Below, one piece after another: positions 1 to 64,000 of a stretch of 64,000 bases of DNA. The DNA is taken from the NCBI GenBank assembly GCA_023267375.1, contig JAHFNJ010000006.1, positions 684 through 64,683 of the forward strand. Reading direction: 5' to 3'. Position 1 is the first letter of the stretch; each line of letters begins with the position of its first letter. The notes beneath the pieces are model-generated. The model worked only from the letters and a program-made list of their open reading frames with translations, had not been told where the DNA came from and searched no databases. The DNA comes from Candidatus Nomurabacteria bacterium (GTDB taxonomy: Bacteria; Patescibacteriota; Minisyncoccia; Phycocordibacterales; UBA9973). Both the position numbers and the translations under genes were made by a program.

Positions 1-1292
1 TCCCTATTTGGGGAAAGCTTGGCGACACTATCGGCAGAAAAAAAGTCTACATCTTAGGCTTCGGTATTTTCATTGTAGGGAGCGTGCTTGCCGGCTTTGC
101 ATGGAATCTACCGTCCATGATCGTTTTCCGCGTTATTCAAGCTATTGCAGGTTCTGCTGACTACCCTACTGCCATGGCGATTCTGGCAGTAACCTTCAAA
201 GAAGGAAAAGAGCGTGCGCAAGCGCTCGGCATTTGGTCATCGTCATTTGCGGCGGCATCAGTCTTCGGCCCACTATTAGGTGGCCCACTGATCGACAACT
301 TCGGCTGGCGTTCTGTATTCCTCATCAATCTTCCTATTGGTATTGTGGGAACGCTCATGGCACTGCGTTTCATTAATGAATCAAAATCTGAAATCAAAAC
401 AAAATTCTTCGACTGGTGGGGTGCAATCACCTTGGGTGTCTCACTCTCAGCGCTCGTACTTGTGCTCGATAAAGGTGCAGACTGGGGCTGGCTCTCGCTG
501 ACCAGCACTCTCTTGTACACAGCAATCGTCGGATTTATGTATATTTTTATACAAATAGAAAAAAGAGTGCCTGAGCCGATTGTTGATTTGAAATTCTTCA
601 AAATTCCAGCATTCGTCAATACGCTCGGCAACAACTTCATTGTCTTCATGGGTATGATGGGCGGAATTTTCCTCATTCCGATTTTTGCTCAAGTGTTTTT
701 GGGATACGATGCGCAACAATCTGGATACCTATTCATGCCGATGGCCGCAGCCTTTATGCTCGCTGCACCACTTGGAGGAAAACTCTTTGGCCGCGTTGAA
801 GCACGATATGTTATTTTTGCTAGTACCTTCGTCGCAGCCATCGGTATTTTCTTTTTCTCATTCCTTGATCCAAAATCTGGACCGTGGGCAATTATGATCC
901 CACTCTTCATCATGGCCTTCGGAATGGGCTTCGGCATGGCACAGCGTACAAACGTGATTGCATCTGTGGTTGATCCACACGAGATTGGCATCGCCTCATC
1001 AGTGCTTGCACTGATACGAAACATTTCTGGTGCGTTTGGTATTGCCCTCTTTGCAACAATTTTAAATCTTCGTACTGAACGAAATATTCTTCACATCAAC
1101 AGCTTGAGTACACTCACGAGCCACAATCCAATCGATATTCAAAAATACACCTCGCTCGTCATTTTGAAATCACAGGTAAATGCGTATGATTACGTCTTCA
1201 TTCTCGCCAGCATCTTGGTGGCGGTCGGCGCGTTTGCTATTTTGTGGCTCAAAGTAAAAGAACGCACAGGAGTGACCGTACACGTGGAGTAG
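1..1292 (+). CDS. MFS transporter, DHA2/EmrB-QacA-like drug:H+ antiporter family (5' end outside window)
   Basis: The reading frame is open from the window edge. The in-frame translation upstream of the first Met (..LFGKLGDTIGRKKVYILGFGIFIVGSVLAGFAW..) and the rest of the ORF is a run of hydrophobic helices with MFS-typical loop motifs (GPLLGGPLIDNFGWR). Confidence 0.8.
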   Translation, partial: PIWGKLGDTIGRKKVYILGFGIFIVGSVLAGFAWNLPSMIVFRVIQAIAGSADYPTAMAILAVTFKEGKERAQALGIWSSSFAAASVFGPLLGGPLIDNFGWRSVFLINLPIGIVGTLMALRFINESKSEIKTKFFDWWGAITLGVSLSALVLVLDKGADWGWLSLTSTLLYTAIVGFMYIFIQIEKRVPEPIVDLKFFKIPAFVNTLGNNFIVFMGMMGGIFLIPIFAQVFLGYDAQQSGYLFMPMAAAFMLAAPLGGKLFGRVEARYVIFASTFVAAIGIFFFSFLDPKSGPWAIMIPLFIMAFGMGFGMAQRTNVIASVVDPHEIGIASSVLALIRNISGAFGIALFATILNLRTERNILHINSLSTLTSHNPIDIQKYTSLVILKSQVNAYDYVFILASILVAVGAFAILWLKVKERTGVTVHVE

Positions 1293-1811
1293 CTAGTCCA
1301 TTGCCTCATCACCGCAGTCAGTCTGGGAAAGGTTTGATTCGTAGTTTACATGATCTTTGTCCACATAAACATACACTCCATCTCCTCGATCTTTCATTTC
1401 ACCAAAACCAACATTCGCTATTCCTTCGCCAAACGTAATAATAAGTTCTTCTTTATTAGTCACACCTTCGGCAGATGCATCCCAGAGTGCATTCACGGTA
1501 CGTTTTAGAGTTGTTGTATCTCCTCCTGATACCGTACCCCGAAAAATACCAGTCTTTGAATCTTTCTCCGCTGGTCGCCAATTAAATTCTCCGATAACTT
1601 GGTTCGCACGTATATCCATAGAAAGCTGCGCCTGATCGCCTGCTTCGGTGTTCCAGATATAACAAAGCTGGGTAGCATTTATGTTTGGGTCTTGAAAAAC
1701 ACTATCGTCAACAGATACATGAGTAGGTTGTTCTGATTTTTTATTTTGAGCGATCAAAAAAACCGCAATAATCATAAAGACAACTGTTATAATTTTCCAA
1801 AAGGTTTTCAT
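1293..1811 (-). CDS. hypothetical protein with N-terminal signal/TM anchor
   Basis: 172-aa ORF with a hydrophobic N-terminus (MKTFWKIITVVFMIIAVFLIA). No recognizable family. Confidence 0.4.
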   Translation of the reverse strand: MKTFWKIITVVFMIIAVFLIAQNKKSEQPTHVSVDDSVFQDPNINATQLCYIWNTEAGDQAQLSMDIRANQVIGEFNWRPAEKDSKTGIFRGTVSGGDTTTLKRTVNALWDASAEGVTNKEELIITFGEGIANVGFGEMKDRGDGVYVYVDKDHVNYESNLSQTDCGDEAMD

Positions 1812-1954
1812 GGGATTTCTGACTCAACAGGGAATCTTTCCTTACAGGAACAGTATACCTTTTGCATTTTCTCAGAGCAAAGATCTTGGTAAAGAAGTAA
1901 AAGCTTTTCGACCTCCGACACAAACCAAACAGTTGGCTTGATTGTAGCCACACA

Positions 1955-1984
1955 AGAAAAAACCGCCTAAAGGCGGTTTTTTCT
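1955..1984. terminator. bidirectional intrinsic terminator (A-run / CCGCC-TAAA-GGCGG hairpin / T-run)
   Basis: aaaaaaCCGCCtaaaGGCGGttttttc lies between the convergent hypothetical gene and tRNA-Glu. Confidence 0.6.
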
Positions 1985-1992
1985 TTTACGCG

Positions 1993-2064
1993 TGACTCCA
2001 CGGGGAATCGAACCCCGATTAGCGGATTGAGAACCCGCTGTCCTAACCGTTAGACGATGGAGCC
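1993..2064 (-). tRNA. tRNA-Glu (anticodon CUC)
   Basis: On the minus strand: GGCTCCATCGTCTAACGGTTAGGACAGCGGGTTCTCAATCCGCTAATCGGGGTTCGATTCCCCGTGGAGTCA. It folds as a cloverleaf with acceptor stem GGCTCCA/TGGAGTC (one G-U), anticodon stem GCGGG/TCCGC and loop TTCTCAA (U33, CUC, A37). The D-arm TCGTCTAACGGTTAGGAC is Glu/Gln-like. Confidence 0.75.
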
Positions 2065-2103
2065 AAAACTATTCTAGTAACACCTTTTAATTAGCGCCTT
2101 ATC

Positions 2104-2161
2104 TCACCAGATTGAGAACCCGCTGTCCGCGATATTCCCAGCCTGGTTAGACGATGGAGCC
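2104..2161 (-). pseudogene. truncated tRNA-Glu-like copy: 5' half with an 18-nt D-loop insertion and no T-arm or acceptor 3' half
   Basis: The minus strand reads GGCTCCATCGTCTAAC[CAGGCTGGGAATATCGCG]GACAGCGGGTTCTCAATC, then diverges. It is identical to the first 16 nt and to the anticodon stem-loop 5' part of the intact tRNA about 45 nt downstream. Confidence 0.55.
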
Positions 2162-2190
2162 AGAATGGCTTCCCTATTTAGCCATTTTTT

Positions 2191-3495
2191 TTACTTTTTT
2201 GCAATCCACTCCTTCTCTTGTCGCACCAAGAGTTCCCCTTTCTTTTCAGGATGCGCCATCACTTTTTCAACCACTCGCTCCATACGCACACCCTGCGAAC
2301 CCTTAATGAGAATAAGGTCACGTGTCGATAGCATTTTTTCTAGTTCAACACCTGCAATAGTAGCATCAGCATATTCAAAAATATTCTTTGCATTAAAACC
2401 TGCGCTCTTAGCACCTTCTGCAATCATTTTCGATCGAGGGCCGACAACAACGAGAATGTCTGCCTTATCTACAGCAAATTCGCCAATTTTCTTATGAGCT
2501 TCAACTGAAATCTTTCCAAGTTCAAGCATATCGCCCAATACTGCAATACGACGATTGAATCCTTCTATTTTTTTGAGCAGCTCAAGTGCTGCTTCGGCTG
2601 CCGCTGGTGACGCATTGTACGTATCGTCGATAAGCAGACTATTTTTTATGCCCTCAATAAGAGAGAGGCGTCCTGGCGGTGTGTGGTACTTTTTTATAGC
2701 CTCAACAGCTTCAAGAAGATTGCAGCCATTTTCTACCGCAATAGAAAGTGCGGCAAGCGCGGCATAGATATGATTCACGCTGATGCTGTCATTGAGTGTT
2801 ACTGGAATACTATTTCCTCCATAGTCTAGGCGAAACGTGATACCTATTGGTACACTATTTCCCTCTCGATCTTCGTAGGCAATAGAATCATGTGATGCCT
2901 TGAGCATTGCATCATTACCGAAACCAAACGTAACGGTTTTTGCTTTTGATTTTTGTTTGAGCTCGAGGACTTTTGGATCGTCAGCATTAATAACAAGAAG
3001 ACCGTCATGGGCAATAGCTTCAACGAGATATGTCTTCTCTCGAATAACAGCCTGCGATGTTCCAAAAAATTCTACGTGAACAGGCATATCAGGGAAACGA
3101 GTGATCACTACTACATTTGGATGGAGCCACGATGCGGTATTTTTAATATCTCCTGGTTTACCAGCACCAACTTCAAGTACCAACCACTTCGGATACTTGT
3201 GCGGAGCGATGATAAGCCACAGTCCCTGAAAAATATTTGAAAGCCAAGTCAGTGGGTTATACCAACCATTCGGACAACCCAAAATGGTAAGTGGCACCCC
3301 AAATTCACTATTGAAACTTTTTTCACTTTTTCGTACAAAAAAGAATTGGGAGAGGACGGTATAGATGGCGTCCTTAGTAGATGTTTTACCCACACTACCG
3401 GTAATAGCCACGATTGTTGGCTTGTATTTCTTGAGCACGAGACGTGCTTCAATTTCGAGTATTTTTATAATTGTTTTTTTAAATGTTGATTTCAT
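2191..3495 (-). CDS. murF: UDP-N-acetylmuramoyl-tripeptide--D-alanyl-D-alanine ligase (short form)
   Basis: Mur ligase P-loop ITGSVGKTSTKD, LIDDTYNASP motif and the MurF-type GDMLELG motif. It sits in dcw context immediately downstream of ftsI. Confidence 0.8.
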   Translation of the reverse strand: MKSTFKKTIIKILEIEARLVLKKYKPTIVAITGSVGKTSTKDAIYTVLSQFFFVRKSEKSFNSEFGVPLTILGCPNGWYNPLTWLSNIFQGLWLIIAPHKYPKWLVLEVGAGKPGDIKNTASWLHPNVVVITRFPDMPVHVEFFGTSQAVIREKTYLVEAIAHDGLLVINADDPKVLELKQKSKAKTVTFGFGNDAMLKASHDSIAYEDREGNSVPIGITFRLDYGGNSIPVTLNDSISVNHIYAALAALSIAVENGCNLLEAVEAIKKYHTPPGRLSLIEGIKNSLLIDDTYNASPAAAEAALELLKKIEGFNRRIAVLGDMLELGKISVEAHKKIGEFAVDKADILVVVGPRSKMIAEGAKSAGFNAKNIFEYADATIAGVELEKMLSTRDLILIKGSQGVRMERVVEKVMAHPEKKGELLVRQEKEWIAKK

Positions 3496-3600
3496 GTTGT
3501 TTGAGTATACTAGTAAGCTGGTAAGTTAGTATATTAGACAATGCCGATAATTTTCTGAATTTTCTAGTTTACTAGCTTACTAAATTACTAACTTACTTTT

Positions 3601-5313
3601 TCACCTATCTGGCGGAATATTATAATAATCGATTAAGAATTTTACCGTATGAACAAATGGGTCAGAAAGCGAGTACGCGGCATATTTGACCCCTTTTGGA
3701 TTGACTGTATACAGGAAGATAGCAAACTGCGGATTGTATGCGGGGAAATACCCGAAAAATGAGTGCAGATGCCGGTCCGTATAATACCCGCCATCCGACA
3801 GATTAGCAATCTGTGCCGTACCGGTCTTGGCTGCTACACTATAGTGCTCCATTTGGAATTTCCCGCCCTGCAAGGCTTTATCAAACACGGTCACCAGCAT
3901 TTGTGTAATGCGGTCTGCCGTCTCCGGAGAAATCTTTGACTGCTCAGTTCCATATTCAAGTTTTTTTGAACCACCTCCTTTATACTGAATACTTGTTGCC
4001 AAATGGGGTGTAACTAGTGTGCCGCCGTTTGCGAGCGACGAAAGTGCGCGAATCGTTTCCACGGGAGTCACCGCGATACCTTGACCGAACGCCGCGGTCG
4101 CATACTCCACGTCGCGATTACTTTCGAGATTTTTGACGAGGCCGTATGTTTCTCCCGGCAAATCAATTCCTGTTTTCTTACCAAGACCATATCCAAGCAA
4201 ATAGTCGCGCACTTTTTGATTTCCTAATTGTTGTGCGACAAACACCATACCGGTGTTCAAGGATTGATTGAGTACATCCTGCATAGTTGTCCCTGGTCCA
4301 CGGCCACGTAAGTCGAAGTTGTTGATCTTTTTATTATCAACCATCACAAACCCCTTGTCGTTGTATGTCGTGGTTGGAGCAACAACCCCTGCATCAAGCC
4401 CAGCTGCCATCGTCAACGGCTTCATAATAGAACCCATTTCATAAACATTTTCAACTAATGGATTACCAAAAATGAGCGGATTGGTCACATTTTTAAAATC
4501 ATTGAGATCAAAATCTGGCAGATGCGCCATTGCATACATTTCACCTGTCCTTGGGTTCATCACAATACCTCCGATAGAATCTGAATGGTATGTCTCAAGC
4601 ACTGTTCGCAATTCATTTTCAAGGAAGCGCTCGACTGATGGCTCCATAGAAGTCACTACATCCCCCTCTTTATTCTCACTCTGAAAAACGCCGTCTCTTA
4701 AGTTTGAAAAAACTTCTGCAAAAAAGTTGACGCTGAGGTTTTCTTCAGTTCGAGACAAGATATCATTATAAAAACGCTCAAGACCGTATCGTCCTGAAAA
4801 ATCATCGCCTTTATAGGCCGTAAAACCAATGATAGGCGACGCAATATCACCTCCAGGATAATAGCGCCAATTTTCTTTATAGAGATTCACACCCGGAAGA
4901 TAGAGGGCTTTAATAGCGTCTGCCTGCTCTTTAGTAAGCTTGGTTGCCACCTCTTCGTAGGGATCAGCTTTCTTTGCTGCCTTGGCGATAAAAACATCAT
5001 GATCAAGAGGAACTATGCTGTTTAACGACTGATACACTGACTCTGGATTGATAGTATCTCTCGGCACAATAGCCACCTTAAAACCAGATTTCAGCGTTGC
5101 CGCGGAAACCAGAGACCCATCTTTGCCTGAAAAAAGAATGTTGCCACGGTCAAACATATCTCCTGACGGAGTTACGTACTGGCGATCAGCAGCCCGCGCA
5201 TAGGCATTGCCATGTATGATTTGTACATAAAAGAGCTTCGCTATAATGAGTAACGAAATCAGGACAATAAGACCCGAGATTACTCGTATGCGTGATAAGG
5301 CAAATGAAGTCAT
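3601..5313 (-). CDS. ftsI: peptidoglycan D,D-transpeptidase, class B PBP (FtsI/PBP3-like)
   Basis: N-terminal TM anchor, PBP dimerisation region and transpeptidase domain. Positioned after rsmH-ftsL as in the canonical dcw order. Confidence 0.8.
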   Translation of the reverse strand: MTSFALSRIRVISGLIVLISLLIIAKLFYVQIIHGNAYARAADRQYVTPSGDMFDRGNILFSGKDGSLVSAATLKSGFKVAIVPRDTINPESVYQSLNSIVPLDHDVFIAKAAKKADPYEEVATKLTKEQADAIKALYLPGVNLYKENWRYYPGGDIASPIIGFTAYKGDDFSGRYGLERFYNDILSRTEENLSVNFFAEVFSNLRDGVFQSENKEGDVVTSMEPSVERFLENELRTVLETYHSDSIGGIVMNPRTGEMYAMAHLPDFDLNDFKNVTNPLIFGNPLVENVYEMGSIMKPLTMAAGLDAGVVAPTTTYNDKGFVMVDNKKINNFDLRGRGPGTTMQDVLNQSLNTGMVFVAQQLGNQKVRDYLLGYGLGKKTGIDLPGETYGLVKNLESNRDVEYATAAFGQGIAVTPVETIRALSSLANGGTLVTPHLATSIQYKGGGSKKLEYGTEQSKISPETADRITQMLVTVFDKALQGGKFQMEHYSVAAKTGTAQIANLSDGGYYTDRHLHSFFGYFPAYNPQFAIFLYTVNPKGVKYAAYSLSDPFVHTVKFLIDYYNIPPDR

Positions 5314-5325
5314 ACCTTTTTAGGA

Positions 5326-5658
5326 TTAACGCAACGACACACTCGCTCCAGCGTTCGCACGACTTGCAAAAAGTGCACTCTTCGCTTCATTAAAACCCAA
5401 GCTTTCCGCAAGCGATAGATTGATACCATTGTCTTTTGCTAGATATTGTATCTCAAGTTCATTGACTGCCTCAGCAACCACTTTTGTCTGAGATTCAACA
5501 GTTTTTCGCTCAAGCACAGAAAAAACAATATTTCCTAAAAAGTAAAGATAGAGTCCACCAACCACAAGAAAGAGAGAAAAGATTGTGAAAAAGATTCGGC
5601 GATTGAAATCGTTTTGTGCGAGGGCCATCGTATTTTTTTGTACAGTTGTGGTTCTCAT
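5326..5658 (-). CDS. ftsL: FtsL-like cell division protein (small bitopic membrane protein)
   Basis: 110 aa with a single TM (IFFTIFSLFLVVGGLYLYFLG) followed by a coiled-coil-like tail. Sits between rsmH and ftsI. Confidence 0.55.
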   Translation of the reverse strand: MRTTTVQKNTMALAQNDFNRRIFFTIFSLFLVVGGLYLYFLGNIVFSVLERKTVESQTKVVAEAVNELEIQYLAKDNGINLSLAESLGFNEAKSALFASRANAGASVSLR

Positions 5659-5659
5659 T

Positions 5660-6550
5660 TTATATTTTTTCGATAATTCGCAATTTTGCGCTTCGTGAAC
5701 GAGGATTCATGGTAATTTCTTCGTCTGAAGGAATAATGGGTTTTTTTGTGATTGCACGCGCTAGGCCGTCCGAAACCTTTTGCCTAAAAAAATGTTTGAT
5801 GATGCGGTCTTCTAAACTATGAAATGAAATGACTGCAATGCGACCGCCTGATGAAAGCCTGGTAAATCCTTCGCTGATGGCTTTCTCGATGCTCTGCAAT
5901 TCGTCGTTGACTGCGATGCGAATGGCTTGGAATGTTTTTGTGGCTGGATGCAACTTGCCGTGACGATAACTACCGGGAACTGCGTGAAAAATAATCTCTG
6001 CAAGCTCGGTTGTGGTTTCAATTAGCTTTGTTTCGCGAGCGAGGACGATAGCTTTTGCGATGCGTCGTGAGTAGCGTTCTTCGCCGTATCCGAAAATAAT
6101 GTTTGCGAGATTTTCCTCTCCCCAACTGTTTACGACGTCATACGCAGTTACCTCGTCTTCTTTTGATTCCTTTCGCATGGTCATCAAGAGCGGTTCCTCA
6201 CGTTTGAATGAAAACCCGCGCCCTGATTCTTCAAGCTGGAAAGAAGAAAGCCCGAGGTCAAACAGCAATCGGTCAATCGTAGGAACCTTGAGCGTATCGA
6301 GCATCTTTCCTAATTCACTAAAATTGGTGCATGCTGATTGGAATTTACATTTTCCGCTCAATCGTTTTTCAGTGCGAGCAATCGCATCTTGATCAGCATC
6401 AATGCCGATAATTTGCACATCCTTCCCGAATGTCTCGCAGACGAGCGCACTGTGTCCGCCGCCGCCTAATGTCGCGTCAACAAAGACATCGCCTTTGTGT
6501 ATCTCTAAACCCGTTATTGCTTCATGTAAAAGAACGGTAATGTGCTCCAT
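5660..6550 (-). CDS. rsmH: 16S rRNA (cytosine1402-N4)-methyltransferase RsmH/MraW
   Basis: MEHITVLLHEAI..VDATLGGGGHS SAM-binding motif. The ORF in the track extends to 6652, but a start at the MEHITVLL Met avoids the overlap with mraZ. Confidence 0.8.
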   Translation of the reverse strand: MEHITVLLHEAITGLEIHKGDVFVDATLGGGGHSALVCETFGKDVQIIGIDADQDAIARTEKRLSGKCKFQSACTNFSELGKMLDTLKVPTIDRLLFDLGLSSFQLEESGRGFSFKREEPLLMTMRKESKEDEVTAYDVVNSWGEENLANIIFGYGEERYSRRIAKAIVLARETKLIETTTELAEIIFHAVPGSYRHGKLHPATKTFQAIRIAVNDELQSIEKAISEGFTRLSSGGRIAVISFHSLEDRIIKHFFRQKVSDGLARAITKKPIIPSDEEITMNPRSRSAKLRIIEKI

Positions 6551-6563
6551 CGAATATAAATTG

Positions 6564-6998
6564 TTACAGCACGCCGATACCTCCCAATCGTTCTGCCAAT
6601 GTGTCTGCCTGTTTCTCCACGACCTGCTTGTACTCACTCCATGCCTTTTCATTCCAGATTTCTAAACGGTTCTGTACGCCGATCCAGACTACTTTGCTTT
6701 TCAGATTTGCACGATCTTTCAGAAAGTCTGGAAGGAGAATACGACCAATTGAATCAACTTCTACTTGTACTGCGCCACCGAACATAAAACGGTTGAAGCT
6801 TCGGTTGTCAGACTGTAAGAGTGATGACTCAGAAAGTCGTGCCGCAATCTTCTCCCATTCCTTCATGGTGAACACGAAGAGACAGTTGTCGAGACCAGGA
6901 GTGATCACCATTGATTTCCCGAGCTCTTTACGAAATTTAACCGGCAGCGAAACGCGGTTTTTATCATCGAGTGTGTGAATGTATTCGCCGATTAACAT
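6564..6998 (-). CDS. mraZ: transcriptional regulator MraZ
   Basis: MLIGEYIHTLDDKNRVSLPVKFRKEL... shows the duplicated MraZ/SpoVT-AbrB-like fold signature. It is the first gene of the dcw cluster. Confidence 0.85.
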   Translation of the reverse strand: MLIGEYIHTLDDKNRVSLPVKFRKELGKSMVITPGLDNCLFVFTMKEWEKIAARLSESSLLQSDNRSFNRFMFGGAVQVEVDSIGRILLPDFLKDRANLKSKVVWIGVQNRLEIWNEKAWSEYKQVVEKQADTLAERLGGIGVL

Positions 6999-7026
6999 AT
7001 TTCGTTTTGGTGAGAAATGAGTGTTT

Positions 7027-7093
7027 TTTGATTATCCCACTCCTTCCCACTTGTCTCTAATTATAAACCACTTTATCCCACACACCAAAACAA
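7027..7093 (-). promoter_or_regulatory. candidate MraZ operator: CCCAC (GTGGG on the mraZ strand) direct repeats upstream of mraZ
   Basis: CCCAC at 7027, 7038, 7068 and 7089, plus CCAC at 7059. Spacings are 11, 30 and 21 bp, roughly helical multiples. They lie 30-95 bp upstream of the mraZ start. Confidence 0.5.
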
Positions 7094-7196
7094 AAAACCC
7101 ACTTTTATGTGGATAACTACCAAGTGAGTACTACTGGACAATCTATATTGAAAGTTGTATAGTAAAAAGAAAAATTAACCTTTAAATTTAAATACG

Positions 7197-7448
7197 ATGA
7201 AAGCAATCGATATCACTCGACTCGTAACAGGAATTGATATGAGTATAGTAGCTGAGGTAAAAAAATCCTTAAAGTTAAACGCTGCATTCGATCTCCTTGT
7301 GGCAGAAAATAAAAGGCAAGAAACCTTCTCTGAACAAGCGTTATGGAACGTTAACTTACCAGGACTTGATTCCTTTGAAGATTTGTATGTGAAAACAAAT
7401 TTTATTTCATTAAACAGATCCGTAAGAGTAACACAAGGATTGGCTTAG
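7197..7448 (+). CDS. hypothetical small protein
   Basis: 83-aa ORF in an otherwise intergenic space, followed by a terminator hairpin. No family recognised. Confidence 0.3.
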   Translation: MKAIDITRLVTGIDMSIVAEVKKSLKLNAAFDLLVAENKRQETFSEQALWNVNLPGLDSFEDLYVKTNFISLNRSVRVTQGLA

Positions 7449-7464
7449 AGATTGACTCAGAAAA

Positions 7465-7512
7465 AATAAAAGAACCCTACTATATTGGAAAATGTAGTAG
7501 GGTTCTTTTAAT
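7465..7512. terminator. bidirectional intrinsic terminator
   Basis: aaaaaataaaaGAACCCTACTAtattggaaaatgTAGTAGGGTTCttttaa lies between the convergent small ORF and lysS. Confidence 0.6.
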
Positions 7513-7533
7513 TCATTTTTAAATTTTAAAAAT

Positions 7534-9003
7534 CTATTCTCTTTTCTTCATCGTTGGGAAATAGATCACTTCTTTGATATTTTTTGTGTCGGTCAAAAAC
7601 ATGACAAGACGATCAATACCGATACCCACACCACCGGCTGGCGGCATGCCATATTCCATCGCTTCAATAAAGTCATCATCTTTTGGCTGTGCATCCACTT
7701 CCCCGCCTGCTTTATTTTTCTCTTGTGCAGCAAAACGTTCTGCCTGATCAATCGGATCATTCAATTCTGAAAACGCTTTGACGAGCTCGATACCGCCAGC
7801 GACAAGTTGGAATGCATCAACAAATGCCGGTTGTTTCGGATTTTGCTTGGCAAGTGGCAAATATTCAATCGGATAATCAATGATGAACGTCGGCTGAATT
7901 ATTTTTGGGCGAGCAGTTTTTTTGTAAATAACATCAAGCAGCTTAGGGATCGAATCGCCAGGAGCAATAGACACACCGAGTTGCGTTGCTTGAAGCGCTA
8001 ATTCTTCACGAGTGATCGATTCTGGATTTGGGATGAGTGCGTAGCGACGAAGTAAATCAAAATATGAAACGACTTGGAATTTATTAGAAAAATCAATTTC
8101 ATGTTCGTTATACTTGAGTATTTTTGTCTTGAACACTTTTGCAACGATACCCTTCAGCATTTTTTCAACAAACGCCATCTGCTTCGAAGCGTCGCTGTAT
8201 GCTTCATAGAATTCAACCATAGTGAATTCTGGATTGTGTGTTACATCAATACCTTCATTGCGAAAATCACGGGCAATTTCATATACTTTCGGGAACCCGC
8301 CGACTAACATGCGCTTTAAATATAGCTCATCAGAGATACGAAGATACATATCCATATCAAGCGCATTGTGATGTGTCATAAACGGCTCAGCAGAAGCACC
8401 GCCATAGAGCGGCTGAAGTGCTGGCGTTTCAACTTCAAGATACCCAGCTTTGTCTAGAATAGAGCGCAGTTCAGTTATTACTTTTGAACGGATAATGAAA
8501 CGATCTCGTACCTCTTTTGACATCAAACTATCGAGATACCGTCGACGAAAACGCTCTTCCACATCTTTGAGCCCTTCCCATTTTTCTGGAAGCGGACGCA
8601 GACTCTTCGAAAGCATTGTCCATGCGCTTATTTCAATTGTTTTTTCATTACGCTTCGTAACAAAAAGTGTTCCGGTAAGTTGTATAAAATCGCCGATATC
8701 GACAACTTCATTAAAAAACGAAAATGGTTCTTCGCCGATCGAATCACGCTTGAGCAATGCTTGGAATATTCCTGTTCCATCATCGAGCGTCATGAAAACA
8801 AGCGCTCCATGAGGACGAAGCGACATGACACGCCCTGCAACAGATATTGGTTTTCCTTTTTTCTCAATTGCAGTAAAATCTTCCGCCAACTCCGAAAAAT
8901 CGAAGTCTTTCTTCGACACAATCGGATACGGCTCCATGCCTCGCTCTTTTATTTTTTGGAGTTTTTCAAGCCGCGTAGTGCGGATTTCTTCAAGTGAAGC
9001 CAT
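7534..9003 (-). CDS. lysS: lysine--tRNA ligase (class II)
   Basis: N-terminal OB-fold anticodon-binding region and class II core motifs. The C-terminal GGVGIGIDRLVMFLTD is the class II motif 3 region. Confidence 0.9.
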   Translation of the reverse strand: MASLEEIRTTRLEKLQKIKERGMEPYPIVSKKDFDFSELAEDFTAIEKKGKPISVAGRVMSLRPHGALVFMTLDDGTGIFQALLKRDSIGEEPFSFFNEVVDIGDFIQLTGTLFVTKRNEKTIEISAWTMLSKSLRPLPEKWEGLKDVEERFRRRYLDSLMSKEVRDRFIIRSKVITELRSILDKAGYLEVETPALQPLYGGASAEPFMTHHNALDMDMYLRISDELYLKRMLVGGFPKVYEIARDFRNEGIDVTHNPEFTMVEFYEAYSDASKQMAFVEKMLKGIVAKVFKTKILKYNEHEIDFSNKFQVVSYFDLLRRYALIPNPESITREELALQATQLGVSIAPGDSIPKLLDVIYKKTARPKIIQPTFIIDYPIEYLPLAKQNPKQPAFVDAFQLVAGGIELVKAFSELNDPIDQAERFAAQEKNKAGGEVDAQPKDDDFIEAMEYGMPPAGGVGIGIDRLVMFLTDTKNIKEVIYFPTMKKRE

Positions 9004-9117
9004 AAGTAAAAAATGTCTAAATCCTAATATCTAATGACTAAAAAAGAGAGTCTCAACACAGAATTCTCGTTTCGAATTCTTTTAGACATTAGAAATTCGT
9101 CATTAGGATTTTCTGCT

Positions 9118-9603
9118 CTATTCTATCTCGACGATAGTATATTCTATCGCGCCATTAGGACTTTGGAAAGAGGTCTTATCCCCCTTCTTGTGACCCAATA
9201 GTGCAGTACCAATAGGTGAACGGTTTGAGATCTTTCCTTGTGACATGTTTGCCTCTTCAGAACCGACGATTTGGTAACGTTTAGGCTCCTTCTCGCCTGC
9301 TTTTTTGACAATAACTGTTGAACCAACCTCTACCTTGGTACTGTGGTGTGTTTTAACAATGATCGATTCTTTAAGAATACGTTCAATTTTTGAAATACGC
9401 TCTTCAAGCTTTCCCTGCTCTTCACGGGCCTGATGGTATTCTGCGTTCTCTGAAAGATCGCCAAGTGATTTGGCAAACTCAAGACTGTCCAAAACCTCCT
9501 TACGACGGGTCGTTTGGAGCTCTTTTAATTCAATTTCCAATGCCTTACGCTTCTCTTCGGTTATATACTCTCCTTGGTGATCATCCATACCCTTTGAAAA
9601 CAC
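9118..9603 (-). CDS. greA: transcription elongation factor GreA
   Basis: 161 aa with an N-terminal coiled coil carrying the acidic tip (..LGDLSENAEYHQAREEQ..) and a C-terminal FKBP-like domain. Confidence 0.85.
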   Translation of the reverse strand: MFSKGMDDHQGEYITEEKRKALEIELKELQTTRRKEVLDSLEFAKSLGDLSENAEYHQAREEQGKLEERISKIERILKESIIVKTHHSTKVEVGSTVIVKKAGEKEPKRYQIVGSEEANMSQGKISNRSPIGTALLGHKKGDKTSFQSPNGAIEYTIVEIE

Positions 9604-9737
9604 CTCTCAATAACGAGAGTATGCTTATTATTTATAAGTTATCTTATAGATATTTACAGGCGCAATTGTACCTATTTTTGCCTTAAAAAGCAAGGTATAT
9701 CAATCCATGTTCTAATAAAAGCCTTATATACCAATAC

Positions 9738-11705
9738 TTAAACCCGCCAGACACCCTTAATAATGCCACTCGTTACCTGTACGGTGTCTGATGTGAATAC
9801 TTTTGTATATGAACCATCTTTTGGGTTCTTTTTCTCGATAGTAACAACATACCCACCATTTGGAATCAGGCAATAAAACTGACCTCTTTCTGTTGCAATC
9901 TTGCGGAGCACCTCATTACCTAAGGCTGCCGAATACACCCGAATAATGGCGTTTGCAAGAGGACGGCCGGTTGTTTTATCGACAATACTTCCTAGTTTTG
10001 AAAGTGACGGCCCTACTTCTTTCACAACAAGCATCACAATATAAATTGCAAAAATAAAAATATTGTATGGACGTGGAGCTGATAGAAAAGCAATAAGTGC
10101 CGTAATAAAACCAATCGAGAAAAGAATATCTGTTACTCGGGTCATAATAAAAGTTCGACGTGAGTAAAAATGCGTCAAGGACTGCTCCTGCTTCGCAAAT
10201 TCATTCCAACTAAAATTATTCGGATCCATTGGAATATTCTTGGTGATAACTTCTCCTTGCCTTTTTAACTCAAAATAATTACCAAAATATAAATCGAGAT
10301 AAATTTCATCCCGTGTAACATGCCCCAACAGGAGCGATGGGAATGAGTAGTCTGTTTTTTTTGCTCGAATCATATAGTACCCCGGTGGTGCCATAAACCC
10401 ATACCGACCATCAATATCAGTAATAGCGGTAGCAGCAACTTTCCCTGTTTTATCAACAAGTTCGAGAAATACCGGATCAAGTGGACGTTTTGTAACCGCA
10501 TCATATACAGTACCCCATGGTCGAGCGCGTTTTTTGAGACCTAAAGCAACCAAAAGAAGTGTCCAAATACGCAGCGGTAACAGAAAAATTTCTGAAAGAG
10601 AAAATGGTGTAGAAAATGCAATTGTCGCAATGGATCCAGCTGCTCCGAACACAAGCCCAGTCACCGCAATTGATTTTGAAATAGGATCTGCGTAAGGACT
10701 GCTGATCGTTTCTTTTATTTTAGAAATTGCTGTCTCAGTGATTGTTCCTAATTTTTTATCACAACTATTATCTGCTACACATTTTTCAATAACAACAACG
10801 GTGCGATAAACAGTAGCAGACAATGGGAGACTACTCCGGTCACTTACCGTATATTGTAATGTATACGTTCCAAGATTCTTCGTATCGACAACCCCTGTTT
10901 TTTTAATAAACAGTCTAAGATCACCATCTTCTGCATCAGTTGCTTGAGCACCTGGATCAGTAAAAATATCACCTTGAACTACCGTAATTTTGCTCTCCCC
11001 TAAAAGAGAGATCGAGGGAGGTGTATTTAATACATCTTGCGCTCGTATCACATTGATCGTGCGAATAACGCTTGCAGACAATCCTCCTTTGTCTGTTGCA
11101 GTATAAGTAATAGTATACGTACCGATAACAGCAGTATCTACTTTTTTACCACTTTTTTGGACAGAAAGAATACCATCTTCTACGTCTAATGCTGTCGCAC
11201 CCGGATCAACAAAGGGTTTTCCTTTTACGATAATAATAGGATTATCACCAAGAAGCGTAATATGGGGTGGTGTATTTTGTGGAAGCACAGAACTAACCGT
11301 CAACGAAATTGCAGCTGAAGTGCCAGTGTTCCCTGTGTTATCGATGGCTTTGGCAATAATTTTATAATCACCCTGAGCTAGAGCGTTAGTGTTCCAGTTA
11401 ACTGAATAATTACCAGTACTATCAGCGATATTGGTACTTCCAATAAAGTGCACAGTACTCCCCGTCTGATCTGGTTGAAAATAAAAATCAACTTTTTGTA
11501 TTCCATTAACATCTGTAGCAGAAGCTCTAACCAAAACACTGCCGTACACAACTGCCCCCTGGTTTGGTGAGATAACCGTAGTAATTGGTGGAGTTGCATC
11601 AACAACCGCAATTGAATAGTGAGCGGGAAGAGCAATTATAGAAACTAGTACTATAAAAAGTGCTCGAAAAAATATTCTATGGGGTGTGTTTACAAAAGAG
11701 AGCAT
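9738..11705 (-). CDS. secreted surface protein: signal peptide, Ig-like/DUF5011 domains, conserved C-terminal TM-hairpin/beta-sandwich anchor module
   Basis: Signal peptide MLSFVNTPHRIFFRALFIVLVSIIALPA and two DUF5011-like units (PPHITLLGDNPIIIVKGKPFVDPGATALDVEDG; PPSISLLGESKITVVQGDIFTDPGAQATDAEDG). The C-terminal ~270 aa are paralogous to the C-termini of the 25795-28206 and 28291-32502 genes. Confidence 0.6.
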   Translation of the reverse strand: MLSFVNTPHRIFFRALFIVLVSIIALPAHYSIAVVDATPPITTVISPNQGAVVYGSVLVRASATDVNGIQKVDFYFQPDQTGSTVHFIGSTNIADSTGNYSVNWNTNALAQGDYKIIAKAIDNTGNTGTSAAISLTVSSVLPQNTPPHITLLGDNPIIIVKGKPFVDPGATALDVEDGILSVQKSGKKVDTAVIGTYTITYTATDKGGLSASVIRTINVIRAQDVLNTPPSISLLGESKITVVQGDIFTDPGAQATDAEDGDLRLFIKKTGVVDTKNLGTYTLQYTVSDRSSLPLSATVYRTVVVIEKCVADNSCDKKLGTITETAISKIKETISSPYADPISKSIAVTGLVFGAAGSIATIAFSTPFSLSEIFLLPLRIWTLLLVALGLKKRARPWGTVYDAVTKRPLDPVFLELVDKTGKVAATAITDIDGRYGFMAPPGYYMIRAKKTDYSFPSLLLGHVTRDEIYLDLYFGNYFELKRQGEVITKNIPMDPNNFSWNEFAKQEQSLTHFYSRRTFIMTRVTDILFSIGFITALIAFLSAPRPYNIFIFAIYIVMLVVKEVGPSLSKLGSIVDKTTGRPLANAIIRVYSAALGNEVLRKIATERGQFYCLIPNGGYVVTIEKKNPKDGSYTKVFTSDTVQVTSGIIKGVWRV

Positions 11706-11815
11706 ACTAGAAAATGCTGTGGGATATTTTTAATTTGTACTAACGAAAATCCCTTTTCATAGTATACCAGAAAGCAAGGATGAACAGGGAGAATAGATTA
11801 TGTACTATTACGAAT

Positions 11816-14800
11816 TTAAGACTGTGAGATACTCTGCGCAAGGGCATCTGCGTATTCTTTTACTGAAGAAAGAGTAAAGAGTGATGGATTGATAGGAATA
11901 AAACCAATACTCGCACCATCATGGTTGGCACCGTAAACATACTGGGAACTTAAATCATACGCAGTATTCCAGAGTGAACCTCCGGTAGATTGAGATGTGA
12001 CAGAAATATTTAGAATATCATCATAAGTAACTTTCTTTGCCTGAGTAACATCTCCAGGGACCGAGAGGTATGCAATTTTTTCTGAACCCCCAACAGTTAT
12101 GTCATATATGGTGTTACTTGTAACTGAGGTGCCCCCAGAATTTTGAAGTGAAGTACTTCCACTTGAAGGATCAATTGCATAAATATAAAGGTCTCCACTA
12201 GAAGCCGTAAGGAGTGTGGCATTGCTTGGACTAGCATAGGCCGTAAATTCTTGGATTCGTGTATTGTCCTGATCTGTTACATACACGTGCCCAGAAGAAT
12301 CAATTGTGACACCATTTGAACCCCCTATTTGGCCATTACCTGTACCATATGTCCCAAACTGTGTAAGATACATACCTGCCGGACTGAATATTTCAATTCG
12401 ACTATTATTGTAGTCAGCAACATAGACATTCCCTGTAGTATCAGTTGTCATGTAACGAGCACTGGAAACACCAAACTGTCCTGCACCACTACCGCTAAGC
12501 CCAGCAAGACACGTCGCTGGCGCTACGCAGATTTCAAACTGACTGGCGCCAGTAGAAACTCCCCAGCCGAAAGTATAGAGAAACGCACCCGAAGAAGAAA
12601 ACTTCTGCACACGACGATCTTGTCCGCTGGTCACATAGACATTTCCATTAGAATCAACAGTAACATCCATTGGATTCCAGAATTGCCCACTACCATTGCC
12701 ATAAATACCCTTTTGACAAGTTGATGGAGGGCTACATGTTTCAAGCTGCGCGGTACCAGTGGCAACACCCCAGCCAAACATTGAGAGAAATGTTCCTGAA
12801 GAATTGAATAACTGTACCCTCTGGTTATCAGCATCAACAACGTAAATTGTATCTGCTGGTCCAACAGCAACACCCCTAACACTACCGAATTGCCCGTTTC
12901 CAATACCAGGTGTTCCCCATTGGAAAAGGAAATTTCCCGAAGAATCAAATTTTTCGACACGAGTTAAATCACCAACATACAGATTACCCTGAGAATCGAC
13001 ATCGAAATAACTAGGTGAATTAAATTGACCAGGGCCATTCCCGGGAATCCCCGCACGACACGTCGCTGGCGCTACGCAGATTTCAAACTGACTGGCGCCA
13101 GTAGAAACTCCCCAGCCGAACATACGGAGGAAAGTCCCGTCCGAACTAAATTTCTCAATGCGAGCGCCTGATAAATCTGCAACATATATGTTGTTTGATG
13201 AATCAATCGCAATATCATATGGGTTTGTAAACTGCCCATTCCCAGTACCATCTGATCCCCATTTATTCAAGAATGTTGGTGTTGCGGGAGGAAGTGATGC
13301 TCCTTGAGAAACATCAAGCGCTGTTACCGCATTCCCAAGCCGTGTAGCGGCACTGAAAGATCCAGAAGAAAACGGAATTGCAAATAAACCTGTATTGGAA
13401 GATATGTACGCATATCCAGCATTTGCGGTGGTAGTATATACAGCCAGATCATCTCCAATAGTAGTGATATTTGTTTCTTGGCTAATAACAGGAGGAATAG
13501 TTGGCGCAAATATTGGATTACTATTTTTTACAAGCAATACCAGTCCACCAAATGCACCATCTGATACTGCAACAATAATTTGCCCAGAACTACCGACCCA
13601 TACAGCATTACCTCGTAGTGTGCCAATAGGACGAACAAGGTTGCCAACATTCATAGTCCAAGCAGCAAAAGGATTATCTGGTATTGAAATATCAAAGGCC
13701 TGAATTCCAGCAGAAGGATTAGTTGATGTTACATACGCTATGGTACCATCGACAAATAAATCTGTAGCCGCCCCCGCAATACTAACGTAATTTGGACTCT
13801 TACTAGGTACTGCAGGATTACTTACATCATAGACCTCCAATCTGCCATTTGCAGTAATCATGTACGCATACCCATTACCAGGAGCAACTGTCTTAATACC
13901 ACCGGACTGTAAAACAATAGCTGTCGTAAACGAGAGAATAGCGCCACAATTAGTACCAGTACTATTTGTTGCACATGCTTGGAATTCATAATTAGTACCT
14001 GCTGTTAAACCTCCTGATACTGATTGAGAAAAGGTTCCCGGTGCAAGGTACGTACCTGCAGTAACAATGTTTATAAGATTCCCGGGAGTTCCCCACTTAA
14101 AGAATACATCTGCAGAAACATCATTTACTGCATCGAGTATACCGTTGAGTGTCACCGCACTCTGTCCAATATTGGTAGCAGTATCTGTTGTAACCTCAGG
14201 AGCTACTGCCACAACCGTATCAGTTGTGAATGAAATGATATCCCCACAAACTTGTGCCGGCACCCCAGAGGCACCTTCAGCACATGCGCGATAATAATAT
14301 GTAGTATTTTGAGTTAAACCATTTATGTCAGCATTGAATTCTCCTTGGGCACTTATGTTTGTTGTATTGAGTGGCGTCTGTGTGGCAGATGCAAGTCCTG
14401 GATCTATACTATACTCCATCCATGTATTTGTTTGATTACTCCCCCAAGAAAAACCACTGATAATTTTCCCTGTCAGAAAAGCAGAGGTTGCATCATGAGT
14501 CATTTGGTAACCGGCAGGATTTGTTTCAACAACAGGCGCAGCACTTGGCGCGAATGAATACGGCCTACCATTTGTGAGAGCTGACCCAAACATATAATTT
14601 ACTGTTGGATCATATACGAGTCCCGTCATTTCAAACGAAAGATTTCGAGAAGCAAATGTTGTGAGATTTGATGAATCGGTAAAATCTGTTTCGTATAAAG
14701 TACCTGTTTGTCCACTATCTGGAATAAAAGTATATACAATATTTTTATTCCCCTGACGAGCAATCGCAATGTCTGGTGTCACTCCACAACACCCACCACT

Positions 14801-17800
14801 ATTAGCAAATTGATAGATACTCTTGTTAGTCAACTGATCAGCTACATTTGGTTGAGCAACATCAACAGTAGCGACAGCTAGTTGGTTCCCACTATACACC
14901 CCGACAAGATTAAATACATTAGTACTTTGATCATAATAGAGAGCCATTGATCCATTCTGAGGTAAATTACTCCCTGAAGGAATCACAAATGGGCTCATAC
15001 TTCCTCCGGCAGAAAAATCATACGGAATAATAATGAATCCTTTTTCATATGTCGACAAGTAAATATACCCACTCGTATCATCTTGATAGACAGCCATACC
15101 AGAAATAACACCAAGATCTGTTTCCGAAACCTGTCGTAATACTGGGTTCCACGAAGCATCACCATCGATCATAAAGACTGCTCCATTTGATGTAGTCTGA
15201 GAACTATCTGATACCGCAAGTAAAATATTCCCTCTTGCATCTGCGTAAACATTTTTTCCAGTAAGGAATGTATTACCACTAATTGCCGCGTCAAATGTTC
15301 CCATTACAACAGGATTGGTTTTAGTAGCCACATCAACAATAGCAAGTTCAGCTTGTGCATTATCAGAAATCACATACACAGTATTATCAACTACGTATAA
15401 ATCAATCGGCTGCACATCAGTATACAAACCAGGAAGACGGACTACACCAATTGGTTGTGGTGGAGCAAAGTTCGGGCTCGTTGAATCAAAGAGTGCGGGA
15501 TTAGTTATATCGTACACTTCAAGTGTATTTCCTGTAGTAATCATGTACAGATAGTTACCATCACTGGAGGTCCTTACCTTGACCCCTCCAGGAACAAGCA
15601 AGTTCACACCGCGTGTCGTTATATCGTTATTTGTTGTATCAGTAAAGTTAACTGTTGCTGCCCAATCAGCTGGTAATGTATCTGTAATGGTATTACCTAT
15701 ACCAAACTCTGTGTCATCAATGTACGTACGAACAAGGATTGATCCATTTGCAGGAATTGATCCGGTAAACGGACCTTTACCGATCTGACACTGAGCAATG
15801 GAATCATCTTTAACGGTAATTGAGCACGTAACCGTATTTGAGAAGATGTCCACTAACCCTAATTTAGAATCACGTGCGCGAACTGAGAATGTATAGATGC
15901 CTTTCTTTGTTGGAATATTATTAGGAGCAACAGAAATCTGTCCTTGCGTACCAGACGCAGTTATTGTTGATCCAAGTCCATCTGGTAACGCCCCAGAAAC
16001 GATACTAAAGGAAACAGTACTGCCAGATCGAGAACCTGATGTTGTTAGATTTTCTGTTCCATATACTGTTCCAACAATACCATCAGGCATAAGCAAAGCT
16101 GGGCAAGAAAGGGTGAACGACTGTTTTGGAGGAAGAATTGTTACTGTACGAGTTGCTGTGGCAGTGAGTGGATTTCCTGTATCAACACCAGTATCAGTTT
16201 TCCCTGAATCAGTCACACTGTAGGTAATAGTGTACACACCAATAACGTTGGTATCTATAAACGGCACTACTGTTCCGTTACCGTTAGTAATAACAGTAAT
16301 TAAGTTAAGGGGTATTCCCAAAAGTGCATCTTGAACATCGGTCGCAATAGCTCCAGGGTCAACAAATGTACCTACTTTCTTGGTAATGGTGACATTTTTT
16401 AATCCTGTCCCTGAATCTGGAGTAACAGTAATAACAGGAGGGGTATTGGTACCTGCGGGAGGAACCACGTTTACCGTACGAGCGATTGGATCTGCTGGAG
16501 TATTACATGAATCAAAGAAAGTGTAGCCAATGGTATATGTATCAACAACATTAGTATCAAGAGATGGAATAATTGTCCCTGAACCATTCCTAATAAAAAT
16601 ATTAGTTGTTGGTGGAATAATTGGGGAACTATTTCCTTTAGCATCGACGCCAACTGCACCAAGTTCTGTATAAGTACCGCCCTTAACAATTGTTATTGAA
16701 CTACTGCCATTGAGACTAATAGTTGGGGGATTTGCAAGAGGACAATTTCCGCCACCTGAATCAATTTGAATACTATATGTTTCCGAATTAGAATAATACA
16801 CATGAGATGCATCAACCGTCAAAACTGCACGAATAACAATACCTGTATACGCACCTGCTACTGTTGGCAAACCATTAATACCACTTGAATCTGTTGCAAC
16901 AATTGGTACTGAAGAGCGAAGATTTCCAATAGTATTTGGGAGAATGCCTGGTGGTAAGGTGCCTGAAACTAATTCGAATGAAACTGTACCAGCAGTATTT
17001 ACTGTTGTTACTAAAGATGCATCGTATGCGGTACTAAGTACTCCATCATGGAGTGGTCCAGTTGGTGTATCCAATGTAATCGCTGGGATAATAGTAATAC
17101 TACACATCTGTCCACCACCACCAGCCCCACCAATTCCACCACCACCATTTGAGATAGTGACCGTAACAGGCGAGGATGTGGTTGTATGTGAATCTGCATC
17201 ATAGGCAACAGCCGTAAGAATATAATCTCCGTCAAAAAGAACCGTTGTATCCCAGCTTACTGAGTATGTTCCTCCTGAACCTACGGTATCAGTACCGATA
17301 AGATTTGATCCGCGATAAAATTCAACCTTTGTAACACCGTTATCATCGGTTGCAGTTGCAGTAATTGTAATAATTCCTGAAACAGTCGATCCGTTTGTTG
17401 GAGAAGTAATTGTAACACTTGGACCGCAATTGCTTCCGCCGTCAGTAATAATCCAGCCATCACTACTAATCATATTTGCACGCTGCGAGGCAGACTGACA
17501 GTATTTACTGAAACCCCCACTAAACAAAACGTTTGATTTTAAGGAAAGCAGATCCCAGCCAGCCAGCAGTGCGTCGTAATTTGCGATAGAAAGGGTGTCG
17601 CCAGTGAACATACCGTCTGCAGTTGTCACTACGGCAACATCCCAACCGCCAATGTTTTGGTTGAACGCAGTATCATTGGCAAACATGAATGACATGTCAG
17701 TCACCTTTGAGGTATCCCAACCACCTATGTTTTGGTTGAAGGAGGTGGCGCCCGAGAACATTGCGTGCATCGTCGTCACTTCTCCAGTATCCCAACCACC

Positions 17801-20800
17801 GATGTTTTGATTGAAAGCAGGAGCACTATGGAACGTATGATCCATGGTCGTCACCTTTGAGGTATCCCAACCACCGATGTTTTGATTGAAGGAGGTGGCG
17901 CCATCAAACGTCGAAAGCATGTTTGTGACCTTTGAGGTATCCCAGCCTACGAGACTACTATTGAAAGAGGAAGCGCCCAAAAATGTCCCTTCCAGTGTCT
18001 GCACTTCTCCAGTATCCCAGCCACTGATGTTTTGGTTGAAGGAGGTGGCATTGGCAAACGTGTAGGCCATGTTGACTACTTTCAAAGGATCCCAAGCACC
18101 AATGTCTTGATTGAAAGAAGTAGCACCCGAGAACATCGCGAGCATCGATGTCACTTCTCTCACGTCCCAGCCGCCGATGTTTCGATTGAAGGAAGTGGCA
18201 CTATGGAACATGTGGCTCATGTCAGCAACCTTCTCTACGTTCCACGTAGTTATATCTCCATTGAACGAAGTAGCGCTAAAGAACATCCCGGACGTTGTTA
18301 TAACTTTTGAGACATCCCATAAATTTAGTGGTTGATTAAATGAAGATGCTCCCTCAAACATACTACTCATACTAGTTACATTTCCGACATTCCAAGAATT
18401 GAGAGGTTGATTGAAAGCAGCGGCTAAGGCAAATGTACTATTCATACTAGTCACATTCGAAACATCCCAAGAATTGAGTGGCTGATTGAAAATAGTTGCA
18501 CCAGAGAACAGCGATGTCATATCTGTCACATTTGATACGTCCCACGAATTGAGCGACTGATTGAGTGAAGTGGCATTTTGGAACATATGACTCATGTCTG
18601 TTACTTGTGAAAGATCGGGTGTGTCAGTTGCGTTAATCTCAACATTGCTACAACCCTGGAAAGCACCTCCCATAGAATTCCATACTTGCGGACCCCACTG
18701 TTTAACAGAAAGAAGTTTGTCTTTATCTACGCTATTACCAAAAACAATACGCGGAAATGTTCCCGTAATCGAAATGGTATGCACACCTGGAGATGTATAC
18801 GCATGAGTGATATTTCCGGTAATACCAGTGCCGGTGGAACCATCTCCCCAATCAATATCATAGTTGAAAACTCCTCCACCAGTTGGGATAGTAATTGTTT
18901 CTCCACCTGATGTTGTTTGCCATGTAGTAATAAAAGCATCACAGAGCGGAGCTTTCCCTCCATCAGTGATGGTCCACCCATCACTGCTTATCATGTTTGC
19001 GCGCTGTGGTTCTGATTGACAGTAGAGACTCAGTCCCCCACTAAATAGTACGTTTGATTGCAGTGAAAGGAGATCCCAACCAGCAAGCAAGGCATCATAG
19101 TTTGCCGTTGAGAGTGTGTCTCCAGTAAACATACCGTCTGCGTTAGTAACATTGCCAACATCCCATCCGCCGATATCCTGATCAAAAGAAGTAGCATAGG
19201 CAAACATTTGCTCCATTGTTGTCACGTGTGACACATCCCACCCCCCGATAGGTTGATTGAAAGAAGACGCATAGGAAAACATATAGAGCATTTGGGTAAC
19301 TCGTGAAATTTTTGCATCCCAATCAAGTGGCACCCCTCCATTATTGAAAGCTGTCGCGCCATAAAACATGTTATGCATATTAATAGTATTCGAAGAATTA
19401 CTATTAAAAGTCCACTCACTTATATCTTGATCAAAAGCCACAGCCTGTTGGAACATCTGGCTTAAATCAATATTGATACTAGAAAGATTTCCTCCGAGAA
19501 TAGTCCATGTAGCAATCGGCTGATTAAAATGAGTAGCGCTTTGGAACATAATGCTGAAGTCGGTAACTTTTCCTACATTCCAATCAAGAGGTCTATTCTC
19601 GTTATTCCCAGTATCACCATTATTGAAAACTGTCGCGCCATAAAACATTCCCTGCATATTCGTCACATTTGAAACATTCCAGTTACTGATATCTTGGTTG
19701 AAGGATGTTGCACCACTGAACATGTACAACGACTGAACAACATTGGAGAATTTATTATCCCAACTTAGCGGCTTACTACCATTGTTGCCGGTATCGCCAT
19801 TGTTAAAGGACGTTGCACCATAAAATGTGTTGTGCATATTTGTCACACTCGAAATATCCCAGGCAGTGAGTTCCTGATTGAAAGCTATCGCCTGCTGGAA
19901 CATCAAACTCATGTCTTGTACGCTTGAAACATCCCACCCCTCGATAGGCTGATTGAAACTAGCAGCACCGTAAAACATAGCGCTCATATCGGTAACAGTC
20001 CCCACATTCCATCCGCCGATAGGTTGATTGAATACTGATGCACTTTGAAACATTCCCTGCATTGTACTTACACTTGATACATTCCAATTAGCAATAGGCT
20101 GATTGAACGACGTAGCATACGCAAACATATACAACATGCGCGTGACATTTGAAAGTTTGTTATCCCAATCAAGCGGCTGCCCGCCGTTATTGAAAGCAGT
20201 CGCACCATAGAACATGTTCTGCATATTTGTGACATTCGAAACATCCCAATCACTAATATCGGTATTCATAGACGTAGCACCTTGAAACATGATACTCATA
20301 TCTTCCACTGAGGTTAAAACAGGATTACCTGCCGAAGCACTTATTGTAAGATTACTACATCCACGAAAAGCTTCAGTGAAGGTATCCCACTCTTGCCTTC
20401 CCCACTCTTCAACTGAAAGAATTTTATCTTTGTTTAAAATTGAAGGAAAACTATTATCCTTTATGTTGCTATTTGCAAAATAAATTGCAGGAAAATCACC
20501 ATTAATCGAAACAGTGTGTATCCCAGCGGTTGCGTATGTATGCGAAGGATTTGCACTACTCCCAGTGGTAGCGGCAGTGCCGTCTCCCCAATCGATATAG
20601 TAGTTATAGCTATACCCGCCATTTGTTGGAATGGTAATTGATTCCCCGTTGTTTGTCGTTTGCCAAGTGGTAACAAATGCGCCACAGAGCGGGTCTTCTC
20701 CGCCATCAACAAATTCATTTGTGTAATAAGGAGGTGAATACCACTGATACGTATCGCGGAGTATTGTTCGTTGTGTAGCAGAGGTACAATACATACTTGT

Positions 20801-22867
20801 GCCACCATGAAATTGGATATGAGTCTGCGGTGGCTGGAGCGACCAACCAGCAAGCAGTGCATCGTAGTTTGCCGTTGAAAGCTGTGCACCAAAAAGGAAA
20901 TTTGCCATCACTGTTACATCACGAATATCCCAACCACTAATATCTTGATCAAATGATTGCGCGTTATAAAATACTCCCTCCATGTTTGTCACATTACCCG
21001 TATTCCACCCACCAATATCACTGTTGAAAAGTAGCGCATTTGAAAACATTCCATACAACGTTGTTGCACTTGAAACATCCCATCCACTTAAATCTCCGGT
21101 AAATTGAGATGTGTATGCAAAAAGAAATGTCATATTGGTAACATTCCCTGTATCCCAAGTACTCACATCAGCATTAAATGCGTAAGCTTGAAGAAACATG
21201 GCTGCCATATTCGTCACATTTGATACATCCCAATTGAGTGCTGGAGCGCCGCCGTTATTGAAAGAAGTAGCGTTATTAAACATATTCACCATAGTTGTCA
21301 CATTTCCAGTATCCCAATTACTAATATCACTATTGAATGAAGTTGCATATACAAACATCCCTTCCATATTAGTAGCACTACCTGTATTCCAGGCACTCAA
21401 GTCTTGGTTAAAAGTTGCAGTAACAGCGAAGGTGCCAAAAAAAGTGGTCACATTATGAACATCCCAAGCACTAACGTCAGCATTGAAAACATTGGCACCA
21501 TAGAAAGTGAACGCCAGGTTAGTCACACTTGAAACATCCCAGGAGCTAATATCTGTATTAAATTGATTTGCTTCCATGAACATTTCTTGCATATTTGTCA
21601 CACTCGAAACATCCCAATTGAGTACTGGAGCGCCGCCGTTATTGAAAGCATACGCATCATGGAACATGCTTATCATTGACGTCACATTTCCAGTATCCCA
21701 GTTGCTGATATCTTGGTTAAAAGCATATGCTTGTGCAAACACACCAATCATATTAGTCACGCTACTGGTATCCCAACCGCCAATTGGACTATTGAAAGAC
21801 TCTGCCCCCTGAAACATCCCATACATATCAACAACACTATGGACGTCCCAAGCACTTAAATCTTGATCAAACGATGGGATTTTACTGAGGGCATACCTCA
21901 TATTAGTAACATTGCCAACATTCCAAGAACTAATATCTACATCAAACACTGTAGCAGTCTCAAACATGCTTTGCATCGTTGTCACACTCGAAACATTCCA
22001 ATTGAGTGCTGGAGCACCACCGTTATCAAAGGCAGTAGCATGATAAAACATTTGCTGCATAGTAGTCACACTCGACGTATCCCAATTACTGATATCTGCA
22101 TTAAAATTGCTAGCCTCTGAGAATAACCCTTGCATCTGCGTCACACTACTGGTATCCCATGGAAGCGGCTGTCCATCATTATTAAAGGAAGTAGCAGCAA
22201 CAAACATACCAGCGAGACTTGTGACATTCCCAATATCCCAGCCACTTAAATCTTGATCAAAAGCAGTGGCATACGTAAACATATAAGTCATATCGGTAAC
22301 GTTTGATGTGTCCCAAAAACCGATATCTTCATTCATTACCGTTGCATGGGCAAACATATAATTCATTTTCATACCTCCTGCAATTGAAAGATCGGGCGCA
22401 TCAGTTGCATTAATGTGCAGGTTGGAACAGCCATAAAAAGAACTCTCCATGGATTTCCATTGGGTTGAACCCCATTGATCAACAGAAATAATTTTGTCTT
22501 TATCCCCTGCACCATTCGCAGTACCATTACTGAAAAGCATCCATGGATAGGTACCTGTAATCGAGACCGTGTAAGTACCAGGAGAGGGATACGTATGTGT
22601 AACACTACCAGTAACACCGACATCATCTACAACTCCGTCATTCTCCCAATCAATATTGTAGTTATAAACTGTGCCGAAGCCGTCTAGTTCAGCTGGAATC
22701 GTAATTTGGTTCGAACCTGATGTTCCCGGGTTAGTAGTTGTCCATGTCGTCACAAAAGCTCCTGGCACATAGGTAGCGCTCGTACTACTTAGTGCAAAAA
22801 TCAAGCCACCAACAACAATGATGATTCCGAGAATGATGTAAGAAATTGTGCGTTTTGTATATGACAT
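11816..22867 (-). CDS. giant surface protein (3,683 aa): three PKD-like + DUF285 26-residue repeat arrays, DUF5011/Ig-like domains, He_PIG-like domain, C-terminal NHL beta-propeller repeats
   Basis: N-terminal signal anchor MSYTKRTISYIILGIIIVVGGLIFALSS and a single uninterrupted 11 kb ORF. Dozens of F..A.SFNQDIS.WDVSNVTNM..MF units (DUF285-type repeat). There are three FVTTWQT...YNYNIDWGDG PKD-like heads. The NHL units are of the type NIYVADLSGARIEKFSSDGTF. Confidence 0.8.
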   Translation of the reverse strand: MSYTKRTISYIILGIIIVVGGLIFALSSTSATYVPGAFVTTWTTTNPGTSGSNQITIPAELDGFGTVYNYNIDWENDGVVDDVGVTGSVTHTYPSPGTYTVSITGTYPWMLFSNGTANGAGDKDKIISVDQWGSTQWKSMESSFYGCSNLHINATDAPDLSIAGGMKMNYMFAHATVMNEDIGFWDTSNVTDMTYMFTYATAFDQDLSGWDIGNVTSLAGMFVAATSFNNDGQPLPWDTSSVTQMQGLFSEASNFNADISNWDTSSVTTMQQMFYHATAFDNGGAPALNWNVSSVTTMQSMFETATVFDVDISSWNVGNVTNMRYALSKIPSFDQDLSAWDVHSVVDMYGMFQGAESFNSPIGGWDTSSVTNMIGVFAQAYAFNQDISNWDTGNVTSMISMFHDAYAFNNGGAPVLNWDVSSVTNMQEMFMEANQFNTDISSWDVSSVTNLAFTFYGANVFNADVSAWDVHNVTTFFGTFAVTATFNQDLSAWNTGSATNMEGMFVYATSFNSDISNWDTGNVTTMVNMFNNATSFNNGGAPALNWDVSNVTNMAAMFLQAYAFNADVSTWDTGNVTNMTFLFAYTSQFTGDLSGWDVSSATTLYGMFSNALLFNSDIGGWNTGNVTNMEGVFYNAQSFDQDISGWDIRDVTVMANFLFGAQLSTANYDALLAGWSLQPPQTHIQFHGGTSMYCTSATQRTILRDTYQWYSPPYYTNEFVDGGEDPLCGAFVTTWQTTNNGESITIPTNGGYSYNYYIDWGDGTAATTGSSANPSHTYATAGIHTVSINGDFPAIYFANSNIKDNSFPSILNKDKILSVEEWGRQEWDTFTEAFRGCSNLTISASAGNPVLTSVEDMSIMFQGATSMNTDISDWDVSNVTNMQNMFYGATAFNNGGQPLDWDNKLSNVTRMLYMFAYATSFNQPIANWNVSSVSTMQGMFQSASVFNQPIGGWNVGTVTDMSAMFYGAASFNQPIEGWDVSSVQDMSLMFQQAIAFNQELTAWDISSVTNMHNTFYGATSFNNGDTGNNGSKPLSWDNKFSNVVQSLYMFSGATSFNQDISNWNVSNVTNMQGMFYGATVFNNGDTGNNENRPLDWNVGKVTDFSIMFQSATHFNQPIATWTILGGNLSSINIDLSQMFQQAVAFDQDISEWTFNSNSSNTINMHNMFYGATAFNNGGVPLDWDAKISRVTQMLYMFSYASSFNQPIGGWDVSHVTTMEQMFAYATSFDQDIGGWDVGNVTNADGMFTGDTLSTANYDALLAGWDLLSLQSNVLFSGGLSLYCQSEPQRANMISSDGWTITDGGKAPLCDAFITTWQTTSGGETITIPTGGGVFNYDIDWGDGSTGTGITGNITHAYTSPGVHTISITGTFPRIVFGNSVDKDKLLSVKQWGPQVWNSMGGAFQGCSNVEINATDTPDLSQVTDMSHMFQNATSLNQSLNSWDVSNVTDMTSLFSGATIFNQPLNSWDVSNVTSMNSTFALAAAFNQPLNSWNVGNVTSMSSMFEGASSFNQPLNLWDVSKVITTSGMFFSATSFNGDITTWNVEKVADMSHMFHSATSFNRNIGGWDVREVTSMLAMFSGATSFNQDIGAWDPLKVVNMAYTFANATSFNQNISGWDTGEVQTLEGTFLGASSFNSSLVGWDTSKVTNMLSTFDGATSFNQNIGGWDTSKVTTMDHTFHSAPAFNQNIGGWDTGEVTTMHAMFSGATSFNQNIGGWDTSKVTDMSFMFANDTAFNQNIGGWDVAVVTTADGMFTGDTLSIANYDALLAGWDLLSLKSNVLFSGGFSKYCQSASQRANMISSDGWIITDGGSNCGPSVTITSPTNGSTVSGIITITATATDDNGVTKVEFYRGSNLIGTDTVGSGGTYSVSWDTTVLFDGDYILTAVAYDADSHTTTSSPVTVTISNGGGGIGGAGGGGQMCSITIIPAITLDTPTGPLHDGVLSTAYDASLVTTVNTAGTVSFELVSGTLPPGILPNTIGNLRSSVPIVATDSSGINGLPTVAGAYTGIVIRAVLTVDASHVYYSNSETYSIQIDSGGGNCPLANPPTISLNGSSSITIVKGGTYTELGAVGVDAKGNSSPIIPPTTNIFIRNGSGTIIPSLDTNVVDTYTIGYTFFDSCNTPADPIARTVNVVPPAGTNTPPVITVTPDSGTGLKNVTITKKVGTFVDPGAIATDVQDALLGIPLNLITVITNGNGTVVPFIDTNVIGVYTITYSVTDSGKTDTGVDTGNPLTATATRTVTILPPKQSFTLSCPALLMPDGIVGTVYGTENLTTSGSRSGSTVSFSIVSGALPDGLGSTITASGTQGQISVAPNNIPTKKGIYTFSVRARDSKLGLVDIFSNTVTCSITVKDDSIAQCQIGKGPFTGSIPANGSILVRTYIDDTEFGIGNTITDTLPADWAATVNFTDTTNNDITTRGVNLLVPGGVKVRTSSDGNYLYMITTGNTLEVYDITNPALFDSTSPNFAPPQPIGVVRLPGLYTDVQPIDLYVVDNTVYVISDNAQAELAIVDVATKTNPVVMGTFDAAISGNTFLTGKNVYADARGNILLAVSDSSQTTSNGAVFMIDGDASWNPVLRQVSETDLGVISGMAVYQDDTSGYIYLSTYEKGFIIIPYDFSAGGSMSPFVIPSGSNLPQNGSMALYYDQSTNVFNLVGVYSGNQLAVATVDVAQPNVADQLTNKSIYQFANSGGCCGVTPDIAIARQGNKNIVYTFIPDSGQTGTLYETDFTDSSNLTTFASRNLSFEMTGLVYDPTVNYMFGSALTNGRPYSFAPSAAPVVETNPAGYQMTHDATSAFLTGKIISGFSWGSNQTNTWMEYSIDPGLASATQTPLNTTNISAQGEFNADINGLTQNTTYYYRACAEGASGVPAQVCGDIISFTTDTVVAVAPEVTTDTATNIGQSAVTLNGILDAVNDVSADVFFKWGTPGNLINIVTAGTYLAPGTFSQSVSGGLTAGTNYEFQACATNSTGTNCGAILSFTTAIVLQSGGIKTVAPGNGYAYMITANGRLEVYDVSNPAVPSKSPNYVSIAGAATDLFVDGTIAYVTSTNPSAGIQAFDISIPDNPFAAWTMNVGNLVRPIGTLRGNAVWVGSSGQIIVAVSDGAFGGLVLLVKNSNPIFAPTIPPVISQETNITTIGDDLAVYTTTANAGYAYISSNTGLFAIPFSSGSFSAATRLGNAVTALDVSQGASLPPATPTFLNKWGSDGTGNGQFTNPYDIAIDSSNNIYVADLSGARIEKFSSDGTFLRMFGWGVSTGASQFEICVAPATCRAGIPGNGPGQFNSPSYFDVDSQGNLYVGDLTRVEKFDSSGNFLFQWGTPGIGNGQFGSVRGVAVGPADTIYVVDADNQRVQLFNSSGTFLSMFGWGVATGTAQLETCSPPSTCQKGIYGNGSGQFWNPMDVTVDSNGNVYVTSGQDRRVQKFSSSGAFLYTFGWGVSTGASQFEICVAPATCLAGLSGSGAGQFGVSSARYMTTDTTGNVYVADYNNSRIEIFSPAGMYLTQFGTYGTGNGQIGGSNGVTIDSSGHVYVTDQDNTRIQEFTAYASPSNATLLTASSGDLYIYAIDPSSGSTSLQNSGGTSVTSNTIYDITVGGSEKIAYLSVPGDVTQAKKVTYDDILNISVTSQSTGGSLWNTAYDLSSQYVYGANHDGASIGFIPINPSLFTLSSVKEYADALAQSISQS

Positions 22868-22884
22868 GGATTATATAATGTTGA

Positions 22885-25782
22885 TCAATAATAGAAATAA
22901 AATACTTCAGATCCGGTATCAAACGTGGTGACCGCTCGTATAACAATATCTAGGAAGTCGCCAGCAGTTGAAGGTATTCCAGAAATTTCACCTGTGTCAG
23001 GATCTAAAGTCAGGCCATCAGGTAATATTCCCGAGACAACTTCAAAGGTAGTTGTTCCTTGAGCGGTATTTTGAGCAACAAGCGTCTTACTATATGGAGT
23101 ACCTTGAATGCCAGGATCACAGGTGAATGGTTCAAGATACACAAAATCATACATCATTACACGATTATTCGATCTATCCACAACATAAAGACGGTTGTTG
23201 TCTGGATCTACCGCCATCTGTGTTGGTATCGCAAGCGTATCTTGGTCGGGATCAGTGAGTCCCATGTTTGGATCGCTTGAATCAAAATCAAGTTGCCCTA
23301 AAATAGCGTGGGCATCCTGACCGTTCACAAATGCTGTCGTACTAAAAACAGACACGCGATTATTTACTGTATCGGCGACATATAAAGTTCTACCACTAAC
23401 CGCAAGACCAATAGGGCCCGAGAGTCCTGCCTGACTTGTCGTAGCAGCATCATTCGTAAACGCACTCGCATTTGGTTGACCAAGTTCATTTGCCGCAGAC
23501 ATTGCTACACCATGATCCCCTTTTGCTCCCAATGTATTGTCATCAATCAATGTTTTATCAAAAATCATCACACGATTATTTGCTGTATCAGCAATATACA
23601 CATGATCAGTATCAGTAGTAATTCCTCGAGGAGCAGAGAGTCCTGAGATACTGGTCGTTGCAGTACTGCCATTATAATCCGCTTGCCCAAAAACGTACGT
23701 CGCGCTTTCCCCATTAGCAGCAATAGTACCTGAAAATCCGAGTACACGATTATTGTCAGTATCAGCTACGTACAGGATGTTGCCATCTTCATCAAAGAAC
23801 AGGCCACTTGGACCAGAGAGTCCAGTAACACTCGTATCAGGGTCACTTGAAGAAGTATCTGCCTGCCCAACAACATATGAAGCAGCCATACCGTCAGTAA
23901 TAGTTGCAGTACTATATACGAGGATACGATTATTTCCTGCGTCTGAGACAAAAAGACGGTCAGTCATAGAATCATAGGCCAATCCTTGAGGACCTGACAG
24001 AGCATCGGCCCCAACAGGAGCACCACGATTTGCAGTGGTATCTTCAAAGTTTATTTGGCCGAGTACATTGTCAGCAAAGTGGTCGTACGTTCCACTGTCA
24101 GTAATTGTATTTGTTGTCGGGTCAAGATAGAACACAAGTACACGATTGTTATTTGTATCAGAAATAAAGAGACGATGGTGCACGGTATCTATCGCAACAC
24201 CACTTGAAGCACTTCCTGCACCAAGATCAAAACCTGCATTATTTACATACCCAGACTTGGTATTTATATCAGGCTGACTCCAAACCACAGGAATATGAAT
24301 AGGATTCGTTGTGATGTACTGCCCTACTTCGTGAACAGCATATTTATTAGCATCTTTAAAAACATAATCAGGGCTACCACTATCCATATCAAACATCATA
24401 AGTCTATTATTTTGACCATCAAGCAAGTAGAGATACTTGGTCGATGCTTCAAAAACAATCTCTCCGAAGGTTAGGAATGATGCTTGGTTAGTAGGATTGG
24501 TTGCTCCTGTCGTAAAATCTGGCTGGCCAATAACACTCGTTGCAGTTTTATAGTCATTGGTAGCACCACTCATATCAGTGACATTAAATGTTAGTACTCG
24601 ATGGTTACTCGCATCAAAAACATAGAGCGAGGATGTTGCACTATCAAACGAAACACCATTTGGCCCCTGCAAACCTGTGGCAGACTGACCTACTTGATCT
24701 TGGGGATCAACCCCATTCCAGTTAAGAAATCGACTATCAAGATCTGGTTGGCCAATAACGCATGATGCATCCATCATACTAGCAAGACCCTGAGTAACCG
24801 TATTGCATAATGTTTCGTCAGGAAGCGGATTCAGTATTGGATCAGGATTAAAATTTGGTCGTACATCATACATAACGACACGATTATTTCCGTTATCGGC
24901 AATGTAAAGACGCTCATGGGAAGGAGTAAGATCAAGAGAAAGGCTCTCTGGTGTATCAAACTTATGCGGAGCAACACCCTGTCTATCAACATCATTAGGA
25001 TCATTTAAAACGCAAGTAATCGGAGCAATCGTAACCCCAGAAGAAAGTCCTGTTGTACTGACACCACAGAGCGTACGTGCAGAAGAAGGATTACCACCGT
25101 CTGTTCGAACATCAAAAACATTAATAACATGGTTACCAGAGTCACTCACATAGAGAAGATAATTGTTTGTATCAAGTGCCATACCATAACTATTACCATA
25201 TGCTTGTGTCCTATACAGCGGAGCTGGGTTGTCATATGTCTGACTATTTATTTTTGTTGACAGATCAGCTGTATCAAAAATACTAACAGTTCCACCACCA
25301 TAGTTTGCAACGTACAGATAATTTGTAACTGGATCAAACACAAGAGCTTCAGGTATATTTATCGCTCCACCAGACCCCTGAGAAGTAAAATCACTTGCTC
25401 CGAACACATACGCAGCATGTGGATCAGTGAGTGTTTTGTTGTTGTTGTTGTCCAGCTGAAAAACAAGCACTCGATTGTTGTCAGAATCAGAAGCAAAAAG
25501 GTAATGTCTTACGGTATCGATAGCAACACCAGCACCAGCACCATAGGTTGTAAGGGCGAAACCTAAGTCATTGATCGTTCCTAAACTATCAGGACTATTA
25601 TTTTTTCCAGCCTGCTCAAACGATTCTTCAAAATTTGTGCCGACCGTAAGCTGCCCAACAGCATCTGCTGCCAAATATCCTCCTGAAGTCGCACGTGTCA
25701 CCAACAACACCGTTATCGTGATGTAGAAAAGTGCAGCAGCGGCAAGTATGAGATGATAGGTTTTACGATTTTTATACAGCAT
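22885..25782 (-). CDS. secreted NHL-repeat beta-propeller protein with C-terminal He_PIG-like Ig domain
   Basis: Signal anchor, then at least 10 NHL-type repeats (LYVSDSGNHVINVFDV, RLYIADNGNNRVVMYDV, LYVADTVNNRVSVFS ...). The C-terminus (TTFEVVSGILPDGLTLDPDTGEISG) is typical of the putative Ig (He_PIG) domain. Confidence 0.65.
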   Translation of the reverse strand: MLYKNRKTYHLILAAAALFYITITVLLVTRATSGGYLAADAVGQLTVGTNFEESFEQAGKNNSPDSLGTINDLGFALTTYGAGAGVAIDTVRHYLFASDSDNNRVLVFQLDNNNNKTLTDPHAAYVFGASDFTSQGSGGAINIPEALVFDPVTNYLYVANYGGGTVSIFDTADLSTKINSQTYDNPAPLYRTQAYGNSYGMALDTNNYLLYVSDSGNHVINVFDVRTDGGNPSSARTLCGVSTTGLSSGVTIAPITCVLNDPNDVDRQGVAPHKFDTPESLSLDLTPSHERLYIADNGNNRVVMYDVRPNFNPDPILNPLPDETLCNTVTQGLASMMDASCVIGQPDLDSRFLNWNGVDPQDQVGQSATGLQGPNGVSFDSATSSLYVFDASNHRVLTFNVTDMSGATNDYKTATSVIGQPDFTTGATNPTNQASFLTFGEIVFEASTKYLYLLDGQNNRLMMFDMDSGSPDYVFKDANKYAVHEVGQYITTNPIHIPVVWSQPDINTKSGYVNNAGFDLGAGSASSGVAIDTVHHRLFISDTNNNRVLVFYLDPTTNTITDSGTYDHFADNVLGQINFEDTTANRGAPVGADALSGPQGLAYDSMTDRLFVSDAGNNRILVYSTATITDGMAASYVVGQADTSSSDPDTSVTGLSGPSGLFFDEDGNILYVADTDNNRVLGFSGTIAANGESATYVFGQADYNGSTATTSISGLSAPRGITTDTDHVYIADTANNRVMIFDKTLIDDNTLGAKGDHGVAMSAANELGQPNASAFTNDAATTSQAGLSGPIGLAVSGRTLYVADTVNNRVSVFSTTAFVNGQDAHAILGQLDFDSSDPNMGLTDPDQDTLAIPTQMAVDPDNNRLYVVDRSNNRVMMYDFVYLEPFTCDPGIQGTPYSKTLVAQNTAQGTTTFEVVSGILPDGLTLDPDTGEISGIPSTAGDFLDIVIRAVTTFDTGSEVFYFYY

Positions 25783-25794
25783 ATGCGTTGGTTA

Positions 25795-28206
25795 TTACTT
25801 TGATTTGATTACTTTGTTTGTTAATGGATCATCTACTTTCCAGACACCGTTGATTCGTTCGTTCTTCACAACAACTTTTGGTGATGTCAGTAACCGTGTA
25901 TAGGTACCATTTGGATTTTTCTTTTCAATTGCAATGAAGTATTCACCGTTTGGGATCAAGCAGTAGAAACGCCCATACTCAGTTGTGATTTTTCGCACTA
26001 CTTCATTACCAAGCGATGCAGAGTAGACACGAACAACAGCGTATGCGAGCGGTCGGCCAGTTTTTTTATCAATCACCGTGCCCAATTTTGAGAGTGAAAT
26101 ACCCATTTCGCGAATAATCAAAATCGCAATGTATACACCAAGGATAACGATATTCCAAGTGTTTGGCAAAATGATGAACGCGAGAACAGAGATGATAAGA
26201 CCTAAGATAAAGAGAACATCTGCACTTCTTGAAAGGAACTTTGAATTCTTCGAAAGCAGTTTTGCAATCCGTTCTTCGTGTTTTTCAAAATCCTGTTGAT
26301 CAAAGTGCTCACGATCAAGCGGAATATTCATTGTAATGAGCTGCTCATGTTTTTTCAATTCAAAGTAATTACCGAAGTAGAGATGGTCATACATTTCATC
26401 CCGTGTTACATGTGCAAGAACAATTGATGGAAATACGTAGTGTGCAAAGCGTGGGCGAATCATATAGGTTCCAGGTGGTACCAGGAAACCATAGCGTCCT
26501 TGGCTATCAGTAATTGATGTAGCAACTTGTTTACCTTCTTGATCGACAAGTTCAAGGAACACTGGATCAAGCGGTTTTTTTGTAACCGAGTCATACACAA
26601 TACCCCAGGTTGGCTCTTTTCTTTTTACAATACCAAAGAGTAATAACACAAGCGACCAGAGACGCAGGTTCGGCATTGTCATGGCAAATGCGATTGCTGT
26701 CACAAGAGCACCAGTTGCCAATCCAACAACCTGAATTGCTTTTACCGCATTATTCTCATTCAAAAAATTCTGTCCATCGTCAATCCCGTCGTCGACTCCT
26801 TTCGTGCAAGGCAAAATAGTACAGATTGTTGGGTCTATCGTAAATGAAAGAATGTTTTCACAACTTTCACCGAAACTATTTTTTGCAAAGGCACTGTAGT
26901 AATACGTACCAGGATCGAGCGTTGAAATATTTTCTGAAAAATTACCTGTAGTATTCATTGTACGTGTGGCTAGTGGCACCGTACTATTTAAAGAATTACG
27001 ACTCTTGCCAAACCTAAAATAAATTGAAACAACAGGATCACCGAGGCTAGTAACAACACCATTTAAAGTGGCTGAGTCTACGGTTACAGCCGTTGCTCCT
27101 CGAGTAGTAACTACAGGACTCCCGTCGTTTGAGCAATCTATTATAGGAGGACCCACATCCTCTTTACACAAACCAGTTCCTATCCCGTCAGGAATCAAAC
27201 CTGTTGGACAGGCGGTCGTAAAATTAAGAACCACTCCACACCCCGTCTTTTTTGATTGATCATCTGCACATGCTTTAAAGAAATACGTAGTGTTCTTTAC
27301 TAAATTTGACATAGTAACTCTAAATGCCGAGTTTCCCTGTGTCCCTGGAATGTCGAGTGCTGAATCTTTGTTTAGCGAAAGTGGGCTCAGACCAATCCAA
27401 AAATATGTATGGTAACAATCTCCAGTACTACACTTTGGTCCGACCACCGCACCATTAACCGTCGCAATAGTAACACCTACCGCAGTCGCATCATTTGTGA
27501 CAACTACCGGTTTATTATTAGGAGGATTACTACCACAAGTTCTTGGTGTTGCAAATGTTACCCAGTCACCGTAAAAAGTTCCTGAACCATTTTCAGTAGC
27601 AATACGATATATATATGTTGTATTCAATGTAGCCCCACTTCCAAGTGAAAAAGATACTGTTTGGTTCCCAGATAAAGCGGAAAGATTTGTTACCCCAAAT
27701 GGACCAGTAGGATTGCCATTCTTGTCTTGTATCTCAAACCACGCAGTAGCAACACTACCCTCTGTATCAACGGTACCATGGAACGTTGTCGAGGAAACAG
27801 GACAACTATTATCCGCAGAATTTGTGACAGGAGCGAGTGGAACATTGGTTATCGCAGAACAGATTTGTAGACCAACCCATGAGTCAGAAGTTTCAACACT
27901 ATAATCAATCGGAGCTGCATCATTGTTGGTAAAAAGATAATCTTGTGTCCCATTTGTCACCACATTACTCCCTGTATCTTGAGACATGAGACCATATATG
28001 TTATCGAGTGGAGTAACTGTACTTGTCCCAGCCGCATGGACAATTTTGCCAGAAAGATCTTTTAGAGAAAATGGACCAACAGAAAAAGCATCAACAGGAG
28101 CGGGAAACGCGATGAAAAATGCGAGCGCAATAAGAGCAAAGAAAGAAAAACGTATACCGCTTCTTTGTATGATTTCTTGTAACGATGTCATAGTAATACA
28201 CCTCAA
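25795..28206 (-). CDS. secreted surface protein with Ig/FN3-like domains and conserved C-terminal TM-hairpin/beta-sandwich anchor module
   Basis: Signal peptide and a Thr/Ser/Asn-rich beta-rich extracellular region. The C-terminal module (WGIVYDSVTKKPLDPVFLELVDQEGKQVATSITDSQGRYGF...) is paralogous to those at 9738-10560 and 28291-29110. Confidence 0.6.
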   Translation of the reverse strand: MRCITMTSLQEIIQRSGIRFSFFALIALAFFIAFPAPVDAFSVGPFSLKDLSGKIVHAAGTSTVTPLDNIYGLMSQDTGSNVVTNGTQDYLFTNNDAAPIDYSVETSDSWVGLQICSAITNVPLAPVTNSADNSCPVSSTTFHGTVDTEGSVATAWFEIQDKNGNPTGPFGVTNLSALSGNQTVSFSLGSGATLNTTYIYRIATENGSGTFYGDWVTFATPRTCGSNPPNNKPVVVTNDATAVGVTIATVNGAVVGPKCSTGDCYHTYFWIGLSPLSLNKDSALDIPGTQGNSAFRVTMSNLVKNTTYFFKACADDQSKKTGCGVVLNFTTACPTGLIPDGIGTGLCKEDVGPPIIDCSNDGSPVVTTRGATAVTVDSATLNGVVTSLGDPVVSIYFRFGKSRNSLNSTVPLATRTMNTTGNFSENISTLDPGTYYYSAFAKNSFGESCENILSFTIDPTICTILPCTKGVDDGIDDGQNFLNENNAVKAIQVVGLATGALVTAIAFAMTMPNLRLWSLVLLLFGIVKRKEPTWGIVYDSVTKKPLDPVFLELVDQEGKQVATSITDSQGRYGFLVPPGTYMIRPRFAHYVFPSIVLAHVTRDEMYDHLYFGNYFELKKHEQLITMNIPLDREHFDQQDFEKHEERIAKLLSKNSKFLSRSADVLFILGLIISVLAFIILPNTWNIVILGVYIAILIIREMGISLSKLGTVIDKKTGRPLAYAVVRVYSASLGNEVVRKITTEYGRFYCLIPNGEYFIAIEKKNPNGTYTRLLTSPKVVVKNERINGVWKVDDPLTNKVIKSK

Positions 28207-28290
28207 GCCTCTGCTTTATTTTTTAGTACACTACAAGTATACAACGCGCAAAAGCATTTGCCTACCTTTTCTTGTGTATTTCAGAGAAAA

Positions 28291-31200
28291 CTACACTTTC
28301 CATTCACCTTTAATAATCCCCTTCTTTACCTCTATTTTTTGGGAAGTGAAAATTCTGACATAACCACCCTCTGGGGACTTCTTTTCAATCGTAACTATAT
28401 ATGAGCCATTTGGCACAAGACAATAGAACTGTCCATATTCATTTGCGACCTTATGAATAACTTCATTACTAAGGGTTGCTGAATAAACACGGATAATAGT
28501 ATATGGAATTGGGCGTCCCGTTTTTTTATCGACAACAGTACCAAGCTTGGCGAGAGATATACCAACCTCCTTCACAACAAGCAATACTATATAGAGCCCA
28601 AGTGTGATGATCGTGAGTGTTGTTGGGTGTGTGATAAACGTAATGATGGCCAAGATAAAACCAGCGGCAAAAAGAATATTCGCAATACGATTAAGCCAAA
28701 TAATACGGCGTGAATACATTGTTGCAAACCCCTGCTCTTTCTTTTCAAATTCATTCCAATCGAAACGTACAGGATCGAGGGGAATATTTTTTGTAATTAC
28801 TTCTCCTTCTTTTTTTATTTCGAAATAATTGCCAAAATAAAGATTGTCATAAATTTCATCGCGAGTCACGTGACCTAAAATAATTGACGGAAATACATAA
28901 TTTGTTTTCTTGGCACGAATCATATACATTCCCGGCGGCACCAAGAAACCGTAACGACCGTTAATGTCTGAAATAGCAGTGGCAACTTGCTTTCCATCTT
29001 GATCAATAAGCTCAAGATATACGGGATCAAGTGGACGCTTTGTTGCCGCGTCATATACCACGCCCCACGGTGCTCGTTTTCTAAAACCAAAGAATGAAAG
29101 TAGTAACGACCAGAGGTGTGACGGAAAGAGAGAAGAAACAAGACCAGCAAGAAGACCTGCCGCTGCCACTACCTGAGCCGTTGCAGCTACGTAAATATTA
29201 TTTGTAAGATCACAGAGATGCTGCATCCCCAACCCAATGCTCCCCGAGAATAATGAGGCTACTGCACATTTTTGACCTTCATCTTTTGGTGGAAGTGGAG
29301 GAGGTGGTGGCAGAGTATTTATTTTGATTGCATATGATTCATACACGGTGCTCTTTGTATCGAAAGCACGAACTGAAAAATGATACGTCCCTTCTTTGGT
29401 AGGAACACCCGAAAGTATCCCTGATAAAGAATCTAGTGTAATTCCTGGCGGTAGTATTCCTGAAAAGAGGCCAAAAGAAACGACACCTTTGGCATTTTGG
29501 GTGGTGAGCGTTTGCGGTATATATGTCGCAGACACCATACCGTCAGGAAGTGTTGCGGGGTTTAATATAAAAACAGGGCCACCATTACAAGGAAGAATGT
29601 CACAACCTTTATTGGTTACATACAAATTATAAAGTTGCGTATCAGTTGCACTAAGAGCATCAACAGCTTGGATAACAAATTGGTAGTGACATTTTGGATA
29701 ACCAGAGCAAGTTGGATCTTCAGCTGTTGTCCCATGGAGTATGCCGTACTTGTTATTATTTTTATCAGTTTCCAGAGAAAGACCTTCTGGGAGATCCCCT
29801 GAAAGAATCGAAAAAGTAACTGGACCACTAGACGCTGCGCTTTCTGTTGCAATTAATTGAGTATATGGTTTTTCTACATCAGTATCTTTTATGTGGGTCG
29901 TCGTTATATGAAAGATATCAGGAACGATTTGTGCTGTATGAAAAAGGACTGGGGAACCAACAGCTGTCTGCCCTTTCCCTTCTGCGTATGCACAATACAC
30001 ATAATCAGTATCTGGAAGAAGATTAGTGATACTTGTTGCAAAGATACCATACTTAGACCATGGCAAATGAACTGTTTCAGAAGATCCATTTGGTGGACAC
30101 GAAGAATTATTTGCGGATTGATAGTAAGAAAACCACACACGTGGAGAAAGAGTTGCCCCAGAAATGAGCGCTCCTTGAAGAATTGCTCCTTTTCCAGAAA
30201 CATCGGGAATTCCCCCTTTTGTTTCAACAATCAGAACCTCATCCTGCTGATGACAGCTATTGCAAATGGTAACACTACTCGTATCAGAAACTTGTCCACC
30301 ATTATAAAATGCAGTTGCTTCAATTGTATACGTACCATCCGGAACCCCTACTGTATTCCAGTTCACCGAGTAATCATTCCCAGAAACAGTATATGTATCA
30401 GTAATTTGTCCGTTTTGTGAACCTGTATATGAAAATGAAACACTTGTAATCGTTTTACTCTTCGGTGTTACCTGTGCAGCAACAGAAACAAAACTAGAAA
30501 CCTTCGCCCCATTTGATGGAGTGGTGATCTGTATTGTGGGAGTCGTAGAACTGCAACACGTAGACGGCTTTGTAATCGTAATCGGATATGTGTGGGTAGT
30601 TGTACGGAACACTGCTGTCGGCGGTGATGGCAACGGCTGGAATCTATCCATTCCAAAAACTGTCATATTGTATGTGCAGGGATACCCTCCACTACAATTA
30701 ACTGGATCATCTATTGGGGTCCCCGAAAGAAGACCCTGTGTTGGAAACATCGGGTCTGTAACAAAAGTAAGGCCAGCCGGGACATTTGTTGTAAAAAAAA
30801 GTACAGTACCTTGGCTCCCTGATGTATAAATTGGCTGACTGTATGCTGTGCTAATTTTCCCTGAAGGCAACGATGCAGTAATGATATCGATAAAATTGTA
30901 AATCATGATACGGTGCGGTTCAATATCAATCGTATACAACCGAGATGACGACGCATCGATCGTTATCCCATAGGGCACACTAAATTTTTTATCACTCGTG
31001 CCCGCTGTTTGATTGAAAAAATCAGGCTGTCCAAGCACCGCTTCAGCATCGATTGCTCCACAAAAAGAAGGGATCGTCGCGAGTGTGTTGTACACAAGAA
31101 TTCTCCCAGCAACTTCATCGGATACAAACAAGCGATTATGGATGGCGTCATATTCAATAGCACGTGGCGTCCACATCTTACACTGAGAAACCCCAGGAGT

Positions 31201-32502
31201 ACCTGATAGAACATCTGCTTGCCCAAATGGCAACCATGAGCCCGGAGAATATACAGTATTGCCGGTACTCAAACTTATGTTCCACCTCATAACACGAGAA
31301 TTGCCTGCATCAGAAACATACAAGGTACCATTAATAACCCCCGGGAAAGATGCGCTCGCTTCAAATGCAACATCCCATGGATTTTTGAGAAGATACCCAG
31401 TAGTACCATTATCCCCTTTAGTAAAATCATCATGAGTAGTCGGGTATGAAGCATCGCCTCCCAAAACCCACGAAGCATCAATTCCTAATCCACCGTTATC
31501 AAAAGGCGTAAACCCTCGCGCCTTTGCATTAAGTGTTGCTGTACTTACATCAAAAACAAGTACGCGATGATTATGTAATTCGGTCACAAAAAGAATATTA
31601 TTTTCTTCGTTGTATTCAAGACCTTCTGGTTCATCAAAACCTTCCGCAATAGGATTCGCTGCACCAGCATTGGCAACATTACTTGTAAAATTTGGCTGTC
31701 CTAAAACATACAGTGCATCCTCTCCATTTGTAATAGTGCTTACATCAAAAACAAGTACGCGATGACTACGCGTGTCCGAAACAAAGAGTCGATTATTGAA
31801 ACCATCATATGCAAGTCCTCCGATATCGCCCCCAAGAGTACCTGCAGGGTTAACATTATGAGTAATGTCCTTAAAGTTATCACTCCCCAGCACGTAGTCA
31901 GCAACATGATCAAAAGTACCAGTATCAGGAATATTATTATTGCCATCTAGATTAAACACGAGCACCCGATGATTATTATCATCCGAAACGAACAATCGAT
32001 GATGGACTGTATCTATGGCGAGTGTTTGCGGAGAATTAAAACCAACATCATTCGGAAAAGCTGCGGTACTATTTGGGGAACTGACACCCTGTGTCCAGTT
32101 CAAAGTACTCATATCAAAGGTATACGTGAGATCAGAGGTTGCTGTCGCAATCGGATTGAGTAATGTATCAGTAATGGTCTCACCATTAATAAATGCAATT
32201 GAGCCAATTGGCTGAATAGAGAGCGTGGATCCGTTATCAGCAGAGACAACCCCTGTCGCATTGCTTGAACTTCCTTGTATTGATTGACCAACAGAAAATG
32301 TTGGGGCTCCAAGCAAGGTGTAATTTATATGTCCTGTTGGTTCGAATTGTCCCAACATATCAGATGCTCGATAAGAATCTCCTGTTGCCTTTGCAGTTAA
32401 GATAAAAGCGCTCGTAATAAAAAGCATCGCCAGTACGATCGTGAGCGCATGATATATTTTGCGATATTTATAAAGCATATAAGTCGTCTTTGACGTGTAC
32501 AC
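28291..32502 (-). CDS. secreted NHL-repeat surface protein (1,403 aa) with He_PIG/Ig-like domains and conserved C-terminal anchor module
   Basis: Signal anchor, NHL repeats (RLFVSDDNNHRVLVFNL, RLFVSDTRSHRVLVFDV, ILFVTELHNHRVLVFDV ...) and He_PIG-like segments. A PPPPPLPP linker precedes the same C-terminal module as the other two paralogs. Confidence 0.65.
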   Translation of the reverse strand: MYTSKTTYMLYKYRKIYHALTIVLAMLFITSAFILTAKATGDSYRASDMLGQFEPTGHINYTLLGAPTFSVGQSIQGSSSNATGVVSADNGSTLSIQPIGSIAFINGETITDTLLNPIATATSDLTYTFDMSTLNWTQGVSSPNSTAAFPNDVGFNSPQTLAIDTVHHRLFVSDDNNHRVLVFNLDGNNNIPDTGTFDHVADYVLGSDNFKDITHNVNPAGTLGGDIGGLAYDGFNNRLFVSDTRSHRVLVFDVSTITNGEDALYVLGQPNFTSNVANAGAANPIAEGFDEPEGLEYNEENNILFVTELHNHRVLVFDVSTATLNAKARGFTPFDNGGLGIDASWVLGGDASYPTTHDDFTKGDNGTTGYLLKNPWDVAFEASASFPGVINGTLYVSDAGNSRVMRWNISLSTGNTVYSPGSWLPFGQADVLSGTPGVSQCKMWTPRAIEYDAIHNRLFVSDEVAGRILVYNTLATIPSFCGAIDAEAVLGQPDFFNQTAGTSDKKFSVPYGITIDASSSRLYTIDIEPHRIMIYNFIDIITASLPSGKISTAYSQPIYTSGSQGTVLFFTTNVPAGLTFVTDPMFPTQGLLSGTPIDDPVNCSGGYPCTYNMTVFGMDRFQPLPSPPTAVFRTTTHTYPITITKPSTCCSSTTPTIQITTPSNGAKVSSFVSVAAQVTPKSKTITSVSFSYTGSQNGQITDTYTVSGNDYSVNWNTVGVPDGTYTIEATAFYNGGQVSDTSSVTICNSCHQQDEVLIVETKGGIPDVSGKGAILQGALISGATLSPRVWFSYYQSANNSSCPPNGSSETVHLPWSKYGIFATSITNLLPDTDYVYCAYAEGKGQTAVGSPVLFHTAQIVPDIFHITTTHIKDTDVEKPYTQLIATESAASSGPVTFSILSGDLPEGLSLETDKNNNKYGILHGTTAEDPTCSGYPKCHYQFVIQAVDALSATDTQLYNLYVTNKGCDILPCNGGPVFILNPATLPDGMVSATYIPQTLTTQNAKGVVSFGLFSGILPPGITLDSLSGILSGVPTKEGTYHFSVRAFDTKSTVYESYAIKINTLPPPPPLPPKDEGQKCAVASLFSGSIGLGMQHLCDLTNNIYVAATAQVVAAAGLLAGLVSSLFPSHLWSLLLSFFGFRKRAPWGVVYDAATKRPLDPVYLELIDQDGKQVATAISDINGRYGFLVPPGMYMIRAKKTNYVFPSIILGHVTRDEIYDNLYFGNYFEIKKEGEVITKNIPLDPVRFDWNEFEKKEQGFATMYSRRIIWLNRIANILFAAGFILAIITFITHPTTLTIITLGLYIVLLVVKEVGISLAKLGTVVDKKTGRPIPYTIIRVYSATLSNEVIHKVANEYGQFYCLVPNGSYIVTIEKKSPEGGYVRIFTSQKIEVKKGIIKGEWKV

Positions 32503-32597
32503 TATATATAGTATAGCAAGAAAAAATGACTATTTACCACTAAAAACAGAAACGCTTACATTTATTATCCATAAGGTCATACTTATTCAGTCATTAT

Positions 32598-34292
32598 TTA
32601 TTTTAAATACTCGGGAGTCTCAACGGACATAAAATCAAAGAGTTGGCGCATTACCGTTGAAGCACTAACAGCATTTGCTTTCGGCGCTGCTTCCATAAGA
32701 ATCACGAAGGCGTACTTTGGATTTTCATACGGGAAAAATCCCATACTCCAAGAATTCACAAATTCATTATGCAACCCCACCTGGGCGGTACCAGTTTTTG
32801 CCGCAACTTTTACTTGCGGAACATTCATAGATCCTGCTGTACCCGAAGTCACCGCTTGACGCATACCTTCACGGGCTACCTGAAAATAATCTGGATTGAT
32901 ATCAATTTTTTCGGCTGGCACAATCGCAACCTCATCGTTCTTATCTTTTTTTAAAATAGTTGGGGTATAGAGCATCCCATTATTTGCAACAGCTGCTGCG
33001 GCACGAACCATTTGAATTGGCGTTACCTGAAACCCATACTGACCAATGGCAGTATGGTACGTATCACCAATACGCCATGGATCACCTTTGAACACTTTTA
33101 ATTTCCACTCTGGTGTTGGCAGTACTCCCTGCGCTTCAGATGGTAAATCAATACCTGTTTTTTTAGTTATTCCAAACATTTCTGTATATTTATCAATGTT
33201 GGCAATCCCCAATCCTTTTTGATCTTGATACCCCCCACCAATTGCATAGAAGTAAACGTCCGAAGAAACAGCGATGGCTTCACGCATGTCTGTCCACCCG
33301 TTCACACGCCAGTCCTTAAAAACTGTTTTCTGGTCAGGGAAATATGGATTGGGAATTGAAATTGATCCTGTACTTAAAATTTGCTTTTCGGGTGTAATAA
33401 TTCCTTCGTTAAGTGCCCCAATGGCAAGTGGTATTTTTTCAATCGAACCAGGTGAATAGAGACCTGCGATGGCACGATTAATGAATGGTTTATTTTTGTT
33501 TGAAAGATAACCATTTATTTTTTCTCTATCACTTCCATCGGACAATACATCTGAATTGTATTCAGGCACACTAGTAATCGCTAAAAGTTCACCGGTATAA
33601 ACATCCATGAGTATTCCCGCACCGCCAGTGAACGAACCCTCATTCACATATGAAGCAATTGTTTGTGACAGTTTTTGTTGCACCCTTGAATCTACGGATA
33701 GCACTAAATTTGCACCATCTTGTGGTGGATTTTCAAGATTTTCTGATACAACCTTACCTTGCACATCAGTTTCAATCATTCGCAAACCATTTTTACCTGC
33801 AAGCAGTACATTGTACTGTTTTTCAACACCATCACGACCAATAAATTCCTCTTGCCAATAATTTCCTGATTTATCTTTTGTCGGATAGCTAACATACCCA
33901 AGCAAGTGTCCGAAACCATCAAGTTTTGTATACGCGCGATGCGGTAATGTCGTTTCGTCAGTACTTTCAGTATTCCATGCAAGCGGCACATTGTTGCGAT
34001 CATAAATAATGCCACGATTTGCAATGATGGGTTCACGATCAAGAGTATTGTTTACACTTCTATTATAGTAAGCCTCTCCGTTCACAACCGAAAGCATCCC
34101 AACTCGCCAGCAAAAAATAATAACAATAACAAAAAAAACTCCACCTACGAAACGAAGTGTTCCTTTACTAATCGGTGTCACCATACGTCCCTCAAACTGC
34201 TGCGTATCAAACTCCGGCAAATTACGCGCATCGAGAAATATCTCATCTGGCTCAACTTCAGCAAATATTCTTTTGGTTTTTCTAAATCGCAT
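32598..34292 (-). CDS. mrdA: peptidoglycan D,D-transpeptidase, class B PBP (PBP2/MrdA-like)
   Basis: N-terminal TM anchor, PBP dimerisation domain and transpeptidase domain. It is a second class B PBP, distinct from the dcw-linked ftsI. An MreD-like small membrane gene lies upstream. Confidence 0.7.
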   Translation of the reverse strand: MRFRKTKRIFAEVEPDEIFLDARNLPEFDTQQFEGRMVTPISKGTLRFVGGVFFVIVIIFCWRVGMLSVVNGEAYYNRSVNNTLDREPIIANRGIIYDRNNVPLAWNTESTDETTLPHRAYTKLDGFGHLLGYVSYPTKDKSGNYWQEEFIGRDGVEKQYNVLLAGKNGLRMIETDVQGKVVSENLENPPQDGANLVLSVDSRVQQKLSQTIASYVNEGSFTGGAGILMDVYTGELLAITSVPEYNSDVLSDGSDREKINGYLSNKNKPFINRAIAGLYSPGSIEKIPLAIGALNEGIITPEKQILSTGSISIPNPYFPDQKTVFKDWRVNGWTDMREAIAVSSDVYFYAIGGGYQDQKGLGIANIDKYTEMFGITKKTGIDLPSEAQGVLPTPEWKLKVFKGDPWRIGDTYHTAIGQYGFQVTPIQMVRAAAAVANNGMLYTPTILKKDKNDEVAIVPAEKIDINPDYFQVAREGMRQAVTSGTAGSMNVPQVKVAAKTGTAQVGLHNEFVNSWSMGFFPYENPKYAFVILMEAAPKANAVSASTVMRQLFDFMSVETPEYLK

Positions 34293-34295
34293 AGG

Positions 34296-34580
34296 TTATT
34301 CGTATTTAGGATACTGTATCATTTTTTTCTTTAGTTGTTCGACTACTATAAAAATAATGAGAGCTCCCCCAGTAGCAAGAAAAAGAAAATTGTGGAACCG
34401 CAGAAGTGGTGTCCCATAAAGTAAGTCACTCAAGAAAAAAAAGACAATGTACTCATAGTATGATCGAAATAGAAAAAGGCAGACTGTTCCTAAAATAATA
34501 CTCACCCAAAAAGGTAAAAAAAGTATTGAAACAAAAAGACAAGCGTCCGCCAAAAGACGATATGACATTTTACTATTCAT
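34296..34580 (-). CDS. small polytopic membrane protein (possibly MreD-like)
   Basis: 94 aa with 3 hydrophobic helices. It sits immediately upstream of and co-directional with mrdA, 4-nt gap. Confidence 0.35.
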   Translation of the reverse strand: MNSKMSYRLLADACLFVSILFLPFWVSIILGTVCLFLFRSYYEYIVFFFLSDLLYGTPLLRFHNFLFLATGGALIIFIVVEQLKKKMIQYPKYE

Positions 34581-34607
34581 ATATCTATTATATGTATCTT
34601 AGTTAAA

Positions 34608-34636
34608 AAACCTAATTTTGACAATTATATTTTTAC
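34608..34636 (+). promoter_or_regulatory. sigma-70-type promoter, near-consensus (TTGACA-17-TATTAT)
   Basis: TTGACA at 34608-34613, a 17-nt spacer, and TATTAT at 34631-34636, upstream of the sigma factor gene. Confidence 0.55.
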
Positions 34637-34680
34637 ATGTTATTATCGTAATGAATTTTAAACCTTTAAAAGAAAAAACG

Positions 34681-35553
34681 ATGAGACAGTTAAAAATTAC
34701 CAAGAGCATCACGAACCGTGAATCCCAATCGCTCGAAAAGTATCTGCAGGAAATCGGCAGAGAAAGTTTACTTACATCAGAAGACGAAGTGCATTATGCG
34801 CGACTTATTAGAACTGGTGACCAAAATGCACTGGATAAGCTTACCAAAGCAAACCTGCGCTTCGTTGTTTCCGTTGCGAAACAGTATCAAAATCAAGGGT
34901 TAAGCTTGCCTGACTTGATTAATGAAGGAAACCTGGGGCTCATTAAAGCAGCAAAACGCTTTGACGAATCTCGTGGTTTCAAATTCATTTCATATGCAGT
35001 CTGGTGGATCCGCCAATCGATCCTACAAGCGATCGCTGAACAATCAAGAATCGTTCGTCTACCCTTGAACCAAGTTGGGTCTTTAAACAAAATTAGTAAG
35101 GCCCACTCAAAACTTGAGCAAGAATACGAGCGTGAACCAACCGCTGAAGAAATTTCAAAATTACTCGAAATTTCAACGGAAAAGATTAAGGACACCATGC
35201 GCGTAAGCGGAAAACATGTTTCTTTTGATGCCCCCCTCTTTCATGGTGACTTCACGAGTGACACAACCCTGGGAGATACTATCGAGAATATCGATAGCCC
35301 TTCACCAGAGAAAAGTATCATGAACGAGTCGTTACAGAAAGAAATCGATCGTTCGCTCAATACACTCAGTGAAAGAGAAAGAGAGATCGTGAAATTGTAC
35401 TTTGGTATCGGAATGCAGCACGGCCTAACATTGGAAGAAATCGGTGCTCAGTTTGATTTAACACGAGAACGAGTCCGTCAAATCAAAGAGAAAGCAATCC
35501 GCAGGCTACGCCACAAATCACGCAGTAAACTATTAAAAGTGTACCTGGGCTAA
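34681..35553 (+). CDS. RNA polymerase sigma factor, sigma-70 family (regions 1.2-4 present, no region 1.1)
   Basis: [27 protein letters not shown] is the region 1.2 motif. Region 2 is ..[29 protein letters not shown]. Region 4 is the [26 protein letters not shown]. The start is placed at MRQLK because the track start (34618) lies within the promoter. Confidence 0.8.
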
Positions 35554-35570
35554 CAACGGAACGGGTATAA

Positions 35571-35612
35571 AAACAAAAAAAAAGGTTCCCCTTATCAGGG
35601 GAACCTTTTTAC
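35571..35612. terminator. bidirectional intrinsic terminator
   Basis: aaaaaaaaaAGGTTCCCCttatcaGGGGAACCTttttac lies between the convergent sigma factor gene and the 35617-36495 gene. Confidence 0.65.
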
Positions 35613-35616
35613 TTTT

Positions 35617-36495
35617 TTAGCGAATCAATCGAAACAACCAACGAAAGATGAGAAATGCAACCAATATAATACATCCGTAAAAAATAGCTGCATGATGGAA
35701 AATAAATGCAAAAAGCGAATAGAAGAAGAGTGATACATAATCAAGTGGTCGGCGAAATTGCTCTGGAATACTTGTCTTGGTCTGTACTTCTCCTTTATCA
35801 GTAAGAGTCACTGAAGTACCCTTCTTAACCTCTTCTGGATTATCGAGTCGTGTTTTTACACGTATTTGATCATCAGTAAATGTCTCAGCATTATCAGCCC
35901 GAAAATTGTCTACGGACTGAAAAAACGGGGTACTTTTTGTTTTCTCTACAACATAATCATCTGCACGAGTAATTACCTTATCTGCAGAATCACCTAAAGA
36001 AGGCGCTTCATTTTTTGAATCAGAAGTCGCTGCTGTCTTTCCTGAAGGCTGCACGACAACTTTCTTCTGAATAAAACGCTTATCAACATCTGTCGTAGCG
36101 TTTACGAGAACGACTGGCTGGGTTTTACCATCAAGAGCCATCTTTGGACTAATAATTTTTGCTGAAATCTTATGATCCCCTGCTGTCACTTTCCAACTGA
36201 TTGAAATATCTGAAGCCGCCCCTTTTGCAAGCGAAAATGTCTTGGTGCCCAAAACAACACTTTCATCATAAAAATCAACCGTACCTGAAAATACACCAGG
36301 ACCAGGGTTAAAAAGAAATGTATAGATACGCACCGTGTCTCCTTCAACAAACGGATCTTTAGAATACCAGATTGGGTTTTGAACAAAACCGATATTTACC
36401 GGAGTAGCCTCTGTTGCGCCCACAGAGAATGGAGACATAAAAAGCGCTAGAAAAAAAGTAGTGATAAAAAAACAATGCACCCTCTTCATGGGCAT
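35617..36495 (-). CDS. hypothetical secreted protein with C-terminal TM anchor
   Basis: Signal peptide, a beta-rich middle and a C-terminal hydrophobic helix (IFYGCIILVAFLIFRWLF). Confidence 0.4.
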   Translation of the reverse strand: MPMKRVHCFFITTFFLALFMSPFSVGATEATPVNIGFVQNPIWYSKDPFVEGDTVRIYTFLFNPGPGVFSGTVDFYDESVVLGTKTFSLAKGAASDISISWKVTAGDHKISAKIISPKMALDGKTQPVVLVNATTDVDKRFIQKKVVVQPSGKTAATSDSKNEAPSLGDSADKVITRADDYVVEKTKSTPFFQSVDNFRADNAETFTDDQIRVKTRLDNPEEVKKGTSVTLTDKGEVQTKTSIPEQFRRPLDYVSLFFYSLFAFIFHHAAIFYGCIILVAFLIFRWLFRLIR

Positions 36496-36521
36496 ATTAT
36501 AACACAGCTTTTTTAAATAAC

Positions 36522-37133
36522 TTACTCTGTCGTGGGACGTTCTCCTAAAAGAAAACGCTTGACGACACGCGAGATCGAAATGAGCAGCAGTACCCCGACA
36601 ACAATGAGTATTATATTTCTAATAGTGCCGATGCCTTCCCCAATAAACTCAACTCTATTTCTAAAATACCAACCAATCAAAACATAAAGCGGTACATAGA
36701 CGACAAGCGCTGCCAAGTCATACGTGATAAATTTTCGAAAAGGAACCTTCGTTTGCCCAGCCATAAAAGGCCCTAAAAAACGAAGCTGTACGAGAAACCG
36801 CGAGAAAAAAATAACTTTCTCAATATGTGATTCGAGAAATACGCGCCTGCTTTCAAGACGGCGTGAAAATACTTTTTTATAAAAAAAAGTAACAAGCTTA
36901 CTTCCCTTCTTTGCAAGGAAGTACATCGCGATATCACTCACAAGGAGCGCTGAAATCACAATTGGAATAACGGTAAAACCATCAATCTTCCCAGTACCAG
37001 CCAAGTACCCGAAAGCGAGAAGAATGATTTCTTCCGGCACAGGAACAACGACATTCGCAAGAAGAGAGATGCCCCAGATGCCTACATACGAAAGATGCCC
37101 CAGCTGGCTGATGATTTCCCCTGTTTGAGTCAT
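36522..37133 (-). CDS. DedA/TVP38 family membrane protein
   Basis: About 200 aa and polytopic, with the characteristic DedA core (..LLAFGYLAG.. and the re-entrant segment). Confidence 0.6.
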   Translation of the reverse strand: MTQTGEIISQLGHLSYVGIWGISLLANVVVPVPEEIILLAFGYLAGTGKIDGFTVIPIVISALLVSDIAMYFLAKKGSKLVTFFYKKVFSRRLESRRVFLESHIEKVIFFSRFLVQLRFLGPFMAGQTKVPFRKFITYDLAALVVYVPLYVLIGWYFRNRVEFIGEGIGTIRNIILIVVGVLLLISISRVVKRFLLGERPTTE

Positions 37134-37156
37134 ATGATACGAGAGATTATACCAAA

Positions 37157-38692
37157 TTATGCGAATCCTGGGAAAAAGTCTTTTTTGATATGATTTTTAG
37201 GAATTCCTTGATTACGAAGCATGTCATTGAATGCATTCACCATACCGTGCGGTCCTGAAAGATAGAAAACGCGATCGGCAAGATCTGGCACCTTCTCGAC
37301 GACGAGCGGAGCAGTAATTTTACCGACGTATTTTGGATTTTGCTCATCAGAAAGAGCGTGGACAACCGTCAGTGGAATTTTCTTTTTTGCATCTTCAAGA
37401 AAATCAAGGTACGCAATATCACTCTCAGTCTTGTTTGCATAAAACAGCACAATATCCCGCTGGTCGTTCTTGTTGATGAGATGTTGAATCATAGAAAGGT
37501 ATGGGGTAATACCAATACCGCCCGCCATAAAAACAAGTTTTTGTTTTGGATCCTTCGGCAAAATAAAATCACCTGCAAGACTTCCCGCGGAGAGAATATC
37601 TCCTTCTTTTAAAGCAAGTAGTGCGTTTTTAAAACTACTACCATTTGGATATGTTTTTATACCTAAATACACAACTGTATCGTCTGGAGTGGAAGCGATT
37701 GTGAAGTATCGCCGATTGCCGCGGGAATCTGGTTTTTCGTGTGGAAGCGTCCATTCAAGATATTGACCAGGAGTAAAACGGAGTTGCTCAGACGGCTCAA
37801 ATATAAAATCATAGACATCTTTTGTAACCTGTATTTTTTGTTTTAGTTTCAATACTACTTTCTGCTTTGGAGAAACAAAGTACGAAAAAATATTTCCTCC
37901 AAGAAGCGCAAGTTCTGGCGTTAAGTAAAAAGAACCGAAATGCAGTGCTGGCATGAACAAGACACCGACAACTACTCCATAGAGAATCCGCAACAACCTT
38001 GAAGGAGGCATCGTGAGCGGTTCTGTAAACATGACAAACACAAAAAAGAAAAGAGGTGAATAGATGAAAAGACCACTCGCAGTTACGAGCATATTTGTGG
38101 GAGTCAGGTTATGAGAAAGAAGTGTCCCGATTGTTGCAACGATAATAAAACTAATTACTGCATCCCCGCGACGTAATTTTCGAACAAGGAGTACTCCACC
38201 AATAAAGACAAATGGGACCATGAAAAGCGTACCGACCCACCAGGTAGCAACTTGAGAGATGGTGAGTGCTGTAAGTGCCACCGCAAATGCCGCTGGGTTA
38301 AAAATATGTTTCTTGCGAATCGCCAAAATATATTTTGAGGCCATAGACCAGACCGCCGCCCAAAACACAAACATAAGGAATGTCGTATCGGTAAATGATG
38401 CAGGCGGTGAAATAATGAGCGCCAGAATAAGCGCAGTGATGTACGCTGATTCAACATTTTTTGGAGCTTTCCAAACACGGCTAAAAATTTCATTAACAGC
38501 AAGACAGAGCACGAGAATCAGTACTGTAGAGAATAGAAGATGCAGTGGTGAAACTGCAAGAACCCCGAGCACGCCGAGGACTAGAGCAACCAAAATAAGT
38601 CCTACAAGGTAGTACAAAACCAAGCGATACATCGTAATCGCATTCAAGAAATTATCTATTGGTCGTATAAGTAGCTGGAATATTTTTCTCAT
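37157..38692 (-). CDS. membrane oxidoreductase: polytopic N-terminal domain fused to FNR-like FAD-binding and NAD(P)-binding domains
   Basis: The N-terminal ~300 aa form 7-9 hydrophobic helices. The C-terminus has an FNR-type RYFTIAS (RxYS/T FAD motif) and the GGIGITP NAD(P) motif. The start is uncertain because the track ORF overlaps the ApbE gene. Confidence 0.6.
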   Translation of the reverse strand: MRKIFQLLIRPIDNFLNAITMYRLVLYYLVGLILVALVLGVLGVLAVSPLHLLFSTVLILVLCLAVNEIFSRVWKAPKNVESAYITALILALIISPPASFTDTTFLMFVFWAAVWSMASKYILAIRKKHIFNPAAFAVALTALTISQVATWWVGTLFMVPFVFIGGVLLVRKLRRGDAVISFIIVATIGTLLSHNLTPTNMLVTASGLFIYSPLFFFVFVMFTEPLTMPPSRLLRILYGVVVGVLFMPALHFGSFYLTPELALLGGNIFSYFVSPKQKVVLKLKQKIQVTKDVYDFIFEPSEQLRFTPGQYLEWTLPHEKPDSRGNRRYFTIASTPDDTVVYLGIKTYPNGSSFKNALLALKEGDILSAGSLAGDFILPKDPKQKLVFMAGGIGITPYLSMIQHLINKNDQRDIVLFYANKTESDIAYLDFLEDAKKKIPLTVVHALSDEQNPKYVGKITAPLVVEKVPDLADRVFYLSGPHGMVNAFNDMLRNQGIPKNHIKKDFFPGFA

Positions 38693-38696
38693 ATCA

Positions 38697-39473
38697 TTAT
38701 TGTACAACAAATGTACTAAAGTTAGTTGTGGCTGTCGCGATACCCTCACGATCTATCATATACCCCTCAAATCCTGGAAGTTGTTCAATAAAGTAAATCC
38801 CCTCCCGCCCCATCGCAAAAGCAGCTGTCGCAAACCGATCAGCCTCGTATACATTTGGACCAATTACCGTTAAGCTGACAACATCAGCAATTTCTCTATT
38901 GCGCTCGTGAGGATTGTATATGTGACTACCCAAAAGATACGAGCCTGAAGTAGCGACACCAATGGCACTGCCAGCAATTACTTTTACCAGTGTATCTTTT
39001 TCTTTATCGAACAAGCGATCCTTTACACCGCTCCATGGATTGCGGATTCCAACACGCCATGGCAACCCCTCGCTATTGTTTCCTGAAAGTTCAATATCTC
39101 CGCCAGCATCAATACAGAAATTCGTAAACCCCTTATCCGTAAGAAGTACTGCTGCGTTATGGATTGCCCATCCTTTTACGATCCCGGATGGATCATAAGT
39201 GCCATCAGCACGCACAATATCGAAGTATCCATCGGTCGCTTGTTTTGTTTCTTCTGCATAAGCGAATACTTCCTTCATTTCTTCGCTCCAGAGTTCTTCA
39301 GGAAGTTCCCCGTTATTGATTCGCGTTATCTCACTCGTATCTTTATAGACACTAAAGGTTTCATCAACACGCGTAAAATAGGCAAAGACATCATCAAAAT
39401 CTTTCTTCGTCGCCGATGTATCTGCGATCTCGATAGAAATCGGCATACCCATAATTGTCCGCTGTTCTTTCAT
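38697..39473 (-). CDS. apbE: FAD:protein FMN transferase (ApbE family)
   Basis: ApbE-family signatures: ..IGMPISIEIAD..DGYFDI..GIVKGWAIH.. Confidence 0.7.
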   Translation of the reverse strand: MKEQRTIMGMPISIEIADTSATKKDFDDVFAYFTRVDETFSVYKDTSEITRINNGELPEELWSEEMKEVFAYAEETKQATDGYFDIVRADGTYDPSGIVKGWAIHNAAVLLTDKGFTNFCIDAGGDIELSGNNSEGLPWRVGIRNPWSGVKDRLFDKEKDTLVKVIAGSAIGVATSGSYLLGSHIYNPHERNREIADVVSLTVIGPNVYEADRFATAAFAMGREGIYFIEQLPGFEGYMIDREGIATATTNFSTFVVQ

Positions 39474-39484
39474 AAGTATTATTA

Positions 39485-39982
39485 CTAGACCTGTGCCTGC
39501 GAAAGGGCATCTGCAAGCGATTTACGAAAACCCATACTTGTTTCAGTGGCACCTGAGACAGTATCTACTTTGTAGCTTTGCGCCGCAATCGCTTCTTGTT
39601 TGAGTATCGGCATTGCATTCATACTTTTGTAGAGCGAGGTGCTTCGATCCTTCGGATAATCCAAGAATTGAATATCAGTAATTTTTCCACCTTTAATAAC
39701 AGCCTTTACAGAAACATTTCCGTAGTACACATCAACGCTTGGACCAACATATGAGCCATCAACAAGCCCTGTTGCTGTTTTCTTGGGCGGGGGTGGTGTT
39801 GTTTTAGGAATAGTAACAGGTGGTACTGGTGTATCTTGTACTGGAGTTTTTACCGGGACAACTTCTGGAACAGACGTCGTTGTGTCAGCAACAGATACAA
39901 CAGGGTCTGTCTTTTGATTTGCGTACAGTACATAAAAACCAAAACCAGCAATAACAATAATCGAGAGAAGAATTTTTTTCAT
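39485..39982 (-). CDS. membrane-anchored FMN-binding domain protein (ApbE flavinylation target)
   Basis: N-terminal TM (MKKILLSIIVIAGFGFYVLYA), a Pro/Thr-rich linker and an FMN_bind domain ending in D-T-V-S-G-A-T (the Dxx[ST]GA[TS] motif flavinylated by ApbE). Confidence 0.6.
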   Translation of the reverse strand: MKKILLSIIVIAGFGFYVLYANQKTDPVVSVADTTTSVPEVVPVKTPVQDTPVPPVTIPKTTPPPPKKTATGLVDGSYVGPSVDVYYGNVSVKAVIKGGKITDIQFLDYPKDRSTSLYKSMNAMPILKQEAIAAQSYKVDTVSGATETSMGFRKSLADALSQAQV

Positions 39983-40082
39983 AATGTAAGTGCGTATTAT
40001 TTTAATGCTTACTCTTTTTATAAAAAGAGTAAGCATTTGTATATACGTTTTCAGAAGAATAGTGGTGCAAAAGTGGCCAATA

Positions 40083-40592
40083 CTACTGTGCATCTACTCC
40101 GAGAGTAGTAGGCATAACACGAATAAATTTTGCTTCAATTTGACCTTGATCGTTTGGGTTTCCAATGACGACAATCGGAGCATCAACCTGCAAATCAGAA
40201 GTGTCCCCCTCTCCGTCTCTACCAATTTCAATATCAGTATTATCAGCTATTAAAATGATCTTCTCTGTTCCATCGTTATCTTTCACGATAATTGTCGGGA
40301 GTGATACTTGAATGATTGATCCGACGGCGCCATGCGGGTTTGAGAAATGCCGAGAAACACTATCCAGTTTTCCGCGTGGAGGAGTGCCAAAATTTTCAAG
40401 ATAGTGTTCTCCCCACGCTCCTTCAAATGAGGCACGATGGAATCCAACAAAAACGCCGGCAGAAAAAATTGCCGATGCAACGATAACGGCAGCAAGTATA
40501 TATATAATCTTTAAAAACAATTTTGATTCAAATCCTTTCTGTATATTTTTTTTTATTTCTTCTGTTTCCATCCGGTTAGTGAAAAATGGCAT
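40083..40592 (-). CDS. hypothetical membrane-anchored protein
   Basis: 169 aa with one TM (LKIIYILAAVIVASAIFSAGVFVGF). No family recognised. Confidence 0.4.
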   Translation of the reverse strand: MPFFTNRMETEEIKKNIQKGFESKLFLKIIYILAAVIVASAIFSAGVFVGFHRASFEGAWGEHYLENFGTPPRGKLDSVSRHFSNPHGAVGSIIQVSLPTIIVKDNDGTEKIILIADNTDIEIGRDGEGDTSDLQVDAPIVVIGNPNDQGQIEAKFIRVMPTTLGVDAQ

Positions 40593-40740
40593 TATTGGTT
40601 TTTGCCATATTTTATTATGTGATAATAATTGAACATACTTTTATACTGATACTTATTTTTTACCAATGCCTTCGGCTATGCCATTTTCTACTACCGGATC
40701 CATATGGTAATTCATGATTATATCTTTTAATGGGCTTTCA

Positions 40741-41145
40741 TTATGCAAAACGCGGATGTGAAATAGTCGTCTGTACAGCACGCTTTAATGACCACAATAC
40801 GACAACCAGTAACGCAAAACAGAGAGCAACACTCATCACTGGCAAAGATTCGGCCATCGAGAGAAGGAGTTCTTTCCATGAATGTGCGAGCACACCGTTA
40901 CCAGAGAATGTAAGCGCTACATACTTTCCAAAGCCAGAGAGCGCAAAATCATTCGCCAGCCCCTTTATAGCGGGGACAAGTGCGGTAACAGAAAAAATAC
41001 TAACCAACAGAAAACCGAAGCGCTTACGGTAGGTAACCCGTCTTTGTTTCAGTACGATAGTATCCCAAATCCGCAACGAGAGGTCCGGTTCGGGTATATA
41101 GGCATCTTTTTTAAAAATTGTAGTGAGGCGCTGATCCATGTTCAT
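40741..41145 (-). CDS. putative anti-sigma factor (membrane protein co-transcribed with ECF sigma)
   Basis: Starts 8 nt after the ECF sigma stop. Has a short cytoplasmic N-terminus and 2-3 TM helices. Confidence 0.4.
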   Translation of the reverse strand: MNMDQRLTTIFKKDAYIPEPDLSLRIWDTIVLKQRRVTYRKRFGFLLVSIFSVTALVPAIKGLANDFALSGFGKYVALTFSGNGVLAHSWKELLLSMAESLPVMSVALCFALLVVVLWSLKRAVQTTISHPRFA

Positions 41146-41153
41146 ATGTACGA

Positions 41154-41768
41154 TTATACCTCCTCCTCCGGTGCATGAGGGATGGTAACCATTTTTTGTA
41201 ATTGTAATAATGCTCGACGATGATAACTTTTCACCGTATTCATTGGTTTATTGAGCACCTTCCCTATTTCTTCAAAGGTCATTTCTTCCTGGTAGTGCAA
41301 TGTAAAAATTGTACGGTAATCAAGAGAAAGCGTATCGAGAAGCGTATTTAAAAAGAGGGTATCTTCTAATTTTTCTAGCACCTTATCAGGCAAGACCGCG
41401 TCATCTACGAGCGTGTCCGAAAAGGGAGTTTCTTCCTCCATTCTTTCTAAATCAGAAAAAACAACCGACTTTTTCTTGCGCAAAAAATCAGTAACGGTGT
41501 TCCGCGCAATCGTAAAAATCCACGTCTTGAAACTCGCCTTACGCGAATCAAAGTTTTTTATATTTTTCCATGCCTTGATGAACGTGTCCTGAAGGATATC
41601 GGGAATCACTGAAATGCCGACAAACCGTCGAGAAAAATTACCGAGTGAATCGGTATATCGTTCAATCAGTATTTTGAATGCCTCTTCGTATCCTTCATTA
41701 TAGAGTGCAATGAGTTCTTCGTCGTTTTTTTCTTGCATGATACATTCACGAACTTCTGTCGTGCTCAT
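41154..41768 (-). CDS. ECF (group 4) RNA polymerase sigma factor
   Basis: Region 2 is ..YEEAFKILIERYTDSLGNFSRRFV...DILQDTFIKAWKNIKNFD. The region 4 HTH is MTFEEIGKVLNKPMNTVKSYHRRALLQL. Confidence 0.8.
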   Translation of the reverse strand: MSTTEVRECIMQEKNDEELIALYNEGYEEAFKILIERYTDSLGNFSRRFVGISVIPDILQDTFIKAWKNIKNFDSRKASFKTWIFTIARNTVTDFLRKKKSVVFSDLERMEEETPFSDTLVDDAVLPDKVLEKLEDTLFLNTLLDTLSLDYRTIFTLHYQEEMTFEEIGKVLNKPMNTVKSYHRRALLQLQKMVTIPHAPEEEV

Positions 41769-41841
41769 ATCACTATACTCTCGAGACTGCCTTTTTCAAA
41801 ACCACCCCGTATTTGTGTACGGGGTGTTTTTTCGTCTCAAC

Positions 41842-42336
41842 TTATTCAACAATAAGCATTCCTTTCATACCATTGGCACGATGGCTACCAACACTACAGT
41901 AGTATTCAAAACTACCCGCTTTGTCTGCTACAAAAGTAACTGTCGCAATAGCTCCGTCTTTAATGCGGTCAGTTTTTGCATTAAATTCATCAATGATAAA
42001 ATCATGGAATCCGCCATCATTCTTGAAATTGATCGTTACTGTATCGCCCTTCTTCACCTTCATCACCGTTGGCACAAAGTAGAAATTGCCGCCATTCACA
42101 TCAAAGGTAACAGCACTACCAGCTGCTGCACTCTCTGCCGTCGTTGCCTGAGCTTTTTGTGCATCAGTCATATCTGGCGGAGTCACCACCTTCATCGGCA
42201 TAGCATCTGCAGGTTTTTCTTGCGCAGACTGTTCTGTCGCCTCCATAGGACCTTCTGATTTTTCCTTGGCTTTAAGTAAAAAAATTCCACCAATCACAAC
42301 AATGCCGATCACAACCCAAATAATTTCTTTTTTCAT
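41842..42336 (-). CDS. membrane-anchored cupredoxin (type 1 blue copper protein-like)
   Basis: N-terminal TM MKKEIIWVVIGIVVIGGIFLL. The C-terminal domain carries His (GGFHDF) and the Cys-x4-His-x4-Met ligand set (YYCSVGSHRANGMKG). Confidence 0.65.
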   Translation of the reverse strand: MKKEIIWVVIGIVVIGGIFLLKAKEKSEGPMEATEQSAQEKPADAMPMKVVTPPDMTDAQKAQATTAESAAAGSAVTFDVNGGNFYFVPTVMKVKKGDTVTINFKNDGGFHDFIIDEFNAKTDRIKDGAIATVTFVADKAGSFEYYCSVGSHRANGMKGMLIVE

Positions 42337-42377
42337 ACAATAAAAAAAATAACTACTAATAATGTAGCACCAGTATA

Positions 42378-44057
42378 CTATTGTTGTCGCTCCAATGCAC
42401 ACTTGTTGTCCGCATCAAGACCAACCATAGTAAACAATGTCTGACAGATAGTATCCATGCTCTGGTTTTTGGCAAAAACGTGATTCTCGCCCGGAATAAT
42501 AATAAATGTACCAGGAACTTTATTTGCTTTCATTTTCTCCTGCAAAAATGTCGCTTGGATTGGCGGGACAGTCGTATCTTTCTCTGCCTGAATGATAAAA
42601 ATTTTCTTGGCAGTTACGCGCTTCAACCGACTGATGATTGAGGCCTTTTCATACAACGACGCATTATGTCCTCCCGGTACGCCACCAAAGAGCGTATTGA
42701 AAATAGAATTCTGCAAATAGGTATTGAGTGCCGCCCAATCAGTAACACCGTTTATCGAAAGCGCGCCTGCGAATAATTCTGGGTAGCCCGCAAGCGAGCG
42801 GAGCGCCAAATACCCGCCGTAACTGTTACCAACAAGATAGATGTCGCCGACACTTCTTCCTTTCTTGAGAGCACTGATGGCATTGGCGACATCAGTCATA
42901 TCATTTTTCCCAACTCCTCGTCTGATGGCCTCCGTATGTGCGCGGCTTCCACCATAACTTCCCGCATAATCAATTTTCAATACTTCAGCGCCAGCGCCTA
43001 CTGCTTCTTCAAGCATCCAGTCGTACACGCCATAACTGCTATACGGATGCCGAATAAATGAAGTCTGTCGGTATGGTCCACCGTGGAGCCACACAATAAG
43101 TGGTGATGGCGTTTCCCCTGCTTGTGGTGGCGCCTTCAGAGAAGACCTCATGAACACAGTTTCAACGCCACCAAGTTTTTGATGTATATAAAAAGTAGCA
43201 TCGTTGTAGAGCGGTGTCTTCATGGGAACATCGAACGGCGAAACAATTCCTGTCGCAAGATCATTGATAACAACCGGAGCAGTACCGAGCGGCGTCATCT
43301 GTGTAAAAAGCACAGCACTACCGGAGGGCCGAAGAACGGTATCGTACGCAACATTTTCTGCGAGTATTTTTTTTGTCTTTAGCTTTATGTTATATGAATA
43401 CAAAATCCAGTTGTATGGATTTTCTGCGGTGTTCGCTACATACAGCAATGTCTCTGGATCCGTATACAAAAAATCACCGATGGTAATACCGGAAGTAATT
43501 GCAGTCCCCCGCAATGCCTTGCTCGAGGGACTCGAAAGCGACGCAACATAGAGCGACAAGAAACCACTGCGATCGTCAACATACGCCAAGGTTGATTCAT
43601 CGGGCGCAAAACGAAAAATATGTGGCTGTTCTTGGAGTGAATCCCAGAACGTAAGCGTATTGTTAACTGCATACCGCCCCTTAGTCTTGCCATCAATCAA
43701 GCCGACCGTACGAAGCGACGAAGATTTATCGAAAGAAATGTACGCGCCATAGCGACCTGTTGGAGACAGTCGCTGGTATGATGTTTTTTTGGGAAACGTC
43801 ACCTGTGTATTTTGTGCGGCAACCGACGGTCCAGTTGCCGGAGCAGGTGGCACCACAGCAATATCTTCACATGCATGTGTTGTCACACTGCATGAAAAAT
43901 AGTGTTTCGTTTCTAAATCTTTCCATTCAATATAGGCAGTGTCTCCTTCAACACGCACAATTGATCCGTACCAAAAAGGACGCGCAGAAACTGCTTTGGG
44001 TAAACACAAAGCAAGAATGAAAAGAACAGTGAGGTATAGAATTTTATACTTTCGCAT
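42378..44057 (-). CDS. secreted S9-family serine peptidase (prolyl oligopeptidase / acylaminoacyl peptidase-like)
   Basis: Signal peptide, an N-terminal beta-propeller-like region, and a C-terminal alpha/beta hydrolase with the nucleophile elbow GNSYGG. Confidence 0.7.
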   Translation of the reverse strand: MRKYKILYLTVLFILALCLPKAVSARPFWYGSIVRVEGDTAYIEWKDLETKHYFSCSVTTHACEDIAVVPPAPATGPSVAAQNTQVTFPKKTSYQRLSPTGRYGAYISFDKSSSLRTVGLIDGKTKGRYAVNNTLTFWDSLQEQPHIFRFAPDESTLAYVDDRSGFLSLYVASLSSPSSKALRGTAITSGITIGDFLYTDPETLLYVANTAENPYNWILYSYNIKLKTKKILAENVAYDTVLRPSGSAVLFTQMTPLGTAPVVINDLATGIVSPFDVPMKTPLYNDATFYIHQKLGGVETVFMRSSLKAPPQAGETPSPLIVWLHGGPYRQTSFIRHPYSSYGVYDWMLEEAVGAGAEVLKIDYAGSYGGSRAHTEAIRRGVGKNDMTDVANAISALKKGRSVGDIYLVGNSYGGYLALRSLAGYPELFAGALSINGVTDWAALNTYLQNSIFNTLFGGVPGGHNASLYEKASIISRLKRVTAKKIFIIQAEKDTTVPPIQATFLQEKMKANKVPGTFIIIPGENHVFAKNQSMDTICQTLFTMVGLDADNKCALERQQ

Positions 44058-44100
44058 CTGCTTATAATAGCATACGCCTCAAAGCTTTCGCGGAGATCAC

Positions 44101-45117
44101 CTAGAAAAACACACTTGAACGATATATAGAAATGAGAGCGTAGAGAAAACTAACAGCGAGCGGACCGATCAAAATACCAACAGGACCCATCATAGAAACT
44201 CCACCGAGTACGGCAAAGAGAATGAGAAGTGGTGGGATCTGCATCTTTCGTCCAACAAGCACGGGATTCAGTACATTGTCGATCATTCCCACCAACACGG
44301 CAGCCCAGATAGCAAAGCCAACACCAGCACCTGTCTGTCCTGTCGCGAAGAGGTAGAGGATAATAGGTACGCAGACGATAGCTGTACCGATAGAAGGAAT
44401 GAGCGAGGCAATAGCCGCAAGCATGCCGAACAACGCCGCATTAGGCACACCAAAAACAGTGAGCCCAATTCCGACAAGCGCTCCTTGGATAAGCGCGATC
44501 AACAGGTACCCGCGAACAACGCCCGTAATGGCGCCTTCGAGTTTTGTCAGCACTTTTTCATCGTCAGCGTCAGGAAGCGGAGAAAGGAGAATGAGTGCTT
44601 TCTTCCAGCGTGCACCGTCTTTCAAAAAATAAAATGTGGCAAGGATGACCAAGAGGAATGAGAAGAGTGTATCGAGTGTCGCAGTGAAAATGTGGGCAAT
44701 CTGGTTTGAAATCGATGAGACGATCTGCGCAATCTTGTCTTCGACATTAAACGTCACACCAGTCGGCAAAAAACTTTGTATCGAGTGATTTATGTTTGCA
44801 ATATATGCTGACGGAGTAGCGCTGGTAGTAATAGAATGATAAAGCGCACTTGTCTCCTTAAATATAATGGCTCCGCCAATAAAGAGCGGCACACAGAGGA
44901 CAACAATAAAACAAAGAAGGGTTAGGATTGCAGAGAACCAGCCGTCCTGCCAAGGCATTTTCTTATTGAAGAGTTTATAGAGAGGATACAGAAGGACTGC
45001 GAGTGATGCACCAAGCACAAGTACCGTCAGAAACGGCCAGAAAATCGCTCCTGCTAAAACAATCGCAAGGATGAGCGCTCCGAAGAAAAAATATTTTGAA
45101 TTGATCTTAGTGTTCAT
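44101..45117 (-). CDS. AI-2E family transporter (PerM/UPF0118)
   Basis: 338 aa with 8 TM and the typical AI-2E arrangement and C-terminal ..GPVGILIGPLAVSFL. Confidence 0.7.
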   Translation of the reverse strand: MNTKINSKYFFFGALILAIVLAGAIFWPFLTVLVLGASLAVLLYPLYKLFNKKMPWQDGWFSAILTLLCFIVVLCVPLFIGGAIIFKETSALYHSITTSATPSAYIANINHSIQSFLPTGVTFNVEDKIAQIVSSISNQIAHIFTATLDTLFSFLLVILATFYFLKDGARWKKALILLSPLPDADDEKVLTKLEGAITGVVRGYLLIALIQGALVGIGLTVFGVPNAALFGMLAAIASLIPSIGTAIVCVPIILYLFATGQTGAGVGFAIWAAVLVGMIDNVLNPVLVGRKMQIPPLLILFAVLGGVSMMGPVGILIGPLAVSFLYALISIYRSSVFF

Positions 45118-45130
45118 CCTGTAGTGAAGT

Positions 45131-45883
45131 TTACTTTAACGTAAATGAGGCTTTAACCGTAACCATAATCTGCTTTTCGATTTGCGAAGTATCGTACGCA
45201 CCATAATCAGACACTTCGAGAGAATTTGCAGAAGTTACCTGCACCACCCCGGAAGATGCTGATTTAAGTGTTCCCACAGACTTACCCGTAGATTCAGCAA
45301 GTTTTTGGGCACGAGCTTTTGCATCAACAAGCGCATCGCCCAACAGCGCAACACGTTCTTCTGGCAATTTTGAATAATAGTACTCAAGTGACTGAGTTGA
45401 GAAGATGACTCCTTGGTCAATGAGTGTATTTGTATTCTTGGCAATGTTCGTGATGCCAGGAACATCGTCCGAATTAATGATGAAGGTCTGACGAAGCGTA
45501 TACTGCTTTTCACCGACACCATTGTTTTGGTCATAGACTTCATCCATAGAAACTGGAGAAACAACAAGCTGTGAATCTTGAATGCCTTTCTGTTTCAAAA
45601 ACGCATTAACAGCAGCAAGATCAGCATCCATCTGCGCGTAACTTGTCTTCAACATACTGACACGCGTTTGGCGCGTAATGACAGAAACCCAACGGACCTT
45701 GTCTGCGGTAACCTCCTTGGTCGCAGAACCTGTTACTGAAACCGCATTGTCGAAAGAGCGGACTCGATAGAAAGCGACTGCTCCAATGAGCGTACTTACA
45801 ATAAGCGCACAACCGATAATGATCGGAAATGAGATCGGTGGAATAATCGCAATACGTTTTGTTTCTTGAGGTGTATTTTCCAT
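45131..45883 (-). CDS. SIMPL (DUF541) domain protein, membrane-anchored
   Basis: TM anchor, then the SIMPL pattern: VSVTGSATKEVTADKV..., ..QKGIQDSQLVVSPVSMDEVY.. and the C-terminal ..ALVDAKARAQKLAESTGKSVGTLKS. Confidence 0.5.
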   Translation of the reverse strand: MENTPQETKRIAIIPPISFPIIIGCALIVSTLIGAVAFYRVRSFDNAVSVTGSATKEVTADKVRWVSVITRQTRVSMLKTSYAQMDADLAAVNAFLKQKGIQDSQLVVSPVSMDEVYDQNNGVGEKQYTLRQTFIINSDDVPGITNIAKNTNTLIDQGVIFSTQSLEYYYSKLPEERVALLGDALVDAKARAQKLAESTGKSVGTLKSASSGVVQVTSANSLEVSDYGAYDTSQIEKQIMVTVKASFTLK

Positions 45884-45901
45884 ACGTTGAGTATACCTCT
45901 T

Positions 45902-46753
45902 TTATTTCATTAACAAAAGTCCGGCAAGCGCCACCAAACTACCAACAATCTTTCTTGGTAAATCTTCCCGTTCTTTCAAAATTACCGCCGCAGCGATAAA
46001 AATAATGACAACTTTAAACGTAGTTACTGCTGAAACCAAACTGAGATTACCTACTGCAAACAACAAAATAACCCATGACAGTGATTGGAGAAATCGTAGA
46101 ACCCCCGTAATCGAAATATCTTTTTTTGTATACTGACTTTTACTATGTGTAATAAGCACAGCTATACCCAGAAAAGCGCATTGCGCCCACCAACTCAACA
46201 TTGTGCCGGCAGAAAAACCAGTCATTTTCAAAAGCGCTCGTTCAGCAGTAAGCGAAACTCCTAACATCACGCCAGAGAGCAGCATGAGCATAAAATATTT
46301 ATCAAACTTAAATCTACTAATCCGATGCTTCTTAGAGACAGTAACCATACCAATAAGCAACAACGCTGTCCCAAATCCTTGGATGGTGGTTAGTTTTTCA
46401 TTTAAAAATAGAGTAGCAAGAACAATAGTAATAGGAGTATAAATATTACTGACCAAAGTACTAACACCGGCTTCTACATGTTTTTGGGCAGTATACGAAC
46501 TCACAAAATAAGCTGCACCAAAAATGCCGCACACCAAAGAAAGCAGAATCAAATGGAGAATATTACCTTGGAGATAAAAAGGACTGAAAAGCGGTAAGAA
46601 CAAACTCAATACAACAGTAATAAGTGTTACCTGAAAAGCAAAGTGTGTCTGCCCTTCATTAGTAATATTTTTCTTTGTTGCCAACCATCGCCGCTGAAGT
46701 GGTGATGCACTGGCTGCAACAAAATAAAAAATATAACTTAGAAATACGATCAT
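45902..46753 (-). CDS. EamA/DMT-superfamily transporter
   Basis: 283 aa with 10 TM helices in two 5-TM halves. Confidence 0.6.
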   Translation of the reverse strand: MIVFLSYIFYFVAASASPLQRRWLATKKNITNEGQTHFAFQVTLITVVLSLFLPLFSPFYLQGNILHLILLSLVCGIFGAAYFVSSYTAQKHVEAGVSTLVSNIYTPITIVLATLFLNEKLTTIQGFGTALLLIGMVTVSKKHRISRFKFDKYFMLMLLSGVMLGVSLTAERALLKMTGFSAGTMLSWWAQCAFLGIAVLITHSKSQYTKKDISITGVLRFLQSLSWVILLFAVGNLSLVSAVTTFKVVIIFIAAAVILKEREDLPRKIVGSLVALAGLLLMK

Positions 46754-46762
46754 AGGGTAATT

Positions 46763-47683
46763 TTACCTGAATATAACTGACCCGCTATCAAATTTTAAAT
46801 TAAATACAAGCTCACCTTTTGAAGTGAAGAAGTAACTGCCTGCTTGCTCAAACCCTTTTCGAAAATCATTCTCCTGTGATCCTTCGCAGAACATTAAAGT
46901 ACTCATCATTTCGCTAAACGTTATGCTCTTACCTTTAACAACATACTTCCCGCCAACACCATTGCAATCAGTTGAAGCAGAAAAGGTGCCGTCACTCTTA
47001 AATGTAAGCTGGAACCGTTCTGGATCCTTTGGTACTATTTTTTTACCGTCATTGTATGTCGTCGAAACCCACTCCCAGGTTTTCATGCCAAGCGTCATTT
47101 TTGATGGATCTGCTTCACCCTCAAAATCTTTCACCCACTCGCCTATCTGTCCTGTTTTTGCATCATAGTTTACCCAAATACTCCTACCTACGGATGGTTC
47201 GGCAGTCATAGGATCGCTCGCCTTTCGCTCGGCAAAATTGTATACCGCACGTCCATCATGGATCTCAAGCGTTTGTGGAGCGATTCGATCCCCCAAGAAC
47301 ATTACCTCTGTGGCCTTTGCGCTAGTGCCGTTGTTTATAACAAGCGCTCCGTAAAAGAATTTACCAGTTCCGCCTGGATCATTTACGAGCCACACTGCCG
47401 CATCTTGATCTTTATCTCCATCTAAATCTCCATATACAGGACTTCCAAATACAACCAAAGAATTTTTTGTATCAGTATCAATCGCTGTATCTTTTTCAGC
47501 TATTCCATTTTTGAGTGTAAAAACTTCTCCTGAAATATTATAGGACATGTTCAATGGATCAACCGTATATGGAGTCGGTTGCGGAACCTCTGTTATTACA
47601 TTCTCAGCTGTCTTATTACGCATAACAAAAAATATCACAACACCGATGACAACGAGCACCAAAATATATTTAAGTAATTTCAT
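46763..47683 (-). CDS. secreted protein with C-terminal META/HslJ-like (DUF306) domain
   Basis: Signal/TM anchor. The C-terminal ..MSTLMFCEGSQENDFRKGFEQAGSYFFTSKGELVFNL matches the MMAC...E..FL..L...Y...G..L.L META motif. Confidence 0.45.
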   Translation of the reverse strand: MKLLKYILVLVVIGVVIFFVMRNKTAENVITEVPQPTPYTVDPLNMSYNISGEVFTLKNGIAEKDTAIDTDTKNSLVVFGSPVYGDLDGDKDQDAAVWLVNDPGGTGKFFYGALVINNGTSAKATEVMFLGDRIAPQTLEIHDGRAVYNFAERKASDPMTAEPSVGRSIWVNYDAKTGQIGEWVKDFEGEADPSKMTLGMKTWEWVSTTYNDGKKIVPKDPERFQLTFKSDGTFSASTDCNGVGGKYVVKGKSITFSEMMSTLMFCEGSQENDFRKGFEQAGSYFFTSKGELVFNLKFDSGSVIFR

Positions 47684-47708
47684 ATCTTAAGAGAAAAAAT
47701 AATAATAG

Positions 47709-48182
47709 TTACAGCGCACAGTTTGGGTCTGGTTTAAATGTTTGCGCATTATCAAAAGTTACTTTGCTTATATCAGTAAAGCGATCCCCGGTTGCAGTCA
47801 GGTCGCCGTATCCACGCACAAAATCGTTTCCAATTTTTTTAAATATTACCTGCATAACAGAATCCATACCTTCAGATCTAAACGCGTAATCCCCTAAGAG
47901 AATACCGTCCTTGTACGTGCCTACATATGTACCGCTTGAACTATCCTTTTGGAAGTTCTTAAACTCAAGCGTCCCGATAAAGTTTTCGCCTGTCTGCGAG
48001 AGCACCTTTAGCGTGTAAACATCTTTGGCGAGCGTTGCTACATAACACCCTTTAATGGACTCTACTTGTGAGGTAGCCGGAGGATTTGGAACCTCTACTG
48101 GCTTTTGTTTTGCCCAAAAAGCAATAAAAGTACCAATAATGGCAATGAGGACGACTGTGACGATAATTTGTGAGGTTTTCAT
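47709..48182 (-). CDS. hypothetical membrane-anchored protein
   Basis: 157 aa with an N-terminal TM. No family recognised. Confidence 0.4.
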   Translation of the reverse strand: MKTSQIIVTVVLIAIIGTFIAFWAKQKPVEVPNPPATSQVESIKGCYVATLAKDVYTLKVLSQTGENFIGTLEFKNFQKDSSSGTYVGTYKDGILLGDYAFRSEGMDSVMQVIFKKIGNDFVRGYGDLTATGDRFTDISKVTFDNAQTFKPDPNCAL

Positions 48183-48240
48183 AAAGGTTGTGACGTATAT
48201 AAAGAATGCTAATTACAATGGCTTTAGTATTTTTATAAAA

Positions 48241-48897
48241 TTATAATTTCAAATAATCACCCTCAGTAACGACCTCAATTTTTCCGTCGAGAATTTTTAA
48301 AGCAGATTGGTCATCTAGTGCATAAATTGTTTTTTGAGTTTGCTTTGCAATGTTTTCAAGATATTCTTTTCGAGCGTTGGGAAAATCGACAGAATTGTAA
48401 TGTGGACGAGTATACATATCCACGAAATTCAGAGCTTCTTCGCTTTTATAACCAAATTTCTCTTCATAATAAATTTTTCTATCCTCGCTACTCACCCCAA
48501 GATCTGGATTTGTAACTATACTTCCCGCACTAATACCAGCATATACTCTCGTCGTAAGAAGCTCTGGCAACATCTCTGCTAGTCCAGACTCTTTCAGCCA
48601 GCGCATTAGATGTGAGCTATTTCCACCCGAAAAAAATAAAACATCTCCTGCTTCTATCTTCGGCTGCCAAACATCTTTTGGAAGCGCAGAAATATCTACA
48701 ATGTCGACAAGTTTGAACCCCTGTTTATTGATATTATAAAGGTCGTTTATAAACCAACCCTTATCACCTCTTGCAACATTCATTGCGGTCGGGATAAAAA
48801 CAACGGTAGTTTCAGATGCAGGTTTCCCGACCAACTCAAAAAGTGCTTTTGCAATTGATTGATTCGAGAGTCCGTTTGATGTAAGAAGTAATTTCAT
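48241..48897 (-). CDS. peptidase S51 / dipeptidase E-like (class I glutamine amidotransferase-like fold)
   Basis: MKLLLTSNG...VVFIPTA...LFFSGGNSSHLMRW...YAGISAGSIV matches the S51 family arrangement with the nucleophile Ser in GISAGS. Confidence 0.6.
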   Translation of the reverse strand: MKLLLTSNGLSNQSIAKALFELVGKPASETTVVFIPTAMNVARGDKGWFINDLYNINKQGFKLVDIVDISALPKDVWQPKIEAGDVLFFSGGNSSHLMRWLKESGLAEMLPELLTTRVYAGISAGSIVTNPDLGVSSEDRKIYYEEKFGYKSEEALNFVDMYTRPHYNSVDFPNARKEYLENIAKQTQKTIYALDDQSALKILDGKIEVVTEGDYLKL

Positions 48898-48899
48898 AC

Positions 48900-49754
48900 T
48901 TATTCTAGATTATTAGGATCAGGAGAGAAACGGAAATTTTCATTGAGCGCATCAATCATACTCATGTCATCCTCAGTAAGCTCAAAATCAAAAACGTTGA
49001 TGTTTTCTTGTACTCGATCTTGATGAACAGACTTCGGCAAGGGCACGCAACCATGTTGCAAACTCCATCGAATCAATACTTGAGCATTAGTTTTATTGTA
49101 CTTTTTTGCAATGGTACTGATGGTATCGTTATCCATCCTTTTCCCGTTAGTCAGTGGACGATACGCCTCAAGTATAATATTGTTTTTCTTACAGTATTCC
49201 AAGAGCTCTCTCTGGTAGAGATATGGGTGAAACTCCACTTGATCCACAGAAGGAAAAACCGTTGCGTATTTTTTCATTTCTTCCAAATGCTTAATTGTGT
49301 AGTTTGATACACCAATCGATTTAGCTTTACCAGATTTGTAAATTTCTTCCATAGCTTTCCATGTTTCCTCCCTTCTGTTCATTGTGGCTTTTGCTTCCAC
49401 ATCAGCTGTTGGCCAGTGAACCATATAGAGATCAACATATGCAAGACCCAATTTCCCAAGAGATTCGTCTATTGCTTGCAAGGCACTTTCATAGCCTTGA
49501 TCTGGATTCCATAATTTTGTCGTCAAAAATATTTCTTCGCGTGGAATTCCAGACTCTCGTATTGCCCTGCCAACCCCTTCTTCGTTTTTGTAAACTTTCG
49601 CAGTATCAATAAGACGATAGCCGACATTTAGCGCCCATTGCACCTCACGTATAACATCTTCCCCTTCTGGAACTTTGTAAGTACCTAGCCCAACGACAGG
49701 CATAGGCAATCCGTTATTTAAAATTACTTTGGAATTGATATTTAGGTTTTCCAT
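48900..49754 (-). CDS. aldo/keto reductase (2,5-diketo-D-gluconate reductase-like)
   Basis: LNNGLPMPVVGLGTYK...IDTAKVYKNE...LWN...HWP are AKR catalytic tetrad motifs. The start is placed at MENLN, since the track start adds an improbable 57-aa leader. Confidence 0.8.
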   Translation of the reverse strand: MENLNINSKVILNNGLPMPVVGLGTYKVPEGEDVIREVQWALNVGYRLIDTAKVYKNEEGVGRAIRESGIPREEIFLTTKLWNPDQGYESALQAIDESLGKLGLAYVDLYMVHWPTADVEAKATMNRREETWKAMEEIYKSGKAKSIGVSNYTIKHLEEMKKYATVFPSVDQVEFHPYLYQRELLEYCKKNNIILEAYRPLTNGKRMDNDTISTIAKKYNKTNAQVLIRWSLQHGCVPLPKSVHQDRVQENINVFDFELTEDDMSMIDALNENFRFSPDPNNLE

Positions 49755-49758
49755 ATAT

Positions 49759-50190
49759 TTATTGATCAGATACAATAACCACTTTTCCTTCTGGCTTCGT
49801 CCAGTCAGTATACCGCCACCATGTAGGAATAAAAACAAAGAACACAGCGTCGGGATCAGGTGTTGTCTTCTTTTTCTCTGGAAATTTTCCCAAGAAAGTA
49901 CGCTCAAACAAATCTTTTTCATCATCGGTAATCAGTCGGACTTCTCCATCAGCTTGAAACGACTTCATAATGCTTTCGTTTACACCAACAACAAACGATG
50001 CTCGACTTGTAGGTCTTCCAAACAATGGTTCCGATTTTCGATAACTGCGGCTTGTCTTGAAAAATAACATGCCGGAAGATTCGTCATAAGCAAAATGCAA
50101 TGTCGCTGCATGAGGAGCACCATCGAGCATTTCAATTGCCAGCACGCCGATGCGTTCGTCTTTTAGAAAATTGAGGATTTCTTGGTTCAT
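49759..50190 (-). CDS. pyridoxamine 5'-phosphate oxidase-like FMN-binding protein
   Basis: 143 aa. ..ERIGVLAIEMLDGAPHAATLHF..DESSGMLFFKTS.. is a PNPOx-like split-barrel signature. Confidence 0.55.
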   Translation of the reverse strand: MNQEILNFLKDERIGVLAIEMLDGAPHAATLHFAYDESSGMLFFKTSRSYRKSEPLFGRPTSRASFVVGVNESIMKSFQADGEVRLITDDEKDLFERTFLGKFPEKKKTTPDPDAVFFVFIPTWWRYTDWTKPEGKVVIVSDQ

Positions 50191-50289
50191 ATAGCTGTTT
50201 CAAAGTGTACACGGAAGAACGCCTTTTTGCAAAAACAAAACGCCCGATATGGGGCGTTTTGTTTTTAGATCACATGAACACTAACTTTA

Positions 50290-51465
50290 TTATATTGGAT
50301 CAAAAGTCGCAGTTATGTTTTTTGCAGCAGTCATCGTAACTACGCATGTTCCCACTCCCGTACATGCTCCGGACCAGCCAGCGAACACAGAGCCTGGAGC
50401 AGCGGCGGCAGACAAAGTCACCACAGTACCATAGTCATACGCTTCAGAACAATCCACACCACAGTTTACTCCTGAAGGAGCGCTTGTTACCGTCCCGTCA
50501 CCCCCTCCTGCTTTGCTAACAGTCGCTGTATATTGAACCAAACTGAAAGTCGCCGTTACTGTAGTTGTGGCACTCATAGTAACCACGCAAGATCCAGTCC
50601 CCGCACACCCACCACCAGACCAACCGACAAATGTTGAACCGACAGATGGACTCGCAGACAGATCAACCATCGCACCTGAAGCAAAAGAAGAGGCACACGT
50701 TGCACCACAATTGATGCCCGCAGGACTACTAGTGATTATTCCACTTCCAGTGCCAGCTTTGGCAACCGTCAAAGTTTTTGAATTACTTACAGTTACTGAA
50801 ATAGAATCCGATGTCGCAGTATTTCCTACACCATCACGTGCGATAGCAGTTATGGCGTGTACCCCATCTTCCGTACTTGTACTATCCCAGCTAATTGCAT
50901 ATGGCAGAGTTGTGTCTTCAGTCCCAACATCTGAACCATCAACTTGAAACTGCACTCCCGCAACCGAGACATTATCCGTAGCATCAGCGGTGACTTCAAC
51001 CAGAGATCCTGACACAGTGTCCTCATCAACAGGTGCAGTTATTGAAACTTCAGGCGACTCCTCGTCATGTGATGAACGATGACTGATAGTACCTCCATAT
51101 ATTTTTGGCGGCATGACTGGCGGGGTTACTGGATTCGTTACACCAAGCAGTGGGAGCTCATAGAGTTTTGCACGAGTGATTGAACCGATAATGCCATCAA
51201 CGCCGATATTGTTCACTTTCTGAAAAGCCATGACTGCCACTTTAGTTATTTCGCCGAAGTAGCCAGTAATAGTCGGGTACGTAAAGTATCCTTTATTTTT
51301 CAAAATCTGCTGGAGCGCTGAAACTTCAACCCCTTGTGAACCAAGAGAAAGCGTATGCGTGATAACGACCGTTGGAGTAGTTGAAACCTCAGCATGTGAA
51401 GCTGTCGGAGCGCATAAAAGTAACAAAAGAATCGCAAGCACGAAGCCGACAACATTTTTTTTCAT
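50290..51465 (-). CDS. secreted protein with peptidoglycan-binding (PG_binding_1) domain, Ig-like domain and two divergent InlB B-repeat-like domains
   Basis: Signal peptide and the PG-binding motif ALQQILKNKGYF...GYFGEITKVAVMAFQ. Two copies of GWSG..C.G.GSC.VTM.A...VTATF. Confidence 0.6.
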   Translation of the reverse strand: MKKNVVGFVLAILLLLLCAPTASHAEVSTTPTVVITHTLSLGSQGVEVSALQQILKNKGYFTYPTITGYFGEITKVAVMAFQKVNNIGVDGIIGSITRAKLYELPLLGVTNPVTPPVMPPKIYGGTISHRSSHDEESPEVSITAPVDEDTVSGSLVEVTADATDNVSVAGVQFQVDGSDVGTEDTTLPYAISWDSTSTEDGVHAITAIARDGVGNTATSDSISVTVSNSKTLTVAKAGTGSGIITSSPAGINCGATCASSFASGAMVDLSASPSVGSTFVGWSGGGCAGTGSCVVTMSATTTVTATFSLVQYTATVSKAGGGDGTVTSAPSGVNCGVDCSEAYDYGTVVTLSAAAAPGSVFAGWSGACTGVGTCVVTMTAAKNITATFDPI

Positions 51466-51518
51466 GCCCCAATTTTAACACACAGGCCTAGCAACCAATG
51501 TGGATATCCAGACAAGAA

Positions 51519-51869
51519 CTAGTCTTTTGCGATAAGCATATGAAAATGGGCATGCGCCGGGAGAGACTTCGTTAGATACGTCGGCTCAATGATGAATTCG
51601 TAGGTCTTGTGAATATACTCATTTTTGATCTTCTCGTATTCGTCCTTCTCCTCTTTCGTCATCTCTGCGTCCGGAGCATGCCGTTTTAAGACAATCATGT
51701 CATGCACTTTGGCAATCTTATCGTATGGAAAAAGATTTTTCATTATTTTCCAATAGGTAAAATCTTTTATCGGCTCTCGCTCGCACAAAATACAGAAATT
51801 TCTTCCTGCCTCTTCAATCTGCACTTGTTTCAATTTTTCCGCTGTTTCTTTTGTTCGTAGGGTTCCCAT
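51519..51869 (-). CDS. HIT-family (histidine triad) protein
   Basis: 116 aa. The C-terminal HAHFHMLIA matches the H-phi-H-phi-H-phi-phi triad, and an upstream Cys pair (CILCE) is typical of HIT proteins. Confidence 0.45.
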   Translation of the reverse strand: MGTLRTKETAEKLKQVQIEEAGRNFCILCEREPIKDFTYWKIMKNLFPYDKIAKVHDMIVLKRHAPDAEMTKEEKDEYEKIKNEYIHKTYEFIIEPTYLTKSLPAHAHFHMLIAKD

Positions 51870-51892
51870 AAAATTAATTCACCACACAAGTC

Positions 51893-52795
51893 TTACTTAG
51901 AAGATAGTAAATCTAACATTGTCTGTGTAGCAGTATCACTAGTCAACGTAAGTTCAGTTTTAGTATTAAAAGCATTTGAACCATTAAATGAATTCCAAAC
52001 ACCAAGCGAAAGCTTTTTAAATCCTTCACTTTTCATCGGGTAGTCAGAAACTGCTCTGATTCTTCCATTTTCAAGTTCTTTTAACAATGCTTCTTCATTT
52101 ATTATGCCATCGTGCATAAAGCTGACGAGCAACGATCCATCTTTCATTTTTGCTAATTCTTTTTCAGCAATAAAATTGCTCCCTGCATTATCTGAAACAC
52201 ACAAGAAAATTACATCACTCTCAGAAAGCAAAAAATCTAGTTCTTTGTACTGGGTGTCGGTATCACTGCTATTTTTACTATAAAAAGAAATCGAAGCTGG
52301 TCTAAAAACTTTCAGCATTTCAGCAATATGTTTTCCAATTCTTCCATATCCAATAATTCCAATTTTCTGTCCTTCAAGCCCCGCTGTTGTCATGAAATCT
52401 TTCTGCCCCGTCCGACTTAAATCAAAAACGCCACGATTCATAGCCAGCGCCATAGTTATTGCCCACTCAGCCACAGCGTGTGTCGGAGCATCCGGAGTAT
52501 TTCCAATAGCAATTCCCTTTTTAGCGGCATACTCCCAAGCAGGAATAAAATCTTTGTAGCCTATCCCTGTAAAGACAATAGCTTTTAAACTATCTGCCGA
52601 ATCAATTACTTTTTCGGTTACTTTTTCAATACCGCCAAGAATATACCCCACTTTACCTTTTACAGCCTCCATAAGCTCGTCTTCGGTAGCACAAAGCTTA
52701 TTGAGCCGTTCAACCTCATAGCCTGCATCTGCAAGCACCTTCTCATGTTCAGGGAAAATGAACAGTGAATCTGTGATTAAAATTTTTCCTTTCAT
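51893..52795 (-). CDS. D-isomer-specific 2-hydroxyacid dehydrogenase, NAD-binding
   Basis: Rossmann motif GIIGYGRIGKHIA and the catalytic region ..FMHDG.... Confidence 0.7.
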   Translation of the reverse strand: MKGKILITDSLFIFPEHEKVLADAGYEVERLNKLCATEDELMEAVKGKVGYILGGIEKVTEKVIDSADSLKAIVFTGIGYKDFIPAWEYAAKKGIAIGNTPDAPTHAVAEWAITMALAMNRGVFDLSRTGQKDFMTTAGLEGQKIGIIGYGRIGKHIAEMLKVFRPASISFYSKNSSDTDTQYKELDFLLSESDVIFLCVSDNAGSNFIAEKELAKMKDGSLLVSFMHDGIINEEALLKELENGRIRAVSDYPMKSEGFKKLSLGVWNSFNGSNAFNTKTELTLTSDTATQTMLDLLSSK

Positions 52796-52802
52796 AAGTC
52801 TA

Positions 52803-53483
52803 TTATATCAGAGCGATCAATCTTATAGGTGCTTCAGTACCATCCTTAACTTTTATTGGCAATACTAAACTTTTTACACCAACTGCCGGCAATTCTTTTG
52901 CATTCGCAATATTTTCTACCAGATACTTATCTGCACCCAATATTGCCCGATGAACAGGAAAACCATTCTTCCCAGTATCAGCAGATAAAGTATCAATTCC
53001 CAATCCTGCAATATTTCTTTTCAAGAGAAACTCTGCTGTTGAAAGATCTACGCTTGGAAAGTTGTGGCTGTTGATATATTTTTCTCTGTCATTCCAATTT
53101 GCATCCCAGCCGGTGTAGAAAATGACAAAAGTATTTGGCTGTATTTCTCCATGCTCTTTCTCAAATTTTTCAATTATTTCTGGCATGATTACGTAGTCTG
53201 CATTAGCTTCAGAGCTCACATCAATCACTACACAGTCAGTTACAAGTTGCTCCATTACAAGCTTATCTATAGTTCTACCACCTTCCACAACATGGGCCGG
53301 TGCATCCATGTGTGTTCCGATACCAGCCCCACACTTTATTTTTTGTGTACGAAATGTATCTGGTGGTGTACCATCTTTATAATCCCCATCAATAGATAAT
53401 TCGAAACCACATCCTCCATCCCAGGTCGGGATTTCAGATGATAAACTGTGGGTTAAATCTATAATTTTGAATTCTGTAGTCAT
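52803..53483 (-). CDS. cyclase-family protein (arylformamidase/kynurenine formamidase-like)
   Basis: GAGIGTHMDAPAHV is the HxGTHxDAPxH motif of the putative cyclase family. Confidence 0.6.
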   Translation of the reverse strand: MTTEFKIIDLTHSLSSEIPTWDGGCGFELSIDGDYKDGTPPDTFRTQKIKCGAGIGTHMDAPAHVVEGGRTIDKLVMEQLVTDCVVIDVSSEANADYVIMPEIIEKFEKEHGEIQPNTFVIFYTGWDANWNDREKYINSHNFPSVDLSTAEFLLKRNIAGLGIDTLSADTGKNGFPVHRAILGADKYLVENIANAKELPAVGVKSLVLPIKVKDGTEAPIRLIALI

Positions 53484-53510
53484 TTCTTTTGCTAACCTTT
53501 AAAATATATC

Positions 53511-53834
53511 TTATTTTGCGTCTTTGTCTTCAGACGGAAATCCCCACTGCCAGCGAGGCTTCTCTCCTTTTTTATAGGCGACAGTAATAAGGAGAACCGT
53601 CAGCACAATAATTGGAAAAGCGAATACAAGAAAATTACTTCCTGAGTCAGGATTTCCCGGGATAGACTCTTCTCTCGAGAGTACTAGGATGAGAATCAGT
53701 GCTATGTATACAAGAATAGCGCACCACCCTTGCCATTTTGCCGGAGTCCATCCCCAACCAAATGGTTTTCGCTTGAACCAATAGCCATGCGGGTTGTCTT
53801 TCAGGTAGTTTCTATATTTTTTAAAAATATTCAT
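53511..53834 (-). CDS. hypothetical small membrane protein
   Basis: 107 aa with two TM helices. A Trp-rich N-terminus (YWFKRKPFGWGWTPAKWQGW). Confidence 0.4.
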   Translation of the reverse strand: MNIFKKYRNYLKDNPHGYWFKRKPFGWGWTPAKWQGWCAILVYIALILILVLSREESIPGNPDSGSNFLVFAFPIIVLTVLLITVAYKKGEKPRWQWGFPSEDKDAK

Positions 53835-53972
53835 GAAATTATTTTACTTTCTTTCGTTGCATACTCTACTAGACTGCTGCGATGCCTGGTCCGGTGCTAG
53901 ACCAAGACAGGCATCGTAAGGGTATTCTAACATTTTCTTCTTTAACTCACCTACCCATCTAAGTCACCCTAA

Positions 53973-54584
53973 TTAAATCACTTGTTCTAATAATTCAGGA
54001 AATTCTACGGTACCCATATGTTCTAAAATGAAGTGTCCTCGCCCTGGTAAAGTTACTAACTTTCCACCCAGAGCATCGTTATACATTTTAATACTTTCTG
54101 GACCACCTGGACCTTCATTATCTGATGTAAACATCACAATCTCCTGTACACGCGAAGGAATGGTTTCATCAATTGAGTAGTTATAAAATCTCGTCCTCAA
54201 ATCAATTGGTTCTTTATTGCCAGCAACTTTCCAAGGTGCAACTAAAATTAATTTCCTAATTTTTTTCTTAGTATCACCAAGCCATCTTACTAAAAAAGCA
54301 CATCCACAACTATGTCCTATTAGAATGGTATTTTCATCAACTTTATATTTTTCAAATTCTTTTTTAAACTTTTCGTAATCTGGCACCCAAGGTTCAGGCA
54401 TTAGCGGTGTCTGCGTTGGTACTCCCATGTCTAACAATTTTTCACGAATCCAAGGAATCCAGTGTTTATAATATGTTCTTTCGCTTATATCAATGAGTGA
54501 TTCCTTTGTACCTGGACATCCATGAACGATAATACAGTTAATTTTTTTATCCATATTTGGATTGTAACATGATTCGAATCTCAA
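53973..54584 (-). CDS. alpha/beta-fold serine hydrolase (YdeN/RBBP9-like esterase)
   Basis: 203 aa with nucleophile elbow GHSCG, plus downstream Asp/His consistent with the Ser_hydrolase family. Confidence 0.5.
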   Translation of the reverse strand: MRFESCYNPNMDKKINCIIVHGCPGTKESLIDISERTYYKHWIPWIREKLLDMGVPTQTPLMPEPWVPDYEKFKKEFEKYKVDENTILIGHSCGCAFLVRWLGDTKKKIRKLILVAPWKVAGNKEPIDLRTRFYNYSIDETIPSRVQEIVMFTSDNEGPGGPESIKMYNDALGGKLVTLPGRGHFILEHMGTVEFPELLEQVI

Positions 54585-54740
54585 ACTCCGACCTGTCTAG
54601 GTCAGGTCGTTCACTAAATTGGAGAATGGTACGCTTTTGTGGTTGATTCTAAGTGATTGTAATTATTTGACAATAATTAATTTTAATGTTAAATTATTAA
54701 AAATTTAACTGTATAACCAAAAATCTAAATAACCAATATT

Positions 54741-55466
54741 ATGCCAGCAAAGATTACTTTACTCGGAGCATTGCATGCAACCCCAGAAAAACTCATAGAT
54801 AGTAATCAGTATGGGATCTCAGATATGTTATTAGGTAACGAATCTGATACATTATTCGCGGAAAGATGGTTCAAAACATTTGATGACAATTTAACTTTGC
54901 TAATCTTAGAAAGTGCTTCATTCCATAAGAACATCATTACAATAGATAGTCCATTGTATGAAAGTGAGATCAAGCACATTAGCACATTGTTAGTTCAAAG
55001 TGATTTTGGTCCAGATATTCTGTGTGCGGATACACGTTTTAAAAATTTAAAGTCGGCAAAGAAAATCGTTAGTCTTAATTTTACGACTTTAGCGCACATG
55101 AATGGTGCATTTGGATTGGTAAGAATTCCTGAAACATTTGAGGATGCCCAGAAGTGTTACATCGACGGGAGATGGAAAAGGGATTATCGCCTGATGAGAG
55201 AAATCCCCAACAACATCAAAAGATCTGTTTTAGAGGAAGATGCTCTTAATACAGAAATGGAGAAGTACATGTTGGAACAAGCTGAGAAATATAAAAATGA
55301 TTATGACCAAATACTTATAATCACCGGTGCTTCTCATACTCTCGAAATGGCGACAACTTCTCAACTTCCCTATGAGGTGCTTGTTGAAACCAATAGCATG
55401 AATGAAATAGCTCAAAATTATGGAATGCTATTGGCAAGAAAAGCAAAAACAATTTTAAAGTGTTAA
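54741..55466 (+). CDS. hypothetical protein, possibly TraB/GumN-family
   Basis: ITLLGALHATPE near the N-terminus and LIITGASHTLEM near the C-terminus resemble the two TraB/GumN His motifs. Weak. Confidence 0.3.
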   Translation: MPAKITLLGALHATPEKLIDSNQYGISDMLLGNESDTLFAERWFKTFDDNLTLLILESASFHKNIITIDSPLYESEIKHISTLLVQSDFGPDILCADTRFKNLKSAKKIVSLNFTTLAHMNGAFGLVRIPETFEDAQKCYIDGRWKRDYRLMREIPNNIKRSVLEEDALNTEMEKYMLEQAEKYKNDYDQILIITGASHTLEMATTSQLPYEVLVETNSMNEIAQNYGMLLARKAKTILKC

Positions 55467-55487
55467 TTAAAGAAGGAGGAAAAAACA

Positions 55488-55523
55488 GCACGGAAGATAG
55501 AATTTCTATCTTCCGTGTTTTAT
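55488..55523 (+). terminator. intrinsic terminator
   Basis: GCACGGAAGATAGaatttCTATCTTCCGTGttttat lies directly after the 54741-55466 stop. Confidence 0.65.
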
Positions 55524-55563
55524 ATTAGGGTTTCGAAGAAAGGTTATAGTTAAGAAAAAAGTC

Positions 55564-55592
55564 TTGTTATTTGCTATTTTTTGTTGTAAATT
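55564..55592 (+). promoter_or_regulatory. candidate promoter for tRNA-Gln (TTGTTA-17-TAAATT)
   Basis: The -35-like and -10-like hexamers have 17-nt spacing, and the -10 lies about 18 nt upstream of the tRNA 5' end. Confidence 0.35.
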
Positions 55593-55609
55593 AAAGGCTG
55601 TTATCTGAT

Positions 55610-55683
55610 TGGGGAATCGTCTAATGGTAGGACAGCGGCCTTTGAAGCCGTTAATTGGGGTTCGAATCCCTGTTCCCCAGCCA
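55610..55683 (+). tRNA. tRNA-Gln (anticodon UUG), CCA encoded
   Basis: TGGGGAATCGTCTAATGGTAGGACAGCGGCCTTTGAAGCCGTTAATTGGGGTTCGAATCCCTGTTCCCCAGCCA. The acceptor stem is TGGGGAA/TTCCCCA, the anticodon loop is CTTTGAA (UUG) and the T-loop is GGTTCGAATCC. Confidence 0.8.
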
Positions 55684-55714
55684 ACTTGAGCTAGCTCAAA
55701 GATAGCTAGTTTCA

Positions 55715-55752
55715 AAACAAAAAACACCTTAATCAAAAAGGTGTTTTTTGTT
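55715..55752. terminator. intrinsic terminator after tRNA-Gln
   Basis: aaaaaACACCTTaatcaaaAAGGTGTtttttg. Confidence 0.6.
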
Positions 55753-55786
55753 TGAGTATTTATCGTAAATATAGTATAACTACACC

Positions 55787-56350
55787 ATGAACTTGGTTAA
55801 AGTGAATACTACTATTTTTGGCGAAGACTGCACAGTTGATCTAATGCAGTTTGATTCTTCTGATGGGAAAAAATGGAAAACTCTATTTGATCTATGGAAA
55901 GGTCTTAAAATGGGTATGCGTGATTACAAATCACGTGAGCCAAATTTTCCAGAAGGACTATCTGAAGTTGCTTTTTGTTTATGGTCTGGATCAACCAGAT
56001 TAATAAGTGCAAAAAAACTATCTAACACATCTTTTGATACATTTAATACTAAGACAAAAAGAGCTGAACAAATCAAAGCTTGTAGCGTTGAAAATGATCT
56101 TACTTCTTTTGGTCCAAAGTCTAGGTGGGATGATTTATATTTCTTGGACTTTTATGCTGATGGAAAAGTTGATGGAACTTTTAGTATTTATCTAATACCT
56201 AATAATTTTATTTACGATAATCAGGTTAATAAACTTCAGACACTCAAGCAACAACAAGAAGAAAAAAGGAGACCTAGGTTTTGTATCAAAAAAGATGTTA
56301 TTGAGAAATACAGTCTTAAGCCAGTCGCTACCAATGTAAAGGTTTGGTAA
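55787..56350 (+). CDS. hypothetical protein; candidate restriction endonuclease partner of the adjacent C5-MTase
   Basis: 187 aa, convergent and tail-to-tail with the MTase (stops 2 nt apart). It contains a possible PD-(D/E)XK-like stretch (WDDLYFLDFYADGKVDG) and has no RBS, so it may be leaderless. Confidence 0.3.
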   Translation: MNLVKVNTTIFGEDCTVDLMQFDSSDGKKWKTLFDLWKGLKMGMRDYKSREPNFPEGLSEVAFCLWSGSTRLISAKKLSNTSFDTFNTKTKRAEQIKACSVENDLTSFGPKSRWDDLYFLDFYADGKVDGTFSIYLIPNNFIYDNQVNKLQTLKQQQEEKRRPRFCIKKDVIEKYSLKPVATNVKVW

Positions 56351-56352
56351 TT

Positions 56353-57939
56353 TTACATCATCGCTTCCATCATTTTCTTTGCCACGGCTTCAATTACAGG
56401 AACACTCACTGAGTTACCAGCCTGTTTATACAGTGATGAATCTGCAATATTGGGCAGTACATAACTTTTAGGGAAACCTTGTATTCGAAAACACTCTAAT
56501 GGCGTAAGTTTTCTTATACCTTTTTTGTCTTTTATTATAGGTACATTGTGTCCACCCATTCCCATATTTGCAGTAAGTGTTGGACAAACCCCACTTTTAT
56601 TTTCACGGACATACTGTCTCCTCCATTGATATACTTTTCCTTCTTCTTTCACGTCTTTCTTTAGTTTCTCAAAAAGAGGTTTGCCGTTGTAGTAGTATTT
56701 TTCAGGAACATTTTTTTCTAATAAATCAGTAACTTTTTTTGTAAGTTTAACTGGTTCAGGAAAATTAAATTTATCCGAATAATCTTTATTTTTAAAACCC
56801 ACTATATAAATACGCTCACGATTTTGTGGAACATTACCATATTCCATAGTATTTAGTACTTTAGATTTTACATGGTAACCCAATTCTCTAAGAGTTTCTT
56901 CGATTACTTTAAAAGTATTGCCTCCGTCGTGGCTTTTCAGGTTTTTAACATTCTCAAGCATAAAACCCTCTGGATTTTTAGCTTTAATGATTTTTGCTAT
57001 ATCAAAAAATAGATTACCTCTATTTTTAGGATCGTCGAACCCTTTACGGTATCCTGCAATAGAAAACGCTTGGCAAGGGAATCCTCCTAATAAGAAATCA
57101 AATTCTGGCAAGTCATCAATCCCAATCTTTCTAATGTCCTCAACAATTAGTTTCGAGTTTCCAAAATTAAGATCGTAAGTAAGTTTACATGGAGCATCAA
57201 AATCATTTGCGAATACTGTTTTAAATCCAGCATTCTCAAATCCTGTTCTGATACCACCAACGCCTGCAAATAAATCTATGGTTTTAAAGCCATGCTTAGA
57301 CTTCTTTCTGGGTTTCGCTTCTTCTTCCAACTTAATATCTCGTATAACTTGCACAACGACACCTCTTATCTCTACATCTATTCTAAACAATGGTTTCATG
57401 TCTGGATTTCGCGGTTGCAATCTAATTTTCTTGTCTTCTTTATATAGTTTTTTAAGAGTTGCTTGATTATCATCAATAATTGCAACAACTGTTTGTCCGT
57501 TTTCTGCTACAGATTGTTTTTTAATAACAACAATGTCGCCATTAAAGATACCTTCATCTATCATACTGTCTCCAACAACACGCAGAGCATAGTGGTCTTT
57601 AGCAGTTTTGATAGCTGGATTTATTATAGATATGGTGTCTTGAGCATCTTCAATTGCTTCTATTGGTTGACCAGCGGCAATTTTACCAACAATAGGAATT
57701 TCAATGATTGATTTAATTTCTTTTTTTGGTGTCATACCACGATCGGTATCATCTGATTTTGAAAGGTAACCTTTCTCTCTTAGGGAAGCTATATGTTCGT
57801 GAACCGTTGAAACTGCCTTTAGATTTAAATTTTTACGAATCTCATCAATTGTAGGAGGAATGCCATTCTCAGCTGTATAAGTATTGATAAAATCGAATAT
57901 CTCTTTTTGTTTTTTTGTTAGTGTTTGCATATTACTCAT
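56353..57939 (-). CDS. LexA repressor (wHTH + S24 autopeptidase) fused to DNA (cytosine-5)-methyltransferase
   Basis: Residues 1-200 align motif-for-motif with E. coli LexA: LTKKQKEIFDFI, GIPPTIDEI, cleavage-site VGKIAAGQPIEA, catalytic Ser in RVVGDSMIDEGIFNGD and Lys in ATLKKL. Residues ~215-528 carry C5-MTase motifs I (DLFAGVGG), IV (GGFPCQAFS), VI (ENV) and X (QAGNSVSVPV). Confidence 0.8.
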   Translation of the reverse strand: MSNMQTLTKKQKEIFDFINTYTAENGIPPTIDEIRKNLNLKAVSTVHEHIASLREKGYLSKSDDTDRGMTPKKEIKSIIEIPIVGKIAAGQPIEAIEDAQDTISIINPAIKTAKDHYALRVVGDSMIDEGIFNGDIVVIKKQSVAENGQTVVAIIDDNQATLKKLYKEDKKIRLQPRNPDMKPLFRIDVEIRGVVVQVIRDIKLEEEAKPRKKSKHGFKTIDLFAGVGGIRTGFENAGFKTVFANDFDAPCKLTYDLNFGNSKLIVEDIRKIGIDDLPEFDFLLGGFPCQAFSIAGYRKGFDDPKNRGNLFFDIAKIIKAKNPEGFMLENVKNLKSHDGGNTFKVIEETLRELGYHVKSKVLNTMEYGNVPQNRERIYIVGFKNKDYSDKFNFPEPVKLTKKVTDLLEKNVPEKYYYNGKPLFEKLKKDVKEEGKVYQWRRQYVRENKSGVCPTLTANMGMGGHNVPIIKDKKGIRKLTPLECFRIQGFPKSYVLPNIADSSLYKQAGNSVSVPVIEAVAKKMMEAMM

Positions 57940-57947
57940 AATTTACA

Positions 57948-57975
57948 TTTTGCTACATTTACATTATATCCGAAA
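57948..57975 (-). promoter_or_regulatory. candidate operator: direct repeats ATGTAAAT-N8-ATGTAAAT (minus-strand sense) immediately upstream of the LexA-MTase start
   Basis: The plus strand reads atTTACATTTtgcTACATTTACATtat, 10-35 nt upstream of the start codon. Confidence 0.3.
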
Positions 57976-58010
57976 TAAAACCGAAAGTCTAAGCTTTAAT
58001 TAAAATACTG

Positions 58011-59357
58011 TTAATAACTCAAGCCAATAAGCTTATTTTTTAATGAAATATTACTTTTAAAACAAGTAAGCAATTCTCGCTTTTCTTCAACTGTACCGTC
58101 TTTCAGTATAAACTTGGCATAGTCTCTAATGTCTACGTCTTTTATTTGTATCTGCTGTTTAATATTTAGTACGGAATGATTAAATCTCTTAATCCGTTCA
58201 ACTTCACTTCTAATTTTTTCTTTCATGCCAATTTCACTAATGCTGATTTGATCTATAAGCTTTTCAAATTGTTGTATTAGCTCAATTTCATTTATGTATC
58301 CACATTTGCAAAATCTGTCTTTTGATTTTGCACAACCGTAGTACACATGTCGGTTTACACTACCGTCTTTAAGTTTCTTGAATTTTTCTTCTGCCGTTAT
58401 ACCTGATCCGCAAAGACCGCAATTCATCATCTTTATGAAAGCGAATTCTTTTGGTTCTTGAGTGCGAAGTGTCTGTGATTTTACCTGTGTTTGAACTTGA
58501 TCAAACAGTTCTTTGGAAATTATTGGTTCGTGTCTTCCTGTATAAAAGTTTCCACTTTTTCTAGGGTATTCAAAAACCCCATAATAAAATGGAGTTTCTA
58601 AAATCATGTATATATTACTCAAGGTCAATCCTTTGTTTCCATTACGCGTCTTTAGGTTTAATTCAAATTTAAGCCAATGATATATTTTTCTTCCACTCCA
58701 TCTTTCGTAAGCGACTTTTTCAAATATTTGTTTAACAATAGGTGCTCGTTCTGGATCTATAACTACCTGACATTTTTTATCGACATGCTTTTCGTTCAGG
58801 TATCCAAATATTGCAGGACCAGGTCGTAGTCCCATCTCACACCTTGTTCTTAATCCTCGTTTTACATTGATACTTTTATTGTCGTTTTCGAGCTTTGCCT
58901 GAGAACACAAGATCATTAGCAGGAATTTCTCGTTTGGAGAATTTTTGAAGTGTTGCCCATATGTTCTAATCTCAATAAGTTTGTTTTCATCCATTAAGTC
59001 GACAACTGATCCAAGATCTCCTGCGTTACGAGAAAGGCGATCGGGTGCCCAAGTAAGAATTCCTGTATATCTACCTCTGCGGATATCTTCAAGTAATTCT
59101 TTAAAGACTGGTCGCTGTCCTGATTCCTTTGCAGAATGTGATTCACGCCTAATCTCTACAACAGTTAGTCCGTCACGATCTGCAATCGTCAACATCTCTT
59201 TTACTTGTGACTCAATCGAGAGTGCTTGCTTTTCATCTGATTCGGTCGACTTCCTGGCATATAGGACGTAACGAACCTTTGCTTGTATGATCTCTGTCTT
59301 AACACCAAGGTTGCTTATGTATTGGGTTTCCATACATATATTGATGACGCAGATCAC
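58011..59357 (-). CDS. large serine recombinase (resolvase N-terminal domain + recombinase domain + zinc ribbon)
   Basis: N-terminal YARKSTESDEKQALSIESQ carries the catalytic Ser, the R..R motif is present, and the C-terminal Cys cluster is CGLCGS...YYGC. 448 aa. Confidence 0.8.
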   Translation of the reverse strand: MICVINICMETQYISNLGVKTEIIQAKVRYVLYARKSTESDEKQALSIESQVKEMLTIADRDGLTVVEIRRESHSAKESGQRPVFKELLEDIRRGRYTGILTWAPDRLSRNAGDLGSVVDLMDENKLIEIRTYGQHFKNSPNEKFLLMILCSQAKLENDNKSINVKRGLRTRCEMGLRPGPAIFGYLNEKHVDKKCQVVIDPERAPIVKQIFEKVAYERWSGRKIYHWLKFELNLKTRNGNKGLTLSNIYMILETPFYYGVFEYPRKSGNFYTGRHEPIISKELFDQVQTQVKSQTLRTQEPKEFAFIKMMNCGLCGSGITAEEKFKKLKDGSVNRHVYYGCAKSKDRFCKCGYINEIELIQQFEKLIDQISISEIGMKEKIRSEVERIKRFNHSVLNIKQQIQIKDVDIRDYAKFILKDGTVEEKRELLTCFKSNISLKNKLIGLSY

Positions 59358-59537
59358 TAGTTTTGCTAAGACTATGCAGACTAAGAAATACGTCGCATAC
59401 TCGCGATCAACGCCTTAGCAAAACCATATATCAGCGATACAATCAATCTAGAGTAATAGCAGTGAAAATGTTATTATTCTTTTACAACTGAATATCAGTC
59501 GACCTAACCCCTTTGGGAAACTAAAGGATATGGTCGC

Positions 59538-59690
59538 AAGTCCTATCAAGCATAAAGAACCCGTCATGGGGTGGCTTGATAGGCCGTATCGGGAAACTGG
59601 TACGAGAGGGTTCGCCCTCTACCCGTGGCGGGCTTTTTGTGTCTCAAGAAGCTCGATACGGAATTATTAAGTAATAAGTCCTATCAAGCG
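59538..59690 (+). ncRNA. structured intergenic element: three copies of a 12-mer (AGTCCTATCAAGC direct x2, inverted x1) flanking a GC-rich hairpin + T-run; candidate small RNA or operator/att region
   Basis: GTCCTATCAAGC occurs at 59539 and 59678, and GCTTGATAGG at 59573. The hairpin is AGAGGG-TTCG-CCCTCT, followed by CCCGTGGCGGGCTTTTT. No plus-strand CDS precedes the terminator-like structure. Confidence 0.3.
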
Positions 59691-59692
59691 TT

Positions 59693-60197
59693 TATGAATA
59701 CAACCAAAAAGTGCCCTGCGTGCCAGAAAGAGGTCGATGCGAAAGCAACCAAGTGTCCGTATTGTCAGTCAGACATGCGGAACTGGATTAGAAAACATCC
59801 AATAGGATCACTCATTCTAGTTCTGTTAGTAGTACCATTCTTTGTCAGTCAGATTATTGCAGAGCCGACACCTGAACAAACTCCCGCTCAACAAATTGCA
59901 GGAGTGAAGTACCAGAGCGCAAGAATCCTTGCAAAGTCATATATCGAGAAGGTGCCATTGAAGTCACCATCGACAGCAAAGTATAATCCTCCGACAACAA
60001 AGGTTGATCCAACAAATCCAAATCTCTTTGAAGTCTCATCGTACATCGACAGCCAGAACGGATTCGGAGCAATGATCAGAACATACTGGTCAATGAAGCT
60101 CGAATACATCGGAGGAGAAGACAATCAAGAGTCAGTCGAAACTGATGCAAACTGGAAAGTCGTAGAGTTCATCTTCGACGGAGAAAAGATTAAGTAG
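59693..60197 (+). CDS. zinc-ribbon membrane protein (hypothetical)
   Basis: MNTTKKCPACQKEVDAKATKCPYCQS is a CxxC...CxxC ribbon. It is followed by a TM helix and an extracytoplasmic domain. The start is placed at MNTTKK rather than the track's upstream Met. Confidence 0.45.
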
Positions 60198-60705
60198 TCT
60201 CAGGAGGTTTCTTCTTTCGTTTCTTTGGTTCTGGGATATCGTCCTTGATAACTCCCCAACGCTTGAAGAAGACCTCAGCATCCTTGCGAGCCTGCTCCAT
60301 ATCTTCTCTTTTGGAAGCAGACATCTCACCTAGTGCCTTGTCTTCAATTTCAAGTTTCTTTGAAATTTCAGCGAGGTAGCGGAATTGAGCAAAAGGATCT
60401 TCAGAATCAATTCTGTGGATGTACGGTCGTCTGAAATCATAGTGATTACGATCGAGCCAGTACATTGTGTACCTCACGTCTTTTGCTTTGATTCCTGCTA
60501 GCACGTTGCTTACTGCGATATCGTTCACGCGTCCTTTGCCGAGAGATAGTGCGTAGTTTGCTTGCGCCAAGAACGCAGGGTCTTCTTTCATCCAACGATA
60601 GAATGTGTTGCGAGAGATGCCGACCTTTTCACATGCGATCTGGAGCAGTGGGGTGTTCTCAAGCTCTGTCAGCAACTTATTTATGAGAGCTTTTGTCTTT
60701 TTCAT
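60190..60705 (-). CDS. phage terminase small subunit-like HTH DNA-binding protein
   Basis: The N-terminal LLQIACEKVGISRNTFYRWMKEDPAFLAQANYALS is the HTH typical of phage TerS/packaging proteins. The C-terminus is basic. Confidence 0.4.
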   Translation of the reverse strand: MKKTKALINKLLTELENTPLLQIACEKVGISRNTFYRWMKEDPAFLAQANYALSLGKGRVNDIAVSNVLAGIKAKDVRYTMYWLDRNHYDFRRPYIHRIDSEDPFAQFRYLAEISKKLEIEDKALGEMSASKREDMEQARKDAEVFFKRWGVIKDDIPEPKKRKKKPPETT

Positions 60706-61972
60706 ATACAGCTTTTTTACCAGTGAGCTTTTCCCAACGACGGATGATGAGGTCTACAAACACTGGCTCCAGTTCCATTCCGTACACTCTTCGACCAAGA
60801 GCTTCTCCTGCGATTAAAGTGCTACCTGACCCAAGAAAGCTATCAAGAATGATGTCGTTAATTTTCGTACATCGCTTGATTGCTTTCTCATGAAGACAAG
60901 GAGGCTTGGAAGTCGCATGCGTGTATTCTTTTGCAGAGAGCCTTTTCGCTGTCCATATCTCAAGGAAATCATCAACTTGTTGCATTAGTTCATTTCCAGT
61001 ACCGAACTCGTTGTTCAGTACTTCAGTAAGATCAGTCATTGATTTGGTTAGATATGGTTTGCCACGAATACCATAGACCGCAGGTTCGTATGCTTTGTTG
61101 CAGAAGACCTTAGGGACGCAGTTCTGACTGTTTTTTAGCCATAGGCACACACGCTTATTTTCAATACTAAGTGAGCGATACAGTTCTTGCACTACGCCGA
61201 TATAAATCTGATCACAGTAATAGAAGACGTGTGTATCCTCATGACACACAGCAAGTCCTGCTTCCATACTGTCTTTGAGAAACTTCTTGTATTCGTCGTA
61301 CGTTCTAGTATCGTTTACATTTCCTCCATAGTCCTGTGCGCCTCCAATTCCTGTGTTGTAGTCCACACCACCCTGTAGATTATATAAGGGGTCACTATAG
61401 ATGATTGATGCTCTCTCATCTCCAAACAATCTCTTTAGATTTTCTTTATCTGTCGAGTCGCCACACAAAATTTTGTGTGAGCCTAGGGTGATTAGGTCGC
61501 CGAGTTTTGTTTTTGGATTCTTGATCTTTTTCAGCTCCTTTTTTTCATCGAAGTTATCGTCGGTGGCTTCCTTGTCTTTGTCGAATATTTCAGAAAGTTC
61601 GATCGGATCGAACCCTGCGAACTCGAGGGTTTCGAAATCAAACTCCTTCAAAAGATCTATGTCCCATTCTCCAGATATTTTGTTTGAAGCGATTAAGTAC
61701 TCTTTTACTTCCTTTTCTGAGAGTTTTCGATTGGGGATGCGAACATCAATTAACTCTTCTCCGCGACCGAGCATTTTCAATGCTTTTATTCTTTGGTGGC
61801 CTGCCAGAATTTTTCCATCTAAATCCACGGCAGGTATTTCGACCAAATTATATTTCTTAATGCATTTCGTTAGGTCTGACATTTGTTTGTCAGGCATTTT
61901 TCTTGGGATGATCTCCTGGGGAATGAGATCATCCACTGTTTTTGGGACCGTAGTCCAGGCTAGTTTTTTCAT
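60677..61972 (-). CDS. ParB-like nuclease domain fused to beta-class DNA methyltransferase (N6A/N4C type)
   Basis: The N-terminal ParB/Srx fold motif is ..LAGHQRIKAL... The MTase motif IV SDPLYN precedes motif I DSFLGSGST, which is the beta-class order. Confidence 0.7.
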   Translation of the reverse strand: MKKLAWTTVPKTVDDLIPQEIIPRKMPDKQMSDLTKCIKKYNLVEIPAVDLDGKILAGHQRIKALKMLGRGEELIDVRIPNRKLSEKEVKEYLIASNKISGEWDIDLLKEFDFETLEFAGFDPIELSEIFDKDKEATDDNFDEKKELKKIKNPKTKLGDLITLGSHKILCGDSTDKENLKRLFGDERASIIYSDPLYNLQGGVDYNTGIGGAQDYGGNVNDTRTYDEYKKFLKDSMEAGLAVCHEDTHVFYYCDQIYIGVVQELYRSLSIENKRVCLWLKNSQNCVPKVFCNKAYEPAVYGIRGKPYLTKSMTDLTEVLNNEFGTGNELMQQVDDFLEIWTAKRLSAKEYTHATSKPPCLHEKAIKRCTKINDIILDSFLGSGSTLIAGEALGRRVYGMELEPVFVDLIIRRWEKLTGKKAVYEKDKSSHK

Positions 61973-62316
61973 AGGATTCTATAAAAATTATTTTGATAAT
62001 TGTCATAATTTTTATAGATACGCTCCGTTTACATATCTATACGATGCTTATGTAGGAGTGTCATAAACCTCCGTGCATAAATCGTAGCAATATAAGGCAA
62101 GCTATTTGTAGTTCCAAAAAAGCAGAAGTTGTAGAATGCTGTATTTGAAGGCTTTATTTGAAATATAAGAAAAAAGGTTCTTCGAGAATACCTGACAGTG
62201 TTCCGATCAATTACACATATAAAGTCATACAACACAAGCTCGAAAAATCAAGAGGAAAATGATATAATCGTTGAAGTTGTGTATGTAAACCTACAGCCAG
62301 CTAATATAAACAAGGT

Positions 62317-64000
62317 ATGAAAGTTTCACTTCTTAAGATAAACAATTTCAGATGTATTAAAACAGCGGAACTCTTTCTGGAGGAGCATACTTTATTAGTG
62401 GGTAAAAATAATGTTGGCAAATCTACTGTATGTGAAGCTCTCGATTTATTGCTAGGACCAGAGAGACTTAGTAGAACATCTCCAATCGATGAATATGATT
62501 TTTATAATGGGAAGTATTTAAGTGAAGCGGGTGAACCTATTCAAATTTTGATTGAAGCAGTACTCATTGATTTATCCGAAAAAGCAAAGAATACTTTTGG
62601 TGGACATCTAGAGTTTTGGCACAAGGGAGAAAAACGAGTATTGGAACTTGGTGAGATAGATACTGTTGATGCTGCAGATGTAGAGACATGCTTGAGATTG
62701 CAATTGAAAGGTCAATACGATCCAGAAGAAGATGAGTTTTGGGCAAAAACTTTTTACTCTCGAAGCCCTGGAGAAGAAGATGACGGTAATTTAACTGAAG
62801 TTTATCGTTCGGCAAAAAGAGAGATCGGTTTTCTTTATTTAAGAGCAATCAGAACTGGTAGTAGAGCGTTAAGTCTTGAGCGAGGTTCTTTGTTAGACAT
62901 TCTATTACGACTTGGACAAGTTCGTCCTCAGTTGTGGGAAAATACCCGAAATAAATTAATGGAGCTAGACCCTCCTCTAGATGATTCTATAGGTGCATTA
63001 CGCCCGATACTTGATAACATCGAAGCGAGAATTAAACAGTATGTTCCTCTTGATTCAGCAGATAAACCTACGCGCCTTTTCGTGTCACAGCTTACTCGGG
63101 AACATTTGCGAAAAACAGTTTCTTTTTTCATGTCGACAAGTCCAGATCAGGCTCCTGTACCTTTTCAAGAATTAGGTACGGGAACGCTGAATACTCTTGT
63201 ATTTGCGCTTTTGTCTGCAATCGCAGATCTTAAAAAGGAAAACGTCATATTCGCAATGGAAGAGCCCGAAATTGCTGTGTCGCCACATACCCAGAGAAGA
63301 ATTGTTGATTATCTACTCAAAAACACATCACAGTCGTTTATAACATCTCATTCACCATATGTAATTGAGAAGTTTTCTCCAGAACAAATAAAAATATTGA
63401 AGCGAGATAACAATGCAAATGTTACCAGTACATCCGTCACTTTGACTGCAGGATTAAAACCGAAGTTGTTTTATAGAAAATTAAGACCATCTATTGCTGA
63501 AGCAATTTTGGGGCAGGCTGTTTTGGTTGGAGAGGGGTTGGTAGAATTTCAAGTTCTTCGTGCTGCAGTTGATGTAATGGAAACTGAAAATCCTGATAAT
63601 TATCCATTTGATTTATCTGGTATTACTTTTTTCGATGCTGATGGTGATGGCAACTTATCTGAATACGGGGCGTTTTTTAAATCACTAGGTCTAAAGACTT
63701 TTGCTTTTTACGATAATGGAACTCGAACTCCTGCAGAGGTTGCTTCTATTGCTAGTAATTTTGACATAAACAAGCAGACCGCCTATTCCGATATTGAAAA
63801 GTTGTTAGCCGAGGAATTACCAATAGATATTCAGTGGAGTTATTTGCAGAGTTTAGTAGCTGATGGTTTGTTGCCTACCACTGTTCTTGTGTTACCAGCA
63901 GTTAAACCTTCGGATGCTGAAGTAAAGAATTTTACTAAGCAAGCACTTCTCTATAAGAAGGGTGATGGTAGATGTGCTGAGGTAATTAAGTTATGTACTA
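62317..64000 (+). CDS. OLD-family ATP-dependent endonuclease (ABC-type ATPase + TOPRIM), 3' end outside window
   Basis: AAGG RBS 2 nt upstream. MKVSLLKINNFRCIK...LLVGKNNVGKST is the Walker A and OLD N-terminus. VIFAMEEPEIAVSPH is the Walker B/D-loop and H-loop. TOPRIM Glu is in VLVGEGLVEFQVL and DxD in ITFFDADGDGNL. The frame is open to the window end. Confidence 0.7.
   Translation, partial: MKVSLLKINNFRCIKTAELFLEEHTLLVGKNNVGKSTVCEALDLLLGPERLSRTSPIDEYDFYNGKYLSEAGEPIQILIEAVLIDLSEKAKNTFGGHLEFWHKGEKRVLELGEIDTVDAADVETCLRLQLKGQYDPEEDEFWAKTFYSRSPGEEDDGNLTEVYRSAKREIGFLYLRAIRTGSRALSLERGSLLDILLRLGQVRPQLWENTRNKLMELDPPLDDSIGALRPILDNIEARIKQYVPLDSADKPTRLFVSQLTREHLRKTVSFFMSTSPDQAPVPFQELGTGTLNTLVFALLSAIADLKKENVIFAMEEPEIAVSPHTQRRIVDYLLKNTSQSFITSHSPYVIEKFSPEQIKILKRDNNANVTSTSVTLTAGLKPKLFYRKLRPSIAEAILGQAVLVGEGLVEFQVLRAAVDVMETENPDNYPFDLSGITFFDADGDGNLSEYGAFFKSLGLKTFAFYDNGTRTPAEVASIASNFDINKQTAYSDIEKLLAEELPIDIQWSYLQSLVADGLLPTTVLVLPAVKPSDAEVKNFTKQALLYKKGDGRCAEVIKLCT

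Follow-up and report, generated by a model that had tools for sequence, protein, structure and literature searches.

Bacteria of the Paceibacteria/Parcubacteria lineage are mostly uncultured. The ten longest proteins of the CPR predator Vampirococcus lugosii comprise 1392 to 4163 aa (PMC8080830), and Paceibacteria attached to methanogens highly express secreted proteins with Ig-like and PKD domains (PMC10936435). A role in host recognition and attachment was proposed both for such Ig-like/PKD surface proteins and for giant membrane proteins of these bacteria (PMC10936435, PMC8080830). A second group of related proteins, the PARCEL/DUF285 (PF03382, TIGR02167) surface proteins, for which NCBI uses the name "BspA family leucine-rich repeat surface protein", was described by Roske et al. 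2010, with dyad symmetry of the repeat-coding DNA as the trait to which PARCEL owes its name (PMC2996958). In Apilactobacillus kunkeei, five consecutive genes, Giant1-5, encode proteins of 3000-8000 aa (PMC12863079).

The window analyzed here is a stretch of 64,000 nucleotides from a Candidatus Nomurabacteria bacterium. Its minus strand contains, between positions 9738 and 32502, five intact ORFs of 1403, 803, 965, 3683, and 655 aa (Table 1), and their coordinates, lengths, and order exactly reproduced those given in a first-pass annotation of the same DNA. Together they encode 7509 aa, are separated by gaps of 84, 12, 17, and 110 nt (from g1403 to g655), and fill 99% of 22,765 bp. The cluster takes up 35.6% of the window, in accordance with the "more than a third" previously proposed. 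The additional claim that such a share greatly exceeds the expectation for a small genome was not supported, since giant surface-protein sets are known in Vampirococcus (PMC8080830) and in A. kunkeei (PMC12863079). As in the latter species, five consecutive genes for very large, predicted extracellular proteins occupy a sizeable share of a small genome, but A. kunkeei is a Firmicute with unrelated sequences and anchoring, and the likeness is by analogy only. The neighbors of the array are housekeeping genes, mrdA (PBP2) upstream and greA and lysS downstream. The true start codons of g1403 and g803 are likely M9 at 32478 (1395 aa) and M6 at 28191 (798 aa), respectively, in agreement with the gene calls of other assemblies. 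The N-terminal signals or anchors predicted earlier were found again in all five proteins as a single hydrophobic segment. A CPR origin of the DNA was also corroborated, both by a LOOT RNA match and by the record titles of species-representative relatives of the C-terminal module described below, almost all of which are of the Paceibacteria/Nomurabacteria/Parcubacteria type.

Table 1. Coordinates of the genes, modules, and other features of the array (positions in the window).
Feature	Position	Strand	Description
g1403, 1403-aa ORF	28291..32502	-	signal/anchor, NHL beta-propeller region, Big_7, He_PIG-like, C-terminal anchor module
g1403 anchor module	28294..29190	-	residues 1105-1403: hydrophobic helices, RKR, sandwich 1, long helix and TM hairpin, sandwich 2
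g803, 803-aa ORF	25795..28206	-	signal peptide (…PVDA/FS), orphan FN3-like ectodomain, C-terminal anchor module
g803 anchor module	25798..26742	-	residues 489 to end
g965, 965 aa	22885..25782	-	signal/anchor, two NHL-type beta-propeller regions, terminal He_PIG; without anchor module
Strain-variable patch in g965	24054..24640	-	residues 382-577; assemblies differ here at 69 nt and 21 aa
g3683, 3683 aa	11816..22867	-	giant protein; without anchor module, LPXTG motif, or lipobox
g3683 PARCEL/DUF285 25-residue arrays	17606..22351	-	consensus ADATSFNQDISGWDVSNVTNMDGMF
g3683 C-terminal NHL beta-propeller	12068..13270	-	about residues 3200-3600
g655, 655 aa	9738..11705	-	signal/anchor, Big_7, two Bact_surface_Ig-like, C-terminal anchor module
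g655 anchor module	9741..10676	-	residues 344-655; commonest family form, "SLSEIFLLPLR" segment
TGCTATACT upstream of g1403	32510..32518	-	extended -10-like motif, consensus match only
TGGTATACT upstream of g655	11761..11769	-	extended -10-like motif, consensus match only

Giant ORFs may arise as assembly artefacts, either chimeras or collapsed repeats, and the repetitive DNA of g3683, with its period of 75 nt, could invite such an error. However, its repeat copies are only 60-80% identical, which permits unambiguous assembly, and an ENA MEGAHIT contig carries g3683 and g655 at 100% nucleotide identity; g3683 is thus not a collapsed-repeat chimera. Further, g1403, g803, g965, and the beginning of g3683 are joined on a Logan contig that shows 2 mismatches over 16.2 kb. 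The MEGAHIT assembly is broken inside g965, but the break coincides with a strain-variant patch and not with a repeat. N-runs lie within the repeats of related genes in other MAGs, whereas the five frames studied here stay open over 655 to 3683 codons at 41% GC. Other assemblies thus contain the entire locus with the same ORFs, and an artefactual origin appears extremely improbable. Targeted hypervariation of g965 was also considered and rejected, since the 590-bp patch contains merely 21 aa changes for 69 nt changes; from its sequence, it looks like an ordinary divergent allele or recombination patch, and not like the product of a diversity-generating mechanism. Phase variation or frameshifting was likewise rejected, as the frame changes in the g1403-like genes of three related loci (L002, L008, and L009) all fall at N-runs (masked or scaffold gaps). 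Only two homopolymer tracts of at least 8 nt occur in the cluster.

The Pfam content agrees with the families that had been named for these proteins: NHL, DUF285, PKD, Bact_surface_Ig-like, He_PIG, and Big_7 were present, together with CarboxypepD_reg and the FN3-like Pur_ac_phosph_N domain. Multiple NHL repeats above the gathering score, indicative of NHL-repeat beta-propellers, were found in g1403, g965, and the C-terminus of g3683 (52.2, 132.6, and 69.1 bits, respectively; Pfam gathering cut-off 20). The propellers of g1403 and g965 share 33% identity over 493 aa, and g965, a paralogue of the g1403 ectodomain, stops where the anchor module would start. The g655 ectodomain is paralogous to residues 1816-2245 of g3683, the FN3-like region of g803 matches residues 2774-2983 of the same protein, and a He_PIG domain is common to three of the five proteins. 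Judged by these matches, the array is a mosaic whose five genes draw on common modules. The g803 ectodomain is an orphan, as a homologue search returned only the protein itself and weak FN3 matches. The ectodomains of all five proteins are acidic and rich in Ser, Thr, Asn, and Gly.

The propeller proteins could also be exo-enzymes (lactonase, arylesterase, or strictosidine-synthase-like hydrolases) that attack the host envelope or scavenge nutrients, with the Ig-like and PARCEL regions as carriers. Paceibacteria reportedly express extracellular enzymes at high levels in parasitism (PMC10936435), and g965 matches SGL, Arylesterase, and Lactonase at 83, 65, and 48 bits, all above the Pfam cut-offs. 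These three matches, however, overlap the same blades and reflect the fold; the NHL model scores highest on g965 (133 bits), the PDB sequence matches of the g965 and g3683 propellers are non-enzymatic NHL propellers, among them TRIM71, NHLRC2, and SOQ1, and domain searches with the five proteins gave no match to a hydrolase, peptidase, or toxin. An enzymatic role therefore seems improbable.

The N-terminal part of g3683 consists of a signal or anchor followed by three super-repeats, each made of a PKD-like domain and a PARCEL/DUF285 array (residues 173-657, 816-1247, and 1420-1754, with 19, 15, and 14 repeats, respectively), that is, at least 48 repeats of 25 residues each. Big_7, He_PIG-like, and Ig-like domains, an unannotated region of about 430 aa, an FN3-like domain, and the C-terminal NHL propeller follow. 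The protein scored 1334.7 bits with PF03382 (16 stretches, cut-off 25), 450.6 bits with TIGR02167 (cut-off 30), and 822 bits with NF045896 (cut-off 500), and on these curated cut-offs it is classified as a PARCEL/DUF285 ("BspA family") repeat protein. It resembles known members in its tandem repeats, it carries a putative N-terminal membrane-targeting sequence, and the PKD-plus-PARCEL architecture of its N-terminal third is common (7930 matches). Among the best 120 matches, at 31-48% identity, the named organisms are all Bacteroidota. In contrast, g3683 is about three times longer than the relatives listed (at most 1325 aa), and it has the triple super-repeat and the Ig-like/FN3/NHL C-terminal half. 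Unlike mycoplasma PARCEL lipoproteins, it has no lipobox, and as Cys is absent from the first 45 residues, which include the hydrophobic segment (residues 5-33), it is not a lipoprotein. The T9SS Por_Secre_tail (PF18962), present in many of its best matches from Bacteroidota, was absent from its Pfam results.

The dyad symmetry of PARCEL DNA was also sought in the g3683 repeats and rejected as undetectable. No inverted repeats of at least 30 nt within 400 nt were present, the antisense translation gave zero repeat matches, and the similarity of the 75-nt repeat weight matrix to its own reverse complement was 0.324 against a null of 0.311 ± 0.010 (a value reached by 90 of 1000 permutations).

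The five genes had been described as a co-directional operon, which is unproven: about 47 of the approximately 52 genes of the window lie on the minus strand, so that co-direction carries no weight. An extended -10-like motif (TG-TATACT) occurs in each of the three gaps of at least 84 nt, including TGTATACT in the 84-nt gap before g803, which suggests up to three transcription units, most likely g1403, g803 with g965 and g3683, and g655. The number of TGNTATACT motifs in the window was not above chance, and a promoter and terminator scan was uninformative.

The first-pass annotation described all five proteins as secreted, which is an overstatement, because g1403, g803, and g655 are predicted integral membrane proteins by virtue of a C-terminal multi-helix module that it had missed. 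This module of about 300 aa, 51-60% identical between the three proteins, is absent from g965 and g3683. It contains one or two hydrophobic helices, a KKR cluster, a transthyretin-like beta-sandwich, a TM hairpin, and a second beta-sandwich. In g1403 and g803, it occurs as a short-form variant without the 9-residue "PFSLSEIFL" segment. AF2 models of the g1403 module (pLDDT 87.9, pTM 0.74) and of the g655 module (pLDDT 79) were obtained, and their secondary structure agrees with the layout of the family; no solved structure matched the whole module (best whole-query TM-score 0.24). Known anchors and signals were examined for the cluster and rejected, LPXTG, lipobox, T9SS C-terminal domain, and SLH all being absent; in particular, none of the five proteins has an LPXTG-like motif with a hydrophobic tail within its C-terminal 80 residues. 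They thus differ from LPXTG MSCRAMM adhesins and pilins with CnaB or SdrD-B stalks, which carry a sortase-type C-terminal signal, since anchoring would instead be ensured by integral membrane helices flanking the sandwiches. We favor a topology in which both sandwiches are cytoplasmic, and sequence features suggest, without proving, that this arrangement is the more probable one. Sandwiches of the transthyretin/CnaB/CarboxypepD_reg type are, however, usually extracytoplasmic, and in the commonest family members sandwich 1 is preceded by two hydrophobic helices (27 and 18 residues long in the g655 model) that could form a hairpin, which argues for extracellular sandwiches.

Relatives of the module were found in 7214, 4227, and 2450 representative proteins at E ≤ 1e-3, 1e-10, and 1e-30, respectively, the last number being clusters at 50% identity. 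The GTDB species-representative genomes contained 553 confirmed stretches, and a further search gave 141 matches. The three copies of the window scored 363-424 bits with a family profile whose alignment included them, and the match ends at most 9 residues from their C-terminus. They are full-length members of a Paceibacteria family whose sole annotation is "carboxypeptidase-like regulatory domain-containing protein", and a literature search returned no description of this family. Its unit comprises one or more hydrophobic helices, [E/D]-x6-R-x11-KKR, PWG, sandwich 1, a TM hairpin, and sandwich 2. In 79 of 79 loci, it forms the extreme C-terminus of the ORF behind variable ectodomains, including VWA, Big_12, and NHL, the stop-to-stop ORFs uninterrupted by a contig end measuring about 460-2940 aa. 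A related cluster in another genome encodes NHL plus module, a protein of 1847 aa, a protein of 902 aa plus module, and Ig-like plus module. A "core" copy of 570-700 aa occurs in about 38 of the 79 loci, in the order ComEC, MBL, Peptidase_M50, module gene, and rpsL/rpsG/fusA. In contrast to these, the copies of the window are mutually adjacent, carry other ectodomains, and lie outside the M50/rpsL block: phmmer found no M50, ComEC, or MBL homologue in the window, and no ribosomal-protein gene was present among the window ORFs scanned. They are extra paralogues outside the "core" context (Peptidase_M50, module gene, rpsL), and a "core" copy may exist elsewhere in the genome.

Like the Vampirococcus and Paceibacteria sets, the array belongs to a reduced-genome CPR bacterium and encodes large, membrane-associated proteins with PKD, FN3, beta-propeller, and adhesion-type domains. 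Those sets come from other lineages with other domain combinations, whereas the array is one contiguous paralogous block, and the shared C-terminal module is absent from both reports (PMC8080830, PMC10936435). We propose that an N-terminal signal or anchor would export each of the five proteins, and that the module, specific to the lineage, would tether g1403, g803, and g655 to the cytoplasmic membrane, while g965 and g3683 would be held by an uncleaved N-terminal anchor or released. The ectodomains, built from NHL beta-propellers, PARCEL/DUF285 solenoid repeats, and Ig-like spacers (Big_7, He_PIG, PKD, and FN3-like), could bind the surface of a partner, be it a host cell, prey, or substrate, and the module would act as a common anchor presenting interchangeable ectodomains. 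Transcription would probably start from up to three promoters rather than from that of a single operon. From the kinds of domains present, a role at the surface or in attachment seems the most reasonable interpretation, and it agrees with the proposals made for other CPR bacteria (PMC8080830, PMC10936435). The array is genuine and intact, its five paralogues being predicted mosaic proteins of the cell envelope in a CPR/Patescibacteria genome of the Paceibacteria type, and we consider the explanation given here, taken as a whole, reasonably probable.

The proteins may instead form a structural envelope or S-layer-type coat, with a protective or spacing function, in which the module would be a membrane stalk comparable to SlaB of the Sulfolobus S-layer. 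We regard this as rather unlikely: the SlaB match concerns a single domain only, Pfam searches with the five proteins detected neither SLH nor any known S-layer domain, and the ectodomains linked to the module vary extremely between genomes (NHL, VWA, Big_12, FN3, and orphan), which is more typical of binding proteins than of a coat that forms a lattice. Returning to attachment, a more speculative and rather improbable extension is that the module, beyond being a passive anchor, would act as a transmembrane coupling device, with a highly conserved transthyretin-like pair in the cytoplasm wiring interchangeable host-binding ectodomains to a common intracellular partner, in an integrin-like outside-in coupling or clustering. 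Intramembrane proteolysis might control this link, an idea suggested by the "core" member, whose gene in about half of the loci examined is located immediately downstream of one for a small site-2 protease (Peptidase_M50).

The array is a clear case of a paralogous, domain-shuffled, strain-variable surface-protein locus in a reduced genome, a kind that is already known. The module is an easily recognised C-terminal unit fused to hundreds of differing adhesin-like ectodomains across the lineage, and it may mark the surface proteins of Paceibacteria-type bacteria. As a sequence handle, it could provide lists of candidate surface proteins for any genome of the lineage and guide the choice of ectodomains for binding studies, and it opens the way to studying a possible coupling between surface binding and the cytoplasm in these cells. 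If the coupling proposal is true, the surface-protein repertoire of Paceibacteria would be defined by this module, which would also represent a new type of anchor for bacterial surface proteins.

The five adjacent minus-strand surface-protein genes, designated g1403, g803, g965, g3683, and g655 after the length of their ORFs in amino acids, were reproduced by our ORF listing with exactly the sizes, order, and coordinates claimed in the first-pass annotation. They encode 7509 aa in total, and the array (22,765 bp, ~99% coding) covers 35.6% of the window, in line with the 'more than a third' previously put forward. One N-terminal hydrophobic segment was found in each protein, in keeping with the signal or anchor proposed for it. 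The g1403 and g803 proteins probably start at M9 and M6, respectively, from which their N-termini read as normal signal sequences; gene calls in other assemblies were 1395 and 798 aa.

Giant ORFs of this kind could be an assembly artefact, that is, chimeras of collapsed repeats. The internal repeats of g3683 have a period of 75 nt and are only 60–80% identical at the DNA level, and would thus not collapse in assembly. Other assemblies carrying the locus were retrieved by exact-protein look-up. A 25.4 kb ENA MEGAHIT contig corresponded to window positions 1816–24654, with 100% nucleotide identity over g3683 and g655, another contig of the same assembly to 24027–44292 (two mismatches), and a Logan contig to 22598–38805 (two mismatches), bridging g1403, g803, g965, and the start of g3683. 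The array is therefore very unlikely to be an assembly artefact. The MEGAHIT break inside g965 coincided exactly with a strain-variant patch of 590 bp (residues 382–577), in which 69 nt and 21 aa differed between two assemblies that were otherwise 100% identical. A smaller variant patch, with eight differences, was seen in lysS.

Coordinates of the array and of other features in the window and in related loci
Feature	Position	Strand	Remark
g1403	28291-32502	-	1403 aa, ORF listing
g803	25795-28206	-	803 aa, ORF listing
g965	22885-25782	-	965 aa, ORF listing
g3683	11816-22867	-	3683 aa, ORF listing
g655	9738-11705	-	655 aa, ORF listing
Variant patch, g965	24054-24640		
Variant patch, lysS	8755-8848		
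Extended -10-like motif TGCTATACT	32510-32518		upstream of g1403, consensus match
Extended -10-like motif TGTATACT			before g803, consensus match
Extended -10-like motif TGGTATACT	11761-11769		upstream of g655, consensus match
Redox genes	37157-40093	-	
ECF-type sigma factor	41154-41768		
Cupredoxin-domain gene	~41842-42336		164 aa
Small surface protein	50290-51465	-	391 aa
tRNA-Gln	55610-55683	+	in putative mobile element
LexA-methylase fusion	56353-57939	-	528 aa
Large serine recombinase	58011-59357	-	in putative mobile element
LOOT RNA (RF03000)	59501-59620	+	81.6 bits
N6/N4 DNA methylase	60677-61972	-	in putative mobile element
'Core' module locus, L010	7341-10840		example from L010-L079
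'Core' module locus, L067	250-2742		example from L010-L079
635-aa neighbour, L062	4247-6151		example from 26 loci
N-run, g1403-like gene, L002	~9500-9600		
N-run, g1403-like gene, L008	~8317-8410		
N-run, g1403-like gene, L009	~3321-3330		

The finding of the first-pass annotation is thus real and its description largely right, including the domain families that it named, which were matched in Pfam and NCBIfam. The term operon is unproven: the minus strand carries ~47 of the ~52 genes in the window, so that co-direction says nothing about operon structure. From g1403 to g655, the intergenic gaps measure 84, 12, 17, and 110 nt, and g803, g965, and g3683 are likely co-transcribed because of the gaps of 12 and 17 nt. 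A TG-TATACT-type extended −10-like motif was present in each of the three longer gaps (84, 95, and 110 nt), which include the one upstream of g1403, and up to three transcription units may span the array. This pattern occurred three times in the whole window, twice within array gaps, a count reached by 27 of 100 shuffles and hence not above chance, and a generic promoter and terminator scan returned nothing informative.

The array lies between mrdA (PBP2) and an rpoD-like sigma factor gene upstream and greA, lysS, and an mraZ-mraW-ftsI-mur block downstream, and no difference in GC content was found between array and flanks. GC falls to 0.33–0.35 at ~54000–62000, a probable integrated mobile element that also holds a LOOT RNA and an unusual LexA-Dcm fusion (LexA DNA-binding domain, Peptidase_S24, and C-5 cytosine DNA methyltransferase). 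The LOOT motif is known from OD1, OP11, and TM7 lineages. Adjoining genes for an FAD/NAD-binding oxidoreductase (530 aa), ApbE, and an FMN_bind protein, with an ECF-type sigma factor gene nearby, may form a small membrane redox module together with a cupredoxin-domain gene called on the matching ENA contig. A small surface protein contains PG_binding_1, Big_7, and InlB B-repeat domains; among the proteins that Paceibacteria express, such peptidoglycan-binding domains have been singled out for attention (PMC10936435).

All five genes draw on one set of parts in mosaic fashion, with He_PIG, Big_7, and NHL each recurring in three proteins. Two NHL-type propeller regions in g965 are followed by a terminal He_PIG domain, and g1403 combines an NHL propeller region (33% identity with that of g965 over 493 aa), Big_7, and a He_PIG-like domain directly followed by a C-terminal module. 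FN3-like units precede the module in g803, whose ectodomain had no real homologue among 5.8 billion proteins searched, and g655 comprises Big_7, two Bact_surface_Ig-like domains, and the module. In g3683, three super-repeats each join a PKD-like domain to a PARCEL/DUF285 array; the arrays comprise 19, 15, and 14 repeats, each 25 residues long (consensus ADATSFNQDISGWDVSNVTNMDGMF). Next in order are Big_7, a He_PIG-like domain, a pair of Ig-like domains, and a second He_PIG-like domain, and the protein continues with ~430 residues without annotation, an FN3-like domain, and lastly an NHL propeller. In all-against-all BLASTP, g3683 residues 1816–2245 were paralogous to the ectodomain of g655, and g3683 residues 2774–2983 matched the FN3-like region of g803; g965 stops at the He_PIG domain after which g1403 continues straight into the module. 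Neither a lipobox cysteine at a plausible position nor a C-terminal LPXTG signal was present in any of the five proteins.

The first-pass annotation overlooked the membrane module shared by g1403, g803, and g655, whose last ~300 residues are 51–60% identical (mean column identity 69%). A confident AlphaFold2 model from a 99-sequence alignment (pLDDT 87.9, pTM 0.74) gave the order hydrophobic helices (H-a and H-b), KKR, PWG, beta-sandwich 1, helix/hairpin, and beta-sandwich 2, with a long helix leading into a transmembrane hairpin (H-c and H-d) with a 3-residue loop. The KKR cluster is almost invariant (97–98%). A g655-based model (pLDDT 79) had the same order, with helices of 27 and 18 residues preceding sandwich 1.

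A word-indexed search returned 141 module matches; E-values in the listed 120 reached down to ~1e-57, and the few annotations supplied read 'hypothetical' or 'carboxypeptidase-like regulatory domain-containing protein'. When a profile was run against 1.84 billion representatives, 7214 proteins were recovered at E ≤ 1e-3, 4227 at 1e-10, and 2450 at 1e-30, and 553 stretches were confirmed in 185,579 species-representative genomes, where the best identity was 55%, indicating that the source species is not among these representatives. The nearest relatives were in records titled Nomurabacteria, Paceibacteria/Paceibacterota, Parcubacteria, Taylorbacteria, Wolfebacteria, and Minisyncoccia, and in 'uncultured Saccharibacteria' third-party-annotation (TPA) MAGs. 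A literature search found no description of the module; the family is large, lineage-restricted, and uncharacterised. The module formed the C-terminal end in 79/79 fetched loci and, with few exceptions, in the top 150 representatives, in stop-to-stop ORFs of about 460–2940 aa where uncut by a contig end, fused to NHL propellers, VWA with SdrD_B, Big_12 repeats, or unannotated sequence. The g1403-like architecture recurred at 1388–2021 aa; N-runs in such genes of other MAGs mimicked frameshifts, which calls for caution when counting 'split' versions. Several genomes carry multiple copies, some adjoining (L001, L007, L009, L032, and L057), and L001 (GCA_034680565.1) has a window-like cluster of NHL+module, 1847 aa, 902 aa+module, and Ig-like+module proteins.

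We lean towards a cytoplasmic location of both sandwiches. The conserved basic residues are confined to the domain side (KKR following H-b, YSRR..R preceding H-c, and K/R following H-d), and the opposite loops ('NPLSFSE' and 'PxxYN') have none, which fits the positive-inside rule with cytoplasmic sandwiches. Against this placement, sandwiches of this type are usually extracellular, and in the commonest members the modelled 27- and 18-residue hydrophobic helices could form a hairpin. About two-thirds of 300 members show the pattern [E/D]-x6-[R/K]-x11-KKR, with only 11 uncharged residues between the conserved Arg and KKR; this region is nine residues shorter in g1403 and g803. In the L007 and L009 variants it reads TM - KRLARGK - 10 hydrophobic residues - KRRER, a segment unable to cross the membrane twice. 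An external 90-residue C-terminal domain would also need translocation of the tail after the last helix. Charged residues make up 21–28% of the sandwiches and Ser+Thr+Asn+Gly 16–31%, with a pI of 8.8–9.9 in all of the six domains except g803 domain 1 (5.8); the corresponding values for the ectodomains of the same polypeptides are 11–18%, 34–41%, and 4.1–5.1. The sandwich composition is that of this organism's cytoplasmic proteins and was counted for the cytoplasmic placement.

Neighbouring ORFs were clustered across the module loci, and recurrent clusters were annotated. At ~38 of the 79 Paceibacteria loci, a 570–700-aa family member lies in a conserved 'core' block, directly downstream of a small site-2-protease-like Peptidase_M50 gene with HExxH and LDG motifs. 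The block runs RNase H, ComEC, SOD (opposite strand), MBL, Peptidase_M50, module gene, sometimes a Gly/Asn-rich 635-aa protein, rpsL, rpsG, and fusA. None of these neighbours occurs in the window, and its three module copies are thus additional paralogues. That the core copy adjoins a gene of the site-2-protease type is no more than a lead. In L002, the module gene is followed by a gene for an Rce1-like CPBP intramembrane protease. The 635-aa neighbour has an N-terminal hydrophobic segment, Gly/Asn/Thr-rich 'NTAVG'-like repeats, and no match in Pfam.

No enzyme, toxin, or secretion-system domains were found in the five proteins. Exo-enzymes might be suspected from extra SGL, Arylesterase, and Lactonase matches of g965, but these overlap NHL blades, and the PDB sequence matches of the propellers were non-enzymatic NHL propellers. 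Judging from the domain types, the ectodomains most likely bind another surface (that of a host cell, of prey, or of a particle) and share the module as membrane anchor, rather than form an S-layer-like coat. Such a binding role is in line with what has been proposed for Vampirococcus (PMC8080830) and methanogen-attached Paceibacteria (PMC10936435). The PARCEL arrays belong to an established family, whose members are variable surface proteins (PMC2996958). Every organism name given among the best 120 matches of the N-terminal third of g3683 was Bacteroidota; the 'BspA family' relatives among them are at most 1325 aa long, compared with 3683 aa, and many carry a T9SS tail, which g3683 lacks. 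Dyad symmetry, the defining DNA feature of PARCELs, was not detectable in g3683. Reduced genomes are already known to carry large surface-protein loci that are paralogous and strain-variable, and the array is one more of this kind; what is new here is a conserved, undescribed C-terminal anchor module with possibly cytoplasmic domains.

What the first reader, a model, noticed from the sequence alone, without database searches (positions are those of the whole stretch)
25795..29130. Conserved C-terminal anchor module shared by three of the surface proteins (TM hairpin - beta-sandwich - TM hairpin - beta-sandwich)
The last ~270 residues of the 9738-11705, 25795-28206 and 28291-32502 genes (module spans about 9738-10560, 25795-26640 and 28291-29110) are clear paralogs, with variable N-termini. 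The module is two hydrophobic helices, then a ~60-aa segment of the form WG.VYD..TK.PLDPVFLEL.D..GK.VAT.I.D..GRYGF..PPG.YMIR, then two more helices, then a second similar segment (G.V.DK.TGRP....IRVYSA.L.NEV..K...E.G.FYC..PNG.Y...IEKK). The segments resemble carboxypeptidase-regulatory/transthyretin-like beta-sandwiches. This looks like a dedicated membrane-anchoring or export module for giant surface proteins. I cannot match it to sortase/LPXTG, S-layer homology, type IX secretion CTD or any other anchor I know.
Basis: partly seen in the sequence, partly recalled or inferred. Interest (0 to 1): 0.7.

Follow-up and report, generated by a model that had tools for sequence, protein, structure and literature searches.

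The report
Conserved membrane module on CPR surface proteins
Three surface-protein genes in this Patescibacteria (CPR) genome end in the same unnamed ~320-residue membrane module, which is common across that group and probably holds two small beta-sandwich domains inside the cell, so it looks more like a receptor tail than a plain anchor.

Summary
Genes 9738-11705, 25795-28206 and 28291-32502 (all minus strand) share a C-terminal module at 53-61% identity. A family HMM hits only these three in the window (E 1e-115 to 1e-137). Two AlphaFold models (pLDDT 85-87) show hydrophobic helices A and B, a transthyretin-like sandwich, a long basic helix, a tight TM3/TM4 hairpin, then a second sandwich. 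No Pfam, NCBIfam or PDB entry covers the whole module.

The family is large (2,400 50%-identity clusters at E<=1e-30), is named only from Patescibacteria apart from one partial "archaeon" record, and is almost always C-terminal on proteins of 330-3,040 aa.

Charges next to the membrane helices (about 14 K/R beside the sandwiches versus 0.2 in the two short loops) place both sandwiches in the cytoplasm. Other evidence agrees: helix B is only 10-14 residues in two window copies, the module is poor in cysteine while the ectodomains are rich, and ten loci have module-histidine kinase-response regulator operons, one a direct fusion. The first "hairpin" therefore probably crosses the membrane once.

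No secretion genes co-occur. An M50 site-2-protease gene lies directly upstream in 33 of 80 related loci.

Topology and function are inferred, not proven.

The parts
9738..11705 (-). Gene W1 (655 aa): signal peptide, Big_7, two Bact_surface_Ig-like domains, C-terminal module
   Evidence: ORF, translation, Pfam, family HMM E 3e-137
10701..10763 (-). W1 lead-in amphipathic helix (aa 315-335), conserved across the family
   Evidence: AF2 helix 10-30; conserved hydrophobic periodicity; coordinates
10611..10685 (-). W1 helix A (aa 341-365): Gly/Ala/Ser/Thr-rich, uncharged, moderately hydrophobic. Its position relative to the membrane is unresolved; it is probably a juxtamembrane or outer-leaflet helix
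   Evidence: AF2 H34-60; family mean Kyte-Doolittle 1.58; no flanking K/R; couplings with helix B near the turn
10536..10598 (-). W1 helix B (aa 370-390) with conserved Glu and Arg seven residues apart. Probable stop-transfer membrane helix
   Evidence: AF2 H65-82; E 98% and R 96% conserved; coupling with TM4 (77-247)
10521..10535 (-). W1 basic cluster KKRAR directly after helix B (95-98% K/R in the family)
10221..10520 (-). W1 beta-sandwich 1 (aa 396-495): CarboxypepD_reg/transthyretin-like, with a highly conserved insert (NYxFPS...DExYxxLYFG)
10137..10214 (-). W1 basic helix (aa 498-523), continuous with TM3; mean 6.8 K/R in the family
   Evidence: AF2 H195-237; charge counts
10077..10136 (-). 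W1 membrane helix TM3 (aa 524-543)
   Evidence: AF2; Kyte-Doolittle 2.05; antiparallel couplings with TM4
10011..10064 (-). W1 membrane helix TM4 (aa 548-565), joined to TM3 by the charge-free turn PRPYN
   Evidence: AF2 H241-259
9741..9995 (-). W1 beta-sandwich 2 (aa 571-655), extending to the C-terminus
   Evidence: AF2 strands; weak PF13715 and Fn3_arc hits; DCA recovers its hairpins
25795..28206 (-). Gene W2 (803 aa as listed; the real start is probably ATG at 28191): signal peptide, Fn3-like ectodomain, C-terminal module
   Evidence: HMM E 1e-115
25795..26778 (-). W2 module: A 26680-26739, B 26626-26676 (about 14 hydrophobic residues after a 9-residue deletion), KRKE 26614-26625, sandwich 1 26311-26610, basic helix 26227-26304, TM3 26167-26226, TM4 26101-26154, sandwich 2 plus 12-residue tail 25798-26085
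   Evidence: alignment A1; coordinates; PF13620 46.3 bits
28291..32502 (-). Gene W3 (1,403 aa as listed; the real start is probably ATG at 32478): signal anchor, NHL repeats, Big_7, C-terminal module
   Evidence: HMM E 8e-127
28291..29229 (-). W3 module: A 29131-29193, B 29083-29130 (AF2 helix of only 10 residues), RKRA 29071-29082, sandwich 1 28771-29070, basic helix 28687-28764, TM3 28627-28686, TM4 28561-28614, sandwich 2 28294-28545
   Evidence: AF2 model m67b0c757bdf7, pLDDT 87.3, H29-50 and H54-63; coordinates; PF13620 45.7 bits

Best explanation
The module is a Patescibacteria-specific, unnamed C-terminal membrane domain. It holds secreted, highly variable ectodomains in the cytoplasmic membrane and places two conserved transthyretin-like beta-sandwiches on the cytoplasmic side. 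That gives it a receptor-like layout: a variable part outside, three membrane passes, and a conserved part inside.

Proposed path of the chain: the signal peptide exports the ectodomain. The amphipathic lead-in helix and the weakly hydrophobic helix A go through with it and settle at the outer face of the membrane. The hydrophobic stretch just before the invariant KKR cluster (helix B) stops transfer. Sandwich 1 and the basic helix stay inside. TM3 and TM4 make a tight hairpin with a 5-residue outside turn. Sandwich 2 ends inside.

Shown:
- paralogy of the three copies;
- the helices and the sandwich fold;
- family size and taxonomic range;
- strictly C-terminal position;
- the charge pattern;
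- gene neighbourhoods.

Inferred:
- cytoplasmic location of the sandwiches;
- a single crossing by helices A plus B;
- the idea that the cytoplasmic sandwiches dock a conserved partner.

In the core orthologue of the family that partner is probably the histidine kinase/response regulator pair, the M50 intramembrane protease encoded beside it, or both. The three window proteins have no such neighbour. They would either act through partners encoded elsewhere or serve only as anchors.
For: Paralogy and family:
- Alignment A1 and the HMM.
- 129 close homologues.
- 2,400 cluster representatives at E<=1e-30.
- 506 confirmed hits in species-representative genomes. The best 80 loci are titled Paceibacteria, Nomurabacteria, Taylorbacteria, Minisyncoccia, 'Saccharibacteria' or Patescibacteria group, apart from a few generic 'bacterium'/'uncultured bacterium' records.

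Architecture:
- The module sits at the extreme C-terminus in nearly all members, behind N-terminal signal peptides.

Structure:
- AF2 models with pLDDT 85.3 and 87.3.

Topology:
- In 237 sequences, mean K+R is 3.73 in the 15 residues after B, 6.76 before TM3 and 3.52 after TM4. It is 0.03 in the A-B loop (net charge -0.94) and 0.19 in the TM3-TM4 loop. KKR is 95-98% conserved directly after B.
- Helix B is about 14 residues in W2 and a 10-residue helix in the W3 model, too short for a second full crossing.
- Cysteine density is 2.23 per 100 aa in the ectodomains and 0.35 in the module; most modules have 0-1 Cys.

Kinase coupling:
- Ten distinct loci have the module gene followed at -9 to +32 nt by a histidine kinase gene; a response-regulator gene follows in the loci where gene calls were read: L001/L002, L006, L009/L010, L011, L094, and L068, L086, L088, L124 (HK checked only).
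- Three of those kinases are soluble proteins of 232-247 aa with no membrane helix and no sensor domain.
- P0132 (L008) fuses the module directly to HisKA plus HATPase_c with no intervening membrane helix.

Helix packing:
- Mean-field DCA on 311 sequences recovers known beta-hairpins, the TM3-TM4 antiparallel pairing, a B-TM4 coupling and A-B contacts near the turn.
Against: - Carboxypeptidase-regulatory/transthyretin-like domains are, from general knowledge, nearly always extracytoplasmic. A cytoplasmic pair would be unusual.
- The simplest reading of helix-turn-helix A-B (AF2, DCA) is a two-pass hairpin, which would put the sandwiches outside.
- The single-crossing model leaves a 20-residue uncharged helix A (Kyte-Doolittle 1.58) without a defined place.
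- Stand-alone forms with one hydrophobic stretch (P0113, P0114, P0116) fit either topology.
- The kinase fusion is a single 4-kb metagenome contig. It could be loss of a stop codon across a 75-nt spacer.
- Kinase coupling occurs in only 3 of 80 unbiased loci. No kinase, response regulator or M50 gene lies in the 64-kb window.
- No topology predictor could be run, and the model coordinates could not be inspected.
Confidence: 0.55

Rival explanations
1. The module is a four-pass anchor: A/B and TM3/TM4 are both true hairpins, with only two tiny cytoplasmic turns. Both beta-sandwiches lie outside, where they would bind cell wall, S-layer or each other to fix surface proteins to the envelope.
For: - AF2 and DCA show helix-turn-helix for A-B and for TM3-TM4.
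- The closest structural relatives are extracellular domains: carboxypeptidase D, SdrD B, CnaB/pilins, NOMO, SlaB and the SusC N-terminal extension.
- The parity is simple: forms with an ectodomain have A plus B, while forms without one (P0114 type) have a single helix.
Against: - It inverts every topogenic signal. The short 'cytoplasmic' loops would carry 0.03 and 0.19 K/R, and one of them a conserved acidic residue, while about 14 K/R flank the membrane helices on the 'outside'.
- Helix B is only 10-14 residues in W2 and W3.
- It leaves almost no cytoplasmic surface to explain the operons with soluble, sensor-less kinases.
- It is impossible for the P0132 fusion unless that contig is an artefact.
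- The module is Cys-poor while the ectodomains are Cys-rich.
Confidence: 0.25
2. The module is mainly a substrate or partner of the small M50 (site-2-protease family) intramembrane metalloprotease encoded beside the core orthologue. Regulated cleavage within its conserved membrane helices would shed the surface protein or release the cytoplasmic sandwiches as a signal.
For: - In 33 of 80 unbiased loci, an M50 gene of about 210 aa (HEFAHG motif) lies directly upstream on the same strand. In most of them the ORFs abut or overlap (clustering).
- In the kinase-coupled loci M50 stays in the neighbourhood.
- The membrane helices are unusually conserved and contain helix-breaking Pro and small residues.
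Against: - The pairing may be plain conserved synteny next to rpsL-rpsG-fusA.
- It concerns the ~600-aa 'GWINF' orthologue, not the window's paralogues, and there is no M50 gene in the window.
- From general knowledge, known site-2 proteases cut N-in/C-out helices after an outside site-1 cut. Helix B has the opposite orientation in the favoured topology, and the TM3-TM4 loop is only 5 residues.
- No cleavage evidence exists.
Confidence: 0.15
3. The similarity is an artefact of low-complexity hydrophobic sequence, or the hydrophobic segments are buried beta-strands of a soluble protein.
For: None found.
Against: - HMM E-values of 1e-115 to 1e-137.
- The most conserved columns lie in the polar sandwich 1.
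- AF2 predicts helices of 18-43 residues with pLDDT 65-95.
- Thousands of homologues exist.
Confidence: 0.01

Closest known systems
Pfam PF13620 CarboxypepD_reg / PF13715 (transthyretin-like beta-sandwich, as in carboxypeptidase D, 5aq0)
   Different: The Pfam families describe one soluble ~80-residue domain. Here two copies are interleaved with four hydrophobic helices in a fixed order. Sandwich 1 has a conserved ~40-residue insert, and the pair is probably cytoplasmic.
C-terminal sorting signals of surface proteins (LPXTG/sortase; PEP-CTERM, PGF-CTERM, GlyGly-CTERM; T9SS CTD)
   Same: It occupies the C-terminal position on secreted, variable surface proteins. Helix B followed by a KKR cluster resembles the 'hydrophobic helix plus basic tail' part of such signals.
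   Different: There is no signature motif. About 260 folded residues follow the basic cluster. No sortase, exosortase or T9SS gene is nearby, and the NCBIfam models do not match.
Receptor-like proteins and accessory sensors that feed sensor-less histidine kinases (for example BceAB-BceS and LiaF-LiaS, from general knowledge); chemoreceptors with variable outside and conserved inside
   Same: It has a variable ectodomain, membrane passes and a conserved cytoplasmic part. In ten loci it lies in an operon with a kinase that has no sensor domain, and once it is fused to one.
   Different: There is no sequence or fold relation to those systems. The cytoplasmic part is a pair of beta-sandwiches rather than HAMP/coiled-coil or ABC domains. 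Most family members, including the three here, have no adjacent kinase.
Beta-sandwich-plus-membrane-helix envelope proteins (Sulfolobus SlaB 8qox_B; NOMO of the BOS complex 9c7v_B)
   Different: Those proteins have a single C-terminal helix with all sandwiches outside or lumenal. The match covers only one sandwich, and there is no sequence homology beyond PF13620-level similarity.

Membership tests
PF13620 CarboxypepD_reg (domain level) | Score at or above the Pfam gathering cut-off (32.3 bits) | tested here: met
   38.5, 46.3 and 45.7 bits for W1, W2 and W3, with the best stretch in sandwich 1
PF13620/PF13715 (second sandwich) | Score at or above the gathering cut-off for the second segment | tested here: not met
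   PF13715 scores 15-22 bits against a cut-off of 32.2. The fold is nevertheless a beta-sandwich in both AF2 models.
Transthyretin-like fold | Structural superposition on solved members | tested here: met
LPXTG sortase-anchored proteins | LPXTG-type motif directly before a C-terminal hydrophobic helix and basic tail that ends the protein | tested here: not met
   No such motif lies near the helices. About 260 residues follow the basic cluster.
T9SS C-terminal domain (TIGR04183) | Score at or above the NCBIfam cut-off (23 bits), in an organism with an outer membrane and T9SS | tested here: not met
   15.1 bits, E 0.017. From general knowledge, Patescibacteria lack an outer membrane.
Exosortase/archaeosortase/rhombosortase signals (PEP-CTERM, PGF-CTERM, GlyGly-CTERM) | A match to the NCBIfam sorting-signal models, located at the extreme C-terminus | tested here: not met
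   No such model appears among NCBIfam hits at E<=1.
S-layer homology (SLH) anchors | Presence of Pfam SLH domains | tested here: not met
   No SLH hit appears in the Pfam scans of the five surface proteins.
Sensor histidine kinase | HisKA plus HATPase_c in the same polypeptide | tested here: not met
   Absent from W1-W3 and from the whole window. Present only in the relative P0132.
Site-2-protease substrate | Demonstrated intramembrane cleavage by an M50 protease | not testable with these tools
   Only gene adjacency in 33 of 80 related loci is available.
Any named full-length family | One curated model or solved structure covering helices plus both sandwiches | tested here: not met

The most novel reading that the evidence does not exclude
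The module defines a Patescibacteria-wide receptor superfamily. Dozens of fast-evolving adhesin-like ectodomains per lineage are all wired to one conserved cytoplasmic twin-sandwich output. That output reports surface contact, for example with a host cell, to a shared intracellular partner: the locus-linked histidine kinase/response regulator and/or the M50 intramembrane protease. The arrangement would resemble many chemoreceptors converging on one kinase. It would be a previously unrecognised outside-in signalling system in episymbiotic ultra-small bacteria.
Probability: 0.25. Interest if true: 0.8.

Novelty: new variant of a known kind. Interest (0 to 1): 0.6.

Why it matters
Patescibacteria (CPR) are thought to live attached to host cells, and how they sense and hold on to hosts is largely unknown. 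This module is one of the most conserved parts of their otherwise hypervariable surface proteins, and it is common: 2,400 clusters at 50% identity, with several copies per genome.

If its sandwiches are cytoplasmic and talk to a kinase or an intramembrane protease, it gives a concrete, testable route from surface contact to gene regulation. It also gives a sequence handle (an HMM) for cataloguing the surface-receptor repertoire of any CPR genome.

Even if it proves to be only an anchor, it would be a sortase-independent way of fixing surface proteins to the membrane in this group, and one that current annotation misses.

Tried and rejected
- The afdb50 fold library was not available, so no check against predicted structures was possible.
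- A second homologue search, using the junction of the P0132 module-kinase fusion, found only ordinary kinases and no further fusion. That tool returned no protein longer than about 620 aa in either search, so long fusions may simply be invisible to it.
- A metagenome scan with an alignment of the short kinases (A3) returned mostly unrelated kinases. Only L124 had a module gene upstream. More distant short kinases (P0335, P0359) are not module-linked. The kinase link is therefore confined to one narrow clade or locus and cannot be generalised.
- DCA beyond about the top 20 pairs is noise (for example 86-232), so it could not fix the depth or orientation of helix A.
- Stand-alone single-helix forms (P0114 type) were first taken as proof of an odd number of crossings. 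On reflection they fit both topologies.
- Sortase, SLH, T9SS and exosortase-type anchors were considered and rejected.
- Seven literature searches found no description of the module. The one paper opened, Nelson and Stegen 2015 (PMC4508563), does not mention it.
- Model coordinates could not be inspected, so helix packing geometry is known only through secondary structure and DCA.

Full report
**1. What is in the window**

The region between greA (9118-9603) and a PBP2-type transpeptidase gene (32598-34292) carries five large minus-strand genes:
- W3: 28291-32502, 1,403 aa
- W2: 25795-28206, 803 aa
- an NHL-repeat protein: 22885-25782, 965 aa
- a DUF285 x16 / NHL / Big_7 protein: 11816-22867, 3,683 aa
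- W1: 9738-11705, 655 aa

All five start with a signal peptide or signal anchor. The rest of the window is housekeeping: mraZ, mraW, Mur ligase, a class II aminoacyl-tRNA synthetase, sigma factors and transporters. There is no sortase, secretion system, pilus, kinase, response regulator or M50 protease gene. The nearest relatives are Paceibacteria and Nomurabacteria MAGs, so this is a Patescibacteria (CPR) genome.

**2. Checking the observation**

W1, W2 and W3 share their last ~310-335 residues at 53-61% identity (A1). Their N-terminal parts carry unrelated domain sets. A family HMM searched against all six frames hits only these three ORFs, with E 3e-137, 8e-127 and 1e-115. The 965-aa and 3,683-aa neighbours lack the module and have no C-terminal hydrophobic segment.

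**3. Anatomy**

I made AlphaFold2 models of the W1 module (pLDDT 85.3, pTM 0.69) and the W3 module (pLDDT 87.3). Both show the same order of elements:
- an amphipathic helix;
- helix A, which is Gly/Ala/Ser/Thr-rich and uncharged;
- a short turn;
- helix B, 18 residues in W1;
- a basic cluster (KKR);
- beta-sandwich 1, about 100 aa with pLDDT above 90;
- a 43-residue helix whose first half is strongly basic and whose second half is hydrophobic (TM3);
- a 3-5-residue turn (PxPYN);
- TM4;
- beta-sandwich 2, about 85 aa, running to the C-terminus.

**4. The family**

A word-indexed search found 129 homologues at E<=1e-50 and 36-54% identity. Where named, they are called 'hypothetical' or 'carboxypeptidase-like regulatory domain-containing protein' from Parcubacteria and Taylorbacteria, apart from one partial record labelled 'archaeon' (P0100).

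An exhaustive profile search of 1.84 billion cluster representatives found 2,400 at E<=1e-30 and 6,035 at E<=1e-3. The carrier proteins range from about 330 to 3,040 aa, and the module almost always reaches the last residue. Full-length members begin with signal peptides.

A scan of one genome per species gave 506 confirmed hits. The 80 best loci are almost all titled as Patescibacteria lineages (Paceibacteria/Paceibacterota, Nomurabacteria, Taylorbacteria, Minisyncoccia, MAGs labelled 'Saccharibacteria', 'Patescibacteria group'); a few carry only generic 'bacterium' or 'uncultured bacterium' titles.

A related MAG, GCA_034680565.1 (locus L004), has a syntenic cluster. It holds three module-bearing proteins and one large module-less NHL protein.

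Conservation is highest in sandwich 1 and its insert (WGxVYDSVTKQPLDPAYV, ITDLDGRYGF, KTNYxFPS, DExYxNLYFG, KNIPLDP, FDWNEFAK). That degree of conservation is more than a passive anchor would need.

**5. Topology**

Across 237 family members the charge pattern is strongly one-sided:

| Region | Mean K+R |
|---|---|
| 15 residues after B | 3.73 |
| 28 residues before TM3 | 6.76 |
| 15 residues after TM4 | 3.52 |
| A-B loop | 0.03 (plus one conserved acidic residue) |
| TM3-TM4 loop | 0.19 |

KKR is 95-98% conserved directly after B. The positive-inside rule is established knowledge and applies properly to short loops and to residues flanking membrane helices. By that rule the two short loops are outside and both sandwiches are inside.

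Because the ectodomain is outside, helices A plus B must together cross an odd number of times. Independent points agree with this:
- In W2 and W3 a 9-residue deletion leaves B with about 14 hydrophobic residues. AF2 gives B only 10 helical residues in W3, too short for a second full pass.
- Cysteine density is 2.23 per 100 aa in the ectodomains and 0.35 in the module.
- The module is linked to cytoplasmic kinases (section 6).

Mean-field DCA on 311 sequences recovers the beta-hairpins of sandwich 2, which serves as a positive control. It also recovers the TM3-TM4 antiparallel pairing, a B-TM4 coupling (77-247) and A-B contacts close to the turn.

My working model is that the stretch immediately before KKR is a stop-transfer helix. 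Helix A, with mean Kyte-Doolittle 1.58 and no positive flank, would be translocated and pack at the outer face. The exact position of helix A is unexplained.

The rival four-pass, all-outside model is simpler geometrically and matches the usual location of this fold. It contradicts every charge signal.

**6. Gene neighbourhood**

No secretion or sorting gene recurs. Two associations do.

*Histidine kinase and response regulator.* In ten distinct loci the module gene is followed at -9 to +32 nt by a histidine kinase gene; where gene calls were read (L001/L002, L006, L009/L010, L011, L094) a response-regulator gene follows the kinase. The other four loci are L068, L086, L088 and L124, where I checked only for the kinase. 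In L009, L011 and L094 the kinase is a 232-247-aa soluble HisKA plus HATPase_c protein with no membrane helix and no sensor domain. In L001 and L006 it has one N-terminal helix and a PAS domain.

In P0132 (L008) the module is fused through a low-complexity linker, with no membrane helix, to HisKA plus HATPase_c. That would require a cytoplasmic C-terminus. However, it rests on a single 4-kb contig, and the junction looks like an open 75-nt spacer in front of a former 'MP...' start, so I count it only as supporting evidence. Kinase coupling is rare in an unbiased sample, at 3 of 80 loci.

*M50 protease.* In 33 of the 80 loci a Peptidase_M50 (site-2-protease family) gene of about 210 aa lies directly upstream on the same strand, usually abutting or overlapping the module gene. 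These are mostly a ~600-aa core orthologue whose ectodomain carries 'YAWSxxIGWINF' repeats, sitting upstream of rpsL-rpsG-fusA.

The family therefore consists of one positionally conserved orthologue embedded in a signalling-type neighbourhood, plus many dispersed paralogues with diverse ectodomains. The three window genes belong to the second group.

**7. Interpretation**

The best-supported reading (confidence 0.55) is a receptor-like C-terminal membrane module: variable ectodomain outside, three passes, two conserved sandwiches inside that dock a conserved partner. For the window's three proteins the anchoring role is shown as far as sequence can show it. Any signalling role is inferred from relatives.

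Rivals:
- the all-outside four-pass anchor (0.25);
- a regulated-proteolysis substrate of the M50 protease (0.15, and not exclusive of the main model);
- an artefact (0.01).

**8. Novelty**

The folds are known. The module as a unit is unnamed in Pfam, NCBIfam and the PDB, and I found no paper describing it. I rate it a new variant of a known kind: a membrane anchor or receptor tail built from transthyretin-like sandwiches, found so far almost only in Patescibacteria.

Noticed in passing
Related loci L019, L023, L025, L030, L031, L034, L036, L040, L045, L057, L064, L070, L072, L078, L080, L090 and others (module gene at about 4000-6000 in each): A Peptidase_M50 (site-2-protease family) gene of about 210 aa lies directly upstream of the module gene on the same strand in 33 of 80 loci. 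The ORFs often overlap or are 4 nt apart, and rpsL-rpsG-fusA follows downstream. There is no M50 gene in the window.
   Followed up: partly
L001 847-2451, L006 6001-7611, L023, L044, L047 and others: The commonest family member is a ~535-720-aa protein whose ectodomain carries 2-3 'YAWSxxIGWINF'-type repeats and one or more Cys-rich knots (HNxCNxxxQC...GxGxNxCxxDSDC) just before the module. No Pfam family matches that ectodomain.
   Followed up: partly
window 11816-22867 and 22885-25782 (minus strand): The two largest proteins of the cluster are a 3,683-aa protein with 16 DUF285 repeats, NHL, PKD and Big_7 domains, and a 965-aa NHL/He_PIG protein. Both have N-terminal signal anchors but no module and no C-terminal hydrophobic segment. 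The 965-aa protein's N-terminus is paralogous to that of W3. How they stay on the cell is unknown.
   Followed up: partly
window 28191 and 32478: The listed starts of W2 (TTG at 28206) and W3 (GTG at 32502) are probably too early. In-frame ATG codons at 28191 and 32478 give canonical signal peptides (MTSLQEII... and MLYKYRKIYH...).
   Followed up: no
window 59501-59620 (+): There is a full-length match to Rfam LOOT RNA (RF03000, 81.6 bits, E 8e-14). It lies just downstream of a large serine recombinase gene (58011-59357, minus strand), in a low-GC stretch (33-38% GC at 54-60 kb) that looks like a mobile element.
   Followed up: no
window 55787-57939: A 528-aa protein fuses a LexA DNA-binding domain, a Peptidase_S24 domain and a C-5 cytosine DNA methylase (56353-57939, minus strand). 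It lies next to a Bsp6I-like restriction endonuclease gene (55787-56350, plus strand), which is an unusual controller-methylase fusion in a restriction-modification system.
   Followed up: no
tool behaviour: the search for homologous proteins returned no hit longer than 540 aa or 622 aa, although the exhaustive search shows many family members of 600-3,040 aa. It also did not return P0132 for a query cut from P0132 itself. Long proteins seem under-sampled by that tool.
   Followed up: no
window 50290-51465 (minus strand): Another secreted protein combines PG_binding_1, Big_7 and two InlB B-repeat-like domains. It uses a peptidoglycan-binding domain rather than the module, so this genome has at least two different ways of retaining surface proteins.
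   Followed up: no

What the first reader, a model, noticed from the sequence alone, without database searches (positions are those of the whole stretch)
37157..42402. Extracytoplasmic flavin/copper redox module under an ECF sigma pair
Co-directional genes encode a membrane-anchored cupredoxin (His/Cys/His/Met ligands), an ECF sigma with its anti-sigma, a hypothetical membrane protein, an FMN-binding protein ending in the exact ApbE substrate motif D-T-V-S-G-A-T, ApbE itself, and a polytopic membrane protein fused to an FNR-like FAD/NAD(P) reductase. From established knowledge, ApbE flavinylates the Thr of Dxx[ST]GA[TS] in periplasmic or extracellular FMN-binding domains (NqrC, RnfG, PplA). 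By inference, this is a compact trans-membrane electron route, NAD(P)H to membrane flavin to extracellular flavo/cupro-protein. That is notable if the organism otherwise lacks a respiratory chain. It could serve extracellular electron transfer, oxidative-stress protection or metal reduction.
Basis: partly seen in the sequence, partly recalled or inferred. Interest (0 to 1): 0.55.

Follow-up and report, generated by a model that had tools for sequence, protein, structure and literature searches.

The report
Flavin electron exporter with copper partner
This is a real gene cluster for an already described but never tested "Nqr/Rnf-like" system that is predicted to pass electrons from NAD(P)H across the membrane to an outside flavoprotein; here, and in a few close relatives, it sits with a blue-copper protein and a stress sigma factor, which hints at who receives the electrons.

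Summary
The three-gene core is FMN_bind (39485-39982), ApbE (38697-39473) and a membrane/FNR fusion (37157-38692). It belongs to the "NQR/RNF-like" flavinylation system defined bioinformatically by Meheust et al. 2021 and modelled by Huang et al. 2024, so the core is not new. I confirmed that the membrane domain has the RnfD/NqrB fold. It lacks the loop that carries the covalent-FMN threonine. The FMN_bind-ApbE-fusion order holds in about 65 of 80 genomes from five phyla, and the flavinylation motif is conserved.

The accessory genes appear to be new; neither paper mentions them. Across the family, an ECF sigma or a cupredoxin nearby is rare. In the window's closest clade, however, the sigma/anti-sigma/hyp169 unit is adjacent to the core or interleaved with it in about 6 of 12 loci. 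The cupredoxin abuts the core in three different gene orders. Cupredoxin homologues elsewhere sit next to NOX-like NAD(P)H membrane reductases in 7 of 83 loci.

Best reading: NAD(P)H, then FAD, then the membrane domain, then external covalent FMN, then (likely) the cupredoxin, with stress-inducible expression.

One point is unexplained: the operon's ApbE has no export signal. Nothing here has been tested experimentally.

The parts
41842..42336 (-). Membrane-anchored type-1 (blue copper) cupredoxin, 164 aa. N-terminal TM helix, Ala/Pro/Met-rich linker, ligands H111/C147/H152/M157.
   Evidence: Pfam Cupredoxin_1 and Copper-bind. Ligands conserved in 30 homologues. A homologue lies next to the Nqr/Rnf-like core in L085 and in the P0006 locus. 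Homologues lie next to NOX-like reductases in 7 other loci.
41803..41826 (-). GC-rich hairpin (9-10 bp stem) followed by GUUUUG, between the cupredoxin stop and the sigma start. Terminator-like.
   Evidence: Scan lists the hairpin. RNA fold of the intergenic region: -25.1 kcal/mol, z=-5.3. The U-tail on the minus strand has only 4 U, so its strength as a terminator is uncertain.
41772..41799 (-). Best sigma-70-like promoter match in the region (TTGAAA-16-TATAGT). It ends 4 nt before the sigma ATG.
   Evidence: 10 of 12 matches. This is a consensus match only. The number of such sites in the region is not above the shuffled expectation.
41154..41768 (-). ECF-type sigma factor, 204 aa (regions 2 and 4 only).
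   Evidence: Sigma70_r2, Sigma70_r4_2 and TIGR02937 at 110 bits against a cut-off of 42.9.
40741..41145 (-). Putative anti-sigma factor, 134 aa, two TM helices, 8 nt after the sigma gene.
   Evidence: No family hit. Homologues follow the sigma gene in L085, L010, L066, L081 and L157. In L167 and L082 the homologue follows the core instead.
40083..40592 (-). hyp169: single-TM protein with a small beta-rich C-terminal domain. It is the third gene of the sigma/anti-sigma unit. A paralogous class matches DUF5666.
   Evidence: No Pfam hit for the window copy. Homologues follow the anti-sigma gene in L085, L010, L066, L081, L157, L167 and L082. Related 142-154 aa proteins hit DUF5666 and pair with FMN_bind or with the cupredoxin.
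40005..40036 (-). Perfect 32-nt palindrome (ATGCTTACTCTTTTTATAAAAAGAGTAAGCAT), 22 nt upstream of the FMN_bind start. Could be a hairpin or an operator; role unknown.
   Evidence: Unique in the window; none expected by chance. 15-bp stem, region z=-5.6.
39485..39982 (-). NqrC/RnfG-like FMN_bind subunit, 165 aa. N-terminal TM anchor, Pro/Thr linker, FMN_bind domain, flavinylation motif D140-TVSGA-T146.
   Evidence: Pfam FMN_bind E=1.6e-9. The motif and its distance from the C-terminus are conserved in 70 orthologues.
38697..39473 (-). ApbE-family FAD:protein FMN transferase, 258 aa, with no signal peptide, lipobox or TM segment.
   Evidence: Pfam ApbE 127 bits. The ORF cannot be extended upstream. 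The same signal-less N-terminus (MKxTRxIMGMPItvE) is seen in about 67 loci.
37868..38692 (-). RnfD/NqrB-like membrane domain of the fusion protein (aa 1 to about 275). It lacks the loop that carries the covalent-FMN threonine.
   Evidence: Profile against PDB: RnfD 8ahx_D, E=2.4e-4. hhalign against E. coli RsxD: 93%. The model matches only RnfD/NqrB chains, TM-score 0.56-0.69. A gap of about 75 residues covers DGISQAT187 of RsxD. PF03116 is recorded in homologues of 52-57% identity.
37157..37858 (-). FNR-like FAD/NAD(P)H-binding domain of the fusion protein (aa about 279-511), predicted cytoplasmic.
   Evidence: NAD_binding_1 E=9e-16 and FAD_binding_6. The best solved relatives are the FAD/NADH domain of NqrF, E=2.5e-17. 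Fold matches.
36522..37133 (-). DedA/VTT-family membrane protein, 23 nt downstream of the fusion. Probably co-transcribed; its membership of the system is uncertain.
   Evidence: Pfam VTT_dom and NCBIfam DedA/UptA. A DedA gene also follows the fusion in L083 and lies in the cluster in L081.
35617..36495 (-). 292-aa secreted or anchored Ig-like protein, the last gene before the terminator. Its link to the system is unknown.
   Evidence: Weak Big_3_5 hit. A homologue is present in L083.
35579..35610 (.). Strong bidirectional intrinsic-terminator-like hairpin (14-bp stem, T-runs on both sides). Likely end of the transcription unit.

Best explanation
The region encodes a two-subunit 'Nqr/Rnf-like' transmembrane electron exporter together with its dedicated flavin transferase.

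Proposed electron path:
1. The cytoplasmic FNR-like domain of the 511-aa fusion protein oxidises NAD(P)H on FAD.
2. Electrons cross the membrane through the RnfD/NqrB-like domain. This domain has lost its own covalent-FMN loop and probably uses a non-covalent flavin site.
3. They reach the FMN that ApbE attaches to Thr146 (motif DTVSGAT) of the membrane-anchored NqrC/RnfG-like FMN_bind subunit on the outer face.
4. In this lineage the likely next acceptor is the membrane-anchored type-1 cupredoxin encoded beside the cluster. The step from FMN to blue copper is downhill.

The cluster is probably expressed with, or under, the adjacent ECF sigma/anti-sigma/hyp169 envelope-stress unit. It therefore looks like an inducible supply of reducing power to the cell surface rather than a housekeeping respiratory chain.

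Shown here: gene content, family and fold membership, motif conservation, synteny.
Inferred: every electron-transfer step, the direction of flow, the cupredoxin as acceptor, sigma control, and the terminal acceptor, which is unknown (candidates are O2, nitrite via NirK, metals, or oxidised envelope components).
For: Family assignments.

The core matches the published definition of the NQR/RNF-like system (PMC8238504, PMC11334425).

Membrane domain is RnfD/NqrB-like: profile hit to RnfD, E=2.4e-4; hhalign to RsxD, 93%; the AlphaFold model (pLDDT 81.6, pTM 0.79) matches only RnfD/NqrB chains. The flavinylated loop is absent. The FNR domain is closest to NqrF.

The operon order FMN_bind-ApbE-fusion holds widely: of 80 loci from Patescibacteria, Chloroflexota, Alphaproteobacteria, Actinomycetota and Spirochaetota, 67 have ApbE and 69 have FMN_bind. 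The motif [DN]xx[ST]G[AS][ST] or a close variant lies about 19 aa from the C-terminus in all 70 orthologues.

Cupredoxin link:
- Three different arrangements next to the core: window; L085 (hyp169-cupredoxin-FMN_bind); P0006 locus (fusion-cupredoxin).
- L072 has two cupredoxin-like genes directly upstream of a fusion, with no FMN_bind or ApbE.
- Cupredoxin homologues lie next to NOX-like Ferric_reduct/FAD/NAD proteins in 7 of 83 loci and next to MsrQ-like proteins in 3.

Sigma link: in L167 the core lies between the sigma gene and its anti-sigma gene. L082, L169, L085 and the P0006 locus also have the sigma unit contiguous with the core.

No strong terminator lies between the sigma promoter-like site and 35579.
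Against: - No experiment exists for any member of this family, and the literature's own model is bioinformatic.
- The window protein itself gives no PF03116 hit, even at E<=10.
- ApbE lacks any export signal, here and in nearly all relatives. Yet FMN_bind is predicted to lie outside, and in other phyla it carries Sec or lipoprotein signals. How the two meet is unexplained.
- The cupredoxin is separated from the sigma gene by a terminator-like hairpin.
- Cupredoxin adjacency is rare family-wide (3 of 80 loci). In the assembly that holds the closest relative, the cupredoxin gene sits on another contig next to lepA.
- Four close relatives (L168, L171, L172 and possibly L083) have no sigma gene nearby.
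- No shared ECF-type promoter motif was found upstream of the sigma or FMN_bind genes.
- A stable palindrome sits between hyp169 and FMN_bind.
Confidence: 0.6

Rival explanations
1. The three-gene core works as described, but the cupredoxin and the ECF sigma unit are only neighbours. The flavinylated subunit would reduce some other acceptor directly (Fe(III), O2, quinones, host-derived compounds). The neighbouring genes would reflect the compact, rearranging genomes of Patescibacteria.
For: Family-wide, the cupredoxin is nearby in 3 of 80 loci and an ECF sigma in 5-6 of 80. A terminator-like hairpin follows the cupredoxin gene. The cupredoxin is unlinked in GCA_040384425.1. L171 and L172 are bare trios. 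Meheust et al. link some clusters to VIT1 iron transporters instead.
Against: The cupredoxin adjoins the core in three different gene orders at 54-57% protein identity. The core is inserted between the sigma and anti-sigma genes in L167. The cupredoxin's commonest redox neighbours elsewhere are other transmembrane NAD(P)H reductases. All this is hard to explain by chance.
Confidence: 0.25
2. The RnfD/NqrB-like domain still moves ions. The system would then be a minimal redox-driven Na+/H+ pump (or an ion-motive-force-consuming device) that supports membrane energisation in an organism without a respiratory chain. Electron export would be the means, not the goal.
For: RnfD/NqrB is the proposed ion path of RNF and NQR and is related to Amt/urea channels (PMC12174285). 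The fold is retained. In L171 and L172 the trio lies beside the F-type ATP synthase operon. No respiratory complex is present in the 64-kb window.
Against: The RnfA/E (NqrD/E) pair and the moving RnfG switch between two sites, which the pumping models use, are absent. The FMN loop of RnfD is deleted. Conservation of the Na+-site or gate residues was not tested. The link to an ECF sigma suggests a stress function.
Confidence: 0.1
3. Topology is the reverse of the published model. The FMN_bind domain and the signal-less ApbE are both cytoplasmic. FMN_bind would bridge the FNR domain and the cytoplasmic flavin site of the RnfD-like domain, and the outside partner (for example the cupredoxin) would dock directly on the membrane domain.
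For: ApbE lacks any signal or TM segment in about 67 loci. Cytosolic ApbEs that modify cytosolic targets are known (PMC12052999). L072 pairs the fusion with cupredoxins and has no FMN_bind or ApbE.
Against: FMN_bind has a positively charged N-terminus before its TM helix and a Pro/Thr-rich linker. Orthologues in Actinomycetota and Peribacteria have lipoboxes, and those in Spirochaetota have Sec-type signals. The published AlphaFold-multimer model places the subunit outside.
Confidence: 0.07
4. The cupredoxin is a copper-handling or copper-resistance protein (CopI-like), not an electron carrier. The cluster would be an envelope metal-stress response in which the flavin system reduces or oxidises copper.
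For: Partial NCBIfam hit to CopI, E=1.8e-9. The linker contains Met residues (AMPMKVVTPPDM). Context includes an ECF sigma and, in relatives, MacAB-like exporters.
Against: The CopI hit covers only 66 residues, at 37.7 bits against a cut-off of 280. The full type-1 ligand set is conserved, as in electron-transfer cupredoxins. No CopA, CusF or CueO-type genes are in the window.
Confidence: 0.08

Closest known systems
NQR/RNF-like (Nqr/Rnf-like) flavinylation-associated system of Meheust et al. 2021 (eLife, PMC8238504) and Huang et al. 2024 (mSystems, PMC11334425)
   Same: It has a fusion of an NqrB/RnfD-homologous membrane domain with a PF00175 NAD-binding domain. The cluster also holds an NqrC/RnfG-like FMN_bind protein and ApbE. 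The membrane domain lacks the flavinylated Thr. The family is found mainly in the candidate phyla radiation and Actinobacteria.
   Different: The window's protein falls below Pfam PF03116 detection. The cluster is joined to an ECF sigma/anti-sigma/hyp169 unit and a type-1 cupredoxin; neither paper mentions sigma factors, copper or cupredoxins. I also find the family to be far larger than the 127 published clusters: 516 or more confirmed loci in GTDB species representatives, and 6945 or more proteins.
Na+-NQR and RNF complexes (NqrB/RnfD, NqrC/RnfG, NqrF)
   Same: The three protein modules are homologous. A covalent FMN sits on an external NqrC/RnfG-type domain and is installed by ApbE. The entry point is an NqrF-like FAD/NADH domain.
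   Different: There is no NqrA/D/E or RnfA/B/C/E, no Fe-S carriers and no quinone or ferredoxin site. The NqrB/RnfD FMN loop is deleted. Electron flow is predicted to be one-way outward rather than semicircular. Ion pumping is unproven.
Flavin-based extracellular electron transfer of Listeria (Ndh2, EetA/B, PplA, FmnB)
   Same: Cytoplasmic NADH is linked to an ApbE-flavinylated, membrane-anchored extracellular FMN protein in a monoderm cell.
   Different: Listeria uses a quinone pool (DMK) and unrelated membrane proteins, and FmnB is an exported lipoprotein. Here there is no quinone step, the route is a single RnfD-like/FNR polypeptide, and ApbE has no signal.
Bacterial NOX / MsrQ-type (Ferric_reduct) transmembrane reductases
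   Same: They have the same logic: a cytoplasmic FNR-like NAD(P)H domain fused to a membrane electron conduit. In Patescibacteria metagenome loci these proteins sit next to homologues of the same cupredoxin.
   Different: Their conduit is a di-haem b domain, not an RnfD-like flavin domain, and they involve neither ApbE nor FMN_bind.
sigmaW-type ECF envelope-stress units with a MacAB/YknXYZ-like exporter
   Same: It is an ECF sigma followed by a membrane anti-sigma. In relatives (L081, L082, L167) the unit also has an MFP plus ABC exporter.
   Different: The anti-sigma has no recognisable anti-sigma domain. A conserved third gene (hyp169) is present. A redox module is embedded in the unit.

Membership tests
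NQR/RNF-like flavinylation system (Meheust 2021 / Huang 2024) | [quoted passage not shown] | tested here: met
   The window protein gives no PF03116 hit by hmmscan, even at E<=10. Homology is shown by other tests: a family profile against RnfD 8ahx_D (E=2.4e-4); hhalign against E. coli RsxD (93%); a fold search that returns only RnfD/NqrB chains; and PF03116 recorded on most homologues of 52-57% identity.
NQR/RNF-like flavinylation system (Meheust 2021 / Huang 2024) | C-terminal cytosolic NAD-binding domain (PF00175) on the same polypeptide | tested here: met
   NAD_binding_1 E=9.2e-16 at residues 407-507 of the 530-aa ORF, plus FAD_binding_6. The closest solved relatives are NqrF.
NQR/RNF-like flavinylation system (Meheust 2021 / Huang 2024) | Clustered with an FMN_bind (NqrC/RnfG-like) protein and/or ApbE | tested here: met
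   FMN_bind and ApbE lie immediately upstream with gaps of 11 and 4 nt. The same order is seen in about 65 of 80 loci.
NQR/RNF-like flavinylation system (Meheust 2021 / Huang 2024) | [quoted passage not shown] | tested here: inconclusive
   FMN_bind has an N-terminal hydrophobic anchor (MKKILLSIIVIAGFGFYVLYA), judged by reading the sequence. No SignalP-type tool was available. ApbE clearly has no such signal.
NQR/RNF-like flavinylation system (Meheust 2021 / Huang 2024) | Membrane domain lacks the flavinylated Thr of NqrB/RnfD (Huang 2024) | tested here: met
   MAFFT alignment with E. coli RsxD shows a gap of about 75 residues that covers the loop with DGISQAT187. HMM and hhalign matches skip RnfD residues of about 100-220.
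NQR or RNF complex proper | Presence of the other core subunits (NqrD/E or RnfA/E, NqrA or RnfC, NqrF ferredoxin domain or RnfB) | tested here: not met
   None of these families occurs in the cluster or among the annotated genes of the 64-kb window. The rest of the genome is not available.
ApbE flavin transferase | ApbE fold or family match | tested here: met
   PF02424 at 127 bits against a cut-off of 25.6.
ApbE flavin transferase | N-terminal lipoprotein or secretion signal, typical of ApbEs that act on exported targets | tested here: not met
   The protein starts MKEQRTIMGMPISIEI, directly at the catalytic fold. An in-frame stop lies upstream. The same holds in about 67 loci. Cytosolic ApbEs are known for cytosolic targets.
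ApbE substrate (FMN_bind, NqrC/RnfG type) | Flavinylation motif Dxx[ST]GA[ST] in an FMN_bind domain, conserved in orthologues | tested here: met
   DTVSGAT at residues 140-146. The strict motif occurs in 43 of 70 orthologues. The others carry variants such as NxxSGAT or [KR][IV][SA]G[SA]S at the same distance from the C-terminus. Covalent flavin itself cannot be tested with these tools.
Type-1 (blue copper) cupredoxin | Cupredoxin fold family plus the His/Cys/His/Met ligand set | tested here: met
   PF13473 and PF00127 are above their cut-offs. H111 and C147 are invariant. H152 and M157 are present in 90% or more of 30 homologues, with Gln replacing Met in three.
ECF sigma / anti-sigma pair | Sigma with regions 2 and 4 only, followed by a co-transcribed membrane anti-sigma with a recognisable anti-sigma domain | tested here: inconclusive
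   The sigma criterion is met. The downstream 134-aa protein has two TM helices but no anti-sigma family hit and no zinc motif. Its conserved partnership with the sigma gene is the only support.
   There is no Ferric_reduct or SIP match. NAD_binding_6 matches only 46 residues. The N-terminal domain is RnfD-like.

The most novel reading that the evidence does not exclude
In Patescibacteria, which lack complex III and mostly lack quinones, the widespread membrane-anchored type-1 cupredoxin ('pcy') may be reduced directly at the cell surface. The reductants would be single-polypeptide transmembrane NAD(P)H dehydrogenases: the flavin-based Nqr/Rnf-like complex in this window, or haem-based NOX/MsrQ-like proteins in other lineages. 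Together they would form a minimal electron-transport chain without quinone or cytochrome bc. It could feed NirK, O2 or envelope repair enzymes, and in this clade it would be switched on by an ECF envelope-stress sigma factor.
Probability: 0.3. Interest if true: 0.7.

Novelty: new variant of a known kind. Interest (0 to 1): 0.45.

Why it matters
The core system is already in the literature, but only as a prediction, and its acceptor and physiological role are unknown.

The comparative evidence here nominates a specific acceptor, a blue-copper protein, and a specific regulatory context, an ECF envelope-stress unit.

A 2025 survey of Patescibacteria (PMC12931201) states that the protein which delivers electrons to their single-domain cupredoxin is unidentified, because complex III is missing. 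The gene adjacency found here suggests that transmembrane NAD(P)H reductases (Nqr/Rnf-like, NOX-like) fill that gap. Purified components could test this: NAD(P)H-dependent bleaching of the blue copper band.

It would also help explain how ultra-small fermentative symbionts re-oxidise NAD(P)H or protect their envelope.

The signal-less ApbE paired with an exported substrate raises a separate mechanistic question about where flavinylation occurs.

Tried and rejected
1. Pfam on the isolated membrane domain, hyp169 and the anti-sigma at E<=10 gave nothing useful.

2. A fold search with the full-length fusion model returned only FNR-domain matches. I had to model the membrane domain alone.

3. I first concluded from the 80 GTDB loci that the ECF sigma and the cupredoxin were incidental. 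I revised this after looking at the closest relatives one by one.

4. I considered the conserved Q-[SG]-A-[ST]-W-W motif of the membrane domain (QVAT150WW) as a cryptic ApbE site that a cytoplasmic ApbE could use. I rejected it: it aligns with VQMTSW of RsxD, directly after the shared FNPA helix, not with the flavinylated DGISQAT loop.

5. I considered DILSAGS in the FNR domain as an ApbE motif. I rejected it because it is not conserved.

6. I looked by eye for a shared ECF-type -35/-10 motif upstream of the sigma and FMN_bind genes in 8-10 loci and found none that was convincing. The only candidate was one sigmaW-like TGAAAT-N16-CGTATG upstream of FMN_bind in L169.

7. The Meheust supplementary table for NQR/RNF-like clusters is truncated in the held copy, so their signal-peptide calls for ApbE could not be read.

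8. I searched the window for further copies of the palindrome and found none.

9. The organism could not be named. The identical protein cluster carries no name. Assignment to Patescibacteria rests on the names of the nearest homologues.

Full report
**Observation**

The minus strand between 44057 and 35617 carries an uninterrupted run of co-directional genes. Listed in transcription order:

| Coordinates | Gene | Notes |
|---|---|---|
| 42378-44057 | S9-family peptidase | |
| 41842-42336 | cupredoxin | |
| 41154-41768 | ECF sigma factor | |
| 40741-41145 | 134-aa two-TM protein | putative anti-sigma |
| 40083-40592 | hyp169 | 169 aa, single TM |
| 39485-39982 | FMN_bind protein | |
| 38697-39473 | ApbE | |
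| 37157-38692 | membrane/FNR fusion | 511 aa |
| 36522-37133 | DedA protein | |
| 35617-36495 | Ig-like protein | 292 aa |

The flavinylation motif DTVSGAT is real but lies 19 residues before the C-terminus. The cupredoxin ligands H111, C147, H152 and M157 are conserved in 30 homologues. Orthologue N-termini place the true starts at 42336, 39982 and 38692.

**What the core is**

The fusion protein has thousands of full-length homologues: 6945 at E<=0.001 among the 8000 candidates scored. Most of those at 52-57% identity carry a precomputed PF03116 (NqrB/RnfD) hit plus PF00175, and NCBI calls several of them 'RnfABCDGE type electron transport complex subunit D'.

The window protein itself gives no PF03116 hit. 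I therefore tested homology in three other ways:
- A profile of 18 membrane domains finds Azotobacter RnfD (8ahx_D) as the only PDB match, E=2.4e-4.
- hhalign against E. coli RsxD gives 93% probability.
- An AlphaFold model of the membrane domain (pLDDT 81.6, pTM 0.79) matches only RnfD and NqrB chains in the PDB. The top 15 hits have TM-scores of 0.53-0.69, and the next hit has E>2.

The C-terminal domain is closest to the FAD/NADH domain of NqrF, E=2.5e-17.

This architecture, clustered with FMN_bind and ApbE, is exactly the 'NQR/RNF-like system' of Meheust et al. 2021. [quoted passage not shown] Huang et al. 2024 later made an AlphaFold-multimer model of the Ktedonobacter complex. They noted that the membrane domain lacks the flavinylation site of NqrB/RnfD.

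I reproduced that last point for this window. Alignment with RsxD shows shared anchors (FNPA; GG..L..K..R; T[ED]P.T). It also shows a gap of about 75 residues exactly where RsxD has the loop with DGISQAT187.

**Conservation of the core**

I fetched 80 loci from GTDB species representatives, out of 516 confirmed relatives. HMMs built from the window proteins find ApbE in 67 and FMN_bind in 69. The order FMN_bind, ApbE, fusion on one strand is almost always kept. This holds across Patescibacteria, Chloroflexota (Dictyobacter, Ktedonospora), Alphaproteobacteria (Mesorhizobium, Kaistia), Actinomycetota (Agreia, Herbiconiux) and Spirochaetota.

The acceptor motif is conserved. The strict form D..[ST]G[AS][ST] occurs in 43 of 70 orthologues. 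The rest carry close variants at the same distance from the C-terminus.

**Accessory genes**

Across the wide sample the accessory genes look incidental. An ECF sigma lies within a few kb in 5-6 of 80 loci and a cupredoxin in 3 of 80.

The closest relatives (fusion 54-66% identical) show a different pattern:

| Locus | Gene order |
|---|---|
| Window | cupredoxin / sigma - anti-sigma - hyp169 - FMN_bind - ApbE - fusion - DedA |
| L085 | hydrolase - sigma - anti-sigma - hyp169 - cupredoxin - FMN_bind - ApbE - fusion |
| P0006 locus | sigma - 136 aa - 154 aa - FMN_bind - ApbE - fusion - cupredoxin |
| L167 | sigma - FMN_bind - ApbE - fusion - anti-sigma - hyp169 - MFP - ABC |
| L082 | ...ApbE - fusion - anti-sigma - hyp169 - MFP - ABC |
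| L169 | sigma - 239 aa - FMN_bind - ApbE - fusion |
| L081 | sigma - anti-sigma - hyp169 - MacAB-like exporter - DedA - x - DUF5666 - FMN_bind - ApbE - fusion |
| L168, L171, L172 | core without a sigma gene |

The anti-sigma and hyp169 assignments in L167 and L082 have HMM E-values of about 1e-30.

The core is embedded between a sigma gene and its anti-sigma gene in L167. The cupredoxin touches the core in three different positions. Both facts are difficult to explain without selection for co-expression in this clade. Neither defining paper mentions sigma factors, copper or cupredoxins.

**The cupredoxin's other neighbours**

I fetched 80 metagenome loci that encode homologues of the cupredoxin and added three from protein look-ups. 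I then clustered the neighbouring genes. The most frequent non-housekeeping neighbours were:
- NOX-like membrane proteins with Ferric_reduct, FAD_binding_8 and NAD_binding_1, in 7 loci. Pfam confirmed five of them.
- DUF5666-like single-TM proteins, in 8-9 loci.
- MsrQ-like proteins with Ferric_reduct only, in 3 loci. A distinct but overlapping set of 3 loci has MsrB (SelR) nearby.

One divergent locus (L072) has two cupredoxin-like genes immediately upstream of an RnfD/FNR fusion, with no FMN_bind or ApbE.

So this cupredoxin family repeatedly sits beside proteins that carry electrons from cytoplasmic NAD(P)H across the membrane. A 2025 survey notes that Patescibacteria encode such a 'plastocyanin' as a presumed donor to NirK. 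It also notes that the protein which reduces it is unknown, because complex III is absent (PMC12931201).

**Mechanism**

The following steps are inferred. NAD(P)H reduces FAD in the FNR-like domain. Electrons cross the membrane via the RnfD-like domain. In RNF and NQR this domain holds a riboflavin near the cytoplasmic face and FMN near the outer face. Here the covalent FMN is missing. Huang et al. suggest that the FMN tethered to the external subunit occupies that pocket. From FMN on Thr146 the electron can pass to the type-1 copper centre. By general knowledge of flavin and blue-copper potentials this step is strongly downhill. The final acceptor is unknown.

**Transcription signals**

- The best promoter-like site of the region lies just before the sigma ATG.
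- A GC-rich hairpin with a short U-tail separates the cupredoxin from the sigma gene.
- No strong terminator occurs until the bidirectional one at 35579-35610.
- A unique perfect 32-nt palindrome sits 22 nt upstream of the FMN_bind start. Its role is unknown.
- I found no shared ECF-type promoter motif.

**Unexplained: ApbE has no export signal**

ApbE starts directly at its catalytic fold and cannot be extended upstream. The same is true in essentially all 67 loci. Its substrate, however, has an N-in TM anchor here. In Actinomycetota and Peribacteria it carries lipoboxes, and in Spirochaetota Sec-type signals.

Classical ApbEs that serve exported targets are lipoproteins, and the known cytosolic ApbEs serve cytosolic targets. 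There are three possibilities. Flavinylation may precede export. ApbE may reach the outside by an unknown route. Or the accepted topology may be wrong. I could not run a multimer prediction to examine this.

**Context**

The annotated genes of the 64-kb window include cell-wall, translation, surface-protein and restriction-modification genes, but no respiratory complex. The nearest homologues are from Patescibacteria. The source organism itself is unnamed.

**Verdict**

The core is a new member of a known but experimentally untested kind. The coupling to a cupredoxin and an ECF stress unit is a new variant. It gives a concrete, testable proposal for the system's acceptor and for the unknown reductant of the patescibacterial cupredoxin.

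Noticed in passing
window 38697-39473; loci L001-L080 (ApbE genes): The ApbE of this operon family has no signal peptide, lipobox or TM segment in nearly all of about 67 loci. Its FMN_bind substrate is membrane-anchored here and carries Sec or lipoprotein signals in other phyla. Where flavinylation takes place is unexplained.
   Followed up: partly
L086, L097, L113, L122, L136, L153, L165 (cupredoxin at about 6001 in the long loci): Homologues of the window's cupredoxin lie directly next to 436-443 aa NOX-like proteins (Ferric_reduct + FAD_binding_8 + NAD_binding_1). In L087, L095 and L115 they lie next to MsrQ-like proteins with Ferric_reduct only, and MsrB lies nearby in L087, L120 and L139.
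   Followed up: partly
L072 4618-6958: Two cupredoxin-like genes sit immediately upstream of an RnfD-like/FNR fusion, with no FMN_bind or ApbE on the 7.6-kb contig. One has a full Cys/His/Met site; the other lacks the Cys. This may be a flavinylation-independent variant of the system.
   Followed up: no
window 40083-40592; L107, L123, L127, L137, L144, L147, L157, L081, L083, L168: Single-TM proteins with a DUF5666-like beta domain fall into two classes. One follows the sigma/anti-sigma genes (the window's hyp169). The other, with a Gly-rich linker, pairs with the cupredoxin or sits directly upstream of FMN_bind. Function unknown.
   Followed up: partly
window 40005-40036: A perfect 32-nt AT-rich palindrome lies 22 nt upstream of the FMN_bind start codon. 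It is unique in the window and forms a 15-bp hairpin (z=-5.6). It could be an operator, an attenuator or a processing site.
   Followed up: partly
window 56353-57939 (-) and 55787-56350 (+): A single 528-aa ORF combines a LexA DNA-binding domain, a Peptidase_S24 self-cleavage domain and a C-5 cytosine DNA methylase. It lies next to a Bsp6I-type restriction endonuclease. This looks like a restriction-modification system whose methylase is fused to a LexA-like repressor.
   Followed up: no
window about 54000-62000: This is a low-GC stretch (0.33-0.38) holding the R-M genes, a large serine recombinase (58011-59357) and an N6/N4 DNA methylase (60677-61972). It is probably an integrated mobile island.
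   Followed up: no
window 11816-32502: Four consecutive very large surface-type proteins (3683, 965, 803 and 1403 aa). The 965- and 803-aa proteins, the two that were scanned, carry NHL, Ig-like and CarboxypepD_reg repeats. Together they take up about a third of the window.
   Followed up: no
L171 and L172: In two close relatives the bare FMN_bind-ApbE-fusion trio lies convergent with the F-type ATP synthase operon.
   Followed up: no
L081, L084, L167, L168 (all GCA_040384425.1): One NCBI assembly holds at least three different copies of the Nqr/Rnf-like operon (fusions 57-66% identical to the window's) on separate contigs. It is either a mixed-population bin or a genome with several paralogous systems.
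   Followed up: no
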